Shown one piece after another: positions 1-55,512 of a stretch of 55,512 nucleotides of DNA. The stretch is from an uncultured Eubacteriales bacterium. Its GTDB lineage: Bacteria > Bacillota > Clostridia > Peptostreptococcales > JAAYPU01. A program made the translations under genes and the position numbers. Location of the stretch: positions 1 to 55,512 of the forward strand of contig CAYSBC010000004.1 of the NCBI GenBank assembly GCA_964429195.1, read 5' to 3'. Positions within the stretch are counted from its first letter, which is position 1; each line of letters begins with the position of its first letter. The notes below the pieces were generated by a model. It searched no databases, had not been told where the DNA came from, and saw only the letters and a list, made by a program, of their open reading frames with translations.

Positions 1-488
1 GCTGCTTCTCCCAGATTATAAATGTAACCGTTGACCTCGATTTCAGGCCTATCCTTGCGTGGTATGACAATTATATTTCCTGGGTAGATGACCGTTGTGG
101 CAGTAAGACCGTTTACCCTAAGCAGATCCTGTAAATCAACATTAAATCTTTGGGCAATTCCCCACAAGGTATCCCCAGGCTGAACCCTGTAGCGCATTGC
201 AGGAATAATCAATTGTAAACCAGGATAGATATAATTAGGATTGGTAATTTGATTCCTTTGCACGATTTCTTGAACGGACACACCGTATTGCTGAGCAATT
301 CTCCATAAATTTTCTCCCGGTCTAACAACATGAATCACATCTTCAGTAGGAATGACTAACGCCTGACCGATGAGCAATCGATTAGGATTAGGAAGCTCAT
401 TAAGAGCAGCTACTCTTGCCATAGGCACATTGTAAATAGATGAAATCCTCCAAAGTGTTTCGCCGGGCTTGACAACATGAATAAGCAT
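1..488 (-). CDS. LysM-repeat / GH18 spore cortex hydrolase (YaaH/SleL-like), 3' end runs off the window
   Basis: Missing from the ORF track; translated by hand from ATG at 488 (RBS AGGAGG): MLIHVVKPGETLWRISSIYNV... gives three LysM repeats then RPEIEVNGYIY, the usual entry into the GH18 domain. Confidence 0.85.
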   Translation of the reverse strand, partial: MLIHVVKPGETLWRISSIYNVPMARVAALNELPNPNRLLIGQALVIPTEDVIHVVRPGENLWRIAQQYGVSVQEIVQRNQITNPNYIYPGLQLIIPAMRYRVQPGDTLWGIAQRFNVDLQDLLRVNGLTATTVIYPGNIIVIPRKDRPEIEVNGYIYNLGEA

Positions 489-523
489 AAAAAGACCTCC
501 TTTCTTCTTTTCTAGTTCCAATT

Positions 524-547
524 TATGTTTAAATGAAGGAGGCTGTT
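524..547 (-). promoter_or_regulatory. putative sigma-K promoter
   Basis: AACA-16nt-CATAAATTG matches the sigK consensus (HDCA-16-CATAnnnDD) upstream of a spore hydrolase. Confidence 0.5.
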
Positions 548-564
548 ACAAATGTTGCCTATAG

Positions 565-611
565 AAAAACAACCCTGTTGCCTGAACTGAACCGGCACAT
601 AGGGTTGCTTT
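565..611 (-). terminator. intrinsic terminator
   Basis: CAACCCT..TGCC / GGCA..AGGGTTG hairpin followed by a T-run on the minus strand. Confidence 0.6.
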
Positions 612-620
612 ATTTAATGT

Positions 621-1097
621 TTAAAATTCACTTTTCTTTTTCAACAATCTTCTTTGGAAGAATAGGAAGACCGGAAGGGGTATGATGATCCAACCAAAGC
701 TTTTGATAAGGGAATTCTTGGCTCTGACAATTTGTCTCGATTCCTCTGCCTTAACCAGTGCATCATATCGAACCATTAATTCTTCATCCGTAAGCTTACT
801 GTTTTCTATTATGCTTCCATCCTCGACATAATCTTTTTCTACACCCCAGCGTTTATATTCTTCAAAGGTTTGATAATAGGGTGCGGGTGCAAACAAGTCT
901 GCTGCTGCCATAAAAGCTGCTACACTGCCACCTATGGTCATCATGAGTGTTGCAAATAATACTAAATAAATATAGACATTTTTTATCACTTGGTCTCCAT
1001 CTCCTTCCACATTGCCTCTCGTTCCAGCAACGATTAGAATGACTAATGCTACTATGACTATAGGAATTATAAATGCAATTGAAACCATGCCGCACAT
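621..1097 (-). CDS. hypothetical membrane protein
   Basis: Three hydrophobic segments; RBS AGGAGG upstream; start may be 1088. Confidence 0.7.
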   Translation of the reverse strand: MCGMVSIAFIIPIVIVALVILIVAGTRGNVEGDGDQVIKNVYIYLVLFATLMMTIGGSVAAFMAAADLFAPAPYYQTFEEYKRWGVEKDYVEDGSIIENSKLTDEELMVRYDALVKAEESRQIVRAKNSLIKSFGWIIIPLPVFLFFQRRLLKKKSEF

Positions 1098-1144
1098 TCC
1101 TCCTTTAGGATGCTAGGTTATATATTTTTCTATTCCTATCTTAC

Positions 1145-2047
1145 TTATAGGTTATCCAATTTTTCCATGATAAATCTGTCGACTTCCTCGTTTAGTTTAT
1201 ATTCATTTTCTTCCAGTATATTCATGAAATCTTGTAATAATTTTAAATAGGAGCTATCTTCCTCATTACTTATTTCAGCCCTATAAATATTTTTGGCTTC
1301 TTCCTTCATGATTTTGGAATCGTGGCTAAAGAGAGGCGTATTCACTAATCCATAAAGTGTGAAATTAACATACTTTTCATATAAGGCTTTTATCTCTTCT
1401 ATCCTTGATGAATCCGGATATTCATTGATAAACTTTTCTAAACTATAGGCTCTATCTATGACTTCATCCCAACCTATCACCAAGGCAGCATCCTTTGCAG
1501 GCATCTCGTCGGACTCCACAATCATGATTGCAATGTAACTCTTCATATCTTCTGTTACATAGGAGCTGTACTTGTTATAAAAATTATAGTCAATAATAGG
1601 GAAGAACATGCCCTCTGCTGTTTCAACCCTATACCCTGTGTCATCTGCTTTCTTTAAAAGGTTTATTAAGGCTTCATTTTCTGTATTTCTCATGTCATCT
1701 AAATTAAAGTTTGTCATATAATGTTCAAAGATTTCAGCTTGAATGACCTGATCATCAAACTCTTCTTCAAAGCTTGGTAAGTTATCCTTTTGTGCTTTTT
1801 CATACTGATTGATTATCATCGATGCATTTTCTTTTGAAAGGAGTGAAATGTTTTCATCCATATAGTCAACCAACTCTACTAATTCTGCTTCATCGCCAAC
1901 TAAGGCATCCCATCCTTCAATAATAGCTTCTTCCTCTATACCATCCTGTGGATCTGGCAAATCATTCTTATCATTGTTTTCAGGTGTACACCCCATTTGC
2001 AGGCCTAAAAGCAAAACCAGCGCTGCACTCATTATTATCTTTTTCAT
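1145..2047 (-). CDS. hypothetical acidic lipoprotein
   Basis: Signal peptide with lipobox-like LQMGC; RBS GAGGAAGGA. Confidence 0.75.
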   Translation of the reverse strand: MKKIIMSAALVLLLGLQMGCTPENNDKNDLPDPQDGIEEEAIIEGWDALVGDEAELVELVDYMDENISLLSKENASMIINQYEKAQKDNLPSFEEEFDDQVIQAEIFEHYMTNFNLDDMRNTENEALINLLKKADDTGYRVETAEGMFFPIIDYNFYNKYSSYVTEDMKSYIAIMIVESDEMPAKDAALVIGWDEVIDRAYSLEKFINEYPDSSRIEEIKALYEKYVNFTLYGLVNTPLFSHDSKIMKEEAKNIYRAEISNEEDSSYLKLLQDFMNILEENEYKLNEEVDRFIMEKLDNL

Positions 2048-2193
2048 TTTATACTATCCTTCCTTCCTCATTTTTCTTTAGATTCATTCTACACGAATTT
2101 ATTGAATTATTCTACAGACTTCTTACTATAGACGCACTTAGTTCCTATTTCGTTCCCGAAATTTAAAAGGAAATATTTCCCTTGCAAAGCACC

Positions 2194-2230
2194 AAAAATA
2201 GCGTACCACTAAAAATGATACGCTATAAAA
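2194..2230 (-). terminator. intrinsic terminator
   Basis: ATAGCGTA.CA / TG.TACGCTAT hairpin plus T-run. Confidence 0.55.
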
Positions 2231-2274
2231 GCTAATTAACTTATTTCTACCAACTATGCTGATATCACTTTTGC

Positions 2275-3420
2275 TTATAACTTTTCTATTCTAAAAAGTC
2301 GAGATACCATGTACCAGGTTGCCGGAAAAGGCATACTGATAAGCCAATAAAATACCCCTTTTAGCCCATAGGATTTTACAAGCTCATATTTTAAGAAATG
2401 GCCCATTGCGTCTTCAAACCAGACCTTATGATGAGTACCATTCCTAATATAATCCATAAATGCTTGTTGCTCAAAGTCATCAAATTGTATAGATGCTCTG
2501 TACTTTCTTGCTAATTCCCATACTTCCGGCAAAGTTACAGCGGTTGCTAAGTTTTCCGGATTATCCGGTAGTTCCCAATCATAACCATAAAGGGTTAAAC
2601 CTAAAAGAATCTTATTGGCTGGGATATTGTTCTCGATTGCATAATCCAATGATCTTGTTATATATCTTAGGGGCACCGTTGCCCTAGGCGGACCTGAACG
2701 CCAACCAAATTCATAGGTCATAATGGCAGCCCTGTCGATAGAATCTCCTAGAGCATTGTAATCAAAAAAACCAACCCATTCCTCATTAGGCCAGTCATCC
2801 CATTTTGCAGGCATATTCAGAATCAACAGCTTATTATTGTTCTTGAGTTGGATATAAAGCTTCTGAATAAAATTCGTAAACACATTTCTATCTTCCGGAT
2901 TTAAATTTTCAATATCAATGATGACGCCTATCAAATTATCTTCATTAAGTAAAGATAAAATATTCCCTATAAATACCTCTAATGTCTCTGGATTCGATAG
3001 TACTTGATAAGCCAAATCTCGATCAAAATTACCTTCGCTATTCAGGTTGGTAATGACAGGTAATAAGGCAACATTCTTCTCTTGGGCTGCAGCCAGTATT
3101 TCTGTATCCATCTCCCCCTCAAGTGTACCTGTATCTGTCATCTTAAAATCAAAAATGCCTAGATAAGTAAGATACTCTCCTAGGCTTTCAATAAGCGCTG
3201 TTTTATCCTCCACGTTGGATGGATCATAATAGCCAAGAGTTTCAATGGTAGGTCTTAGAGAATCTTCCGGTATATTTTGAGGAATCACTAAAGTCATTCC
3301 GACAATCAATTGATTCGGTTTTTCCAGCCCATTTGCTTCAATAATAGATTGTATCCCTATCCCGAATTCGTTGGCTATAGACCATAGGGTATCCCCTGCT
3401 TTTACGGTATAAATTTCCAT
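2275..3420 (-). CDS. LysM + GH18 spore germination/cortex-lytic hydrolase
   Basis: N-terminal LysM (YTVKAGDTLWSIA), GH18 catalytic-like IIDIE, IMTYEFGW, HKVWFED. Confidence 0.9.
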   Translation of the reverse strand: MEIYTVKAGDTLWSIANEFGIGIQSIIEANGLEKPNQLIVGMTLVIPQNIPEDSLRPTIETLGYYDPSNVEDKTALIESLGEYLTYLGIFDFKMTDTGTLEGEMDTEILAAAQEKNVALLPVITNLNSEGNFDRDLAYQVLSNPETLEVFIGNILSLLNEDNLIGVIIDIENLNPEDRNVFTNFIQKLYIQLKNNNKLLILNMPAKWDDWPNEEWVGFFDYNALGDSIDRAAIMTYEFGWRSGPPRATVPLRYITRSLDYAIENNIPANKILLGLTLYGYDWELPDNPENLATAVTLPEVWELARKYRASIQFDDFEQQAFMDYIRNGTHHKVWFEDAMGHFLKYELVKSYGLKGVFYWLISMPFPATWYMVSRLFRIEKL

Positions 3421-3488
3421 TTTATCATCTCCATTATCTTCATTCTCTTATAATATATGCAATGGAAATAATTGTGCTTAATTTTCTG

Positions 3489-3698
3489 TTAACTATTGGC
3501 TTTTTTTATCTCTTCTTCTCTCAGTTGGTAATATTCCAAGATAAGCTCGTCCATATATTGGCTGACCTTTAATTTGCTTTCATAGTCCAAATGCGTGTTC
3601 GTATATGTATTATTTAAAATCTTGCGCATCTTAATTATCTTTTCATGTAACTTTTTTAGGCTATTATTTTTTGTCTGAATCGCCCTCTTGTTAACCAT
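3489..3698 (-). CDS. Spo0E-like aspartyl-phosphate phosphatase
   Basis: LKVSQYMDELILEY resembles the Spo0E SQxLD motif; RBS GGGGGA favours ATG at 3698. Confidence 0.6.
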   Translation of the reverse strand: MVNKRAIQTKNNSLKKLHEKIIKMRKILNNTYTNTHLDYESKLKVSQYMDELILEYYQLREEEIKKANS

Positions 3699-3768
3699 TT
3701 CGTCCCCCCTTTTATGCTCTGTTTTATATATACCTTTTATATTCTTATTTAAATCATATTTTTTCACT

Positions 3769-3798
3769 AAAAAAAGGACTGCCTTATAACAGTCCTTT
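3769..3798 (-). terminator. ilvCB terminator
   Basis: AAAGGACTG/CAGTCCTTT hairpin plus T7. Confidence 0.65.
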
Positions 3799-3831
3799 GT
3801 CTATTGTCTGATCATTAAGTTTCCCTAAAGA

Positions 3832-5484
3832 CTACTTAAATATCTGATGATCAATCCCTTCACTTGGAGGTACAATTGGGTATACTCCGTCATTGATGTT
3901 GACATGGCATACAATAATTCTGGATTTTCTTTCTTCATGAGCCTCTTCCATGGCTTTCTTAAATTCCGCTAAATTGGTGACATGGACAGCCTTTGAACCA
4001 AAGGCTTCTGCCAACTTCGTATAATCAATGACATCCGGTAAATCCGTAGATGAATACCTTTCCTGATGGAAAAGCTTCTGCCATTGCCGAACCATTCCCA
4101 AAGTATCATTTTTGATAACAAGAGTGATGATTGGAAGTTGATTGGCAGCTACTGTAATCAATTCATTTAAATTCATCCTAAAGCTACCGTCTCCGGCGAC
4201 ATGAAGAACATTTTTATGAGGAGCTGCTATTTGAGATCCTATAGCGGCACCTAAACCATAGCCCATTGTTCCCAGTCCACCTGAGGTTATGAAAGAGCGC
4301 GCCTTTCTAAATGGCCAGCTTTGAGCTACCCACATTTGATGCTGTCCTACCTCAGTAACAATCAAAGTGTCCTCACCTAATATTGCATCAGCAATTCTGA
4401 AAATATTCTTGGCAACAAATCTGTCTTCTCTAGGCAGTGGTTTTGCCCATTGCTTCACTTCATGAATCCAGTTTTTCCTGTCTTTCTCTTCAACGAGTGG
4501 CAACAATTGTCCAAGAATTATTTTAACATCACCTATGATAGAATAATGGGCTTTGACATTTTTACTGATTTCTGATTTGTCAATATCAATATGGACAATC
4601 TTGGCTTTAGGAGCAAATTTAGCAGGATCTCCTGTTACCCTATCGCTAAATCTGGCCCCTAAGGCTAAAACCAAATCACTTCGATTCATTGCTAAATTGG
4701 CTTCTTTGCTACCATGCATGCCGACCATACCCAAAGATAAAATCCCATCCCTTGGATAGGAGCCTAATCCCATCAAACTGTTTGTTACAGGAATTTCGGC
4801 TCTGTCTGCCAGCTCTCGAAGTTCCTGGTCAGCGTTTGCTATGATAATGCCTCCACCGGCATAGATGATAGGTCTTTTGGCTTCATTGATAAGCTTACCT
4901 ATTTCTTCAAGCTGAGATTGATCAAAATCTTTATTCACTGTATAGGTTTTGGGAACCTTACTTTCAAATTCTGTTCTCTCAATCATAATATTTTTAGGCA
5001 GGTCAATAAGAACAGGACCCGGTCTTCCCTCTTTGGCTATATAAAAAGCTTCTCTTATGATATCTGCTAACTCCTCAATATCATCTACAAAGTAATTATG
5101 TTTTGTAATCGGTAAGGTTACTCCTGTCACATCCACTTCCTGAAAAGAGTCCTTGCCAATTAAACTCAAGCCAACCTGACCGGCTATAACCACTAGTGGT
5201 ACAGAATCCATGTATGCAGTTGCTATGCCCGTCACAGTGTTCGTTGCTCCCGGTCCGCTTGTGCAGAAGCAAACACCGACTTTCCCCGTAACCCTAGCAT
5301 AGCCATCTGCAGCATGAACTGCTCCTTGTTCATGACTTGTGAGAATATGCTTCACTTTATCTCTATAGTCATACATCGCATCATAAACAGGCATAATTGC
5401 ACCACCGGGATATCCAAAGATATATTCTACTGATTGCTCTTTCAAACATTCCATTACAACTTGTGACCCTGTCAACTGCATCAT
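3832..5484 (-). CDS. ilvB: acetolactate synthase large subunit
   Basis: FGYPGGAI, HEQGA, TSGPGATN, GQHQMW, TPP motif GDGSF. Confidence 0.95.
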   Translation of the reverse strand: MMQLTGSQVVMECLKEQSVEYIFGYPGGAIMPVYDAMYDYRDKVKHILTSHEQGAVHAADGYARVTGKVGVCFCTSGPGATNTVTGIATAYMDSVPLVVIAGQVGLSLIGKDSFQEVDVTGVTLPITKHNYFVDDIEELADIIREAFYIAKEGRPGPVLIDLPKNIMIERTEFESKVPKTYTVNKDFDQSQLEEIGKLINEAKRPIIYAGGGIIIANADQELRELADRAEIPVTNSLMGLGSYPRDGILSLGMVGMHGSKEANLAMNRSDLVLALGARFSDRVTGDPAKFAPKAKIVHIDIDKSEISKNVKAHYSIIGDVKIILGQLLPLVEEKDRKNWIHEVKQWAKPLPREDRFVAKNIFRIADAILGEDTLIVTEVGQHQMWVAQSWPFRKARSFITSGGLGTMGYGLGAAIGSQIAAPHKNVLHVAGDGSFRMNLNELITVAANQLPIITLVIKNDTLGMVRQWQKLFHQERYSSTDLPDVIDYTKLAEAFGSKAVHVTNLAEFKKAMEEAHEERKSRIIVCHVNINDGVYPIVPPSEGIDHQIFK

Positions 5485-5509
5485 TATTCCTCCCTTAAAA
5501 CATGTGCTT

Positions 5510-6502
5510 TTATTTCTTAATCCAAGCCATCATGTTTCTTAATTTTTGTCCAACTTCTACGATAGGATGTTCTAATTCGCTTCTCTTTATCGCATTAAAG
5601 TTGGGTCTGTTTGTCATATTTTCTATAATCCAATTTTGTGCAAATTTACCGTTTTGAATTTCAGCTAATATTTGTTTCATTTCAGCACGTGTTTCCTTTG
5701 TAACAACACGTCTTCCTGACATATAATCACCATATTCTGCCGTATCACTTACACTGAATCTCATTTTTTCAAATCCACCCTCATAAAGAAGATCGACAAT
5801 GAGTTTTAATTCATGTAAACATTCAAAATAAGCGATCTCAGGTTGATATCCAGCTTCTGTAAGTGTATCAAAACCTGCTTTAACAAGCTCAGTAACACCA
5901 CCACAAAGAACACATTGCTCCCCGAATAAGTCTGTTTCTGTTTCTTCTCCGAAGGTTGTTTCCAAAGCCCCTGCGCGAGTTCCACCAATACCCTTAGCAT
6001 AAGCTAAAGCCATGTCATGAGCTTTTCCTGTGAAATCTTGATGTATTGCAACAAGAACAGGTACTCCAAAACCTTCTTCGTATACTCTTCTTACTAAATG
6101 TCCGGGTCCTTTAGGGGCTACCATGATAACATCAACATTTTCAGGTACGACGATTTGTCCAAAGTGAATATTAAATCCATGTGCAAATGCTAAAACATTG
6201 CCTTCAACCAGATTATCTCTGATTTCTTCTTCATAAATCTTCTTTTGTTTTTCATCCGGAATAAGTATCATAACCACATCAGCAGCCTTAGAAGCCTCAG
6301 CAACACTTAATACTGTAAGGCCATTTTTTTCTGCCTCTGCTTTAGACTTGCTTCCTTCATATAAGCCTACAACAACGTCTACACCGCTTTCTTTTAAGTT
6401 TAAAGCATGGGCGTGTCCTTGACTTCCATAACCTATTATAGCAACCTTTTTCCCATCCAATAATTTTAGATCAGCGTCTTTTTCATAATACATCTTTGCC
6501 AT
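5510..6502 (-). CDS. ilvC: ketol-acid reductoisomerase
   Basis: [30 protein letters not shown]; start chosen by RBS spacing. Confidence 0.97.
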
Positions 6503-6616
6503 TTTTAACATCTCCCTTGAATTATAAATTATATTTAAGTAATCATTTTATAGAAAAGGCTTCTAAAGAAGCTTTTAATGTAGCCATTTTGAAACTCCTA
6601 TAGTCCTATTCGTTAT

Positions 6617-6855
6617 AAAAAAAATTCCGCTCCCTAACTATCGTTAGGGGCGAAATCTATACTCGCGGTACCACCCTAAATTATATTCAAAAATACTAAA
6701 TATATCCTCATTACTGTTTAACGGTTCCCCGGCCCCACCTACTGTTGTTTCAACAGAGCAGCTCAAGAGTGACTATTCTATACTTTTCATTACTAACTTG
6801 CACCCACCGTTAGCTCTCTACAAACTGAAAAAGCATTTTTTTCTCTTTCATAGCT
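6617..6855 (-). ncRNA. T-box riboswitch, Val (GUC) specifier
   Basis: Stem I AAAGAG...CTCTT with AGAGA and GGTG boxes; specifier loop GAATA-GTC-A (6771-6773); T-box AATTTAGGGTGGTACCGCG; terminator CGCCCCTAACG/CGTTAGGGAGCG + T-run. Confidence 0.9.
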
Positions 6856-6879
6856 ATTATCATTATTAATTTATTAATC

Positions 6880-6909
6880 ATTCTACTATACAATGAAGAT
6901 TCAAGTCAA
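6880..6909 (-). promoter_or_regulatory. sigma-A promoter of the T-box leader
   Basis: TTGACT-18-TAGAAT. Confidence 0.6.
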
Positions 6910-6983
6910 CCATTAATTTTATTTTTGCCTTTTTATTTATTTGGTCTTTTATCAAAAGAATAGAATTAAACTTTATTAGGAGT

Positions 6984-7012
6984 AACATTTATGGAATCAC
7001 CATCATACTATA
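6984..7012 (+). promoter_or_regulatory. putative sigma-K promoter
   Basis: AACA-16nt-CATACTATA, exact sigK spacing and -10 element. Confidence 0.6.
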
Positions 7013-7044
7013 TTACTAAGTCATTCTGAATAGGAGGTGTCTTT

Positions 7045-7299
7045 TTGGTAGAAGAACTCAGAGAAGTAAAGAGCAACTGTTGTTGCGATGATGATGATGA
7101 TAATTTTATCTGGATTATCGTTCTAGTTCTTATTTTACTATGCTTCTGCGGTGGTGAAGACGGATTATTTAATTTTGGCGGAAGTGGCTGTGGCTGTGGC
7201 AGTGGTTTAGATGGTATACTACCACTTATAATCATAGGTGCTGTTCTCCTTCTTCTTTTAGGTGGTAATAAGGGAGGCTTATTCGGCGGATTATTTTAA
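7045..7299 (+). CDS. small Cys/Gly-rich two-helix membrane protein, probably sporulation-related
   Basis: Strong RBS AGGAGGTG + TTG start; CCCDDDDD, two hydrophobic helices, GCGCG linker. Confidence 0.75.
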   Translation: MVEELREVKSNCCCDDDDDNFIWIIVLVLILLCFCGGEDGLFNFGGSGCGCGSGLDGILPLIIIGAVLLLLLGGNKGGLFGGLF

Positions 7300-7320
7300 A
7301 CCCAAAAAAATTTGTACTTA

Positions 7321-7402
7321 GCAGTAGAAATCTACAAATCTTTGATTTGTAGATTTCTGTGCATAAGATCGCCATCAATTTGTATAGCAAATTGGGCGAG
7401 CT
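7321..7402. repeat. two-hairpin REP/MITE-like element, full copy 1
   Basis: GCAGT-AGAAATCTACAAATC-TTT-GATTTGTAGATTTCT...TCGCC-CAATTTG-TATAG-CAAATTG-GGCGAGCT; colinear with the copy at 12571. Confidence 0.85.
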
Positions 7403-8255
7403 TTAGCATGTCCTCAGGTATTTCAGCAACAATTTCCATTCTCGTCTTCTTCATCGGGTGAATAAAGGATAAATACCGGGCATGAAGAGCTTGTCTTCCG
7501 ATATCTTCATTACCTTTTATACCGTAAAGTGTATCTCCTACTACCGGATGACCTATGGATGCCATATGCACCCTGATTTGATGGGTTCTTCCCGTTAATA
7601 GTGTTATTTCCGCTACAGTGTACTCTGCAAGCCTCTTTAAAACCTTATACTTGGTTATGGATTCCTGCCCATCGGGAGCTATAATTCGTACAATATCTCC
7701 CTCTTCTTTTTTTATAGGCTTATTGATTGTCCCTTCTTCCTCTTCTATTCTTCCTTCTAAAATAGCTATATACTTTTTAACTACTGTATTTTCTTTCATT
7801 TGTGTGGATAATGCTTCTTGCGCAAATGCACTCTTGCCTATGATTAAAAGCCCGGATGTATCTCTATCCAGCCTATTGATAAATCTTATCTTATAAACAT
7901 CTTGCTTTTTGTTCATGTCATGAACCAAACCGTTGGCAATCGTTCCGGTGGGGTGACCCTTTGTAGGATGAACAACGATGCCCGGTTGCTTATCAATAAT
8001 CAATAAATCCTCATCCTCATATACAGTTTGGATTGGAATATCCTCAGGTTCAAAATAGCTGTTTTCACTTGGCAGCACAACTGAAATAACATCTCCCTCC
8101 TTGGGGTAAGTGCTTACATAAACGGACTGTCCATTATTAAAAATGCCATCCGTTCTTTTTAATTTACTTATCAAGCGGCTGGAAATACCCAGTCTCTTTT
8201 TTAATATCTCACTAAGTCTTAGTCCGATATCTTTTTCTTGTATTTTATACTGCAT
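7332..8255 (-). CDS. RluA/RluD-family pseudouridine synthase
   Basis: S4-like N-terminus, catalytic NRLDRDTSG, TGRTHQIRVH. Confidence 0.93.
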   Translation of the reverse strand: MQYKIQEKDIGLRLSEILKKRLGISSRLISKLKRTDGIFNNGQSVYVSTYPKEGDVISVVLPSENSYFEPEDIPIQTVYEDEDLLIIDKQPGIVVHPTKGHPTGTIANGLVHDMNKKQDVYKIRFINRLDRDTSGLLIIGKSAFAQEALSTQMKENTVVKKYIAILEGRIEEEEGTINKPIKKEEGDIVRIIAPDGQESITKYKVLKRLAEYTVAEITLLTGRTHQIRVHMASIGHPVVGDTLYGIKGNEDIGRQALHARYLSFIHPMKKTRMEIVAEIPEDMLKLAQFAIQIDGDLMHRNLQIKDL

Positions 8256-8381
8256 AGTCCCTCCGGTTGTTTTTTTAATAGAAAAGCTGATATATGTTTT
8301 TTTTAAATATTATGCTAAAATTATACCATAATAATGATGATTAGATTATAACGAAATAGAAAAGGATTAAGAGAGGGATAA

Positions 8382-9203
8382 ATGATGATAGATACACCTA
8401 ACAGTAAGATTATTAATGTAGTCTCAAACGATGATTCTTTGTCAGAGGAAATTCGAAGGATTTTAATACAAAAGCTTGAAAAAGCAGGATATCTTGTTCC
8501 CAAAAAATTTGATTATGATGCCATGCTTATTATATGTATAGGTGGAGATGGTGCCTTTTTAAACACTTTGCACACTTATAATTTTCCTGATATACCCTTT
8601 ATCGGTGTCAATACAGGCCACCTGGGTTTTTTCCAGGAGATATTACCTTATCAATTAGACGAGCTCATCTTTAGACTGGAAAAAAACGAATATAAAACTC
8701 AACACCTTAACGCAGTTTCTGCTACTGTTACCTATGGAAATCAGCAGCAACATAATATAACAGCTATGAATGAAATTGTTGTCAGAAGCAGTAAAACCAA
8801 GACTATCCATCTCAACATTTCCCTTAATGATGAATTTTTAGAAAAATTCAGTGGAGATGGTGTTCTTGTTTCCACCTCTCCGGGTAGTACGGCCTACAAC
8901 TATGCCCTTGGGGGAAGCATTGTGGATCCTCGTTTAAAGCTACTGCAAATTACTCCTATTGCCCCTATTAATTCAACTGCTTATCGCTCCTTTACCTCCA
9001 GTGTTATTGTTCCGCCTACAACCAGCGTCAATATCAATCCGGAAAATGCTTTCGAGAATTCCATATCTGTAGCCTATGATGGTATAGAAACAACATTTAA
9101 TAACCTTAAGAAGGTATCTGTTGAACTTTCAGATATCAATATACGTTTGTTAAGGCTTGATTCCTATAATTTTTGGGACAAGGTCAAAAGCAAGTTCTTA
9201 TAA
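8382..9203 (+). CDS. nadK: NAD kinase
   Basis: GGDGAFL, GHLGF, NE motif, GDG..STSPGSTAY. Confidence 0.93.
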   Translation: MMIDTPNSKIINVVSNDDSLSEEIRRILIQKLEKAGYLVPKKFDYDAMLIICIGGDGAFLNTLHTYNFPDIPFIGVNTGHLGFFQEILPYQLDELIFRLEKNEYKTQHLNAVSATVTYGNQQQHNITAMNEIVVRSSKTKTIHLNISLNDEFLEKFSGDGVLVSTSPGSTAYNYALGGSIVDPRLKLLQITPIAPINSTAYRSFTSSVIVPPTTSVNINPENAFENSISVAYDGIETTFNNLKKVSVELSDINIRLLRLDSYNFWDKVKSKFL

Positions 9204-9829
9204 TAAGACTCGGCTTCTCCCTTTGTCCATATACGGGCAATCTGACCGGCTTTTTCAAATTCTAAAGATCCGGTTTTGTGAATATAGGTCCATATATTTT
9301 CTTCAAATAGGTAAGACCTGCCGGATAAAACCTCTTCAATGATGCGATAGTTTTCAGCAAAAAGCTCCTCATAACAGGCTTTAAATTCTTTAAAGTTATG
9401 AGAGCTTTTTTTATAGGTATCTATAGCCATGGCCTTTAATAGCCAATCAAATTCTTTATGAAGCCAGATGCTCATCTTAATGTAATAGGATTTTTTTACA
9501 AAAAGGATTGTTTCAATGTCCTTTGTTACTTTGTAGTCTTGGCAAAAGGTACTGAATAGATTTTGGTTAATCCTGATGTAATCATATTCCTTAAGCTCTT
9601 CCTCTACAAGATCAAAGATTTCTCCTTCATCAATATCCGCAAGATAAGCATCCGGGTCACTTTCTTCCCCGTTCTCGTCTTCTTCTATAAAATCCAGTTT
9701 TTCATTTAATGCGTATAAAATATCAGAGAATAAGGATTTGTTGAACCAAATCCAATTCTCTGATAAATCAAACACTCTTTCTATATTCAATTTGTCTATG
9801 TTGCTCTTTAGAAGTTGCGTTAAATTCAT
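9164..9829 (-). CDS. hypothetical protein
   Basis: 221-aa ORF directly downstream of fabI; 40-bp 3' overlap with nadK. Confidence 0.7.
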   Translation of the reverse strand: MNLTQLLKSNIDKLNIERVFDLSENWIWFNKSLFSDILYALNEKLDFIEEDENGEESDPDAYLADIDEGEIFDLVEEELKEYDYIRINQNLFSTFCQDYKVTKDIETILFVKKSYYIKMSIWLHKEFDWLLKAMAIDTYKKSSHNFKEFKACYEELFAENYRIIEEVLSGRSYLFEENIWTYIHKTGSLEFEKAGQIARIWTKGEAESYYKNLLLTLSQKL

Positions 9830-9839
9830 TTTTTTGACC

Positions 9840-10613
9840 TTACCCTAATATATTGTACCCACAATCCACATAAAGAATTTCTCCTGTGATAGCAGAGCTC
9901 ATGGAACTCAATAAAAATACTGCCGCTTTTCCTATCTCTTCTTGATCTACCGGACGTTTTAAGGGAGCTCTTTCTGCAAAAGCTGATAGCATCTCGTTTA
10001 AATCGGAAACGCCTCTGGCTGAAGCTGTTTTTATAGGTCCTGCTGAAATGGCATTCACTCTTATATCCTCTTTCCCAAGATCTACGGCTAAGTAACGCAC
10101 ACTTGCTTCTAAAGCCGCCTTGGCAACACCCATGACATTGTAATTTTTAACTGCCTTTACACCACCATGATAGGATAGGGTTATAATGGAACCACCTTCT
10201 GTCATTAAAGGTCTAGCATACCTGGAAACAGCCACCAAGGAATAAGCACTTATATCTTGTGCCATGGCATAGCCATCTCGTGATGTGTTGACATATTCGC
10301 CTTCCAATTCTTCTCTCTTAGCATGAGCAATACAGTGTGCAACACCGTGAAGAACACCGAATTCTTCTTTAATCAAATCGAAGGTTTTCTCAATATTCTC
10401 ATCCTGAGTCACATCGCATTCAACAAATTTTACATTTTTAATATTTTCTTCTGTTGTGAGCTTTTCTAAACTCCTTAAGCTTTTATCTCCATAATAGGAG
10501 AACAGTAATTGGGCGCCATTTTGATAGGCCTGCTTTGCAATACCCCAAGCAATGCTCCATTTATTGGCTACACCCATAATCAATATATTTTTATTTTTTA
10601 ACAAATCACTCAT
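9840..10613 (-). CDS. fabI: enoyl-ACP reductase FabI
   Basis: MGVANKWSIAWGIA, YNVMGVAKAALE, NAISAGPIKT; start chosen by RBS. Confidence 0.92.
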   Translation of the reverse strand: MSDLLKNKNILIMGVANKWSIAWGIAKQAYQNGAQLLFSYYGDKSLRSLEKLTTEENIKNVKFVECDVTQDENIEKTFDLIKEEFGVLHGVAHCIAHAKREELEGEYVNTSRDGYAMAQDISAYSLVAVSRYARPLMTEGGSIITLSYHGGVKAVKNYNVMGVAKAALEASVRYLAVDLGKEDIRVNAISAGPIKTASARGVSDLNEMLSAFAERAPLKRPVDQEEIGKAAVFLLSSMSSAITGEILYVDCGYNILG

Positions 10614-10656
10614 GTGAACGACCTCCACCTCATATTAATTATTGCCTCTTGCTATT

Positions 10657-12462
10657 TTACACATATTTCTCAAACTGTTCAACTAAATTACCAAAAGTTT
10701 TCATAGCACTTTCAATAGGTTTCGTTGTTGTCATGTCTACTCCTGCTTTTTGAAGAAGATTGATCGGATAGTCCGAATCCCCTGATTTTAAGAAATCAAT
10801 ATACCTGTTCCTAGCCAAATCTCCCTCATTTAAAATCTGCTTGGAAAGCTCAATGGCTGCAGAATAGCCTGTTGCATATTTGTAGACGTAGAATGCCGAG
10901 TAAAAATGCGGTATTCTCGCCCATTCCATTTTGATTGCATCATCCAGTATGATTTCTTTACCATAGTAGAATTGATTCAACTTTCCATATTCCTCTGAAA
11001 GCCATTCATGGGTAAGGACTTCTCCTGATTCAATGGCTTCATGGGTCATCTTTTCAAATTCAGCAAACATGGTTTGTCTAAAGAGAGTTCCTCGGAATTG
11101 TTCCATAAAATAATTGAGAAGGTACATTTTTTCCCCATTGTCTTTGACATTGGCAATCATATATTCCATTAATAGCGCTTCGTTGACCGTAGAAGCTACT
11201 TCAGCAGTAAAGATAGAATGTCCCCCATAGATATAGGGTTGGGTATGCCGGGTGAAATAGGAATGCATGGAATGTCCCATCTCATGGGCTGTCGTAAAGA
11301 CATCCTTGATGGAGTCCGTATAATTGAGCATAATATAAGGGTCGCTCTCATAGGTTCCAAAAGAGTAAGCCCCGCTGGTTTTCCCTTCATTTTCATAGAC
11401 ATCTATCCATCTTCCCTCGAAGCCTTTGTTCATAATGGTTAAGTACTCATCTCCCATAGGTTTTAATGCTTTTCTTATAATCTCTACGCCCTCTTTATAA
11501 GGTATTTTCTTATCAATCTCTTTCACGATAGGTGTATAAAGGTCATAAAAGTGCAGATCATCTAGCTTCAACATCTTTTTTCTCAGCTTGACATAGCGAT
11601 GCATTAAGTTGATGTGGCTGTGAACTGTTTTAACAAGGTTTTCATAGACACTTAAAGGTATATTATCACCGTGCAAGGCTTGGGCTAATGAAGAGTCGTA
11701 TTTTCGCAGCTTAGCCCCCATAGCATCACCCTTCGTACTATAATTATAAGTTGATGCCAAAGTGTTCTTTTGCTTTTTATAGGCCGAATACAGTGCTTCA
11801 AAAGCCTCCTTACGAACTCGTCTATCTGGTGATTCCATGAAATTAATAAACTTACCGTGGGTTAATTCTATTTCTTCACCATCTTCGTCTGTGATATGAC
11901 CAAATTTGATATCCGCATTATTAATCATTCTGAAAATGCTCTCCGGAGCCGCCATCATTTCTCCAAATTGAGCTATAATGTATTCTTCTTCCTTAGATAG
12001 AATGTGAGGTTTATTTCTTAGAAGGTCCTTTATGAAAAAGTCATAGAGTCTTAAATCCTCATTTTCCTCAAGGAATGCCATCAATTTTTCTTCCGGTATC
12101 CCTAAAAGCTCCGGTGTAAAAAAGGATAACTTCATGCTAATTTCTACGGACAGAGATTGTGCTTTTTCACTCATGGCCTGATATTTCGTTACTCGATTAT
12201 CCTCGTCTTTTTTCATCCTAGCGTAGACATAAATGTTGCCAATTTTTCGAGATAATTCTTCTTTCTTTCTAAAAGCTTCCAGTAAAGTTTCACTGCTTTC
12301 ATGAAGGCGACCTGCATAGGCCTTAACACCTTCTGCCAGTTCTCTGACAATCTGAAAATCCTTCTCCCACATTGCATCCGTCTCATACATTTTGGACAAA
12401 TTCCATTTAAAACTGCTATCTATTTCTTCTCTTTGCTTTAATTTTTTAGATTCGTTAACCAT
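10657..12462 (-). CDS. pepF: oligoendopeptidase F (M3B)
   Basis: HEMGH zinc motif, FTAEVAST, HFYSAFYVYKYATG. Confidence 0.95.
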   Translation of the reverse strand: MVNESKKLKQREEIDSSFKWNLSKMYETDAMWEKDFQIVRELAEGVKAYAGRLHESSETLLEAFRKKEELSRKIGNIYVYARMKKDEDNRVTKYQAMSEKAQSLSVEISMKLSFFTPELLGIPEEKLMAFLEENEDLRLYDFFIKDLLRNKPHILSKEEEYIIAQFGEMMAAPESIFRMINNADIKFGHITDEDGEEIELTHGKFINFMESPDRRVRKEAFEALYSAYKKQKNTLASTYNYSTKGDAMGAKLRKYDSSLAQALHGDNIPLSVYENLVKTVHSHINLMHRYVKLRKKMLKLDDLHFYDLYTPIVKEIDKKIPYKEGVEIIRKALKPMGDEYLTIMNKGFEGRWIDVYENEGKTSGAYSFGTYESDPYIMLNYTDSIKDVFTTAHEMGHSMHSYFTRHTQPYIYGGHSIFTAEVASTVNEALLMEYMIANVKDNGEKMYLLNYFMEQFRGTLFRQTMFAEFEKMTHEAIESGEVLTHEWLSEEYGKLNQFYYGKEIILDDAIKMEWARIPHFYSAFYVYKYATGYSAAIELSKQILNEGDLARNRYIDFLKSGDSDYPINLLQKAGVDMTTTKPIESAMKTFGNLVEQFEKYV

Positions 12463-12570
12463 TATTTCCTCCTACCTTTATTTTTATCTTCTATTCAATA
12501 GTATTTACATTTACCTTCTATTTAATTAATATATATTGTATAACAACAGATTAATAAATACTACATATAA

Positions 12571-12652
12571 GCAGTAGAAATCTACAAATCAAAGATTTGT
12601 GATTTCCTTGCATCAGTTCGCCATCAATTTGTTACACAAATTGGGGCGAGCT
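12571..12652. repeat. two-hairpin REP/MITE-like element, full copy 2
   Basis: GCAGTAGAAATCTACAAATC-AAA-GATTTGTGATTTC...TCGCCATCAATTTG-TTACA-CAAATTG-GGGCGAGCT. Confidence 0.85.
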
Positions 12653-12671
12653 AAGAAATGGAGATGACTTA

Positions 12672-13475
12672 ATGGACAATAGACCCATTGGCTTTTTTGA
12701 TTCGGGATTAGGCGGTTTAACATGTGTAATGCAGTTTATTAAAACCTTTCCACATGAAAAAATAATTTATTTTGGAGATACAGCAAGAACTCCTTATGGG
12801 TCCAAGGCTGTTTCCACCATTGAACGCTTTTCTTTTGAAATAGCTGATTTTTTAATGAGCAAAGATGTCAAAATGCTTGTTATTGCCTGCAACACGATTA
12901 CCTCTACTTGTCTTGATGCCTTGAGAGAAAAATACGCTCACATACCTATCATAGGCATCATTGATCCGGCCGCAAAAAAGGTAGCAGAGACATGTACAAA
13001 GGATAATAGAATAGGGATTATTGGTACAAAGGTGACGATTGAGCATAAGTCCTATATCAAGTCCATACATTCTTATTGCAAGGATTTGAACCTTTATGAC
13101 AAAGCATGTCCCATTTTTGTCCCTTTAATCGAGGAAGGTATTATCGACAATGACATTATGAATTTATCCATAAAGCATTATTTGGATGATTTTACAGAAG
13201 AAAATAAGCTGGATACGCTTGTTTTGGGTTGCACTCATTATCCTCTTATCATGGAAAATATCCGGCGCCTTTATCCCCAAATGCATGTTATCAACCCTTC
13301 AGAGGAAATTGTATCCAGTATCGGCAATACCTTATTATCCATGGATATTCTTTCAGCACAGACGGATTTAGAAAATGAATTTTATGCAAGTGACCTTTCG
13401 GAAAATTTTATTGAGATGATCAGAACAATTTCAAAAAATTCTCTTATTGGCTTTAAGAGCTTTGAAATAGAATAA
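12672..13475 (+). CDS. murI: glutamate racemase
   Basis: FDSGLGG, ACNT and LGCTHY catalytic Cys motifs. Confidence 0.96.
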   Translation: MDNRPIGFFDSGLGGLTCVMQFIKTFPHEKIIYFGDTARTPYGSKAVSTIERFSFEIADFLMSKDVKMLVIACNTITSTCLDALREKYAHIPIIGIIDPAAKKVAETCTKDNRIGIIGTKVTIEHKSYIKSIHSYCKDLNLYDKACPIFVPLIEEGIIDNDIMNLSIKHYLDDFTEENKLDTLVLGCTHYPLIMENIRRLYPQMHVINPSEEIVSSIGNTLLSMDILSAQTDLENEFYASDLSENFIEMIRTISKNSLIGFKSFEIE

Positions 13476-13490
13476 AAAGCTCCTAAGAAA

Positions 13491-13527
13491 AAGGATGCCC
13501 CTTCAATGATAGTTATCGGGCATCCTT
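13491..13527. terminator. bidirectional terminator
   Basis: AAGGATGCCC/GGGCATCCTT between convergent genes. Confidence 0.65.
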
Positions 13528-13546
13528 ACTTTCATTTATTTTGTTT

Positions 13547-14176
13547 TTAATGCAAATAATAATTTTGATTGGAACCTATAGGAACCCCTTCAAAGAAATC
13601 TTTAGAGTTTTTTAAATCGCCGCCTAAATAAGGGGTGTCGCCAAAATCGATTCCATATCGAATCAAGTCTCGCAAATCCTTCAATAGCTTCTCAGGACTA
13701 TCTGAAATTAAGCGAAATTTCATTCTTTTGGCCTTGGCCCCATCCTTATTTTTAAGGAGCATGGTGATGGCTGCGTGAACACTGATCTCATGATGGTTGA
13801 TTCCATCTGTATAATTGACCCTCGAATCAAGCATTAACCATTTGGAAAAGGATTTTAATTCTTTAGCCAGTTCCAATCTGCTCTCATGGGTATTCTTCTC
13901 TAATAATTCCATAATATAAGAGTTGCTATCCACTAAGGCTACCATAATAGAAGGGTCATAATCGATAATCGTATCAATGCACTCATTAAAATATTCCTCA
14001 ACAAGTAATTCAATGTTTTCAATGGATAAGACAATATCCCGAACATCCTCATCTTCTAAACAGTACATATACGATATTAAATTAAAAAATTGCTCTTTTG
14101 TCCTTATTTCTCCATAGCCTGTAACACCTAAAACTTCCTTAAGCTCTTCAATAATTTTATTATCCATTATTCTCAC
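13547..14176 (-). CDS. hypothetical protein (paralogue of 14242-14898)
   Basis: 209-aa ORF with RBS GAGAGGAG. Confidence 0.7.
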   Translation of the reverse strand: MRIMDNKIIEELKEVLGVTGYGEIRTKEQFFNLISYMYCLEDEDVRDIVLSIENIELLVEEYFNECIDTIIDYDPSIMVALVDSNSYIMELLEKNTHESRLELAKELKSFSKWLMLDSRVNYTDGINHHEISVHAAITMLLKNKDGAKAKRMKFRLISDSPEKLLKDLRDLIRYGIDFGDTPYLGGDLKNSKDFFEGVPIGSNQNYYLH

Positions 14177-14241
14177 TCCTCTCTTACCAAGTTCACAGTA
14201 TTAACAAATATCTCACGTCATGGAGTCGCTTTATATCCTTA

Positions 14242-14898
14242 TTATATTTCATCTATAACCGGGTTATCTAAATCAATCAATCCTTGGCTATATTCGTAAT
14301 CATCATCTCTTTCTATATCGTCAAAATCATATGCATCCAATTCCTCTTCCTGATCGTCAAAATCAATATCGTAATCATCGATAGGATAATCTAAAGCATC
14401 CGGATAGATACATTCAAAAGACCCTGATTTTAAATTTTCCAATCGCGTTAACAATAAGCTATCATAGATACTGATGTAGGATTTTGTTTTACTAACCAAG
14501 TCGGTACAAAGCACTAGCTCATTGGCCATAATCCAGGTTTGAAATCTTAGGAGCTCATAGGCTAGAATATCTAAATATTTTTTATCTTTTCCTATGGATG
14601 AAGCTATGCCTAGCAACAAATATTTCACTGTAGAAAATATTTTATACAAATCAATATTATCATTTGCAATACCTGTCATCAAATCCTCAAAATGAAACTC
14701 CAAATATTCTTTAATCTCTCTTAAGCCTTTCGTAAGGAAAATTTCAATTAAAATAGCTTCATTGATAATCTTGTAATTTTCCATAATGGTAGAAAATTGA
14801 TCATAGTACTCAACCTGAGGCCAATCATCAATCTCTAATTCTTTCAGCAATTTATTTTCTTCTAAATTTTTTTCTTTACTTGCCATCCATAACTCCAT
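14242..14898 (-). CDS. hypothetical protein with acidic C-terminal tail
   Basis: 218-aa ORF with a D/E-rich tail. Confidence 0.7.
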   Translation of the reverse strand: MELWMASKEKNLEENKLLKELEIDDWPQVEYYDQFSTIMENYKIINEAILIEIFLTKGLREIKEYLEFHFEDLMTGIANDNIDLYKIFSTVKYLLLGIASSIGKDKKYLDILAYELLRFQTWIMANELVLCTDLVSKTKSYISIYDSLLLTRLENLKSGSFECIYPDALDYPIDDYDIDFDDQEEELDAYDFDDIERDDDYEYSQGLIDLDNPVIDEI

Positions 14899-14979
14899 TT
14901 TTTAAATAAATTCTTTACTAGTAACCTTCTTGCTTTTATTTTATCTTACCCTCTATAATAATCAAGCCCTTTTATTTAA

Positions 14980-15010
14980 AAAAATCACAAATCAAAGATT
15001 TGTGATTTTT
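14980..15010. repeat. REP-like hairpin-only copy 3, just downstream of the RNR stop
   Basis: AAAAATCACAAATC-AAA-GATTTGTGATTTTT perfect palindrome. Confidence 0.8.
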
Positions 15011-15032
15011 AGCAGATTTATCCCGTTGCAGA

Positions 15033-17384
15033 CTATCTTACAGGACAAATTCCACCTTCGCATCCATCATTACCAATATCAAATTGAATTTCTTCTTTTT
15101 CATATTTGCCTATTAAAGATGGAATAAAAGGCCGCATTTCGTCTTTTCGCTTCAAGTATTCTTCCTTTGTTATTTCTTCAAATGGCAATAATTCATAAAA
15201 ACTATCATCATAGGAAAGGAAAGATAAGGCAACACAATCATCCCAATTATCCCATACCCATTCCTCTACAGCTTCCCATTCCGAATCCCTTACATGGACG
15301 GTAATGGAGCAATTGTGATCCACATAGCTTTTCATAAACATCTTATAGATTTCAAGCTGTTCAATGGCAGATACATCACTTTTAGTCCTTCCCTCAGGGA
15401 CACGGACAGGGAATTCTACAACCTTGGTTGAACAGGTTTCTTTATCCTGTCCTACTTCCGGCAATACAGAATAACCTAATTCTTCGCAGACCTTCACCAA
15501 AGGATCATCACTGCTTATTCTTATTCTTCTTATGAAATAAGGTGCATGAGAAAAATGTACTCCGCTTGAAACGACAGGAAGTAAACTTAAGGTTCCCTCC
15601 GGCTTCACAGTGGTGATAAGCAAAGGTTTTTCTTGCCCTAATTCTGTTGCGTACTCATCAGCCGCTTGTCTCGCCGTTTCACGAAGTTGCTTTAATAAAG
15701 CTGCCTGATCCTCCATGGACAACTGGGTAGCATTGACCATATCCTGCCAACCGGTTAAAGAGCATCCAAGTAATTTATCTCTTTGCTGAACTGCATCCCA
15801 CTCCGGTATTTCAAGCTCTGTACAGGTCATCCTGTAACCTGCCCTGGCTGACAACCTTTGGGCACCAAGAAGTCCTATCCTATCCAACTCGCCCTTGCTG
15901 TCAACAAAGGCCATCACATTCACTGTTGTCAGGTTGCAAAGACCTTTAGAGTCTAACAGGATTTCTGCGCAGGGATTAACGCCTTTGAAATTCGGTCTCC
16001 TCTTAGCACCTGCTTCCTCATTGACCCAACCGGGTTCTCCCGAATATCGCATTTGCTGAATATGCCAATGGAGTTGTTCCCTTGTAGGCTTATTTCTATA
16101 AAAGATGGAGTTATTGCTCATTTGTCTGTGAGCTATATCTTGATCAATGACCCAACTTTCATTTACTTTTTTATAAAGTTCGGATTTAGCTTGTATGGTT
16201 TCCTTATCATCTGCATCGAGTAGAAGAATTTCTGCTGTTCTTCTAACTCCGCCCACCACTACATTTTCACCAATGATGTTGGCTATGTCTAAGCAATCGA
16301 TGGGTCGAAGCTTTATTTTCTCTTGGCTTCCAAGCTTTTTAGCCTTTCGGATGACTTTATCTATTTTCAGAAACATATTCTTCATACTGGCATGTCCACT
16401 GGCTGTTCCACCAAAAGTCTTTAACTTTTCTCCTTTGGGCCTAACATTGTCATAATTCAATATGACCGTGTTGATTTTTCGATATTCATTGCTGAAAATA
16501 ATTTTAAAATAATAATCCAAGGATTGAACCCAACCCTCTTTACTATCTCCTATAATGATTTTAACCGTATCATTATGTGAAAATTCTAAGGATGTATTTT
16601 CTTTTCTCTTTTCCATTTCTATCGGTGTATAAAATTCATGAATCATCTCCACATTGGTTCTAACCTTAGGTAATTTCTTGACATCTTCCTTAAGAATACG
16701 AATACCTACCCCTGAACCGACCATAAGAAGATAAAAAATATCCCTAAAAGCTGAAAAACTATCGATAACCTGAAAAGAACAGTTATAATTGGCCATAGGA
16801 TAATGCTTCGCTACATCCGTACTCCCTACCCACAAAGTCCTCCCAGATAAAAACTGCTTCATTTCATAGACATTGTGATAGAGCTTTTCCGCCTCAGATT
16901 TCGAAGTCGGTACTAAACTGCAATTATATTCTACGGCTCTTCTGACAGTTTCCCACCAATATTCTCTTCTCTTTTCCTCAGAAATCCACCTGGAATAAGT
17001 ACGATAATATACAAAATCCCCCAGCTGGCTCATAGGTGAAGATCGATGTTTGTACTTGCTTATGAAATCATCCGCAATAACCCTTCCGTCTCTTCTTTTT
17101 CTTGCATCTCTCGTTTTATCCCTTTCATACCTGTAAATAATAAATTTTTTCGCCACATCTGTTCTCTCATTGGACATTAAACAATCTTCTGCAATGTCTT
17201 GTATTTCTTCAACTTCAATTTGATTGCCTGCTTTATGTATTTTTTCACTAATCTGGGCCAATACTTTATCAATATACGCATTGTCCACACCTAATTTTGT
17301 TTCCTTCATCGCATTTCTTATAGCATTCTTAATTTTATCCTCATTAAATCCAACTAAAGTCCCATCTCTTTTAATTACTTTCAA
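15033..17384 (-). CDS. nrdJ: class II adenosylcobalamin-dependent ribonucleoside-triphosphate reductase with N-terminal ATP cone
   Basis: KVIKRDG ATP cone, YYRTYSR, NVVVGGVRR, NPCAEI, TVKPEGT, C-terminal CEGGICPVR; AAGGAG + TTG at 17384 (the track start 17486 is the -35 box). Confidence 0.92.
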   Translation of the reverse strand: MKVIKRDGTLVGFNEDKIKNAIRNAMKETKLGVDNAYIDKVLAQISEKIHKAGNQIEVEEIQDIAEDCLMSNERTDVAKKFIIYRYERDKTRDARKRRDGRVIADDFISKYKHRSSPMSQLGDFVYYRTYSRWISEEKRREYWWETVRRAVEYNCSLVPTSKSEAEKLYHNVYEMKQFLSGRTLWVGSTDVAKHYPMANYNCSFQVIDSFSAFRDIFYLLMVGSGVGIRILKEDVKKLPKVRTNVEMIHEFYTPIEMEKRKENTSLEFSHNDTVKIIIGDSKEGWVQSLDYYFKIIFSNEYRKINTVILNYDNVRPKGEKLKTFGGTASGHASMKNMFLKIDKVIRKAKKLGSQEKIKLRPIDCLDIANIIGENVVVGGVRRTAEILLLDADDKETIQAKSELYKKVNESWVIDQDIAHRQMSNNSIFYRNKPTREQLHWHIQQMRYSGEPGWVNEEAGAKRRPNFKGVNPCAEILLDSKGLCNLTTVNVMAFVDSKGELDRIGLLGAQRLSARAGYRMTCTELEIPEWDAVQQRDKLLGCSLTGWQDMVNATQLSMEDQAALLKQLRETARQAADEYATELGQEKPLLITTVKPEGTLSLLPVVSSGVHFSHAPYFIRRIRISSDDPLVKVCEELGYSVLPEVGQDKETCSTKVVEFPVRVPEGRTKSDVSAIEQLEIYKMFMKSYVDHNCSITVHVRDSEWEAVEEWVWDNWDDCVALSFLSYDDSFYELLPFEEITKEEYLKRKDEMRPFIPSLIGKYEKEEIQFDIGNDGCEGGICPVR

Positions 17385-17404
17385 GGTTTTCTCCTTTCCA
17401 TACA

Positions 17405-17450
17405 CGTCAACATATGGGGTATCTTTTTTACAATCTACTACATCTAGTAT
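17405..17450 (-). promoter_or_regulatory. tandem NrdR boxes
   Basis: ATACTAGATGTAGTAG (17435-17450) and ACCCCATATGTTGACG (17405-17420) against consensus acaCwAtATaTwGtgt, 30 bp apart. Confidence 0.75.
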
Positions 17451-17456
17451 ATTTTG

Positions 17457-17486
17457 ATTGTACATCCCTTCTAATAGAGCTGTCAA
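17457..17486 (-). promoter_or_regulatory. sigma-A promoter of nrdJ
   Basis: TTGACA-18-TACAAT. Confidence 0.65.
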
Positions 17487-17569
17487 GGCATAGTTCCAAT
17501 GTCAGGAATCTTTTTGCCTGCAAAATTGCTCTTATGCAAAAAGAATACATTTTTTATAGGTCAATCTTA

Positions 17570-17629
17570 TTGACTTTAAAAAGCAGGTTGACTAGAATAA
17601 ATTGTATACAAAAATAAAATTGAATACAA
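17570..17629 (+). promoter_or_regulatory. sigma-A promoter with GntR/FadR-type operators
   Basis: TTGACT-17-TAGAAT followed by TTGTATACAA (17602-17611) and TTGAATACAA (17620-17629). Confidence 0.65.
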
Positions 17630-17694
17630 TTGGATATATTTTAATGCCTATTTTATGCATTAAAATCAATCAATAAATGAGGGAGGAACTCTTG

Positions 17695-19608
17695 ATGGGA
17701 AAAAATTTAGCTTATAAAATACTGGAAAATCACTTAGTACAAGGTACTTTAGAACCCGGTACCGAGATTACCATAAAAATCGATCAAACACTTACACAGG
17801 ACTCAACAGGTACCATGGTCTATTTGCAATTAGAAGCTATGGGTGTTGATAAAATTAAAACTGAATTATCTGTAGCCTATATCGATCATAATACTTTGCA
17901 ATCAGGTTTTGAAAATGCGGATGACCATGCATTTATCAAAAGTGTTGCCCAAAGACATGGTGTGGTCTATTCAAAGCCGGGCAATGGAATATGCCATCAG
18001 TTGCACTTAGAAAACTATGGTATACCAGGAAAAACCCTTTTAGGTTCAGATAGCCATACCCCTACCGGCGGCGGTCTGGGCATGATTGCTATAGGTGCCG
18101 GAGGATTGGACGTAGCCGTTGCTATGGCCAAGGGAACCTATAGTCTTACTGTTCCAAAGGTCATCAATGTCAAGCTTACAGGAGAACTCAAGCCTTGGGT
18201 ATCTGCAAAGGATGTTATCCTCCATGTTTTGCAGAAATTAACGGTGAAGGGTGGCGTCAATAAAATAGTTGAATATACCGGTGAAGGCGTTAAAACCCTT
18301 TCGGTTACAGACAGAGCTACCATTACCAATATGGGTGCTGAATTAGGGGCAACCACATCCATTTTTCCAAGTGACGAAAATACAGAAGAATATTTAAGAC
18401 TTCAAGGAAGACCGGATGATTTTGTAGCCTTATCGGCTGATGCAGATGCTACCTACGATGAGGTTCTTGAGGTCAATTTATCCGAATTGGAGCCTTTAGC
18501 TGCAAAACCTCATAGCCCTGATAACGTGGATACGGTGAAAAATATAGGTCCCATAAAAATTGATCAGGTAGCTATCGGAAGCTGTACCAATTCTTCTTAT
18601 ACAGACTTGATGAAGGTAGCCTTAATCTTAAAAGGTAAAAAAGTCCATCCGGATGTGAGTTTAGTTATCTCTCCCGGCTCAAGCAGAATCACGAGTAAAA
18701 TGGCTGAAAATGGCGCATTAATGGCTCTTATTAATTCTGGGGCCAGAATTATAGAAAATGCATGCGGTCCGTGTATCGGTATGGGTCAATCACCAAAATC
18801 TGGTGCTGTTTCCCTAAGAACATTTAATCGAAACTTCAAGGGACGAAGTGGTACCCAAGATGCCGACGTTTATTTAGTAAGCCCTGAAACAGCAGCTCTT
18901 TCTGCCATTGCGGGTGTATTAACCAATGATGCTGAGGGGTCCTTACCACCGATAGAAAGTGTGGAATTTACACCTAACGATAACTTCATCATCTATCCTG
19001 ATGAGCGTGAAAAGAATGAAATCCCTGTGGAAATGGGTCCTAATATCAAGCCATTCCCATTAAACAAAGCTTTGGAGGATACCCTGGGTGGTAAAGTTAT
19101 GCTTAAAACGGGGAATAATATAACAACGGATGACATCATGCCATCCAATGCCAAATTACTTCCTTACCGCTCCAATGTTCCTCACCTTGCAAAATTCTGC
19201 TTTGAAGGAATTGATCCGGAATTCCCGGCAAGATGTGAAGAAAACAATGGAGGCATCATTATCGGAGGGGAAAACTATGGACAAGGCTCAAGCCGCGAGC
19301 ACGCTGCCCTTGCACCCTTACAATTAGGTATAAAATTCATCGTTACAAAATCCTTCGCTAGAATTCACAGGTCCAATCTCATCAATAGCGGGATTATACC
19401 TTTGACCTTTGTCCATGAAAGTGATTATGATCGCATTGAACTTTACGATGAATTATGGATTGAAAATGTTATCGAATCCATAAAACAAGACACAATTACC
19501 CTTCAAAATAAAACAAAAAATGAAAGCTACCAGGTCAAAGCTGATTTATCTGAGCTTGAACTGGCCATGATACTAGCAGGTGGACAAATCAATTATTTGA
19601 GATCTTAA
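17695..19608 (+). CDS. aconitate hydratase (single-chain clostridial type)
   Basis: DHN, GICHQ, DSHT, IGSCTN and CGPCIG Fe-S ligands, NFKGR, GSSREHA swivel domain. Confidence 0.92.
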   Translation: MGKNLAYKILENHLVQGTLEPGTEITIKIDQTLTQDSTGTMVYLQLEAMGVDKIKTELSVAYIDHNTLQSGFENADDHAFIKSVAQRHGVVYSKPGNGICHQLHLENYGIPGKTLLGSDSHTPTGGGLGMIAIGAGGLDVAVAMAKGTYSLTVPKVINVKLTGELKPWVSAKDVILHVLQKLTVKGGVNKIVEYTGEGVKTLSVTDRATITNMGAELGATTSIFPSDENTEEYLRLQGRPDDFVALSADADATYDEVLEVNLSELEPLAAKPHSPDNVDTVKNIGPIKIDQVAIGSCTNSSYTDLMKVALILKGKKVHPDVSLVISPGSSRITSKMAENGALMALINSGARIIENACGPCIGMGQSPKSGAVSLRTFNRNFKGRSGTQDADVYLVSPETAALSAIAGVLTNDAEGSLPPIESVEFTPNDNFIIYPDEREKNEIPVEMGPNIKPFPLNKALEDTLGGKVMLKTGNNITTDDIMPSNAKLLPYRSNVPHLAKFCFEGIDPEFPARCEENNGGIIIGGENYGQGSSREHAALAPLQLGIKFIVTKSFARIHRSNLINSGIIPLTFVHESDYDRIELYDELWIENVIESIKQDTITLQNKTKNESYQVKADLSELELAMILAGGQINYLRS

Positions 19609-19623
19609 GAAAAGGAGATAAGA

Positions 19624-20769
19624 ATGGATTATATAAAAAACTTTGAACAACTCGTTATGGAACAATTAGCCAGAGTTGAACGTTTAAAAAATGAAGAGGA
19701 CTTTTTAGATTATCAAGGGCTGGATAAAATCATCATCGGCGTTATAGGCGGTGACGGTATAGGTCCTGCTATCACTAAGGAGGCCCAAAGAGTTATCGAA
19801 TTTTTACTGGCAAATCAAATTAAAAGCGGTAAGGTTGAACTCAGAGTCATCAATGGCTGTACGATAGAAAATCGTGCAGCAGTCGGAAAAGCCATACCGG
19901 ATGATGTCTTAGAGGAAATCAAAAAATGCCATGTTTTACTAAAAGGGCCTACCACTACACCGCGAAAAGGCGATGCTTGGGCCAATGTAGAAAGCGCTAA
20001 CGTAGCTATGCGAAAAGAGCTTGACCTTTTTGCCAACGTCAGACCTGTTAAGGTTCCTGAACTGGGTATTGATTGGACGTTTTTTAGAGAAAATACAGAA
20101 GACCTCTATGCCCTTGGCAGCCAAGGTATGAATATAAGCGACGATTTAGCTATTGACTTCAAGGTCATTACGACACAAGGAACAGAAAGAATAGCACGAT
20201 TAGCCTTTGAATACGCTAAGAATAATAACAAAAAAAGAGTAACCATTGTAACAAAAGCCAACGTTGTTAAAACAACGGATGGAAAATTCCTAGAGGTTTG
20301 TAAAAAAGTAGCCGAGGACTATCCAAATATCGAGGTTGATGACTGGTATATTGATATTATGACAGCCAAACTGATTGATGAAAAAAGAAGGACTCAATTT
20401 GAAGTCATGGTTCTTCCGAATCTTTACGGTGACATCCTTACAGATGAAGCCGCTGAATTCCAAGGCGGTGTAGGTACAGCAGGCAGTGCTAATTTAGGTA
20501 AGCGTTACTGCATGTTTGAAGCGATTCATGGTTCCGCCCCTCGCATGGTTGATGAGGGCAGAGATATTTATGCGGATCCTTCCAGCATTATCAGAGCCGG
20601 CGCCATGCTTTTAGCCCACATCGGGTATCATCAAGAAGCTGATAAACTCTACAAGGCCTTAGAAATCTGTACAATGACAGAGAAAAAAGTGACCTTGACC
20701 GGAAGAAGCGATGGCGCTACATCTTCAGAATTTGCAAATTATGTGATGGAAACGATACAAAAGCTATAG
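19624..20769 (+). CDS. icd: isocitrate/isopropylmalate dehydrogenase family protein, probably isocitrate dehydrogenase
   Basis: GDGIGP, KGPTTTP, RENTE, NLYGDILTD, EAIHGSAP; cotranscribed with aconitase. Confidence 0.82.
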   Translation: MDYIKNFEQLVMEQLARVERLKNEEDFLDYQGLDKIIIGVIGGDGIGPAITKEAQRVIEFLLANQIKSGKVELRVINGCTIENRAAVGKAIPDDVLEEIKKCHVLLKGPTTTPRKGDAWANVESANVAMRKELDLFANVRPVKVPELGIDWTFFRENTEDLYALGSQGMNISDDLAIDFKVITTQGTERIARLAFEYAKNNNKKRVTIVTKANVVKTTDGKFLEVCKKVAEDYPNIEVDDWYIDIMTAKLIDEKRRTQFEVMVLPNLYGDILTDEAAEFQGGVGTAGSANLGKRYCMFEAIHGSAPRMVDEGRDIYADPSSIIRAGAMLLAHIGYHQEADKLYKALEICTMTEKKVTLTGRSDGATSSEFANYVMETIQKL

Positions 20770-20800
20770 GGAATAAAAGCTTTGAATTGAAGTGATTGAT

Positions 20801-20839
20801 AAAAGAGAAGGGGGCGTTTTCACGGCTCCCTTCTCTTTT
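20801..20839. terminator. bidirectional terminator
   Basis: AAAAGAGAAGGG/CCCTTCTCTTTT. Confidence 0.7.
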
Positions 20840-20870
20840 ATTTATCCTCTTGCTATAGGGGGTGTTGCAG

Positions 20871-21206
20871 TTATTTTACAACTGTTAATAACATTTTGAA
20901 TTTTGTAATAGCCTTTACGGCATGAGGAATATTGGCGGGCATGACAACTGTTTCCCCTGCCTTTAATCTGTATTCCTTATCTTCAATGGTAATTAAAGCT
21001 TCCCCATCTAAAATAACAACCATGGCATCTCCGGGTGCTGCATGAGTACTCACCCCTTCTTCTTCATCAAAGGCAAGTATCGTAATCCCTACGCCCGGCT
21101 TTTGAGCTAATGTTAAGCTTGCAACCTTTCCTTTTTCGTAGTCGACTAAATTCACCAAATCAAAAACCTTGGAATGTTCAATATTTTTAATTAATACAGC
21201 TGACAT
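20871..21206 (-). CDS. cupin domain protein
   Basis: HAAPGDA..LDGE, PANIPHAV. Confidence 0.88.
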   Translation of the reverse strand: MSAVLIKNIEHSKVFDLVNLVDYEKGKVASLTLAQKPGVGITILAFDEEEGVSTHAAPGDAMVVILDGEALITIEDKEYRLKAGETVVMPANIPHAVKAITKFKMLLTVVK

Positions 21207-21211
21207 TTTAT

Positions 21212-21550
21212 CTATTCTCCTTTATTCAATGTTATTTGTAATACCTTAAAAGCACCCTTGCCACCAATAGCATGGAGTGTGTGAGCAGGTACCATCAGAG
21301 TATCCCCAGTTTTCAATAAAAGCTCTTTGCCATTTTGAGTGATGAAGGTTTCTCCCTCTAAAATAAGATACATGGTATCCCCAAAATATTCCTCTTCGCT
21401 AACAGTCTCCTTATCTGAAAATGTAAATAAAGACATCTGTACATGATTGCTTTTAGATAAGGCCATACTGATAATTTGATCCTTCTTCGGCTCAATTAAA
21501 GAAGCTATTTCCATAGGTTTTTCCGTAGGTAGGTTTCTAAGCCTTTCCAT
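21212..21550 (-). CDS. cupin domain protein
   Basis: YLILEGE, PAHTLHAI. Confidence 0.85.
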   Translation of the reverse strand: MERLRNLPTEKPMEIASLIEPKKDQIISMALSKSNHVQMSLFTFSDKETVSEEEYFGDTMYLILEGETFITQNGKELLLKTGDTLMVPAHTLHAIGGKGAFKVLQITLNKGE

Positions 21551-21707
21551 CCTTTTAATCTCCCTCCCTTATACAACTCTTAAACTTTCAATATTTTATA
21601 CTATACCCTAAAGCTCGACCCTTAAACCATCCTTACCATTTTATCTTAGAATAATCTAGTTTTCAGCTGCACTGGATAGAATCTTCTATCATAAAAAGGC
21701 GGTTTTC

Positions 21708-22209
21708 TTACACCATCGAACTTTCCAAAAGGAGCTTAGTATACTCTCTTTGGGGATGATTAAAAATATCGGTAGAGGACCCTTCCTCAATAATCTCACC
21801 CTGATACATGACATAAATTCTGTCTGAAATTTTCTGTGCCAATGCGAGGTCATGAGTGATAAACAGCATGGAGAATCCTTCTTGATTCTGTAATCCTTTT
21901 AAAAGCCTGATAATATTTGCTCCCGTAGATGGATCCAGCATGGCACTAATCTCATCTGCAATCAACAATGCAGGTTTCATAGTAAAGTTCAGTATCCTGA
22001 TAGAGAATACTCCCCTCCACTTCTGCTTTTCCTTTCAAAAGTCCCATGATGGAAAGGGCTAAAGTGGATTTTCCGGAACCGGATTCTCCTATTATTCCTA
22101 TACTGTCTCCTCGATTTACTTTTAAATGGATATGGTCTATAGCTTTTATTCCCTTACTGGAATTATAGGATACCGACAGGTTTTTTATGTTTAAAATCTC
22201 CTTTTCCAT
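21708..22209 (-). pseudogene. Opp/Dpp/Nik-type ABC ATPase, internally deleted and frameshifted
   Basis: Walker A part (GESGSGKST) joined out of frame at ~21981-21988 to the Walker B/H-loop part (LLIADE, FITHD); Q-loop and LSGGQ signature are absent. Confidence 0.85.
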
Positions 22210-22226
22210 TTTACCTCCTTATACGC

Positions 22227-23090
22227 CTATAATTTTTCATTTATTATTTTCTCCATATCTCTGCTGATAAAGGATATGGCTAGGATCAAAGATATTAAGC
22301 AAAGCAGGGGGGAGAGTACCCACCATTTCCAAAAGGGGGTGAAATAAATTCCAGAAAAATTCAGCCCTCGATTGAGCATCATTCCCCAGCTTTTTACTGT
22401 AGGATCTCCCAAACCTAAAAAAGCAATTCCTGCCTCCGCCATAATGCCATGGCTTATGATCTTTATAATGCTGACCATCAAGATAGGAAAAATTAAAGGA
22501 ATAAAATGTTTCGTCAATAAATGAAAAAATCCCGCCCCGTAGTTTCTTGCAAGTATAATGAATCTCTCTTCCTTGACTAGAAGAACCTTGGACCTGGCAA
22601 TTTTCGCAGGTCTAACCCATGATAAAAGAGAGATTACTAAAATTATATTCCCAATTCCCGAACCGAAAAACATACCCAGCACTAATATCATAGGCATATG
22701 GGGAAGAGTCATGAATATATCGCATAGTCCCATAAGGATTTTATCTATTTTTCCACCATAGTAACCTGCCAGGACTCCTAATATGCTCCCTCCCAATCCA
22801 GCTAATAAACCTGAGCTTACACCTATAAGAATGCTTATCCCTGCCCCATATAGTATTTGAGCCAATATATCGATGCCTAAATCATCTGTTCCTAAAAAAT
22901 GCTTGAGGCTAGGGGGCTCCAATGAGCTTCCTGTTGGTATTCTATGGCTATCACTTCCTGATAGAAAATAGAGAGCTCCTGTTATCAAGATTACTAAAAG
23001 AATGAAGATGCTTATTTTACCATATATGCTCATCTTACTTAGCACTGTACCTTTGAATTTTCTTATTTTCATAGCAGAACCTAACTCCAT
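22227..23090 (-). CDS. peptide/nickel ABC permease (OppC-like)
   Basis: LGTDDLGIDI, EAA-type loop, PSWG-like KSWG. Confidence 0.9.
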   Translation of the reverse strand: MELGSAMKIRKFKGTVLSKMSIYGKISIFILLVILITGALYFLSGSDSHRIPTGSSLEPPSLKHFLGTDDLGIDILAQILYGAGISILIGVSSGLLAGLGGSILGVLAGYYGGKIDKILMGLCDIFMTLPHMPMILVLGMFFGSGIGNIILVISLLSWVRPAKIARSKVLLVKEERFIILARNYGAGFFHLLTKHFIPLIFPILMVSIIKIISHGIMAEAGIAFLGLGDPTVKSWGMMLNRGLNFSGIYFTPFWKWWVLSPLLCLISLILAISFISRDMEKIINEKL

Positions 23091-23099
23091 TTTTTGTCC

Positions 23100-24059
23100 C
23101 TATCCTATTCTAGGATCCATTTTCTTACAAAAGACATCGGATAGATAGCTAAAAAATAATACCATGATAGCTATAATCAACAATATCCCTTGAATTAAAA
23201 CATAATCTCTTACTAAAAAGGCCTCTCTCATCAATCTTCCTACTCCGGGGTAGGAAAAAACATTTTCCACTAGAATAGCTCCACCAAATAATCCCCCTAA
23301 ACTCATGAAAATTCTTGCCACAATAGGAGGCATCCCATTTCTTAAAGCGTGATAAAAGAGTATGCGTTTCTTTTTTAACCCCTTACCCTTTGCTGTTTGG
23401 ATATAATCTTGGGATAAGACGGTCAACATACTACTTCGGGCAAGCAAATAGAATTCCCCTATTTTAACTAAAGAAAGCGTCAAAACAGGCAGGGTCCCAT
23501 GATAGATGATATCTATTAAATAATATAATTTTGTCTGAAAATTCCCAAAGGCTGTCATGCCGCCAGCCAATGGAAACAATCCCAGTCGCGCTGCGAAGAT
23601 AAACAATAAAAATATTCCTAATAAAAAAGAGGGTATTTCAGAAAAAACTGTCATCGAAAAATAGGCGAATTTATCTAAAAATCCATTTCTGGAATAAGCC
23701 GATACAGTTCCCAAGAAGACACCTATAATACTGCTTATAAGCAAGGACGTCAGTACGATAAAGAGAGTCCAAGGTAAGCGAGTAAATATGAGCTCTAGCA
23801 CCGAAATATTATAATAGATGCTGTATCCCAAATCCCCCTTCAAAAGACCCTTTATATAATTTAAAAACTGTATATACAAAGGCCTATCTAATCCATAATA
23901 GGCCTTATATTCTTCTATTTGTTTCTCTGAATAAGCTACACTTACATTCCCATCATCTACGGATAGGTATAAAAATGGATCTCCCGGCATGAATCTCGGC
24001 AGGAAAAAATTGATAATGAGGATGGTCGTAAAGATCAATAGATAATGCTTTTTCATCAC
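23100..24059 (-). CDS. peptide/nickel ABC permease (OppB-like)
   Basis: MPGDP, GDLGYS, ARxKGL-like AKGKGL, VENVFSYPG. Confidence 0.9.
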   Translation of the reverse strand: MMKKHYLLIFTTILIINFFLPRFMPGDPFLYLSVDDGNVSVAYSEKQIEEYKAYYGLDRPLYIQFLNYIKGLLKGDLGYSIYYNISVLELIFTRLPWTLFIVLTSLLISSIIGVFLGTVSAYSRNGFLDKFAYFSMTVFSEIPSFLLGIFLLFIFAARLGLFPLAGGMTAFGNFQTKLYYLIDIIYHGTLPVLTLSLVKIGEFYLLARSSMLTVLSQDYIQTAKGKGLKKKRILFYHALRNGMPPIVARIFMSLGGLFGGAILVENVFSYPGVGRLMREAFLVRDYVLIQGILLIIAIMVLFFSYLSDVFCKKMDPRIG

Positions 24060-25624
24060 TTTTCCCTGATTAAATAAGATAATTTATTATGATCTGTTTT
24101 ATTGTGATCATATCTGAACATCCAGCCATCGTATTTTTCTGTCACATAGACAAAGTTATCAACTGCTCCATAGAGCATAACTATAGGCACTTCATCTGCT
24201 AGGATAGCTTGCATTTCATCAATCATTTCTTTTCTCTTGGCCTCATCTCTCTCTATCGCTTGTTTTTGAGATAAGCTATTGATTTCCTCATTGTTATACC
24301 CTGCTATAGCAGCTCTACCATTCTTAGCCGCTGCATAGATTGTTCTTAAATAATCAGGGTCTCCTCCCATGCCTCCGGAATTGATTAAAAGTATTTCAAA
24401 TTCTCCCGTCTTGAGAGCATCATCTCTGGCTTTGGTTTCAGCACTTTCTATCTGAATCTCTATCCCTATATTGGCTAAATCCAGTTTTACTAATTCAGCA
24501 ATTTTGGCTTCCTCGGCGGCATTCCCTATTAAAAGTTTGAAGGAATATGTTTTCCCATCGAGGAGCTCCTTAGCTTTTTCTAAATCGAAATCATATTTTT
24601 CTATATGGGGATTATACCAAGGACTATCAGCAGGAACATAACCCATACTGCTCATCGTTGCCGAGCCTCTTGCTACATTTTCTATCAACTGATTTCTATT
24701 GATTCCATAAGCTATAGCTTTTCTAAGATGGATATCCTTTAATTCCTCTACCTTCTCCATATTCATCATCAGGCGATAACTATGATAAGAAGGCACACTC
24801 TTCACAGTATATTTATCATCCGATTGATATCTATCTAAAATATCTGCTGAAGCATTGATTAAACTGATTTCTTCATTTTCAAAGGACATCACTCTATCAC
24901 CAACCGGTACCCACTCTATGGCAGATACTACCGGCTCTAACCCCCAATATTGCTCAAAAGCTACATATTTGTATGTACCTTGCTGCGGATTATAAGTATC
25001 TAATTTATAAGGGCCACTGCCTATGGCAGCATCCTCGCCATCATATGCTTTAGGATCTTCCACATCCTCCCATATATGTTGAGGCAGAATTCTGGCAAAT
25101 CCTATTTTATTGATATAAGTATTGTCAAAGGAAAAGATTTCTATCTCCACTTTCTTCTCATCTATCCTTCTGGCTTCCTTGACTATGTATTCCCCATTTA
25201 CAATAAGCTCATTGGATACAGGCGAATGCTGGCGATAATAATTAAAGGTGAAAACTATATCTTCTGTTGTTAAAGGGGTTCCATCATGCCAAAATGCGTT
25301 CTCTACTATTTCAAATGTATAAACAGTGCCATCCTCGCTGATGCTCCAATCTTGAGCTAACCAGGGAATGTTTCCATTTTCATCTTTTTCCAATAGGGAA
25401 TCATAAAGAATCTGCATCTTGGACATTCCCGGCCCTCTGCTTGTATGCTTAAAAGGATTCGGTAAACCTGTATCACCGCCCTCCAACCTTAGAACATCTA
25501 CTTTTGTACTTTGGCCTATATCTCCCCCTGCATTGCTTTCTTCATCAATCCCCTTGCATCCCACTAAGGCCACAAGAAGAACCATCATTAAAAGAATATA
25601 TTTCATTTTATTTTTCATCGTCAA
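24056..25624 (-). CDS. family 5 substrate-binding lipoprotein
   Basis: Lipobox LVGC, LYDSL, FWHDGTPLT, IGSGPYKL. Confidence 0.9.
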   Translation of the reverse strand: MTMKNKMKYILLMMVLLVALVGCKGIDEESNAGGDIGQSTKVDVLRLEGGDTGLPNPFKHTSRGPGMSKMQILYDSLLEKDENGNIPWLAQDWSISEDGTVYTFEIVENAFWHDGTPLTTEDIVFTFNYYRQHSPVSNELIVNGEYIVKEARRIDEKKVEIEIFSFDNTYINKIGFARILPQHIWEDVEDPKAYDGEDAAIGSGPYKLDTYNPQQGTYKYVAFEQYWGLEPVVSAIEWVPVGDRVMSFENEEISLINASADILDRYQSDDKYTVKSVPSYHSYRLMMNMEKVEELKDIHLRKAIAYGINRNQLIENVARGSATMSSMGYVPADSPWYNPHIEKYDFDLEKAKELLDGKTYSFKLLIGNAAEEAKIAELVKLDLANIGIEIQIESAETKARDDALKTGEFEILLINSGGMGGDPDYLRTIYAAAKNGRAAIAGYNNEEINSLSQKQAIERDEAKRKEMIDEMQAILADEVPIVMLYGAVDNFVYVTEKYDGWMFRYDHNKTDHNKLSYLIREK

Positions 25625-25646
25625 TCTCCTCTCACATCATTTTATA

Positions 25647-26465
25647 TTATCTAACTTTCCACCATATCAGAGCCAAGGTTCTTTTTCTCTTTAAAATAAG
25701 ATGGTCTTCTAAAGATAAGAAAATTTTATCGAGATCTTTATTTCTCTCTTTTGCTATGGGTGCATATTTATCGCCATACATTTTTTTAAGCTCTTCGAAT
25801 GCAATTTCTTCCTCTGTCTCTTCTCTGATATAGCTTATCTCAGGCTCATAGCCCTTCAACCATAAAATATTGAAAATAGCGTATACCGAATCCCTATCAT
25901 TGTGGGGATCATCTCTTCTGGACAGGTCCAGTTCCCCCATGATGGCTTCTATGATATTATCCGTCATTGCAATATATTGACCAATATAACAGCTTCCTTT
26001 AGAGGCTTCCATCATCTTATCCAATGCTTGTTCATTTCTTATAGCAGGACACATGGAAGCAAAAACTAAATCAAATTTTTCATTCCACCCCATTTCTCTT
26101 ATATTGGCCTTATCCAAATCCAGTTTGACATACTCTAAATTATCTAGCCCCTCTTTTTTTGCATTGGCCTCTGCATATTCAAGCATTTTAGCTGATATAT
26201 CTGTAAGAACAACCCTATCTGCAACTTGAGCTAAGGGTATAGCATAGCGTCCTGAACCACCGCCTATATCTAAAACTTTTGTTTTTTTATCTATAAGTTT
26301 GTTTCTAATAAGATGCTCGATTACCTTAGGGGGCATGCCTTCCCTTTGCTTATTCTGCATTTTTGAATAGTTCTCCGCTCTGGAATCCCAAAAATATTCC
26401 GCATCAACTCCTTTATTCTTTTGTTTTTTAATCAATAAATCGTTATAATAGCTCCTATTATGCAT
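25647..26465 (-). CDS. class I SAM-dependent methyltransferase
   Basis: VLDIGGGSG, DIS, FDLVF. Confidence 0.88.
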   Translation of the reverse strand: MHNRSYYNDLLIKKQKNKGVDAEYFWDSRAENYSKMQNKQREGMPPKVIEHLIRNKLIDKKTKVLDIGGGSGRYAIPLAQVADRVVLTDISAKMLEYAEANAKKEGLDNLEYVKLDLDKANIREMGWNEKFDLVFASMCPAIRNEQALDKMMEASKGSCYIGQYIAMTDNIIEAIMGELDLSRRDDPHNDRDSVYAIFNILWLKGYEPEISYIREETEEEIAFEELKKMYGDKYAPIAKERNKDLDKIFLSLEDHLILKRKRTLALIWWKVR

Positions 26466-26500
26466 CCCTTATCTCCTTTTCTTTCATTTTGAAACATATT

Positions 26501-26537
26501 GCATCAATTGATATTGATAATTATTATCAATTGATGC
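26501..26537. promoter_or_regulatory. double-palindrome operator
   Basis: GCATCAATTGATA ... TATCAATTGATGC; each arm contains the palindrome ATCAATTGAT. Confidence 0.6.
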
Positions 26538-26552
26538 TTAAAAAAAAACATG

Positions 26553-27032
26553 CTACTTTGCTGTTTTTTCTTTTATGCCTGTATTCTCTTCTTTATATTG
26601 GATAATATTATCAAGCATTCTATAAAGTAACTCCCTTGCTGTCTCTCTTTCTTCTGCCGTAAAGCCCTTAGCCAATATATTATTGAAATCTTTAAAAACT
26701 TGATGAAATTCATTTTCAAAATCTCTGGATTTCTGAGTCACATAGACTCTCTTTTTTCTCTTATCCTCCGGGTCTTCTCTTCTTTCTATGTAGCCTTCTT
26801 GTTCTAATTTTTTTACCGCCCTTGCAGTGTTCGCTTTGTCTATAAATAATCTTTCACTTAACTCTTCTTGTGTTATACCATCCTCATTAAATAAAACTTG
26901 CGTCAAAAAATGCCACTGCCCTTGACCAATATTATAAGGACTTACTCTTTTGCTAATATAGCTTTGACTATACCTATATAGGGCTGAAATTGATTTTATT
27001 AACGATTTTTTTCTTAGGCCTTTATTATGCAT
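26553..27032 (-). CDS. MarR family regulator
   Basis: ITQEELS..IDKANTARAVKKLE..GYI.R..DKR. Confidence 0.92.
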   Translation of the reverse strand: MHNKGLRKKSLIKSISALYRYSQSYISKRVSPYNIGQGQWHFLTQVLFNEDGITQEELSERLFIDKANTARAVKKLEQEGYIERREDPEDKRKKRVYVTQKSRDFENEFHQVFKDFNNILAKGFTAEERETARELLYRMLDNIIQYKEENTGIKEKTAK

Positions 27033-27067
27033 TTCATTTTCCTCTCAAATCATATTAGCATATTTTA

Positions 27068-27081
27068 GTTGCGCAAGCAAC
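27068..27081. promoter_or_regulatory. possible MarR autoregulatory palindrome
   Basis: GTTGC-GCAA-GCAAC upstream of marR. Confidence 0.4.
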
Positions 27082-27096
27082 ATATTTTTTATTTAT

Positions 27097-27945
27097 TTAA
27101 AAGGGATAGACAAAACCCTCTACAGGCTCTGCCGGTACTATCCTCGAAACCTGAATCTGCGGCTCGTCATATTGGTAACCGTCATATTCATATTGACCTA
27201 TGGAGAGAATACCTTCCACAGTAACCCATGCATCTTGCTCCAATTGAGAAGCTCCTTCATACCGGCATAATATGCCTGCAATAGATAAGTCTGCTATACA
27301 ACAAGACATCATCTGGCGCCCCGGTACAAATTCATCCTCTTTGAAAAACTCTGAATCTTTAAAAACAGATCCTGTCATCTCAATGCTATAACCTTGATAT
27401 TTCTCCATATGCATATATATCTCCATCATCCATATGCCGAAGTCATCATTTGAAACTGTGATTTTCTTCTTTGCTTCATCCAAACCGGGCAAATCCACCC
27501 AAGGAATTTCATCGGATGCATCCATTTGCATATTGATGTTATCCTCTCCTATAGAATCTGTTGGCAATATATCTTCTACAGCTTCCATAGTGTTTTGACT
27601 TGATGGCTGCTGTTGCATAGAAAAAGTGTTGCCTCCCATATAGTTTGCAGAAATATCTGAAGCGCTTAAGGTTTTATGAGGCAGTAGCAGCAGCATAATA
27701 GGTATGACCAATATAAAGCAATGAGCAGATCTCACCCTATATTGGGGACGAAAAAGTCTGAATAGACTCACACAAACCCATAGGAGCATGACTATGGCCA
27801 TAAAGTAAAGATAGGGTTTCATTCTCGGCGTCACATAGGAAAGGTATCTACCGCTTCTTACCAAGTACAGCATCAGTCCTCCCAAAAAGCAATAACAGAG
27901 AATCTCCAAAAAAACTTGGGGATTAAAAGCCTTAGCTCTCATCAT
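27097..27945 (-). CDS. YcgQ/TIGR03943-like membrane protein (permease partner)
   Basis: N-terminal TMs, YVTPRM, MSCCIAD, WVTVEG; RBS GGAGG favours the start at 27945. Confidence 0.8.
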   Translation of the reverse strand: MMRAKAFNPQVFLEILCYCFLGGLMLYLVRSGRYLSYVTPRMKPYLYFMAIVMLLWVCVSLFRLFRPQYRVRSAHCFILVIPIMLLLLPHKTLSASDISANYMGGNTFSMQQQPSSQNTMEAVEDILPTDSIGEDNINMQMDASDEIPWVDLPGLDEAKKKITVSNDDFGIWMMEIYMHMEKYQGYSIEMTGSVFKDSEFFKEDEFVPGRQMMSCCIADLSIAGILCRYEGASQLEQDAWVTVEGILSIGQYEYDGYQYDEPQIQVSRIVPAEPVEGFVYPF

Positions 27946-29566
27946 CAAATACCTCCTAATCTTGCAAAAATAAAAACAACAGTAAAACATACGACGAAAG
28001 AAGTCAGCAAGAGTCTGGCAATAAAGCCCTTGGAAAACCCCGCGGATAACATCATGACATTTTTAATATCCATCATAGGTCCAAAAACGAGGAAGCCCAT
28101 AATCGCACCTAGTGGAAACTGATTGGCAAAGCTTCGAGCAACAACAGCATCGGATGAGGAACACAGCGATAAAACAAAAGACATGGCCATCATCACAATA
28201 ATAGAGATCGCAAGACCTGCTCCGCTTTGAGCAGTAATAAAGCTTCCAGTTCCCAATGCTTGAATGATGGAAGCTATGAAGCTTCCTATGACCAAATACT
28301 TCCCTACACTAAAAAATTCAACTTGGGAATGGCGGATTAATAAGCCCACTTTCCCTGATAAGGAGGTGATGGATTGGCTATCTTCGTAACAGCCACAACT
28401 ACACATTATTTGATCCAAGGTACCGCCAGATAAGACTTTGCTATTATTGGACTTTTTAATGGTAAAACTGATTCCAATAGTTATCGCGGCTACAATTCCA
28501 AAGACAACTCGACCCATGACAACGGTTAAATTCGCGCTAAAAGCATAATAGGTTGATAAAATCACCACCGGATTAATGACCGGTGCAGCAGTCATAAAGG
28601 TGATGGCTACCGGTAAAGGAATCCCTTTCCTCACCAAGCTCCTAAAGATTGGTATAGAAGCACAATCACAGACTGGAAGACAAAAACCCCCTAAAATTGC
28701 TACCAACATTCCCCATCCTAAGGATTTAGGAAACCTGCGTTCAATGAAGCTCTGGGGCACAAAGACTTGAATCATGGAGGATAAAATGACACCAATGAGC
28801 AAAAAAGGAAAAGCTTGAAGAATGATTCCAATGAATATATTAATAATAATATTGAAGGGGACTCCAAAGTTTTCTAAAAAATTGCCTACAATAAAATACG
28901 AAGAGACTATCAATAGAATCGTCACAAAAAACAAGCCTAAAGGTTGTTCTTTTCCTTTTGATAATTGTTTATAAAAGTCCTCATAAGCTCTTCTTCCATA
29001 AAGCTTTTTATGTAAATCCTTGTGATTCTTCATCTCATATATGGCTATTCCCGGATTTATTGTCTCTAACATGCGGTGAATGCGCTTATAATCCTTTATG
29101 GAGTTGACATTGCGTACTACCGACAAATCGCTGTTTGCAATCTGCTCTGGTAAAGCAGCTCCTGTTCTTCCCAGTAGATTTTCTGTCCTTAAACCATCTG
29201 CCATATGAATAACTTTTTGAATTTTACACAATTTGCGAAGTGAATTTTGTAAGAGAATATCCCTTAGTTGAGAAAATGGTACAACCCCATTCCACTCAAC
29301 CCAAATTTCATCTAGATTTTCTAGATGCTCTTGTATATAGCTGTAGATTCGCTCAACGATTCTAGCCGGCTGCTGCTCTAAATCTTTCTTAGGAAAGATC
29401 ATCTTATCATAGTTGATGTGTTGACTTTGAAATTCTTCTTCACCACTTTCGAACTGCATCACAAGGATATTGGTATCTTCCCATTCTTTTTTGCTCAGAA
29501 GAGAATTTAAAAAGATGTTTTCCCTGAGTCCAAAAATCCCGTTACAACATAAACAGGTATCGGCAT
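27945..29566 (-). pseudogene. CobW-like GTPase domain fused to a YcgR/DUF318 permease; 1-bp frameshift after codon 19
   Basis: RBS GAGGAG + ATG 29566 gives MPIPVYVVTGFLDSGKTSF*; adding one T to the T5 run (29509-29513) joins it to the 505-aa ORF (EWNG, EQIANSD, then PVCDCASIP, LCSSSDA). Confidence 0.8.
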
Positions 29567-29570
29567 CTTA

Positions 29571-30476
29571 TCACTCCTCACTGAAGAAAGCGTAAAGCTC
29601 ATGCTTGTTTAGATTATGTCCGATAATGGATATACTATTACCTTTACTTACGCAATCGGATATTTTTGTTTCCCCGGGAATATATTGGAGATTGAGATAT
29701 CCATTGGGTCCATGAACAATGCCTTTTGCACGAAGGATGGTTCCTTCAGCGTTTCTTTCCATCATGGAGACACGTGCCTTTAAATCTTCTGCACTCCATA
29801 TCTTGCCTAGTCCAATGGTAATCGTATCAAAAGCATCTTCTGCCGAATGAGTATGTCCACAGGAACAATCATGACTATGAGCAGGGATGAAGTGAGGATG
29901 AAATATCTCATCTGCACTTATTTTATCCCAAGGCTTCGAATAAATGATTGCTTGAGGATTTAGATTTTTAATCATTTCTTGAGCAGCTTCTATTTTTTCA
30001 GGGAATGCTTCCACACGGCTCAGCAAAATAGTATCCGCCTCTTTAATCTGATCCTCAAAAAATTCACCGAAGTTATCAAGATACATTTGGCATCGTTTTA
30101 CATCTACTATATTCATTTTCGACTTTATCTTTATAAGCGAAAGAACCCGAGGATCAGAGCAAGCCTTTATGATATCCGATAGCTTGCTGACACCAGAAGG
30201 TTCTATAATAATTTTATCAGGTTGAAAGCGATTTAAAAGTTCTTGTATGGCCTTGATAAAATCACCTGAAAGGCTGCAGCAAATACAGCCTGAATTTATT
30301 TCCCTTACTTCAATACCACCTGATTTTAACAAGGCAGCATCAACACTTATATCGCCAAAATCATTTTCTATGAGAACTACCTTCTCATCCTTCCATGTCT
30401 CCCTTAACAATTTTTGAATAAAGGTGGTCTTCCCTGCACCTAAAAAGCCTGATATTATAATTATTTCTGTTAACAT
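29571..30476 (-). CDS. COG0523/CobW family GTPase (zinc metallochaperone)
   Basis: SGFLGAGKTT, GCICC, IEPSG, His/Cys linker HSHDCSCGHTH. Confidence 0.92.
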   Translation of the reverse strand: MLTEIIIISGFLGAGKTTFIQKLLRETWKDEKVVLIENDFGDISVDAALLKSGGIEVREINSGCICCSLSGDFIKAIQELLNRFQPDKIIIEPSGVSKLSDIIKACSDPRVLSLIKIKSKMNIVDVKRCQMYLDNFGEFFEDQIKEADTILLSRVEAFPEKIEAAQEMIKNLNPQAIIYSKPWDKISADEIFHPHFIPAHSHDCSCGHTHSAEDAFDTITIGLGKIWSAEDLKARVSMMERNAEGTILRAKGIVHGPNGYLNLQYIPGETKISDCVSKGNSISIIGHNLNKHELYAFFSEE

Positions 30477-30511
30477 GCAACCCCTCCTAAAATATTAGCC
30501 CAACACATAAA

Positions 30512-30934
30512 TTATAATTTCTTACAATCTTTGCAGTATCCGAATATCTCCAAATTGTGCCCCATGACTCGAAAATCTTCATCCTGAAGGTCCGGAATAA
30601 ACTTGTCCATAGGACAATTGTCCATGGATATCATCTTATGGCAGTTCATACAGACAGCATAATGCTTATGCTCAAAACGATTGAGCTCATATACCGCCAT
30701 TTCACTATTTAAGACATTGGTTTTAATGACTACATCCTTTTTAAGGAAAACTTCTAGTGCCCTATATACCGTAGACATCCAAACCTTTTCTCCGCCTTCC
30801 TCCATTTTAGCGCATATATCTGCTGCACTTAAAGGCCTCTGTGAACTTTCAAGTATAGAAAGGACACCTTCTCTCTGCCGCGTTCTTTTCATGCCTGCCG
30901 GCCAGATGCTTTGTATGTTTTTCACTTTATTCAC
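30512..30934 (-). CDS. zur: Fur family regulator, probably Zur
   Basis: STVYRAL, HKHYAVCMNC...CKDC; located in a Zn uptake operon. Confidence 0.8.
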   Translation of the reverse strand: MNKVKNIQSIWPAGMKRTRQREGVLSILESSQRPLSAADICAKMEEGGEKVWMSTVYRALEVFLKKDVVIKTNVLNSEMAVYELNRFEHKHYAVCMNCHKMISMDNCPMDKFIPDLQDEDFRVMGHNLEIFGYCKDCKKL

Positions 30935-31737
30935 CCCATCTTTATTTTTAAATTTTTCAAGAGCAATACCAGGACTAAAACACCCACTGAGACTAAAGCT
31001 GTAAATCCACCTGGAGCCACATTAAGATAATAGGAAATAAACAATCCCAACATAATATCGATGATGCTAAAAAAAATCGAAAACATAAGGGTTGTCTTAA
31101 ATCCCTTCTCCAATTGCAGCGCCGTAGCTACAGGAAGGGCAATCATGGAACTGATCACCAAAACACCTACAATTCTGATGGATACGGAAATAGCCGAGGC
31201 AACAAGGATAGAAAAAATATAGTTGATCAACCGCACCCTTACTCCTGCAACCTTAGCAGCCTCTTCATCATAGGCGATATACATCATCTGATGGTATAGA
31301 AGAAATAGCGCCACAACAGAAATCATGCTAAGAATCAATACCATCATCATATCAAGCTTGGTTACGGTTAGAATGCTACCGAACAACAAAGAATCCGCAT
31401 TAGTATTGAGCTTTCCGGAGCTGATGATGGTAATAGCCGTCCCTACACTTAAAGAAAGTACAATGGTAAGAATTAAATCTGTATATTTTTTAAAATAGTT
31501 GCGCAGAAATTCAATCAGTACGCCACATAGAGATGTGAATATAAATGCACCAACTATGGGATTTTGATTTGATAACAAACCAATTGTAACTCCAGCTAAG
31601 GAAGCATGGGCTAATGTATCCCCCATCATGGAATAGCGCCTGAGCACCAGGAAGATTCCGATACAAGGGCACAGTATGGAAATAAACACAGAAACAAAAA
31701 TTGCATTTTGCATGAAGGTATAATTAAAAATTGTCAT
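30931..31737 (-). CDS. znuB: Zn/Mn ABC permease
   Basis: GDTLAHASLAG, LFGSIL, VGVLVISS. Confidence 0.88.
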   Translation of the reverse strand: MTIFNYTFMQNAIFVSVFISILCPCIGIFLVLRRYSMMGDTLAHASLAGVTIGLLSNQNPIVGAFIFTSLCGVLIEFLRNYFKKYTDLILTIVLSLSVGTAITIISSGKLNTNADSLLFGSILTVTKLDMMMVLILSMISVVALFLLYHQMMYIAYDEEAAKVAGVRVRLINYIFSILVASAISVSIRIVGVLVISSMIALPVATALQLEKGFKTTLMFSIFFSIIDIMLGLFISYYLNVAPGGFTALVSVGVLVLVLLLKNLKIKMG

Positions 31738-32401
31738 CGATTTTTCTCCTGTCTCTTAATAGTTCCTCTGCATATTGATAAGGCGTGCAAAGATGGCCAT
31801 GGCCACTTACTAAATGGTAAATCAAGGTAGAATTAGAAATGGCAGCATCCAAATTATGCTCTACAGAAACAATCGTGATACCCCTTTCTTTGTTGATTTT
31901 TTTTAAAAAACCATAAATCTCTCTCTGGCTCTTTATATCGACTCCCGTAGAAGGTTCATCAAGAATCAGCAAATCTGGATTTCCTATCAGTGACCTTGAA
32001 ATAAAAACTTTTTGACTTTGACCGCCTGAAAGAGTACCCATTAAGGCATGAGCAAAATCAGACATCCCAACCTGATCAAGAACTTCCTTAATGAGGTTCC
32101 TATTTTTGATTTTCAATAATCTACGGTAGGAATCCAATGCCTCATATACAGTAATAGGAAAACTGGAATTTGAGAAATCATTTCTTTGAGGAACATATCC
32201 AATTCTTTTTGTATCCGTCATTATTTTTCCCTTTGTAGGCTTTAAGAACTTGAGCATCAACCGCATCAAAGTACTCTTACCGCTTCCATTTGCTCCTACT
32301 ACAGAGACATATTCTCCCTTCTTAATTTCCAAATTGATACCATTCAAAACATAGGGATGGAGACCATTATATGAAAAAAAAAGATTATCCGCCTTAATCA
32401 T
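31724..32401 (-). CDS. znuC: Zn/Mn ABC ATPase
   Basis: GANGSGKST, YVPQ, LSGGQ, LILDEP, VEH; start chosen by RBS. Confidence 0.88.
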   Translation of the reverse strand: MIKADNLFFSYNGLHPYVLNGINLEIKKGEYVSVVGANGSGKSTLMRLMLKFLKPTKGKIMTDTKRIGYVPQRNDFSNSSFPITVYEALDSYRRLLKIKNRNLIKEVLDQVGMSDFAHALMGTLSGGQSQKVFISRSLIGNPDLLILDEPSTGVDIKSQREIYGFLKKINKERGITIVSVEHNLDAAISNSTLIYHLVSGHGHLCTPYQYAEELLRDRRKIDDNF

Positions 32402-32433
32402 CCGCAACATCCTTTCAAGAATTAATATTATGC

Positions 32434-32511
32434 TAATGCGATTCATTTGCACTTGACAGCGCTGGAACTAAAGATTAATATATACATTATAAATGCAAAC
32501 ACTTCTCATTT
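32434..32511. promoter_or_regulatory. two putative Zur boxes around a sigma-A promoter
   Basis: 10-1-10 imperfect inverted repeats TAATGCGATT-C-ATTTGCACTT and AAATGCAAAC-A-CTTCTCATTT; TTGACA at 32453. Confidence 0.55.
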
Positions 32512-32538
32512 GCAAGTATTTTTATTGGAGGATAGGAT

Positions 32539-33489
32539 ATGCTAAGAAAATGGTTAATTGTACTGCTATTTTTGGTTGGAATGGTAGGTTTTTCTGCTTG
32601 CAATACACCAGAAATTTTGTCTGAAGAAGATGCTCTAGAAGAGAACAGGCTCAAGGTCTCTGTCACCTTTGATGCCATGCAAGAATTTGTTCAGGCTATA
32701 GGAAAGGATAAGGTTGAAATTTCAACGATTATACCTGCAGGTGCTGATACCCACAGTTTTGAACCCAAGGTACAGGATTTAATCAATATCAACAAGGCTG
32801 ACATCTTTATCTATAATGGTTTGGGCATGGAAGAATGTGCCGAGGATGCGTTCCTGGCTGCCGATAACCCTGATTTAATTATGGTAGATTCCTCCGAGGG
32901 AGCTGACCTTCTTGTAAGGGAAGCTACTGCCACAAATCATGAACATGAACATGAAGATGACCATGACCACTCCCATGGAAAATATGATCCTCATTTATGG
33001 TTAGGAATCAAAGGTGCACAAGTTCAAATAAAGAATATTAAGGATGCGCTTATTGAAGCAGATCCTTCCAACGGGGAATATTATGAGCAAAATTACAAAG
33101 ATTTTAACTCTGAATTAGAAAATCTCTATAGCGAGTATAGTCGTAAGTTCGAAGCTTTAGAAAGAAGAACTTTTGTAACAGGTCATGCAGCTTTTGGCTA
33201 TCTTTGCCGTGATTTTGATTTAGTCCAAAATAGTGTGAGAGATGTATTTGCAGAAGGAGAGCCTTCAGCACAACAATTGACACAACTGATTGAATACTGC
33301 AGGGAAAACAAGATAACCACCATTTTCACTGAAGAAAAGGTAAGCCCTGAGGTATCACAAACATTGGCAAATGAGGTAAATGCTAAGGTAGAAATCATCT
33401 ATACCATGGAAAGCCCTCAGGATAATATGACGTATTTAGAAAGAATGGAAAGCAATCTATCCAAAATTTATGAAAGCTTAATTCATTAG
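32539..33489 (+). CDS. znuA: Zn ABC substrate-binding lipoprotein
   Basis: Lipobox FSAC, HSFEP, His-rich loop, DPHLWL, GHAAFGY. Confidence 0.9.
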   Translation: MLRKWLIVLLFLVGMVGFSACNTPEILSEEDALEENRLKVSVTFDAMQEFVQAIGKDKVEISTIIPAGADTHSFEPKVQDLININKADIFIYNGLGMEECAEDAFLAADNPDLIMVDSSEGADLLVREATATNHEHEHEDDHDHSHGKYDPHLWLGIKGAQVQIKNIKDALIEADPSNGEYYEQNYKDFNSELENLYSEYSRKFEALERRTFVTGHAAFGYLCRDFDLVQNSVRDVFAEGEPSAQQLTQLIEYCRENKITTIFTEEKVSPEVSQTLANEVNAKVEIIYTMESPQDNMTYLERMESNLSKIYESLIH

Positions 33490-33536
33490 TTGGCAAGCTT
33501 TTTATGGATAGCTTTTTAAAGATTCGCACTCAAGAG

Positions 33537-33567
33537 CCATCTGTTTTCAATCAAACAGATGGTTTTT
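33537..33567 (+). terminator. intrinsic terminator
   Basis: CCATCTGTTT/AAACAGATGG + T-run. Confidence 0.7.
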
Positions 33568-33585
33568 ATCTTCGTTATGTAGAGC

Positions 33586-33876
33586 TTACTTCTTAATTTT
33601 TTTCTCATTGCTTGGAAACCAACCTTTTTCAACTCTTTTTTCTTGTTCGAAAAGCTCGTGAATACTCCATAATAAGGAGAAACCTAGCACTGCCAAGAAT
33701 GATGACAGAAGTGTACTGCTTGAGAATAGTGAAAGAGCAATAAAAATCAGCCCCCCTATTAAAAATAAAGGCCAAATTTTTTTCCCTATATAATATTCTG
33801 TTTTTATCACAACAGGATGTAAAATTCCGATAATGAAAAAAGCTCCTGCACCTATAACGATTCCTTCAAAAGACAT
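33586..33876 (-). CDS. DUF4491-like small membrane protein
   Basis: IIGILHPVVIKTEYY, WSIHELFEQ.KRV.KGWFP; RBS AAGGAG. Confidence 0.8.
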   Translation of the reverse strand: MSFEGIVIGAGAFFIIGILHPVVIKTEYYIGKKIWPLFLIGGLIFIALSLFSSSTLLSSFLAVLGFSLLWSIHELFEQEKRVEKGWFPSNEKKIKK

Positions 33877-34088
33877 TCTCTATACTCCTTTTTAAAAAGA
33901 GTGCCATGATTGCACCTATTATACAAATCCCTCCAGCTATGAGAAAAGCAAAATCATATGCGCCTGTAGCATTTAAGGTTACAGATGCTATCCGAGGACC
34001 AAGAAGCAAACATAGCGGCTATAGGGCCTTGAAATATACTCCAACTGTACACCATGCCTACAAAAAACTGACAGCCTCTATCCTCCAT
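33866..34088 (-). pseudogene. OFA-family MFS transporter remnant (TM1 fused to TM11-12)
   Basis: CQFFVGMVYSWSIFQGPIAAMF in one frame, then LLGPRIASVTLNATGAYDFAFLIAGGICIIGAIMALFL in another; junction near 34005-34010. Confidence 0.7.
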
Positions 34089-34104
34089 ATTGCATGTTTT
34101 ACTT

Positions 34105-34133
34105 ATCATAACATCTTAATGGATGCTTTGCAA
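34105..34133 (-). promoter_or_regulatory. sigma-A promoter (extended -10)
   Basis: TTGCAA-17-TATGAT with TGn. Confidence 0.6.
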
Positions 34134-34160
34134 TTAACCTCCTTGCATGGATGAGAACCA

Positions 34161-34209
34161 AATAGGACCGTTATAAACAGACTACCTAGTCGTTTACAAC
34201 AGTCCTATT
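34161..34209 (-). terminator. intrinsic terminator
   Basis: AATAGGAC...GTCCTATT long hairpin after the MBL gene. Confidence 0.6.
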
Positions 34210-34227
34210 TTAATAACTATATCATAA

Positions 34228-35196
34228 CTATTTTTTCTTATAATACAAGATACCATTCTCTTCTCTTTCAGCTAAGCGACCTGTCTCACGGAGATGATGA
34301 ATATGAGCCATGGCTTCCCCAGCTGCAAACCACTTTTGAGGATTGGGGAAATCATCCCAGTTCCTAGCCCTAAGATCCCATGTCATTTTCGCAGCGATAT
34401 CTCTTACAGATAATTCTTCATTTTCAACAATCTTAACGACCTCATTTAAACGTTGTTCATGATGTTTGAAAAGTTCATCTATTCTTTCCCTATGATCCTT
34501 TATAAGATAGCGATGGGCCGGAAATAAGGTATGGATATCGTAATCGTATATCTTTTTTAGGCTATCAAAATAGATCTGCAAGATGTCACCATATTCAAAT
34601 CCCCAGAAGGCTATATTCGGCGTTATTTTCCCAAGGATGTGGTCTCCACAAAAATACAGCTTATGCTTTTCTTCATAGAGGTTCACTTGTCCGGGTGTAT
34701 GTCCCGGAACCTCTACCACCTTGAATAAATACTCGCCTACTTGAAACTCATCACCCTCTACTACCGGCTTAAATTTCATGATTTCTTTAGCTTGATATTG
34801 ATAGCCCGGATGCTCATCCAGCTTTACTCCGTCTCTTTCTAAATCAAACCACTTTCTGTGATCATAAAAATAATCCCAACCATGACCTTCAACGGCATCA
34901 TTGACTAAAGTACCATCCATTTCACTGGCGTAGATGGTCACACCCCTTTTGCTCAATCTATCTGCAAGTCCACAATGGTCTGAATGAAGATGAGTGATAA
35001 ACAGGTCAGTTTTGGTTAAATCTATCTTAAGCTCTTCTACAGCCTTCATCAGTACCTCATCACCCTCATCCCTGTCGAAACCTGTATCAATAATCAAATT
35101 TCGGTTGTCTCCTACAATGATATAACAATTCAGTGCCTTTAAAGGATTATTTGGCAAAACAATATCGTAACTATGAATATTCTTATAAAGTTGCAT
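34228..35196 (-). CDS. MBL-fold metallo-hydrolase
   Basis: THLHSDH, PGHTPG, GDH, PAH. Confidence 0.9.
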   Translation of the reverse strand: MQLYKNIHSYDIVLPNNPLKALNCYIIVGDNRNLIIDTGFDRDEGDEVLMKAVEELKIDLTKTDLFITHLHSDHCGLADRLSKRGVTIYASEMDGTLVNDAVEGHGWDYFYDHRKWFDLERDGVKLDEHPGYQYQAKEIMKFKPVVEGDEFQVGEYLFKVVEVPGHTPGQVNLYEEKHKLYFCGDHILGKITPNIAFWGFEYGDILQIYFDSLKKIYDYDIHTLFPAHRYLIKDHRERIDELFKHHEQRLNEVVKIVENEELSVRDIAAKMTWDLRARNWDDFPNPQKWFAAGEAMAHIHHLRETGRLAEREENGILYYKKK

Positions 35197-35378
35197 TTTG
35201 TTCCCCCTCACCTGCTTTTTATTTTTTATGCCGAATTGGCTATGGATATTTAATCTATAGTTTACCCTATTTTCGGGTATTCTAACTTAAAATTGTATAT
35301 TATGACCACTATTTTTGTCAACCCTAAAAACCCTCGAACATTTCGTTCAATATTCTTTATTTTTATGCAAAATTTCCC

Positions 35379-35427
35379 TTGATTTTATGGTTCTTTAGCC
35401 TTATAATAAAGGTCAGGGAAGGTCAAA
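35379..35427 (+). promoter_or_regulatory. sigma-A promoter with CtsR box
   Basis: TTGATT-17-TATAAT then GGTCAGG-GAA-GGTCAAA (RGTCAAA-NAN-RGTCAAA). Confidence 0.75.
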
Positions 35428-35505
35428 TAATTGTTCCTTTTATCAGAAAATTGTTTTTTTATATAAAATATAACCTATAACCATCGTGATAAAGAGGTGA
35501 ACACT

Positions 35506-36459
35506 ATGAAATATACAGATTACTATAAAACTCTTGGTATAAGCAAGGATGCTACACAAGAAGAAATTAAAAAATCTTACAGGCAGCTTGCAAAAAAATA
35601 TCATCCCGATTTAAATAAAGACAGTGGGGCTGAAGAAAAATTCAAAGAGATCAACGAAGCATTTGAAGTATTAGGCGATGCAGAAAAAAGAAAAAAATAT
35701 GATAACTTCGGAAGCTCCGGAAATTTCAGCCAAGGCATGGATTTTGATCCATCACAATTTGGATTTAATACACATCAGGGAGGAACTTATCAATCTACCG
35801 GTGATTTTAGTGATTTCTTTAATATGTTTTTCCAAGGTGCAGATTCACGTGGTTCTTCCTCCTCTTCTTCTTTTAGTTTTGAAGATTTGTTTGGAGGCAG
35901 TACCAAGCATAGCCGTAAAAAACCCCAGGATGTCAAGGGTGCAGATGCAGAAGCATCTGTATTCATCGGTATAGAAGAGGCCTACAAAGGTGTAAAGAAA
36001 TCTTATACCATCAACACAGGCTCGGGAAAACAATCTATTTCGGTTACTATTCCTAAAGGAATCATGCCGGGGCAAAAAGTTAAAATTAAGGGACAAGGGA
36101 ATGCCGGTCCTACAGGGATAAAAGGCGATCTTTATTTAGTCATTCAATTTGCTAAGGACGATACTTATTCCATGGAAGGTTTAGATGTCACAAAGGTATT
36201 GGATATATATCCTTGGGAAGCCTACTTTGGAACTAAAACTCAGGTTGAAACTTTTGAAGGTAAGGTTGTTTTGAAAATACCTGAAAAAATCCAATCCGGC
36301 AAAAAGATAAAACTCAAGAATAAAGGGTATAAGAATATCAAAGGTGAAATGGGGGATTTATTCATTCAAATTCGTATCATGAACCCGACTTCCATGGATA
36401 AATCCACAGAAAAGCTTTATAAAGAGCTACAGGAAAATTACGATAAAACCAAAAAATAA
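35506..36459 (+). CDS. DnaJ class B / CbpA-like co-chaperone
   Basis: J-domain with HPD, G/F-rich region, no CxxCxGxG zinc finger. Confidence 0.92.
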
Positions 36460-36480
36460 TCAGGAAATGGAGATGATTTT

Positions 36481-39075
36481 ATGAACTATGAAAAATTTAC
36501 TGAAAGTGCTCAGCTCGCAATATCATCATCCTCAGAAATTGCCATTAAAAATGAAAATCAACAAGTGGATGGTGAACACTTACATTTATCCCTGCTCACG
36601 CAACAGAAAAGCTTGATTCCAAAACTCATTGAATTCATGGGTCAAAATCCTAATCTGTTGGCGAATGAAGTTGAAAATCAAATTAAGAAATTGCCTAAGA
36701 TTTATGGAGATAATACATCGCTATATAGCTCAAGAAGGCTTAATAAGCTGTTATTGGACGCTGAAGGTATTGCTCAGAAATTCAAGGATGAATATGTGAG
36801 TGTCGAGCATCTTTATCTTGCTCTTTTGGAGGAAAACAATACGCCTTCTTCTAAAATATTAAAAGACTTTCATATTACAAAAGAAGCATTTTTAGATGCT
36901 CTCAACAAGGTAAGAGGAAATCAAAGAATTACAAATCAAAACCCTGAGGATAGCTATGAGGTATTGGAAAAGTACGGAAGAGATTTAGTCGAGCTTGCCC
37001 GCCAAGGGAAATTAGATCCGGTTATTGGGAGAGACTCAGAGATAAGACATACTATTCAAATCTTATCCCGTCGTACGAAAAATAATCCGGTGCTGATTGG
37101 AGAACCGGGTGTAGGTAAAACGGCTATTGCTGAAGGTTTAGCTCAAAGAATTCTCAATGGTGACGTACCCGAAGGCCTAAAGGACAAAACCATATTTGCC
37201 CTGGATATGGGTTCCCTCATTGCAGGAGCTAAATATAGAGGTGAGTTTGAAGAAAGGCTTAAAGCAGTTTTAACTGAAATAGAAAAATCCGAAGGAAAGA
37301 TTATATTGTTCATTGACGAAATACACAATATCGTCGGTGCCGGTAAAGCAGAAGGTTCTATGGATGCGGGAAACATTCTTAAGCCAAAATTAGCTCGTGG
37401 AGAGCTCCACTGTATTGGCGCTACAACCTTGGATGAATACCGCAAATACATCGAAAAGGACGCTGCCCTTGAAAGACGTTTCCAAAAGGTCATGGTGCAT
37501 CAACCTAATGTGGAAGATACCATCTCCATCCTTCGTGGCTTGAAAGAAAGATTTGAGATTCACCATGGTGTCCGAATTACAGACGATGCTTTGATTGCTT
37601 GTGCCGTTTTATCCGATCGCTATATCAGTGATCGCTTCTTACCGGATAAAGCTATCGACCTGATGGATGAAGCAGCTTCTTTTATTCGTATCGAAATCGA
37701 CAGCATGCCTAGTGAAATTGATGATATAAGCAGAAGAATTATGCAGCTTGAAATTGAACAGCAAGCACTCCATAAAGAGGATAGCGAATCTGCAAAAGGC
37801 AGGCTCGCTGATTTAAGCAAAGAAATATCGGAGCTTAAAGAGCAGGAAACTCTCTTAAAAACAAAATGGCAAAGTGAAAAACAAGCCATCGAAAATGTGA
37901 AAAATATTAAACAGGCTATTGAAGATGTGAAGCACGATATTGAAGAAGCCGAAAGAAGATATGATCTGGAAAAGTTAGCCCAGCTAAAGTATGGTAAACT
38001 CCCTGAGCTTGAAAAGCAATTAAAGGAGAAACAAGAGGTTGAAAGCCATCAGGGCAAAGATGATAGCCCTCTTCTCAAGGAAACCGTTACAGAGGATGTT
38101 ATCGCCACTGTTATTTCAAAGTGGACAGGTATTCCTGTAGCAAAGCTGATGGAAAGTGATAAGGAAAAACTCCTTCGTTTAGAAGATACATTGCATGAAA
38201 GAGTCATCGGTCAGGATGAAGCAGTCACATCTGTTTCTGAAGCAGTCCTCAGGGCAAGGGCAGGTTTAAAGGACCTCAACAGACCCATAGGTTCCTTTAT
38301 CTTCCTAGGACCTACAGGCGTGGGGAAGACAGAATTGGCCAAATCATTATCTGAAGTCCTCTTTGACAGTGAAAGCAATATGATTCGTATCGATATGTCC
38401 GAATATATGGAAAAACACTCCGTATCCAGATTAGTCGGTGCCCCTCCGGGCTATGTGGGCTATGATGAAGGCGGTCAGTTAACAGAAGCTGTAAGGAGAA
38501 AACCTTATAGCGTTATCCTCTTTGATGAAATTGAAAAGGCCCATCCTGACGTATTCAATATACTCCTTCAATTGCTGGATGATGGCAGACTTACAGATAA
38601 CCAAGGAAGAACTGTGGACTTTAAAAATACGATTGTGATTATGACATCCAACATAGGAAGTCATTATCTCCTATCCGATTTAAGAGAAAAGGGGAAAATT
38701 TCCGATGAGACAAAAGAAAAAGTGTATGCGGATCTTAGCCTCCATTTCAGACCGGAATTTTTAAACAGAATTGATGAAACGGTTATGTTCTTACCTCTTA
38801 CAAAAGACCAGCTTTTCGAGATTATCAAGATCTCCATGAAGCAACTAGAAAAACGCTTACTCGAAAAGAACATTACATTGACGCTCACTGACTCAGCTGT
38901 GAACTTAATTGCTGAAGAATCCTATTCACCGATTTATGGAGCAAGACCGGTTAAAAGGTATTTGCAAAAGCATGTTGAAACACTTCTTGCTACTAAAATT
39001 ATCAAGGGTGAAGTAGAAGAAAACAGTCATGTAACCATTGACGAAGCTGACGGACAACTGATTGTTGCCCCATAA
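36481..39075 (+). CDS. clpB: ClpB disaggregase
   Basis: Two AAA+ modules ([16 protein letters not shown]) with a long coiled-coil M domain. Confidence 0.96.
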
Positions 39076-39101
39076 GCTCTATACTACTCCAGATTAAAAT
39101 G

Positions 39102-39148
39102 GGGCTGTGCCTCCGGCATTATCCATGCCGGGTCACAGCCCTACTTTA
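39102..39148. terminator. terminator between clpB and the site-2 protease gene
   Basis: GGGCTGTG..CCGGCAT/ATGCCGG..CACAGCCC. Confidence 0.65.
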
Positions 39149-39179
39149 TTTTTGATATGCTTTCTTTCACAGGATTCTT

Positions 39180-39809
39180 CTATAATATCGCCTCAACCAA
39201 GAAATTAAACATCCATTGTACAGGAGGTATAAGAACATATCTTGAAGCACCTGTTATCACAAAGATTAATAAGAGGATAGGTCCTTTATCATAAAACTGA
39301 TAATGAATTCCCTTTTTTCTGAAATTCAATAGTCCTGATAAAATATGGTATCCGTCTAGGGGAGGAATAGGAATCAGATTAAAAACCATCAATATGAGAT
39401 TAATCCAAATCGTATTCCAAATCATGGATAAAATGATTTGACCCAAATTGCTTGCAAAAAACGTCATTTGAAAGACATAAATGACTTTGAGAACAAATAT
39501 AAACAAGATGGCAATGATAAAATTTGTCATAGGACCCGCCAGAGAAACAATCATGCCTTCCCTGCTTGGATTTTTAAAATTATTTTCATTGACAGGCACA
39601 GGCTTTCCCCAACCGAAACGAGCTACCAGTAACATAATGAATCCTAAAACGTCAATGTGTGCCCGAGGATCTATCGTTAATCGTCCTAATCTCCTGGCTG
39701 TATCATCCCCTAGCATGTCGGCAGCCTTAGCATGGGCATATTCATGTAGCGAAAAGCCTATAATAAATCCCGGTATGACGAGTAATATATCGATTATAGC
39801 ATTATTCAT
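39180..39809 (-). CDS. site-2 (M50) metalloprotease
   Basis: HEYAH, AGP, NLIPIPPLDG. Confidence 0.92.
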   Translation of the reverse strand: MNNAIIDILLVIPGFIIGFSLHEYAHAKAADMLGDDTARRLGRLTIDPRAHIDVLGFIMLLVARFGWGKPVPVNENNFKNPSREGMIVSLAGPMTNFIIAILFIFVLKVIYVFQMTFFASNLGQIILSMIWNTIWINLILMVFNLIPIPPLDGYHILSGLLNFRKKGIHYQFYDKGPILLLIFVITGASRYVLIPPVQWMFNFLVEAIL

Positions 39810-39819
39810 TATTTTGCTC

Positions 39820-41088
39820 CTATTCCTTTAACAATTTTGGGGTATCCTTGACGGATAGGATATAATCTATAAATTGTCTTGCCGTTCTACCCGATCTTCC
39901 ATGATATCTGATTTCCCATTTTAGCGCTTCCTCGAAAAGCTTTTCTTGATCCATTTTTATATTTTCTTTTTGAGCTAAGTCTTCTACAATGCGTAAGTAC
40001 AAATCCTTATTAGGAGACTGAAATGTTATGGTTATTCCAAATCGATCTGCTAAGGACAGCTTTTCTTGTACAGCGTCATTACGGTGTAAATCATCCATGC
40101 CTTCCGGTTGATCCTTCCAGCTTTCTTTTATAATATGTCTCCTGTTGGAGGTCGCATAGATGACAACATGCTCTGGTCTTACTTCTATTCCACCTTCTAA
40201 GATAGCTTTAAAGTACTTGTATTCTACCTCAAAATCTTCGAAAGATAAATCATCAATAAAAATGATAAACTTATAGCCTCTCTTGTTAATCTGATCCATA
40301 AGAGCCGGAAATTTTGAAAATTGTTCTTTTGTTAATTCAATTATTTTTAACTTTTTATGGCTATACTCATTGAGAACGGCTTTGACCAAAGAGGACTTTC
40401 CCGTACCCTTGTCACCATAAAGCAGAATATTATTGACCCTATGACCTCGAATAAGCTTTTCTGTATTTTCTAGAAGGGTATTCTTTTGAAGCTGATAGCC
40501 TATAAGATCCTGACACCTTATAGGATCTACATTGGAAATACCAATTAACCCCTTATCATCATCCCATTTAAAGGCAATGTACTCTCTAAAAATACCACAG
40601 CCCTTTTCCCTGTAGGCTTTCTCTAGCTCCTCTATAGCCTTGTCATCCACGATACCTTCTTTTCCAAAAATATTATTCATGATGATGGTATCTTCATCAT
40701 TATGAGGCTCCCTGCACAGGATTGAAGTTTCTGTATCACCCATTTCACAGGATAATCGATGCCAATCAACATTGTAAAGCTCTTTTAAAATACAAAGATC
40801 ATTTTTGACTAAATTCCGAAGGTCATCTGTATTGCCATCTATTTCACTTAATAAACTAAAGGTATTTTCATTCTTAAGAATAATATCCATAATATGCGAT
40901 TTCCAGCATATGTTGAACTTTTCCGGATACATTTTCAATAACAGGTATTGTATCCTAAAATAATTTTCTTCTATTTCGGCACTTTCTCGGTGCTTATTCA
41001 TTTTCCATAATTCATGAGCACTTTTAACAATTTCATCATGAAGAATATCCCGATAGAGTATCAACTTTTCTAATGAAGGCCTTTCCAT
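39820..41088 (-). CDS. DUF815-like AAA+ ATPase
   Basis: GDKGTGKSS, FIIFIDD, YATSNRRH, SGRTARQF. Confidence 0.88.
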   Translation of the reverse strand: MERPSLEKLILYRDILHDEIVKSAHELWKMNKHRESAEIEENYFRIQYLLLKMYPEKFNICWKSHIMDIILKNENTFSLLSEIDGNTDDLRNLVKNDLCILKELYNVDWHRLSCEMGDTETSILCREPHNDEDTIIMNNIFGKEGIVDDKAIEELEKAYREKGCGIFREYIAFKWDDDKGLIGISNVDPIRCQDLIGYQLQKNTLLENTEKLIRGHRVNNILLYGDKGTGKSSLVKAVLNEYSHKKLKIIELTKEQFSKFPALMDQINKRGYKFIIFIDDLSFEDFEVEYKYFKAILEGGIEVRPEHVVIYATSNRRHIIKESWKDQPEGMDDLHRNDAVQEKLSLADRFGITITFQSPNKDLYLRIVEDLAQKENIKMDQEKLFEEALKWEIRYHGRSGRTARQFIDYILSVKDTPKLLKE

Positions 41089-41172
41089 ATTTTAATCCTT
41101 TCCATTTTACAAAATTAAAAGAGCTGTAACAAAAAAACAGAAAAGATGTTACAGCCCCTTTTTCACAATCCT

Positions 41173-42414
41173 TTATTTATATACAGGATATTTGGTACAT
41201 ATTTCTTTGATAATAGCTTCTGTCTTAGACTTATAAGCTGTATCATCTTTATGATTAATCACATAATCGATGGCCTCAGCTATTTTTTCAAAATCCTCTT
41301 CTTTAAGCCCCCTTGTAGTCATAGCAGGGGTACCCAATCTTATGCCACTCGTAACAAATGGTCCCTTAGGGTCATTAGGTATGGTGTTTTTATTTGTTGT
41401 TATACCAACGTCATCAAGGTTTTTTTCTACTTCTTTTCCAGTTAAATTTTTCTTGGATAGGTCAATGAGCACAAGGTGATTATCTGTGCCACCTGAGACT
41501 AAATCGAAGCCTCTGTCTAGGAGAGCATCCGCTAATGCTTTTGCATTTTTTACAATCTGTTCTTGATATTTTTTGAATTCATCTGTCAATGCTTCTTTAA
41601 AGCAAACTGCTTTTCCTGCAATGACATGCATAAGGGGTCCGCCTTGTATGCCGGGGAAAATAGCCTTATCAATTTGTTGAGCAAATTCGCTCTTGCAAAG
41701 TATAGCCCCACCCCTTGGTCCTCTTAAAGTCTTATGGGTTGTTGTTGTGACAAAATGTGCATGTTCACATGGATTAGGATGTAACCCTGCAGCTACCAAT
41801 CCTGCAAAGTGGGCCATATCCACCATTAAGTAAGCTCCTACTTCGTCTGCTATTTCCCTGAATCTTTGGCTATCAATGATTCGAGGATAGGCACTGGCAC
41901 CGGCAACAATCAGCTTAGGCTTAAACTCTAAAGCTATTTTTCTTACTTCGTCATAATCAATCATTTGTGTTTTGGAGTTGACGCCATAAGGTACAAAATT
42001 ATAATATTTGCCTGACATATTGACCGGGCTTCCATGAGTTAAATGCCCACCATTGCTGAGGTCCATACCCATGACTGTGTCACCGGGTTTTAATACAGCG
42101 AAGTATACTCCAAAGTTAGCATTGGTTCCCGAATGGGGTTGCACATTGGCGTGCTCCGCATTGAATACCTTCTTTAATCTCTCTCTTGCCAATTCTTCGG
42201 CTATATCAACAAATTCGCATCCACCGTAATATCGTTTTCCTGGGTATCCTTCTGCATATTTGTTTGTCATGGAGCTTCCAACAGCTTCCATAACAGCACG
42301 GCTTGTAAAGTTTTCAGATGCTATCAGCTCTATTTTATTTTCTTGCCTATCCATCTCTTTGCGGATTGCATTTGCTATCTCGCTATCAACTTTATCTAAA
42401 TAGTTAAAATACAT
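41173..42414 (-). CDS. glyA: serine hydroxymethyltransferase
   Basis: [33 protein letters not shown]. Confidence 0.97.
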
Positions 42415-42449
42415 CTTATTCATCCTTTCATCGTTAAGCTTCATGATTT

Positions 42450-42478
42450 ATTATAGTGTTAAAATTGTAGCATTTCAA
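42450..42478 (-). promoter_or_regulatory. sigma-A promoter of glyA
   Basis: TTGAAA-17-TATAAT. Confidence 0.75.
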
Positions 42479-42530
42479 CTGAAAAAGTTAAATAAGTTGT
42501 CTTTTATTCTTTTTATGTGGTGCTGCTAGC

Positions 42531-42777
42531 GGGGGTGGCGCGGGACTGCTTTATTTGCCATCACTGTTTGCTACATGATCCGCACCCCCAAATGTGCAAA
42601 ATATGGAGTTATGTGTGGATTATAAAGCGATTATACATAATATTCATATCATATAAGCATTATGTTGTATTTTTATGCATCATTTCCACACACAACTCCA
42701 TATTTTGCACACGGGACTGCATCAAATCTGAAAGAGGATGGATGATGGCAAACAAAGCGGTTCCAGTGCCACCTTTT
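42531..42777. repeat. nested inverted repeat (~34-bp outer arms, 27-bp inner arms, 65-bp AT-rich core)
   Basis: 42531-42563 pairs with 42743-42777; 42593-42619 pairs with 42685-42711 with one mismatch. Confidence 0.9.
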
Positions 42778-42849
42778 CATAACTAATTTAATATTCTTTC
42801 AAATAATGTGTTTTATTTCTTTATTTTGGGGTACATATATACTATAATA

Positions 42850-42900
42850 GCAGTAGAAAAATAGTAGAAATCTACAAATCGAAGATTTGTGATATCAGCG
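42850..42900. repeat. REP-like copy 4 (first hairpin, with local AGTAGAAA duplication)
   Basis: GCAGTAGAAAAATAGTAGAAATCTACAAATC-GAA-GATTTGTGATATC. Confidence 0.8.
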
Positions 42901-42933
42901 TAGATGTATATTTATCAGACTGGAGGAATAAGA

Positions 42934-43371
42934 GTGGAACAACAGGGTATAGTCATCGAGATAACGGATCCAACAAATGCCAAGGTTGTCATTGATAAGC
43001 ATGCTGCATGCGGAAACTGCGGAAAATGCCAAGAAGGTAAAAAAAACACTGTTATCATGTCTGCAAAAAATGACCTTGATGCAAAATGTGGGGATCTTGT
43101 AGAAGTTTCAATGCATACGCGACATGTTTTAACAGCTGCAGTCATCATGTACCTTTTCCCACTTATCTTACTCTTGATAGGTATATTTATAGGTAATAAG
43201 CTATTCCAAGGTTCAAACAAGGAAATACTATCCATCCTGCTAGGTTTTATTTTTTTAGCACTATCTTATTTTATGATAAGAACAAGAGAAAAGTCTTTTT
43301 CTAAAGATGAAGATTATGAACCTATTATAACTAAAATCATCAGTCATAATCATCAAATCGAAGATTTATGA
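42934..43371 (+). CDS. RseC/MucC (SoxR-reducing system) family protein
   Basis: ACGNCGKC, A.CGDLVEV, two C-terminal TMs; RBS GGAGGA + GTG. Confidence 0.85.
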   Translation: MEQQGIVIEITDPTNAKVVIDKHAACGNCGKCQEGKKNTVIMSAKNDLDAKCGDLVEVSMHTRHVLTAAVIMYLFPLILLLIGIFIGNKLFQGSNKEILSILLGFIFLALSYFMIRTREKSFSKDEDYEPIITKIISHNHQIEDL

Positions 43372-43385
43372 GAAGATTTGATATC
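43348..43385. repeat. degenerate REP-like copy 5 overlapping the rseC stop
   Basis: AATCATCAAATCGAAGATTTATGAGAAGATTTGATATC versus copy 4 AATCTACAAATCGAAGATTTGTGATATC. Confidence 0.55.
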
Positions 43386-43412
43386 TTAACACTTAATAAC
43401 AAGGAGGAATTA

Positions 43413-43742
43413 ATGATGTCCAATAAAATTACTTATCTAACAGATGAAACTTTCGAGAAGGAAGCCGCTCAATCAGACCAATTAGTGGTCATCGATTTTT
43501 ATGCAGACTGGTGTGGACCATGTCAAATGGTAGGTCCTGTTATGGAATCCTTAGCAGATAAATTCGATGGTAAGGCTAAAATATGTAAGGTCAATGTGGA
43601 TGAGCAAAAAAAATTAGCTATCTCTCATAGAGTCATGAGTATCCCAACCGTTATCTTTATGAAAAATGGTGAGGTTGTTGACCGAGTTGTAGGCGCTCTT
43701 CCAGAGAATGCCTTTGAAGAAAAAATTTCAAGCTTACTCTAG
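43413..43742 (+). CDS. trxA: thioredoxin
   Basis: WCGPC; RBS AAGGAGG. Confidence 0.95.
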   Translation: MMSNKITYLTDETFEKEAAQSDQLVVIDFYADWCGPCQMVGPVMESLADKFDGKAKICKVNVDEQKKLAISHRVMSIPTVIFMKNGEVVDRVVGALPENAFEEKISSLL

Positions 43743-43859
43743 AAAATATTATGAATCACTGGTAAATCCTTATTTTCTTGAATACTTTAAACTTAGCTGG
43801 TATTATAACAATACCAGCTAAATTAAGTTATTTGTATAAATTATCCTGGGGAGGATTTT

Positions 43860-45317
43860 ATGTTTAATAACATATTTGAATTAACAACATCAACCTTAGC
43901 CCTTTTATTTGTCATCAACTTCGGTATATCCCTGGTTATTATTTTTTTGGACAAAAAAGACCCATCCTCAACCTTAGCATGGATTATGGTGTTGTTTTTG
44001 CTACCTTTTTTAGGCATTGTATTGTACATCATATTTTCTCAAAATTTATCAAAAAAAAGGATTTTCCGTTATACGGCTTTGGAAAAAAGAGTCATGGAAT
44101 CCTCTTTAAAAATACAAATTGATCAAATGCAAACAGGTGAATTTCATTTCAAGGATAAAGAAACTGAACCCTATAAGGACATGATCTATATGCATCAAGT
44201 CCAAAGCAACGCTATTTATACCGATGATAATACAGTGGATGTCTTTACTAATGGTCATGAAAAATTCAGTATGCTTTTAGAAGATATTAAAAATGCCAAA
44301 GCACATATCCATTTCATGTATTTCATTCTTCAAAGAGATCGCTTGGGGCTTAATATTATTGATGCCCTTACGCAAAAAGCCGAGGAAGGCTTGGAAGTTC
44401 GTCTTCTGCTAGATGCGATGGGCAGTAGAAATATTAGTCGTGCCGTTTTGAAAAAATATATTCAGGCAGGAGGAAAAATCTCCTACTTTTTCCCTTCAAG
44501 AATCAAGTTTTTAAATCTCAAGGTCAATTATCGTAACCATAGGAAAATAGTGATTATCGATGGAAAAATAGGTTATATCGGTGGCTTCAATGTAGGTGAA
44601 GAATATTTAGGCAGAAAACGACTTGGATTTTGGCGAGATACCCATATAAAAATTCAGGGAAGTGCGGTCCATGACCTTCAAACACGGTTCATCTTAGACT
44701 GGCGAAGTGCTTCTAAAGAAGATCTCAATATCCTATTGGGCTACTACGAAGAGCCCACTACTTTTGGCGATTGTGGCATTCAAATTATTTCCTCCGGCCC
44801 TGATTCCCAGCAGCAGCAAATAAAGTTTGGTTATTTGAATATGATTATTTCAGCCAAAAAGAATATCTATATTCAAACACCTTATTTTGTTCCTGACCAA
44901 AGTATACAAGAATCCTTAAAGGTTGCTGCCATGTCCGGTGTCGATGTTCAAATCATGATTCCATGCAAACCAGATCATGTTTTCGTCTATTGGGCTACTT
45001 ACCATTACATAGGTGAACTAATCCAATACGGTGTCAAAGTCCATATCTATAACCCTGGATTCCTGCACGCAAAAATGATTTGTATCGATGGTATTGCTTC
45101 TTCGGTGGGGTCTGCAAATTTTGACCTCCGTAGCTTTGCTTTAAATTTTGAGAGCAATGCCTTTATCTATTCTTCTGCTACTACAAAAATCCTAGAGCGA
45201 ATTTTTTTAAATGATGTAGAGGATTGTACAGAATTAACCGAAGAAGGCTATAGAAATCGCTCCTCTTATATCAAATTTCTTGAATCCATATCCAGACTCG
45301 TATCCAATATCTTATAG
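43860..45317 (+). CDS. cls: cardiolipin synthase
   Basis: Two N-terminal TMs and two HKD motifs (HRKIVIID, HAKMICID). Confidence 0.93.
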   Translation: MFNNIFELTTSTLALLFVINFGISLVIIFLDKKDPSSTLAWIMVLFLLPFLGIVLYIIFSQNLSKKRIFRYTALEKRVMESSLKIQIDQMQTGEFHFKDKETEPYKDMIYMHQVQSNAIYTDDNTVDVFTNGHEKFSMLLEDIKNAKAHIHFMYFILQRDRLGLNIIDALTQKAEEGLEVRLLLDAMGSRNISRAVLKKYIQAGGKISYFFPSRIKFLNLKVNYRNHRKIVIIDGKIGYIGGFNVGEEYLGRKRLGFWRDTHIKIQGSAVHDLQTRFILDWRSASKEDLNILLGYYEEPTTFGDCGIQIISSGPDSQQQQIKFGYLNMIISAKKNIYIQTPYFVPDQSIQESLKVAAMSGVDVQIMIPCKPDHVFVYWATYHYIGELIQYGVKVHIYNPGFLHAKMICIDGIASSVGSANFDLRSFALNFESNAFIYSSATTKILERIFLNDVEDCTELTEEGYRNRSSYIKFLESISRLVSNIL

Positions 45318-45323
45318 AATTAG

Positions 45324-46355
45324 CTAATCCTCGCCCCATAAAAGATTTTCCGCTATCTCTTCTGTTTCATGGGTTTTTTGGCGCATCATTAAATTTAATA
45401 CAGCTTCCTCTGCTGTGACTTCATCTTTCAGTAGCTTATAAAGCTGCATCGTTATAGGCATTTCCACCTCATACTTTTGAGACAACTTAAATGCAGCCTC
45501 CGTGGCTATAACACCCTCTACTACCATCCCGATTTCCTTTATAGCCTCTTGACAAGGCAGGCCTTGGCCAATTAAGATGCCGCATCTTCTGTTACGACTA
45601 TGCATACTTGTACAGGTCACAATGAGGTCTCCTATACCTGTCAGACCGGAAAATGTCTTCTCATGAGCACCCATTTTTATCCCTAATCTAGCTATCTCAA
45701 CAATACCTCGTGTCATCAAGGCTGCCTTAGCATTATCTCCATAACCAAGGCCATCGCTGATTCCTGCTCCTAAGGCAATAATGTTTTTTAATGCGCCGCC
45801 TATTTCTACACCCAGGATATCCGGGTTTGTATAAACCCTGAGACGAGGTGACATGAATAATTCCTGAATTTGTTCAGCTGCTTGCTTGCTTCGAGATGCA
45901 GCTACAATCGTGGTCGGTAAACCCTTATTGACTTCTTCAGCGTGGGATGGCCCTGATAAAGCAATAAATTTATTCTGAGGCAATAGCTCGGCCATAATCT
46001 CTGAAGCCAGCTTGAGATTATCCTTTTCAAGCCCCTTGGAAGTATTGACAATGAGCACCTCTTGGGAAACATGGTCTTTAATCTTGTTCAGTATTTCCCT
46101 GGTAGCCTGTGAAACAACCGATAAAATAATAGTGCTACTACCCAAAGTAGCATCTAGAATATCTTCACATAGCTCAATATTTTTAGGCAAATAGGCACCC
46201 GGTAAATATTTTTTATTTTCTCTGGTCCTTTGAACTTCTCTTATATAGTCTTTATCCCTTCCCCAAAGCTTAACAGGGTATCCTTTATGAGCTAAAGACA
46301 TGGATAAAGCAGTTCCCCAGCTTCCCATACCTAATACACAAATATTTTCTTTCAT
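45324..46355 (-). CDS. gpsA: NAD(P)H-dependent glycerol-3-phosphate dehydrogenase
   Basis: GMGSWGTAL, SGPSHA, GGALKN, GDLIVTC. Confidence 0.95.
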   Translation of the reverse strand: MKENICVLGMGSWGTALSMSLAHKGYPVKLWGRDKDYIREVQRTRENKKYLPGAYLPKNIELCEDILDATLGSSTIILSVVSQATREILNKIKDHVSQEVLIVNTSKGLEKDNLKLASEIMAELLPQNKFIALSGPSHAEEVNKGLPTTIVAASRSKQAAEQIQELFMSPRLRVYTNPDILGVEIGGALKNIIALGAGISDGLGYGDNAKAALMTRGIVEIARLGIKMGAHEKTFSGLTGIGDLIVTCTSMHSRNRRCGILIGQGLPCQEAIKEIGMVVEGVIATEAAFKLSQKYEVEMPITMQLYKLLKDEVTAEEAVLNLMMRQKTHETEEIAENLLWGED

Positions 46356-46376
46356 TCCAATCCGTCCTATCTCTCT

Positions 46377-46961
46377 TTATTTATTAAAACTTATTTTCGA
46401 TTCATTACCTGATATGAGTTTTTTTATGTTGGACCTGTGGGTATAAATGGCAATGCAAGCCATAATAAGCATAGGTATTAAATAGGCATCATTATAAAAA
46501 TAAGTAACAACAGGCAATAAGATGGCTCCTATCAAAGAGCCTAAGGAAACATATCGAGTAAGAGCTATGACGACTACAGCTACTAGGAGGATAATGAGTG
46601 TAGGTCCGGGAAGCAATGCAAGCATAGCTCCAAGTCCTGTTGCTATACCCTTTCCTCCTCTAAACTTAAACATAACAGGCCAAATATGTCCAATGACAGC
46701 AAGGATACCGCAATACATAGCAACATCCTCGCCGCCAAAATAGCGGCCTAATAGAACAGCGATAACACCCTTTAATACATCCCCTATCAGTGTTCCTGCA
46801 GCTGCTTTTTTTCCAACTGTTCTAAGTACATTCGTCGTTCCCGCGTTACCGCTGCCATGTTCCCTTATGTCTATCCCTGCAACGACTCGGCATATTAATA
46901 TCGAAGAAGAAATGTTACCTATGAAGTAACTTAGTACATATAGAATAATTCTAGCGGTCAT
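46377..46961 (-). CDS. plsY: glycerol-3-phosphate acyltransferase
   Basis: GSGNAGTTN, D.LKG, GHIWP.FRGGKG, HRSNI. Confidence 0.93.
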   Translation of the reverse strand: MTARIILYVLSYFIGNISSSILICRVVAGIDIREHGSGNAGTTNVLRTVGKKAAAGTLIGDVLKGVIAVLLGRYFGGEDVAMYCGILAVIGHIWPVMFKFRGGKGIATGLGAMLALLPGPTLIILLVAVVVIALTRYVSLGSLIGAILLPVVTYFYNDAYLIPMLIMACIAIYTHRSNIKKLISGNESKISFNK

Positions 46962-48279
46962 AATTCTCTCCCTTTTCTCGATAAATAAACTTGATAGAAG
47001 TACCTTCAAAGCCAAAGCTTTCACGAATCCTATTTTCTAAATACCTCGAATATGAAAAATGTGTTAATTCTCGATCATTAATGAAAAAAGCAAAAAGAGG
47101 CGGTCTTATACCAACCTGTGAAGCATAATAGATCTTGAGCCTTCTCCCTTTATCGGAAGGCGGTTGCTTCATCATGGTGGCCTCCATGATTAAATCATTG
47201 AGCTGGCCGGTTGAAATACGCATCGAACATTGATTTGAAACATGCTTTATCATCGGAATGATTCTTTCCAAACGTTGCTTTGTTAGTGCGGATACGAATA
47301 AAATCGGCGCATAAAGCATATAGGACAGTTCATTTTTTATATTCTTAGAGTATTCATTTTGCGTATTGGTCTCTTTCTCTACCAAATCCCATTTATTGAC
47401 CACAATAATAATGCCTTTTCCTGCTTCGTGAGCAATCCCGGCTATTCTTTTATCCTGTTCCGTAACACCCTCTAAGGCATCGATGACCAAAAGACAAACA
47501 TCGGATCTTTCGATAGCAGCTATCGCTCTTAAGACACTGTATCTTTCGATGTTTTCATTGATTTTGCTTTGTCGCCTGATACCGGCTGTATCGATTAGGA
47601 CATATTGATCTTCACCATCAGTAAAAGGTGTGTCTATTGAATCCCTAGTAGTACCGGCAATTTCACTGACAATGACCCTTTCTTCCCCCAAAATTGCATT
47701 AATAATAGAAGACTTTCCTGCATTCGGTCTTCCAATAACTGCAATCTTTATAATTTCTTCATCCTCTTCTTCCATAGTGCCCTCTGGAAAGTTTTCTATA
47801 ATCATATCCAAAAGGTCCCCTAATCCTAGCATGTTGATAGAGGATATAGGTATAGGATCTCCTAATCCAAGCTCATAGAAATCATAAAAATTATCAGGCA
47901 GTCCACTGCCATCCACCTTATTGACGACAAGCAGAACTTTTTTGCCTGTCTTCATCAGTATGGAAGCTACATCCATGTCCGCAGAGGTTACACCACTTTT
48001 GGCATCTACCATAAAAACAATGACATGTGCTGTATCGATAGCTATCTGTGCTTGTTCTCTCATCTGAGATAGTATGATATCATCTGTATTTGTTTCTATC
48101 CCTCCTGTATCAATCAATATAAATTCGTTGCCGGACCATTCCACATCGGCATATATCCTATCCCTTGTGACTCCCGGAGTATCTTCTACTATAGATATTC
48201 TTTTCCCAGCCATTTTATTAAAAAAAGTAGACTTCCCTACATTCGGTCTACCTACAACGGCTACAATTGGTTTTCCCAT
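46951..48279 (-). CDS. der: ribosome biogenesis GTPase Der
   Basis: Two G domains (GRPNVGKS, GRPNAGKS) and a KH-like C-terminus. Confidence 0.97.
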   Translation of the reverse strand: MGKPIVAVVGRPNVGKSTFFNKMAGKRISIVEDTPGVTRDRIYADVEWSGNEFILIDTGGIETNTDDIILSQMREQAQIAIDTAHVIVFMVDAKSGVTSADMDVASILMKTGKKVLLVVNKVDGSGLPDNFYDFYELGLGDPIPISSINMLGLGDLLDMIIENFPEGTMEEEDEEIIKIAVIGRPNAGKSSIINAILGEERVIVSEIAGTTRDSIDTPFTDGEDQYVLIDTAGIRRQSKINENIERYSVLRAIAAIERSDVCLLVIDALEGVTEQDKRIAGIAHEAGKGIIIVVNKWDLVEKETNTQNEYSKNIKNELSYMLYAPILFVSALTKQRLERIIPMIKHVSNQCSMRISTGQLNDLIMEATMMKQPPSDKGRRLKIYYASQVGIRPPLFAFFINDRELTHFSYSRYLENRIRESFGFEGTSIKFIYREKGENYDR

Positions 48280-48338
48280 TCGTTCCTCACCTTTCCTTGC
48301 AGTGCAACATCTTCTATTTTCCTATGTTACCACCTTTT

Positions 48339-48533
48339 CTAATGTTTGACAATCACATAAATCCCACTTCCAAGATAATGAACCATGCCCATTGTAACCT
48401 TGGAGACAAGCAATGCCAACCTCTCCCCTTCTTCTTTATCCTGTACATAAAATATGGGTACAGAGGATGATTCAATACTCTCCTTATCGCTGGCGACAAT
48501 AGCCAGTATCATATCCTTTACACCTACATCCAT
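48339..48533 (-). CDS. small protein of the YIEGIA-associated 'capping complex subunit' type
   Basis: 64 aa, ILAIV..., coupled to the YIEGIA gene. Confidence 0.7.
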   Translation of the reverse strand: MDVGVKDMILAIVASDKESIESSSVPIFYVQDKEEGERLALLVSKVTMGMVHYLGSGIYVIVKH

Positions 48534-49450
48534 TATATCTCATCTCCTTTTCGATTGGATATCAATGTTTTTCTTTTCGCACTTTCAAGGACCGGTGTAT
48601 TATTGATGACGTCCACAAGTAAATTCACATCTTCATACATGGGTATCAAAGCCATCACCACATTACCATTATCGGGGTTTCTTCTGGCTACCGGTGTGAA
48701 ATCCGGCTCATCTACATCTTTTCTAATGCCTAATTGTACGGAAGCATTATGCTGTATAGCCTGCCTTTGTCCCGTGTTGCCAAGGGTTGCACTTGCATCT
48801 TCATTTTTAGGAATAATCTCTATAGCAATTCCTTTATCCAGAAAAATTCTTCTTGAGTTTTCTAATCCAATGTTCATAATAACGACCCCATTGACTGTTA
48901 ATAAAGGTCCTTCAAATTCAATTTTTGCAGGAATGACATCCGCTATTTCATGAATCAAGGTCCTTCTTAGGGCCAACTTCATGATAATAATGACGATGTA
49001 CCCAACGATTACTGCTACCACGCCTTGTACAAAAATAGAACTGTCGAATCCCCTTGCCACATAAGCGGCAATGCTTGAGAATAAAGCTGTCAAGATGACC
49101 ATATAATTTCTGGCTTCAAAAGCTTTGGCAATATCCTCAATATAGGCTGTCCCGCGAGGTACCAATTCTGTCAATTCAATATTATCCAAGCTTTGCCTTT
49201 CTAGATTTCTTACATCTCTGAATTGTTGAGCTGCCAATGCTAAAAATGTGACAGCACTGAATTCTTTTTCCCATAGAGCGGGTAAAGCTACCGCGCCTAA
49301 GAAAGATGCGATTAACCCTAAAGTGAGATGGGATACAATGCCTTGGGGGTGGGTCGGGTATTGTCTCGTATCGACTCTCATCATATAAATTCTTGCGAGC
49401 ATTCCCATCAGTAATGAGATCACTATAGTAACTCCTATTTCTTTTTCCAT
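48533..49450 (-). CDS. YIEGIA family membrane protein
   Basis: QFRDVRNLERQSL..RGTAYIEDIAKAFEARNY. Confidence 0.88.
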   Translation of the reverse strand: MEKEIGVTIVISLLMGMLARIYMMRVDTRQYPTHPQGIVSHLTLGLIASFLGAVALPALWEKEFSAVTFLALAAQQFRDVRNLERQSLDNIELTELVPRGTAYIEDIAKAFEARNYMVILTALFSSIAAYVARGFDSSIFVQGVVAVIVGYIVIIIMKLALRRTLIHEIADVIPAKIEFEGPLLTVNGVVIMNIGLENSRRIFLDKGIAIEIIPKNEDASATLGNTGQRQAIQHNASVQLGIRKDVDEPDFTPVARRNPDNGNVVMALIPMYEDVNLLVDVINNTPVLESAKRKTLISNRKGDEI

Positions 49451-49497
49451 GAATGATTTCTCCTGTCCCTTGTTAATTTTACGTCTCAATCATTCAT

Positions 49498-49527
49498 TAT
49501 TTTTCCCAAATATCCTATGAATCATTC
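49498..49527 (-). promoter_or_regulatory. possible forespore sigma-F/G promoter
   Basis: GAATG-15-GGGAAAAATA. Confidence 0.4.
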
Positions 49528-49574
49528 CCAATAAAAAAAGACTGCGCATCGCAACAGCCTTTTTATCCATAAGT

Positions 49575-50393
49575 TTAATATTCAAAAACCTTGCCTACTC
49601 CTACCTCTTTGACAGGGATTGCTTTACCTATTGCAATCTTGGAGGATAAATCTGTACAGTGGCATGGATGAATGCTTTCTAGCCCCAAGGACGCTAAATA
49701 TTCTACCGTCTTATCTATAATTGCCTTTTCCGGCCCCAGAAGATGAAAGCCACCAATGATGTCGATTATTTTACTTTCGCCTGTCACCTTTTTGGCCTGC
49801 TCACAGGTATTGCAAATTCCGGCGTGAGAACATCCGGCCACCACAACAATACCTTCTGCTGTTTTATAGGCTAAAGCCGTATCCTCCAGAAGAGAATCTT
49901 GTCTGTTCCCTAGGCTGGCAGCTGTGACCTTCTCAAAATCATTTTTTCTTTCTATTTCTCCTAAAAAAAATAAGTTTTCAGTAATATTCATGCCCTGTTT
50001 TGAAAATTGAAGGTCAAAATAATGGCTTAACTCTTCCTCTGACAACATCATTCCAATATTCCCCACAGGTGTGATTTTAGGAATCATTGCATCCGGATGC
50101 ATAATCATGATAGGCTTCTTGATGACCTTCTTTTTTGCTCTTTTTTCAGTGACATATTTTATATAGTGATAAATGCCATTTGTATGATCATAATGACCAT
50201 GTGAAAGGACCACAAAATCCAAATCTGTTAAATCGATACCCAGTTTCATAGCATTCTCAATATATGCTCCCGAATAACCCATGTCCCACAAGACTCTTTT
50301 TCCGTCCACTTCCAAGAAAAAAGACAAAGCTGATTCTGAAGTCATATAATTCCCTACGATGGCGTTGTTTTCCATCAATACTGTTAATTTCAT
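49575..50393 (-). CDS. MBL-fold metallo-hydrolase
   Basis: LSHGHYDH, GCSHAG, GGFHL, PCHCT. Confidence 0.9.
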   Translation of the reverse strand: MKLTVLMENNAIVGNYMTSESALSFFLEVDGKRVLWDMGYSGAYIENAMKLGIDLTDLDFVVLSHGHYDHTNGIYHYIKYVTEKRAKKKVIKKPIMIMHPDAMIPKITPVGNIGMMLSEEELSHYFDLQFSKQGMNITENLFFLGEIERKNDFEKVTAASLGNRQDSLLEDTALAYKTAEGIVVVAGCSHAGICNTCEQAKKVTGESKIIDIIGGFHLLGPEKAIIDKTVEYLASLGLESIHPCHCTDLSSKIAIGKAIPVKEVGVGKVFEY

Positions 50394-50414
50394 CTTATTT
50401 CACCTCTTCTTTCA

Positions 50415-51353
50415 TTATTCCTCACCCTTATCATAAGGCTGTCCGCTTGCAGCCGGTCCAACAGCTTTTCCGCCTACAACGATTAAAATAATAATAGTAG
50501 ATATATAGGGTAACATCCTCATAAATTCAGTGGGAACCGGTATGCCAAGCATATTGCCCTGTATGGAAATAGCCTCTGTTAAGCCAAAGAATAAACACGC
50601 AAAGGCAGCGCCAACAGGATGCCATTTTCCAAATACCAGTGCAGCCAGTGCAATAAATCCTCTTCCTGAAACCATATGTTCTCGGAACAATGCCGTATAA
50701 CCCACTGTAAGGGTAGCCCCACCGATTCCGGCCAAGCATCCTGATATGAGAACACAGATATATCTGATTTTGTAAACATGAATGCCCACTGTATCCGCGG
50801 CCTTAGGATGCTCTCCTACCGCTCTGAGCCTTAAGCCAAAAGGCGTCTTAAACATAACATAGTAAGCTATAATAACGACAAGCCAAGCCAGATACACAAA
50901 GGGTGTTAAATCGGCAAACAAATGCTCACCTAAAAAGGGGATTCTTTCTAAAAATCGAAGACTTTCCGGGTTTCTTGTCAATGTATGCCTTACAGCATCT
51001 GTTTGACCAAATCGTTTATAGACTATCTGCAATACATAGGATGTTAAGCCTACTGCTAAGAGGTTAATGGCTGTACCCATGACGACCTGATTCCCTTTTA
51101 AATGAATAGCGACAATGGCTAATAACAAAGCTGCTATCCCACCGGTTATCATAGCGGCTAACACGCCTACCCAAGGATTTCCTGTTATATCTGTAAACAA
51201 AATTGAAAAGAATGCACCAATAACCATCATACCTTCAAGGGCTATATTAACAACTCCCGATCTTTCCGAGAAAGCTCCTCCTACTGCTGCAAAAATCAAT
51301 GGTGTTGCAAGCCTAAGAGCTGAAGCAACTATGGCTACAATGATAATCTCCAT
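50415..51353 (-). CDS. nucleoside/sugar ABC permease (NupC-like)
   Basis: SERSGVVNIALEG, TPFGLRLRAVGE, GRGFIALA. Confidence 0.92.
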   Translation of the reverse strand: MEIIIVAIVASALRLATPLIFAAVGGAFSERSGVVNIALEGMMVIGAFFSILFTDITGNPWVGVLAAMITGGIAALLLAIVAIHLKGNQVVMGTAINLLAVGLTSYVLQIVYKRFGQTDAVRHTLTRNPESLRFLERIPFLGEHLFADLTPFVYLAWLVVIIAYYVMFKTPFGLRLRAVGEHPKAADTVGIHVYKIRYICVLISGCLAGIGGATLTVGYTALFREHMVSGRGFIALAALVFGKWHPVGAAFACLFFGLTEAISIQGNMLGIPVPTEFMRMLPYISTIIILIVVGGKAVGPAASGQPYDKGEE

Positions 51354-52490
51354 CTACTCCACCTGCCTTTTTTCCACGGATAAGAGTTCTTGCTTTTTCA
51401 TGTTTCGCTTCTCTCTAAAATCATAGATAATTTTGATGATATATTGGCTGGCTATAAAAACGATAATAATGCCTTGTATGATGGTTATAACCTCCTTGGG
51501 TATACCCGCCAATTGCATCCTTCGAGCACCGTTGGACAATATTCCAAAAAGGAATGAACTGGCTATGATACCGATTGGATGTAATCCCCCAACCAATCCT
51601 ACCGCTATACCCTCAAAACCATACCCCGGAGTAGCCGGTGATTGTGCGACATAGTAAGTGATACCCATGACATTGATCGCCCCGGCAATTCCTGCAATAG
51701 CGCCGGATAAGGCCATAGCAGTCAAAATATTTCTAGCCTTAGGAATACCGCCATATTCAGCAGCATCAGGGTTTAAACCACCACTTCTAAGCTCATAACC
51801 CAAAGTGGTTTTAAATAATACAAAGTACATGATGATTGCAATGCCTACAGCAATCAATATGCCCGTATGGGCACTTGATCGACCAAATATAGGAAAAATA
51901 TCTTTAAATTTAGTTAACCTTGCAACTAGTGGCAGAGCTACTGTGTGCGCTTCAGCTTTTGTTCCGCTTAATACGGATGGATTCAATACCGCTCTTACGA
52001 TATAGTTCACGAGATACAAAGCTGTATAATTCAACATAATCGAAGTAATAACTTCATGTATGCCTATCTTTGCTTTTAAAACACCTGCTATCGATGCCCA
52101 TAGTCCTCCTGCCAAAAAAGCCCCAAGAATCATAAGGATTATGAGCGGCAAATGAGGTAATCCTTGTCCGAACCATCCAATGGCAACAGCAGTGATTGCG
52201 CCCATTAAGAATTGACCTTCTCCACCAATGTTAAATAAACCTGTTCGAAAGGCGATTGAGAAGGATAATCCTGTAAGCAATATGGGTGTCATTTTAAAGA
52301 ATGTTTCACCTAATTTATCCATCCCCCCAAGACTTCCTTGAAAGAGAGCGAGATAGGCTACTCCTGGATCCTTTCCGGCTAATAGAATCAAAAATGCTCC
52401 AATAATAAATCCTACTATGATTGCTAACAATGGAAACCTCAAGGCACCCCAAAGATTCAACAGATTACTCTTCAACCTATTCGTTTTCAT
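51354..52490 (-). CDS. nucleoside/sugar ABC permease (NupB-like)
   Basis: GLFNIGGEGQ, HEVITSIMLNY, GFEGIAV. Confidence 0.92.
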   Translation of the reverse strand: MKTNRLKSNLLNLWGALRFPLLAIIVGFIIGAFLILLAGKDPGVAYLALFQGSLGGMDKLGETFFKMTPILLTGLSFSIAFRTGLFNIGGEGQFLMGAITAVAIGWFGQGLPHLPLIILMILGAFLAGGLWASIAGVLKAKIGIHEVITSIMLNYTALYLVNYIVRAVLNPSVLSGTKAEAHTVALPLVARLTKFKDIFPIFGRSSAHTGILIAVGIAIIMYFVLFKTTLGYELRSGGLNPDAAEYGGIPKARNILTAMALSGAIAGIAGAINVMGITYYVAQSPATPGYGFEGIAVGLVGGLHPIGIIASSFLFGILSNGARRMQLAGIPKEVITIIQGIIIVFIASQYIIKIIYDFREKRNMKKQELLSVEKRQVE

Positions 52491-54036
52491 CTTCTCTCAC
52501 CTCTTCATCTCTGTTTGCCTGATTATTTGTCCCCCCAGCCATCAAGAATCCCAATCTCTTCTCTGTGGCTTCCTTTGCATCCAGAATCTCTACTATTTTT
52601 CCATCGTAGATAACCGCTATTCTATCCGCCAAATCCAATACTTCATCCAATTCAAGAGATACGAGTAAAACAGCTTGTCCTTTGTCTCGAGACTCTATTA
52701 TTTTATTATGAACAAATTCAATAGCCCCTACGTCTAAACCCCGCGTAGGTTGGGCTGCAACAAGAAGCCTTGGGTCTTTATAAAATTCTCTGGCTACAAT
52801 AACCTTTTGTTGATTCCCACCCGACAAGGACTCTGCTGTTACATTTTCATCCGGTGTACGGATATCATATTCCTCAATGAGAGTCTTCGCATGTTCATGT
52901 ATTTTCTGATAATTCATAATTCCGTTTTTGCTGAAAGGTTCCTTATAATGATAACCTAGTATCATATTTTCAGCCAAATCATGGGGAAGTACTAAGCCTC
53001 TTTTTTGTCTGTCCTCAGGTATATGGGCAACACCGCAATTGATTATTTCTTTTGCAGAAGCATGGGTAATATCCTTTCCACTAATGGTCAATTGACCACT
53101 TTCTACCTTTCTCAATCCGGTAATCGCTTCTACAAGTTCTTTTTGACCATTCCCATCAACACCGGCAATAGCTAAGACTTCTGAAGCATGTACATTAAAT
53201 GTTGCATCCTTTACTGCATCAAGGTGTCTGTTATCCTTGACCTTTAAATTTTTTACACTTAAGATAATTTCGCCCGGTTCAATTTCTTTTTTTTCCGTAT
53301 GAAAGCTTACCTTTCTCCCTACCATCATTTCTGCTAATTCTTCTGTGGTCGTATCCTTAGTGTCAATGACATTGATTATTTTTCCTCTTCTTATGACTGT
53401 TACTCTGTCGCTCATCGCCATTATTTCTTTAAGCTTGTGGGTAATAAGTATAATAGATTTACCTTCATTCGCTAAATTCCTTATAATCTTGCCCAATTCT
53501 TCTATCTCTTGAGGTGTAAGAACAGCTGTTGGTTCATCCAAAATCAGAATATCTGCTCCTCTGTAAAGTGCTTTTAATATTTCCACCCTTTGTTGTAAAC
53601 CGACTGAAATATCCCGAACCTTTACCGAAAGTTCTACTTCTAATCCAAAGGCCTCAGAGATCTTTTTTACCTCTTCTGTGGCTTTCTTCATATCCAGCTG
53701 AAAACCATTGTATTTTGTAATTTCATTACCTAATATAATATTTTCTGCTATGGTAAAAGGTGGTACCAACATAAAGTGCTGATGCACCATACCTATCCCA
53801 TGTTGAATAGCTACGTTGGGATCCTTGACATGGACTTGTTTACCCTTAATATAGATATCCCCTGAAGTGGGCTGATATAATCCATAGAGCATATTCATCA
53901 GAGTGGTTTTCCCTGCACCGTTTTCTCCTAAGAGTACATGTATTTCACCCTTTTTTAAAGAAAAATTGACATTATCATTAGCTAAAACTCCAGGAAACTG
54001 TTTTGTAATATTTTTCATTTCTACTACGCAAGACAT
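52477..54036 (-). CDS. nucleoside/sugar ABC ATPase (NupA-like, double domain)
   Basis: GENGAGKT, HQHFML, LSGGNQQK, QPTRGLD. Confidence 0.94.
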   Translation of the reverse strand: MSCVVEMKNITKQFPGVLANDNVNFSLKKGEIHVLLGENGAGKTTLMNMLYGLYQPTSGDIYIKGKQVHVKDPNVAIQHGIGMVHQHFMLVPPFTIAENIILGNEITKYNGFQLDMKKATEEVKKISEAFGLEVELSVKVRDISVGLQQRVEILKALYRGADILILDEPTAVLTPQEIEELGKIIRNLANEGKSIILITHKLKEIMAMSDRVTVIRRGKIINVIDTKDTTTEELAEMMVGRKVSFHTEKKEIEPGEIILSVKNLKVKDNRHLDAVKDATFNVHASEVLAIAGVDGNGQKELVEAITGLRKVESGQLTISGKDITHASAKEIINCGVAHIPEDRQKRGLVLPHDLAENMILGYHYKEPFSKNGIMNYQKIHEHAKTLIEEYDIRTPDENVTAESLSGGNQQKVIVAREFYKDPRLLVAAQPTRGLDVGAIEFVHNKIIESRDKGQAVLLVSLELDEVLDLADRIAVIYDGKIVEILDAKEATEKRLGFLMAGGTNNQANRDEEVREDENE

Positions 54037-54101
54037 TCTCTTTTATTTCTCCCCTTCCTAAAGCTGTATCATCAATCGGGTGAGCTGGTATACAATATAT
54101 A

Positions 54102-54135
54102 ATAAAGGTCAGAAGACTCCCATTCTGACCTTTAT
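54102..54135 (-). terminator. hairpin between bmp and the ATPase gene
   Basis: ATAAAGGTCAGAA/TTCTGACCTTTAT. Confidence 0.6.
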
Positions 54136-54171
54136 TTATATTTTGATTTCAAAATTTATTCGATGCTCCTC

Positions 54172-55230
54172 TTATAAAGTAGGAATTTCAAATGCTTCTA
54201 CTTCTTCTCTGGTAGCAGGAACTGTAAATGTACCATCTATGATAGCTGCTTTGTATTTTTCAATTTCAGCCTTAAGCTCTTCTGTTAAATTTTCTCCAGC
54301 ATCTCCAACTCCAATACCGTCATCGCTAAGTCCAAATGTTCTTACTTGGCCTTCAAATGTACCTTCTATAGCAGCTTTGGCTGCATCATATGTAGCAGTA
54401 TCTACCCTTTTCAACATAGAGCATAGTATATTCTCTGCATTTTCAGGAGACGTCAAAGCTTGATCTGCGTCAACTCCTATAGCCCAGAAATCATTTTCTG
54501 TTGCTGCTTGAAGTAATCCAAGACCAACACCGCCTGCTGCGTGGTAAATAACGTCTGCGCCTTGCTTGTATTGAGCCGTAGCTATTTCTTTACCTTTAGC
54601 TACATCGCCGAAGGAATCTGCATATTCTACAAAGATTGTTGCATCCGGATTGGCAGTTTTTACGCCTGCTAAGAATCCGCTTTCAAAAACGATAATGGTT
54701 GGGAATTCCATTCCGCCGATATAACCTACTTTATTGGATTCAGTAGCAAGACCTGCAGCGATACCGACTAAGAATGATCCTTCATTTTCTTTGAATTTTA
54801 ACCCATATATGTTGTCAACATCTTGTTTATCGTCAAAATCCAAGTCCCCGACTCCATCTACAAGAGCAAATTTGATATCAGGGTTTTCCTTAGCAGCTTC
54901 GACTGTAGCAGCCTCCATCATAAAGCCAACACAAACGATTAAAGCAGGGTCTTCTTCCAAGGCTGTTTGAATATTAGGTGCATAATCGTCTTCTGTAGCT
55001 GATTGAAGAATGTTGAGCTTAAACCCATATTCTTCTTTTGCCCTTTCAAGACCTGCCCATGCTAAATCATTAAATGATTTATCACCTAATCCACCGGTGT
55101 CAGTAATCATAGTTACAACCATACCTTCTCCAGGTAACTCAGCTGCTGGGGGTGCTTCTTCAGGTTGACATCCGACAAGAGCAAATACCATAACAATCAT
55201 TAGTGATACCGATAAAATTCTCTTGAACAT
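54172..55230 (-). CDS. BMP family ABC substrate-binding lipoprotein
   Basis: Lipobox LVGC, GGLGDKSFND, YHAAGG.GLG, IGVDADQ, SMLKRVD. Confidence 0.93.
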   Translation of the reverse strand: MFKRILSVSLMIVMVFALVGCQPEEAPPAAELPGEGMVVTMITDTGGLGDKSFNDLAWAGLERAKEEYGFKLNILQSATEDDYAPNIQTALEEDPALIVCVGFMMEAATVEAAKENPDIKFALVDGVGDLDFDDKQDVDNIYGLKFKENEGSFLVGIAAGLATESNKVGYIGGMEFPTIIVFESGFLAGVKTANPDATIFVEYADSFGDVAKGKEIATAQYKQGADVIYHAAGGVGLGLLQAATENDFWAIGVDADQALTSPENAENILCSMLKRVDTATYDAAKAAIEGTFEGQVRTFGLSDDGIGVGDAGENLTEELKAEIEKYKAAIIDGTFTVPATREEVEAFEIPTL

Positions 55231-55306
55231 ACTTTTCTCTCCCTCCAATTGTAAGATTTTGTTTCCAGGTTAAAAAACTTCATAATAGCATTCTGGACTC
55301 TTCTTA

Positions 55307-55334
55307 ATTATACACTTTTTTCATTGAAAATCAA
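55307..55334 (-). promoter_or_regulatory. sigma-A promoter of the bmp operon
   Basis: TTGATT-16-TATAAT. Confidence 0.5.
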
Positions 55335-55370
55335 AATCATTTATGCAAATATTACCACTTCAACAATTTT

Positions 55371-55512
55371 TTATAAAGTATCAAGGATTTGAAGCTTAAC
55401 CTGTCCGAATATATCGACCACTCTTACCGCAATATCCTTCTTATTTTTTTGTTTTACAAGAGCTTCCTTCTCCATTTTCCCCTTAGATTTACTGCTATAC
55501 CAGGTAGGCGTC
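55371..55512 (-). CDS. 3' end of a gene entering from outside the window; resembles C-termini of some DNA methyltransferase-family proteins
   Basis: Open frame TPTWYSSKSKGKMEKEALVKQKNKKDIAVRVVDIFGQVKLQILDTL*. Confidence 0.35.
   Translation of the reverse strand, partial: TPTWYSSKSKGKMEKEALVKQKNKKDIAVRVVDIFGQVKLQILDTL

Follow-up and report, generated by a model that had tools for sequence, protein, structure and literature searches.

Two-hairpin repeats of Anaerovoracaceae genomes, a probable REP/MITE-like family in transcribed spacers

Small bacterial repeats such as pneumococcal BOX, Neisseria Correia and enterobacterial ERIC elements bear terminal inverted repeats, and Correia elements also show a TA duplication. 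To our knowledge, none of them docks at a fixed distance before a Shine-Dalgarno sequence. Firmicute leaders combining processing and stabilization are exemplified by cggR-gapA, which is cleaved by RNase Y, and by 5' stem-loop stabilisers. GTAG repeats have been surveyed in Proteobacteria, Cyanobacteria, Chloroflexi and PVC (PMC3733652), and effects of MITEs and effects on mRNA are reported in the same work.

The window analysed here comprises 55,512 nt of an uncultured Eubacteriales bacterium (contig CAYSBC010000004.1). It contains repeats with two hairpins that belong to a family not described before, here termed class A. They probably represent a REP/MITE-like repeat family of Anaerovoracaceae (Peptostreptococcales) that spread non-autonomously and whose copies are kept in transcribed spacers.

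Architecture of the repeat and its copies in the window

The class A unit measures 85-88 nt (GCAGTAGAAATCTACAAATC-nnn-GATTTGTGATTTCCTTGCATAAGTTCGCCnACAATTTGC-nnn-GCAAATTGGGCGAGCTAnTA) and is composed, from 5' to 3', of a GCA-GTAG foot, the hairpin P1 (about 17 bp with a bulged T), a CATAAG linker predicted to be single-stranded, the hairpin P2 (about 16 bp, interrupted by a 2-nt bulge and containing a fixed T.G pair) and a CTAnTA tail. Its ends are sharp, as information content falls steeply before the G of GCAG and after the A of CTAnTA. Inspection of these ends revealed neither terminal inverted repeats nor target duplication, and no conserved tetranucleotide was found in the flanks; such a target is a requirement of IS200/IS605 elements, the type of rule that the initial annotation had proposed to look for. 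GTAG is present at the 5' foot of P1 in 37 of 66 copies and corresponds to the REP hallmark as defined in PMC6006769. Both hairpins retain pairing via compensatory changes: 95.8% of cells are paired across copies and 17 pairs show double changes, a level that none of 500 shuffles reached. For P1, where copies were ascertained via P2, covariation was observed in 6 of 17 pairs, and a change in one arm is compensated in the other (A-T becomes G-C at two positions, and G.T wobbles occur). Strand-specific features are kept as well: the T.G pair is present in 65 of 66 copies, and both the bulges and the CATAAG linker are conserved. The predicted fold of the sense strand is about 5 kcal/mol more stable than that of the antisense strand. 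An Rfam search returned no match, even with E up to 10.

Window copies were re-found by direct reading and by repeat detection (families D1-D3). The core ACAAATC-N3-GATTTGT has six matches at up to 2 mismatches, four of them exact, against 0.48 expected, and six matches were reached in 0 of 100 window shuffles; the hairpin-2 pattern matches twice for 0.00 expected. A covariance model trained on 66 copies and then run on the window retrieved full copy 2 (12571..12655, plus strand) at 12569-12660 with 100.2 bits (E=4e-23) and full copy 1 (7321..7406, plus strand, also found by repeat detection) at 7319-7410 with 87.8 bits (E=5e-20). Hairpin 1 alone was recovered for copy 4 (42850..42900, plus strand, also from repeat detection; model hit 42859-42918, 30.8 bits) and for copy 3 (14976..15014, minus strand; model hit 14952-15017, 30.0 bits on the minus strand and 25.8 on the plus strand). 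The predicted folds reach -38.3 kcal/mol for copy 1 (z=-7.8), -36.1 kcal/mol for copy 2 (z=-8.7) versus -31.1 on its opposite strand, and -13.4 kcal/mol for copy 3 (z=-7.5), while that of copy 4 is weak (z=-1.9). The fifth site (43348..43371, plus strand, repeat detection family D2) scored 9.1 bits at 43341-43402 (E=3.5), folds no better than shuffles (z=-0.68) and matches the copy 4 core at 21 of 24 bases (88% identity). It is a decayed fragment and not a structured copy, and the five copies initially proposed thus hold for two full and two hairpin-1-only copies and not for the fifth. The description of varying loops with kept stems was correct for the window copies, and Pfam confirms the assigned genes (RluA-family synthase, MurI, class II ribonucleotide reductase, RseC and thioredoxin).

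Copy 1 lies antisense within the 3' end of an RluA/RluD-family pseudouridine synthase ORF (7332..8255, minus strand, Pfam PF00849). In this copy an extra A pairs with the usually bulged T, which makes P1 a perfect 16-bp hairpin; the CATAAG linker, P2 and an atypical tail, CTTTAG, follow. The final ~22 codons of the ORF (AQFAIQIDGDLMHRNLQIKDL) together with the stop codon are copy 1 read antisense. The nearest homologues, of 53-65% identity over alignments that cover only 90-96% of the query, stop 3-8 residues past a conserved P-x-DM-x-x-L motif, one of them having a longer tail, and the window protein extends 21 residues beyond them. One antisense element copy has thus replaced the RluD C-terminus, and the tail of the protein is element-derived.

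Copy 2 is located in the pepF/murI divergent region, sense to the glutamate racemase gene murI (12672..13475, plus strand, Pfam PF01177), whose 5' leader it occupies. The Shine-Dalgarno sequence GGAGA of murI starts 5 nt beyond the copy 2 tail and the ATG (12672) lies 19 nt past its ...GAGCT, an arrangement that recurs on an independent ENA contig. Promoter-like hexamers 5' of copy 2 (12504-12537) are not above chance. Copy 4 has a partly duplicated head (GCAGTAGAAAAATAGTAGAAATC...) and sits sense in the rseC leader, its family similarity stopping 6 nt beyond hairpin 1. The decayed fragment lies where rseC stops and the thioredoxin gene starts, and it encodes the RseC end (...HQIEDL and stop).

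Copy 3, described initially as a perfect palindrome with a base missing from both arms, is indeed a perfect 14-bp palindrome without the bulged T, flanked on both sides by A/T runs, and lies 18 nt past the stop of a class II ribonucleotide reductase gene (nrdJ-type). Its minus strand reads as a hairpin followed by UUUUUUU; therefore, this copy was probably co-opted as that gene's intrinsic terminator. A terminator scan did not flag it; the scan demands at least three G-C pairs, and the copy 3 stem has fewer.

Family size and traces of DNA-level rearrangement

The exact hairpin-1 pattern matched at least 112 loci. Among the matches listed, about 85 are family members from about 25 Anaerovoracaceae-type genomes; 70-odd of these listed members are full two-hairpin copies, and the remaining ones belong to class B, have hairpin 1 alone or are truncated at the locus end. 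Two MAGs carry at least 14 loci each and the cultured Sinanaerobacter chloroacetimidivorans at least four. A hairpin-2-anchored scan yielded 53 further metagenome loci. In total, at least 106 distinct full copies were counted. The sources are Anaerovoracaceae-type genomes (at least 25) as well as landfill, digester and sediment metagenomes. Contrary to the initial suggestion of a lineage-specific element, the repeat is common to about 25 species-level genomes of the family. One landfill metagenome contains 96% of the words sampled from the stretch; there, contig depth summed to 1313 over the element versus 7 on the flanks (~190x), and contigs break at 12571 and 12645.

Copies share an identity of 0.85 within a genome and of 0.80 between genomes, and their clustering by genome is weak: the tree has 46 label changes, compared with 50.1 after shuffling, and 13 of 1000 shuffles give a value this low. 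No two of the copies compared were identical, which indicates that there was no recent burst. Selection on individual copies is also compatible with the weak clustering combined with ~80% identity throughout a bacterial family.

The element is repeated DNA that has been multiplied, rearranged and nested within genomes. One class A element is nested precisely in the linker of an element of class B, a sister class with hairpin 1 in common. Module D was found within the P2 loop in at least nine loci and free-standing in another (L057), and module E occupies the P1 loop in some copies and the linker in another. Moreover, a head-to-tail array at one orthologous locus counts three units in one sample and two in another, and hairpin-1-only remnants are present. 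None of the orthologous loci compared offered a clean empty-versus-filled site, and mobility is therefore deduced from nesting, arrays and remnants. Inverted REPIN pairs were never seen among the copies. The window was rightly said to be free of transposases, and neither a RAYT/TnpA gene nor any other transposase was found near ~130 sampled loci. The only IS200 seen (locus L030) has ends unrelated to the element.

Placement relative to genes and competing explanations

The element 3' end points towards a gene start in 54 versus 19 of the copies scored, with 36 versus 11 in genomes (among the matches listed) and 18 versus 8 in an independent metagenome set. A start codon lies 16-23 nt past P2 in 30 of 106 copies, this sharp peak persists even with an upstream spacer of 130-300 nt, and class B shows the same ribosome-binding-site adjacency. 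Divergent spacers outnumber convergent ones (11 versus 4), and replication-strand bias is weak (42 versus 31). Gene-start bias and fixed start-codon spacing, an unexpected feature that the initial annotation had not noticed, point to an RNA-level constraint or role, and such sense bias and spacing are unexpected for a purely selfish REP. One copy (L148) lies 1-3 nt 5' of a putative tRNA gene identified by inspection.

These observations could also be read as a functional cis-acting RNA first, a general 5'-leader or intercistronic module with copies under selection and multiplicity secondary, which we consider unlikely on balance. Such an RNA may combine a site for RNase processing with a hairpin that stabilises the 5' end, or it may insulate translation or cleave itself. 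It would account for the orientation in two independently ascertained sets, the start-codon distance in both classes, the copy before the putative tRNA gene, the strand-specific T.G pair, bulges and linker, the better predicted fold of the sense RNA and the ~80% identity between genomes with copy lineages intermixed across species. In the same way, the element precedes guaB in two species, and the site upstream of the same ECF transporter S-component gene, which was identified by eye from the N-terminus, is occupied by class A in one species and by class B in a second. However, the downstream genes have no common function: guaB, metK, leuS, metG, trpS, nusA, dnaX, purC, hpt, carD and rplI (named by eye from N-termini) and murI (Pfam) are unrelated. 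About a quarter of the copies are antisense, at 3' ends or inside ORFs, head-to-tail arrays show copy-number polymorphism, and the same foreign modules occur at differing positions in differing copies, which RNA domain expansion would not yield. Furthermore, G.U pairs other than the fixed T.G pair are no commoner than A.C mismatches, stem sequence conservation far exceeds the needs of an RNA fold and Rfam holds no match.

A reading of the copies as ordinary intrinsic terminators or attenuators that share sequence by chance is highly improbable. Copy 3, with its 14-bp hairpin and seven U on the minus strand after the nrdJ-type gene, would suit this reading, but a U-tract is absent after both hairpins of the full copies, for which the scan calls no terminator, and four loci (L087, L057, L095 and L022) have a separate canonical terminator 3' of the element. 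Most copies lie upstream of genes, directly 5' of the ribosome-binding site, where a terminator would silence the gene. We give just as little credence to hairpin 1 as the double-stranded operator (a 7-3-7 palindrome) of a dimeric global transcription factor. In its favour, ACAAATC-N3-GATTTGT forms a perfect, strongly conserved palindrome found in promoter-proximal regions, and AATCACA-like heptads in its arms recall omega-repressor sites (PMC9499535), by resemblance only. Yet the arm changes are compensatory rather than independent drift towards a half-site consensus, the dyad is broken by a conserved one-sided bulge, a second, unrelated hairpin is always present in fixed order, and copies are also found within ORFs, at 3' ends and as tandem arrays. 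The initial preference for a dispersed, structure-conserving repeat over ordinary terminators or an operator is supported by the compensatory pairing, the many further copies, the contig depth, the nested and tandem copies and the remnants.

The favoured reading is a non-autonomous element that would be spreading now or would have done so formerly. An enzyme encoded elsewhere would act on one folded strand, the leading candidate being a putative Y1-HUH/RAYT-type nuclease. Surviving copies would be found chiefly in spacers that are transcribed, placed so that their 3' end adjoins the Shine-Dalgarno sequence of the following gene, and the sense RNA is predicted to form two stable hairpins. As a working model, these may constitute an mRNA end-protecting or insulating module, in which cleavage in the A/U-rich linker possibly precedes capping of the upstream RNA by P1 and of the downstream cistron by P2.

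Comparison with known systems

For the proposed function only, class A resembles cggR-gapA-type leaders in its single-stranded A/U-rich site between hairpins, a hairpin at the new 5' end and a strong ribosome-binding site next to it; those leaders are single-locus features, whereas class A is a multicopy family. BOX, Correia and ERIC elements are likewise modular or composite small repeats of transcribed spacers near genes, with stable RNA hairpins able to change processing and stability. PATEs, non-autonomous IS200/IS605 derivatives that a Y1 HUH TnpA mobilises (PMC6006769), likewise have structured hairpins close to both ends and irregularities confined to one strand (here the bulged T and T.G pair), and they lack terminal inverted repeats and target duplications. 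Class A differs from them in having no conserved 4-5-nt target at either end, hairpins unlike each other and a weak replication-strand bias.

The REP/BIME repeats of Proteobacteria, which are associated with RAYT (TnpA-REP) nucleases (PMC3733652, PMC6006769, PMC3116915), are likewise short imperfect hairpins with mispairs and a 5' GTAG at the hairpin foot, present in many dispersed intergenic copies, in several related classes per genome and in a mosaic modular layout. Like class A, they lack terminal inverted repeats and target duplications, occasionally insert into gene ends and are presumably transcribed within mRNAs. Class A differs in its host, a low-GC Firmicute family, in its two unlike hairpins of fixed order where REPs have one hairpin or an inverted REPIN doublet, in its head-to-tail arrays, in one sequence common to a whole bacterial family and in the lack of a RAYT near the sampled loci. 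It also lies towards gene starts and in divergent more than convergent spacers, whereas REPs are mostly downstream of genes. Class A is best described as a REP/BIME-like variant.

Copies in the window and in related genomes

The window, which derives from an uncultured Peptostreptococcales/Anaerovoracaceae bacterium of landfill and digester metagenomes, contains two full and two partial copies of a two-hairpin repeat in 55 kb. Direct reading and repeat detection (families D1-D3) found the repeat sequences where the initial annotation had located them. The 7-3-7 core occurs six times at up to two mismatches against 0.48 expected, four of the six being exact, and two occurrences of the hairpin-2 pattern compare with an expectation of 0. 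Scoring with covariance model R1 gave 100.2 bits for copy 2 in the murI leader (12569-12660) and 87.8 bits for copy 1 at the 3' end of the RluA-family gene (7319-7410), both full. Two copies limited to hairpin 1 (P1) obtained 30.8 bits (copy 4, rseC leader, 42859-42918) and 30.0 bits (copy 3, after the class II ribonucleotide reductase gene, 14952-15017, minus strand). The fifth copy of the initial annotation (43341-43402) reached only 9.1 bits (E=3.5). As it matches the core of copy 4 at 21 of 24 bases and folds no better than shuffles, it is a decayed fragment. The folding z of the two full window copies ranges from -7.8 to -8.7.

The neighbouring genes named in the initial annotation were borne out by Pfam (RluA-family synthase, MurI, class II ribonucleotide reductase and RseC), which also identified thioredoxin, NAD kinase, PepF, SHMT and cardiolipin synthase among the other neighbours. 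Copy 1 lies antisense within the 3' end of the RluA-family gene. Homologues of this protein stop 3-8 residues past a conserved P-x-DM-x-x-L motif, apart from one with a longer tail, and the window protein carries 21 extra residues that are the reverse reading of copy 1 and end at the TAG of the element. The end of RluD (...HRNLQIKDL*, minus-strand reading of copy 1, 7332-7364) resembles that of the unrelated RseC (...HNHQIEDL*, plus-strand reading of the fragment, 43335-43371) because hairpin 1 is nearly palindromic. Copy 3, read on the minus strand, is a hairpin followed by seven U and has probably been co-opted to terminate transcription of the ribonucleotide reductase gene. The glyA/rseC divergent spacer also holds, just upstream of copy 4, an inverted repeat (42593-42711; 27-nt arms, 96% complementary, 65 nt apart) whose sequence is unrelated to the two-hairpin family.

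The family was delineated by pattern scans of two public collections, one of genome contigs and one of metagenome contigs. Among species-representative genomes, the exact hairpin-1 pattern matched at least 112 loci. Among the matches listed, about 30 were chance matches in unrelated phyla and about 85 came from approximately 25 Anaerovoracaceae-type genomes, some of them labelled Oscillospiraceae, Eubacteriales and so on; carriers listed include the cultured Sinanaerobacter chloroacetimidivorans BAD-6 and an Anaerovorax odorimutans MAG. The whole two-hairpin unit, hereafter class A, is present at most of these 85 or so loci; the remainder show class B (a sister element), hairpin 1 without its partner, or a copy truncated by the locus end. 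Two of the MAGs account for at least 14 loci apiece. A further scan, keyed to the linker and the 5' arm of hairpin 2 (P2), returned 53 metagenome loci, and both scans together yielded 106 distinct full copies. In a landfill metagenome that contains 96% of the sampled words of the stretch, the summed contig depth was 1313 across the element and 7 on its flanks (190 times), and contigs stopped at 12571 and 12645, exactly at the borders of the element.

No copy was found in PLSDB plasmids, GenBank phages or IMG/VR, so that the element appears chromosomal. A search of Rfam at E up to 10 gave no match to the element. The sole match in the window was a T-box elsewhere, at 6643-6860 on the minus strand (125.9 bits), upstream of a ketol-acid reductoisomerase-like gene (5510-6511) that is followed by an acetolactate synthase-like gene (Pfam on the matching contig, L001). 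Likewise, a literature string search for the core sequence gave no relevant match. Four loci from archaeal MAGs (three of Woesearchaeota YT2_088 and one of Euryarchaeota SM23-78; L010, L056, L080 and L101) hold a different repeat, AAATCAACAAATCTnnGATTTGTTGGTCCATCAAAC...GTTTGATGAAATC, a chance match to the hairpin-1 pattern that may represent a separate hairpin repeat family. One Anaerovoracaceae locus (L020, 489-1892, minus strand) encodes a dimethylamine methyltransferase (PF09505) split into frames of 352 and 97 aa, as expected for an in-frame amber (pyrrolysine) codon; judging from this split, the MAG probably uses Pyl.

Structure, borders and nested modules

The class A consensus is GCAGTAGAAATCTACAAATC-nnn-GATTTGTGATTTCCTTGCATAAGTTCGCCnACAATTTGC-nnn-GCAAATTGGGCGAGCTAnTA. 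P1 is a hairpin of 36-42 nt with a bulged T and an internal loop, in which pairing is kept in 95-96% of cells. Across 66 copies, 95.8% of cells are paired and 17 of 33 pairs have changed on both sides, cell counts that overstate independent events since the covariation is partly sub-family structure (all JAQUUY and CAZKCB copies share the CTATTTG/CAAATAG and ACC/GGT variants). The observed values were reached by none of 500 shuffles, and the same structure slid by 1-3 columns pairs in 31-45% of cells. Because the first scan had fixed the P1 apex, P1 was retested on the set ascertained through P2, where compensatory changes were observed in 6 of 17 pairs, for example ACAAATC/GATTTGT to ACGAATC/GATTCGT or to GCAAATC/GATTTGC. 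Three strand-specific irregularities are also kept: the 5' arm of P1 has its bulged T, that of P2 has a 2-nt bulge, and a T.G pair stands at the base of P2 in 65 of 66 copies. Both CATAAG, the linker, and CTAnTA, the tail, are unpaired yet conserved, and the sense strand folds as RNA about 5 kcal/mol better than the antisense strand.

The element is sharply delimited: on the left, information content climbs from less than 0.6 to more than 1.3 bits at the G of GCAG, and on the right it drops past the A of CTAnTA. The left flank stays at or below 0.53 bits everywhere and shows no conserved target of four or five nucleotides directly abutting the left end, and the right flank falls after +3 except for a G at +7. 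The ends of the element (GCAGTAGA... and ...GAGCTAGTA) are not inverted repeats, and target duplications were seen neither at the flanks nor at a nested insertion in locus L068.

In this locus, a class B copy is split precisely at the border of its linker and hairpin 2 by a class A unit (junction ...GGCCTAAAT|A|TCTGTC...), with another class B copy, intact, 30 nt away. Class B (GACGAyGAAAATCTACAAATC-nnn-GATTTGTGATTTTCCAGCCTAAATTCTGTC...GACAGAATGTTAA) has the hairpin-1 core in common with class A and a foot, linker, hairpin 2 and tail of its own; 17 copies were observed in the sampled loci, including those at L068 3553-4200, L005 1690-1900, L019 915-1100 and on the minus strand of L131. They form head-to-tail arrays of 2-3 units with the array end directly at a Shine-Dalgarno sequence. 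The L068 arrays occupy the ssb-rpsR and rpsR-DUF2232 spacers and are antisense to all three genes.

Further modules are found within class A itself. Module D (GAACGGAAGAATTCC...GGAATTCCCGTATGGCACCTACC..ACATTTGC...GCAAATGTGGTTAGGTGCGTAA), of about 105 nt and two hairpins, occupies the P2 loop with identical junctions at no fewer than nine loci, among them L126, L131, L137, L138, L141, L143, L152 and L068 (minus strand). It is free-standing once (L057, 3970-4110), and the composite of class A and module D has itself multiplied. Module E measures about 85 nt and contains hairpins such as TTTGCC..CAGCT..AGCTG..GGCAAA and GTTCCG..CGGAAC. Six loci (L117, L124, L129, L139, L140 and L144) have it in the P1 loop and L147 has it in the linker; such differing positions fit insertion rather than growth of an RNA domain.

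Head-to-tail arrays of class A are common and head-to-tail is the only array orientation seen. One orthologous locus holds three tandem 85-nt units in one metagenome and two in another (L115 8840-9104 and L121 3160-3340); the first base of the array completes the TAG stop of the upstream gene. Several genomes hold remnants reduced to hairpin 1, whose breakpoints vary (5, 6, 9, 11, 11, 16, 17 and 19 nt) and so rule out a fixed half-element breakpoint at the linker/P2 border. No empty site was obtained from L020 and L114, which are syntenic up to the element, where synteny stops, from the contigs of four metagenomes, which contain no form skipping copy 2, or from RluD homologues, all too distant (at most 65% identity). 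Copies within one genome resemble each other hardly more than they resemble copies from other genomes (identity 0.85 versus 0.80), the copy tree shows 46 genome-label changes against 50.1 when shuffled, and no identical copies were seen among those compared.

Placement relative to genes and search for an enzyme

For neighbour orientation, open frames filling the 270-nt flanks were used. By this measure the 3' end of the element faces a gene start in 54 cases and a gene end in 19 (genome set, 36:11; metagenome set, 18:8), its 5' end shows no preference (33 versus 30), and divergent spacers outnumber convergent ones, 11 versus 4. A start codon lies 16-23 nt past ...GAGCT in 30 of 106 copies, a sharp peak that holds up even with upstream spacers of 130-300 nt; two-unit arrays give a secondary peak at 104-111 nt. 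In the same way, the class B tail ...GACAGAATGTTAA is directly followed by AGGAGG in most arrays. By inspection, one copy ends 1-3 nt 5' of an apparent tRNA gene and another adjoins the apparent CCA end of a convergent tRNA gene. The Shine-Dalgarno sequence was discarded as a part of the element, as conservation ends after CTAnTA and copies with no following gene have none. An outward promoter in P2 and the tail (TTGnnn-16-TAnTAT) was also rejected: the match is weak and the start, about 7 nt on, would be inside or past the Shine-Dalgarno sequence. A replication-strand bias as for IS608 was set aside, the bias being weak (42 versus 31).

A mobilising enzyme was searched for by tblastn with IS200 TnpA and the E. 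coli RAYT (approximate queries, serving as leads only) and by an HUH...Y motif scan. The screen covered the window and 114 loci, 79 of them family loci, the 53 metagenome loci lying outside it. The window proved free of transposase, as the initial annotation had said, and no RAYT (Y1 HUH) gene flanked by the repeats was found in the window or the 114 loci; a single-copy gene located at another place in the genome would escape this screen. The only transposase match was an IS200-type TnpA gene (L030, 2694-3148, minus strand) that is frameshifted and interrupted near its 3' end, is 67% identical to the IS200 TnpA query and has end hairpins unrelated to the element. All-against-all clustering of 520 flanking ORFs, with Pfam on the recurrent ones, yielded ordinary genes such as ABC transporters and kinases.

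The strand-specific irregularities, the GTAG foot and the lack of terminal inverted repeats (TIRs) and target-site duplications point to an enzyme reading a folded single strand. Given that IS200/IS605 target rules, REPIN doublets and a RAYT were all absent from what was seen, such an enzyme is put forward tentatively and is rather doubtful.

Interpretation and comparison with known elements

Taken together, the element is best read as an old, non-autonomous, REP/BIME-like family of structured repeats shared across Anaerovoracaceae, whose copies survive chiefly in transcribed leaders and the spacers between cistrons, where they lie in sense and against the ribosome-binding site. Docking at the Shine-Dalgarno sequence, the placement bias, the absence of a transposase from the screened loci, the weak clustering by genome, the better folding of the sense strand and the weak replication-strand bias argue against a simple selfish REP. 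The docking may stem from selection favouring, or tolerating, an RNA module that would cap the ends of mRNAs, or from a preference to insert at such sites. A search of RNA runs found none with the window locus or a Sinanaerobacter locus.

A bolder proposal, improbable as a whole, is that of a natural self-spreading "expression cassette" that combines a mobile two-hairpin module with processing and insulation. The module would dock immediately 5' of Shine-Dalgarno sequences and, once, of a tRNA 5' end, either by targeting purine-rich sites or by being retained only there. RNase Y, RNase III or the RNA itself would then cut the conserved A/U-rich linker, P1 would protect the 3' end of the upstream fragment and P2 would act as 5' stabiliser and insulator of the downstream cistron. 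If true, the family would be a transposable counterpart of the synthetic insulators built from ribozymes or hairpins.

Proteobacterial small structured repeats have been studied extensively, those of anaerobic Firmicutes barely, and this REP-like element, GTAG-footed in its consensus, belongs to a phylum absent from the list of the main REP survey (PMC3733652). Its position before the ribosome-binding sites of core genes is strikingly fixed and, if functional, would mean that mRNA processing, stability or translation is determined by a mobile element. Classes A and B and modules D and E, which insert into each other's loops and linkers, could reveal the insertion rules of a strand-specific enzyme. 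On a practical level, the elements break metagenome assemblies of their host group, with contigs ending inside them, and create spurious or altered ORF ends such as those of RluD and RseC, and the cultured carrier makes experiments feasible.

The defining mark of a canonical REP is a GT[AG]G tetranucleotide 5' at the hairpin foot (PMC6006769); RAYT cleaves at GTAG, and REPs are mostly located downstream of genes (PMC3733652). GTAG is the consensus at the P1 foot, found in 37 of 66 copies (GT[AG]G in 42 of 66; only 8 of 25 in an independently ascertained set); its third base covaries with the opposite strand, and class B has ACGA there. A REP-type reading holds for the hairpin unit, P1 being a short imperfect palindrome as in REPs (20-40 nt), but fails for placement downstream of genes or in convergent spacers and for inverted pairs, since the element is oriented toward gene starts and forms head-to-tail arrays. 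It further differs in its host phylum, its two hairpins in fixed order, its occurrence throughout a bacterial family and its location upstream of genes. The suggested IS200/IS605 analogy fares similarly: subterminal hairpins with neither TIRs nor target-site duplication are shared with non-autonomous members (PATE), whereas their conserved target 5' of the left end is absent according to the flank information content.

TIR-type MITEs such as Correia and RUP have both TIRs and target-site duplications and the element has neither. As for riboswitches and curated cis-regulatory RNAs, it matches no Rfam family and the downstream genes are not functionally coherent; they are unrelated housekeeping genes, so that the element is not a metabolite sensor. 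Only copy 3 (14976-15014) fits the pattern of an intrinsic terminator, with a U-tract directly after the hairpin at the 3' end of a gene; the full copies have no U-tract after their hairpins. By analogy, the element would work most like REP/BIME elements and the structured MITEs that affect mRNA, BOX and Correia.
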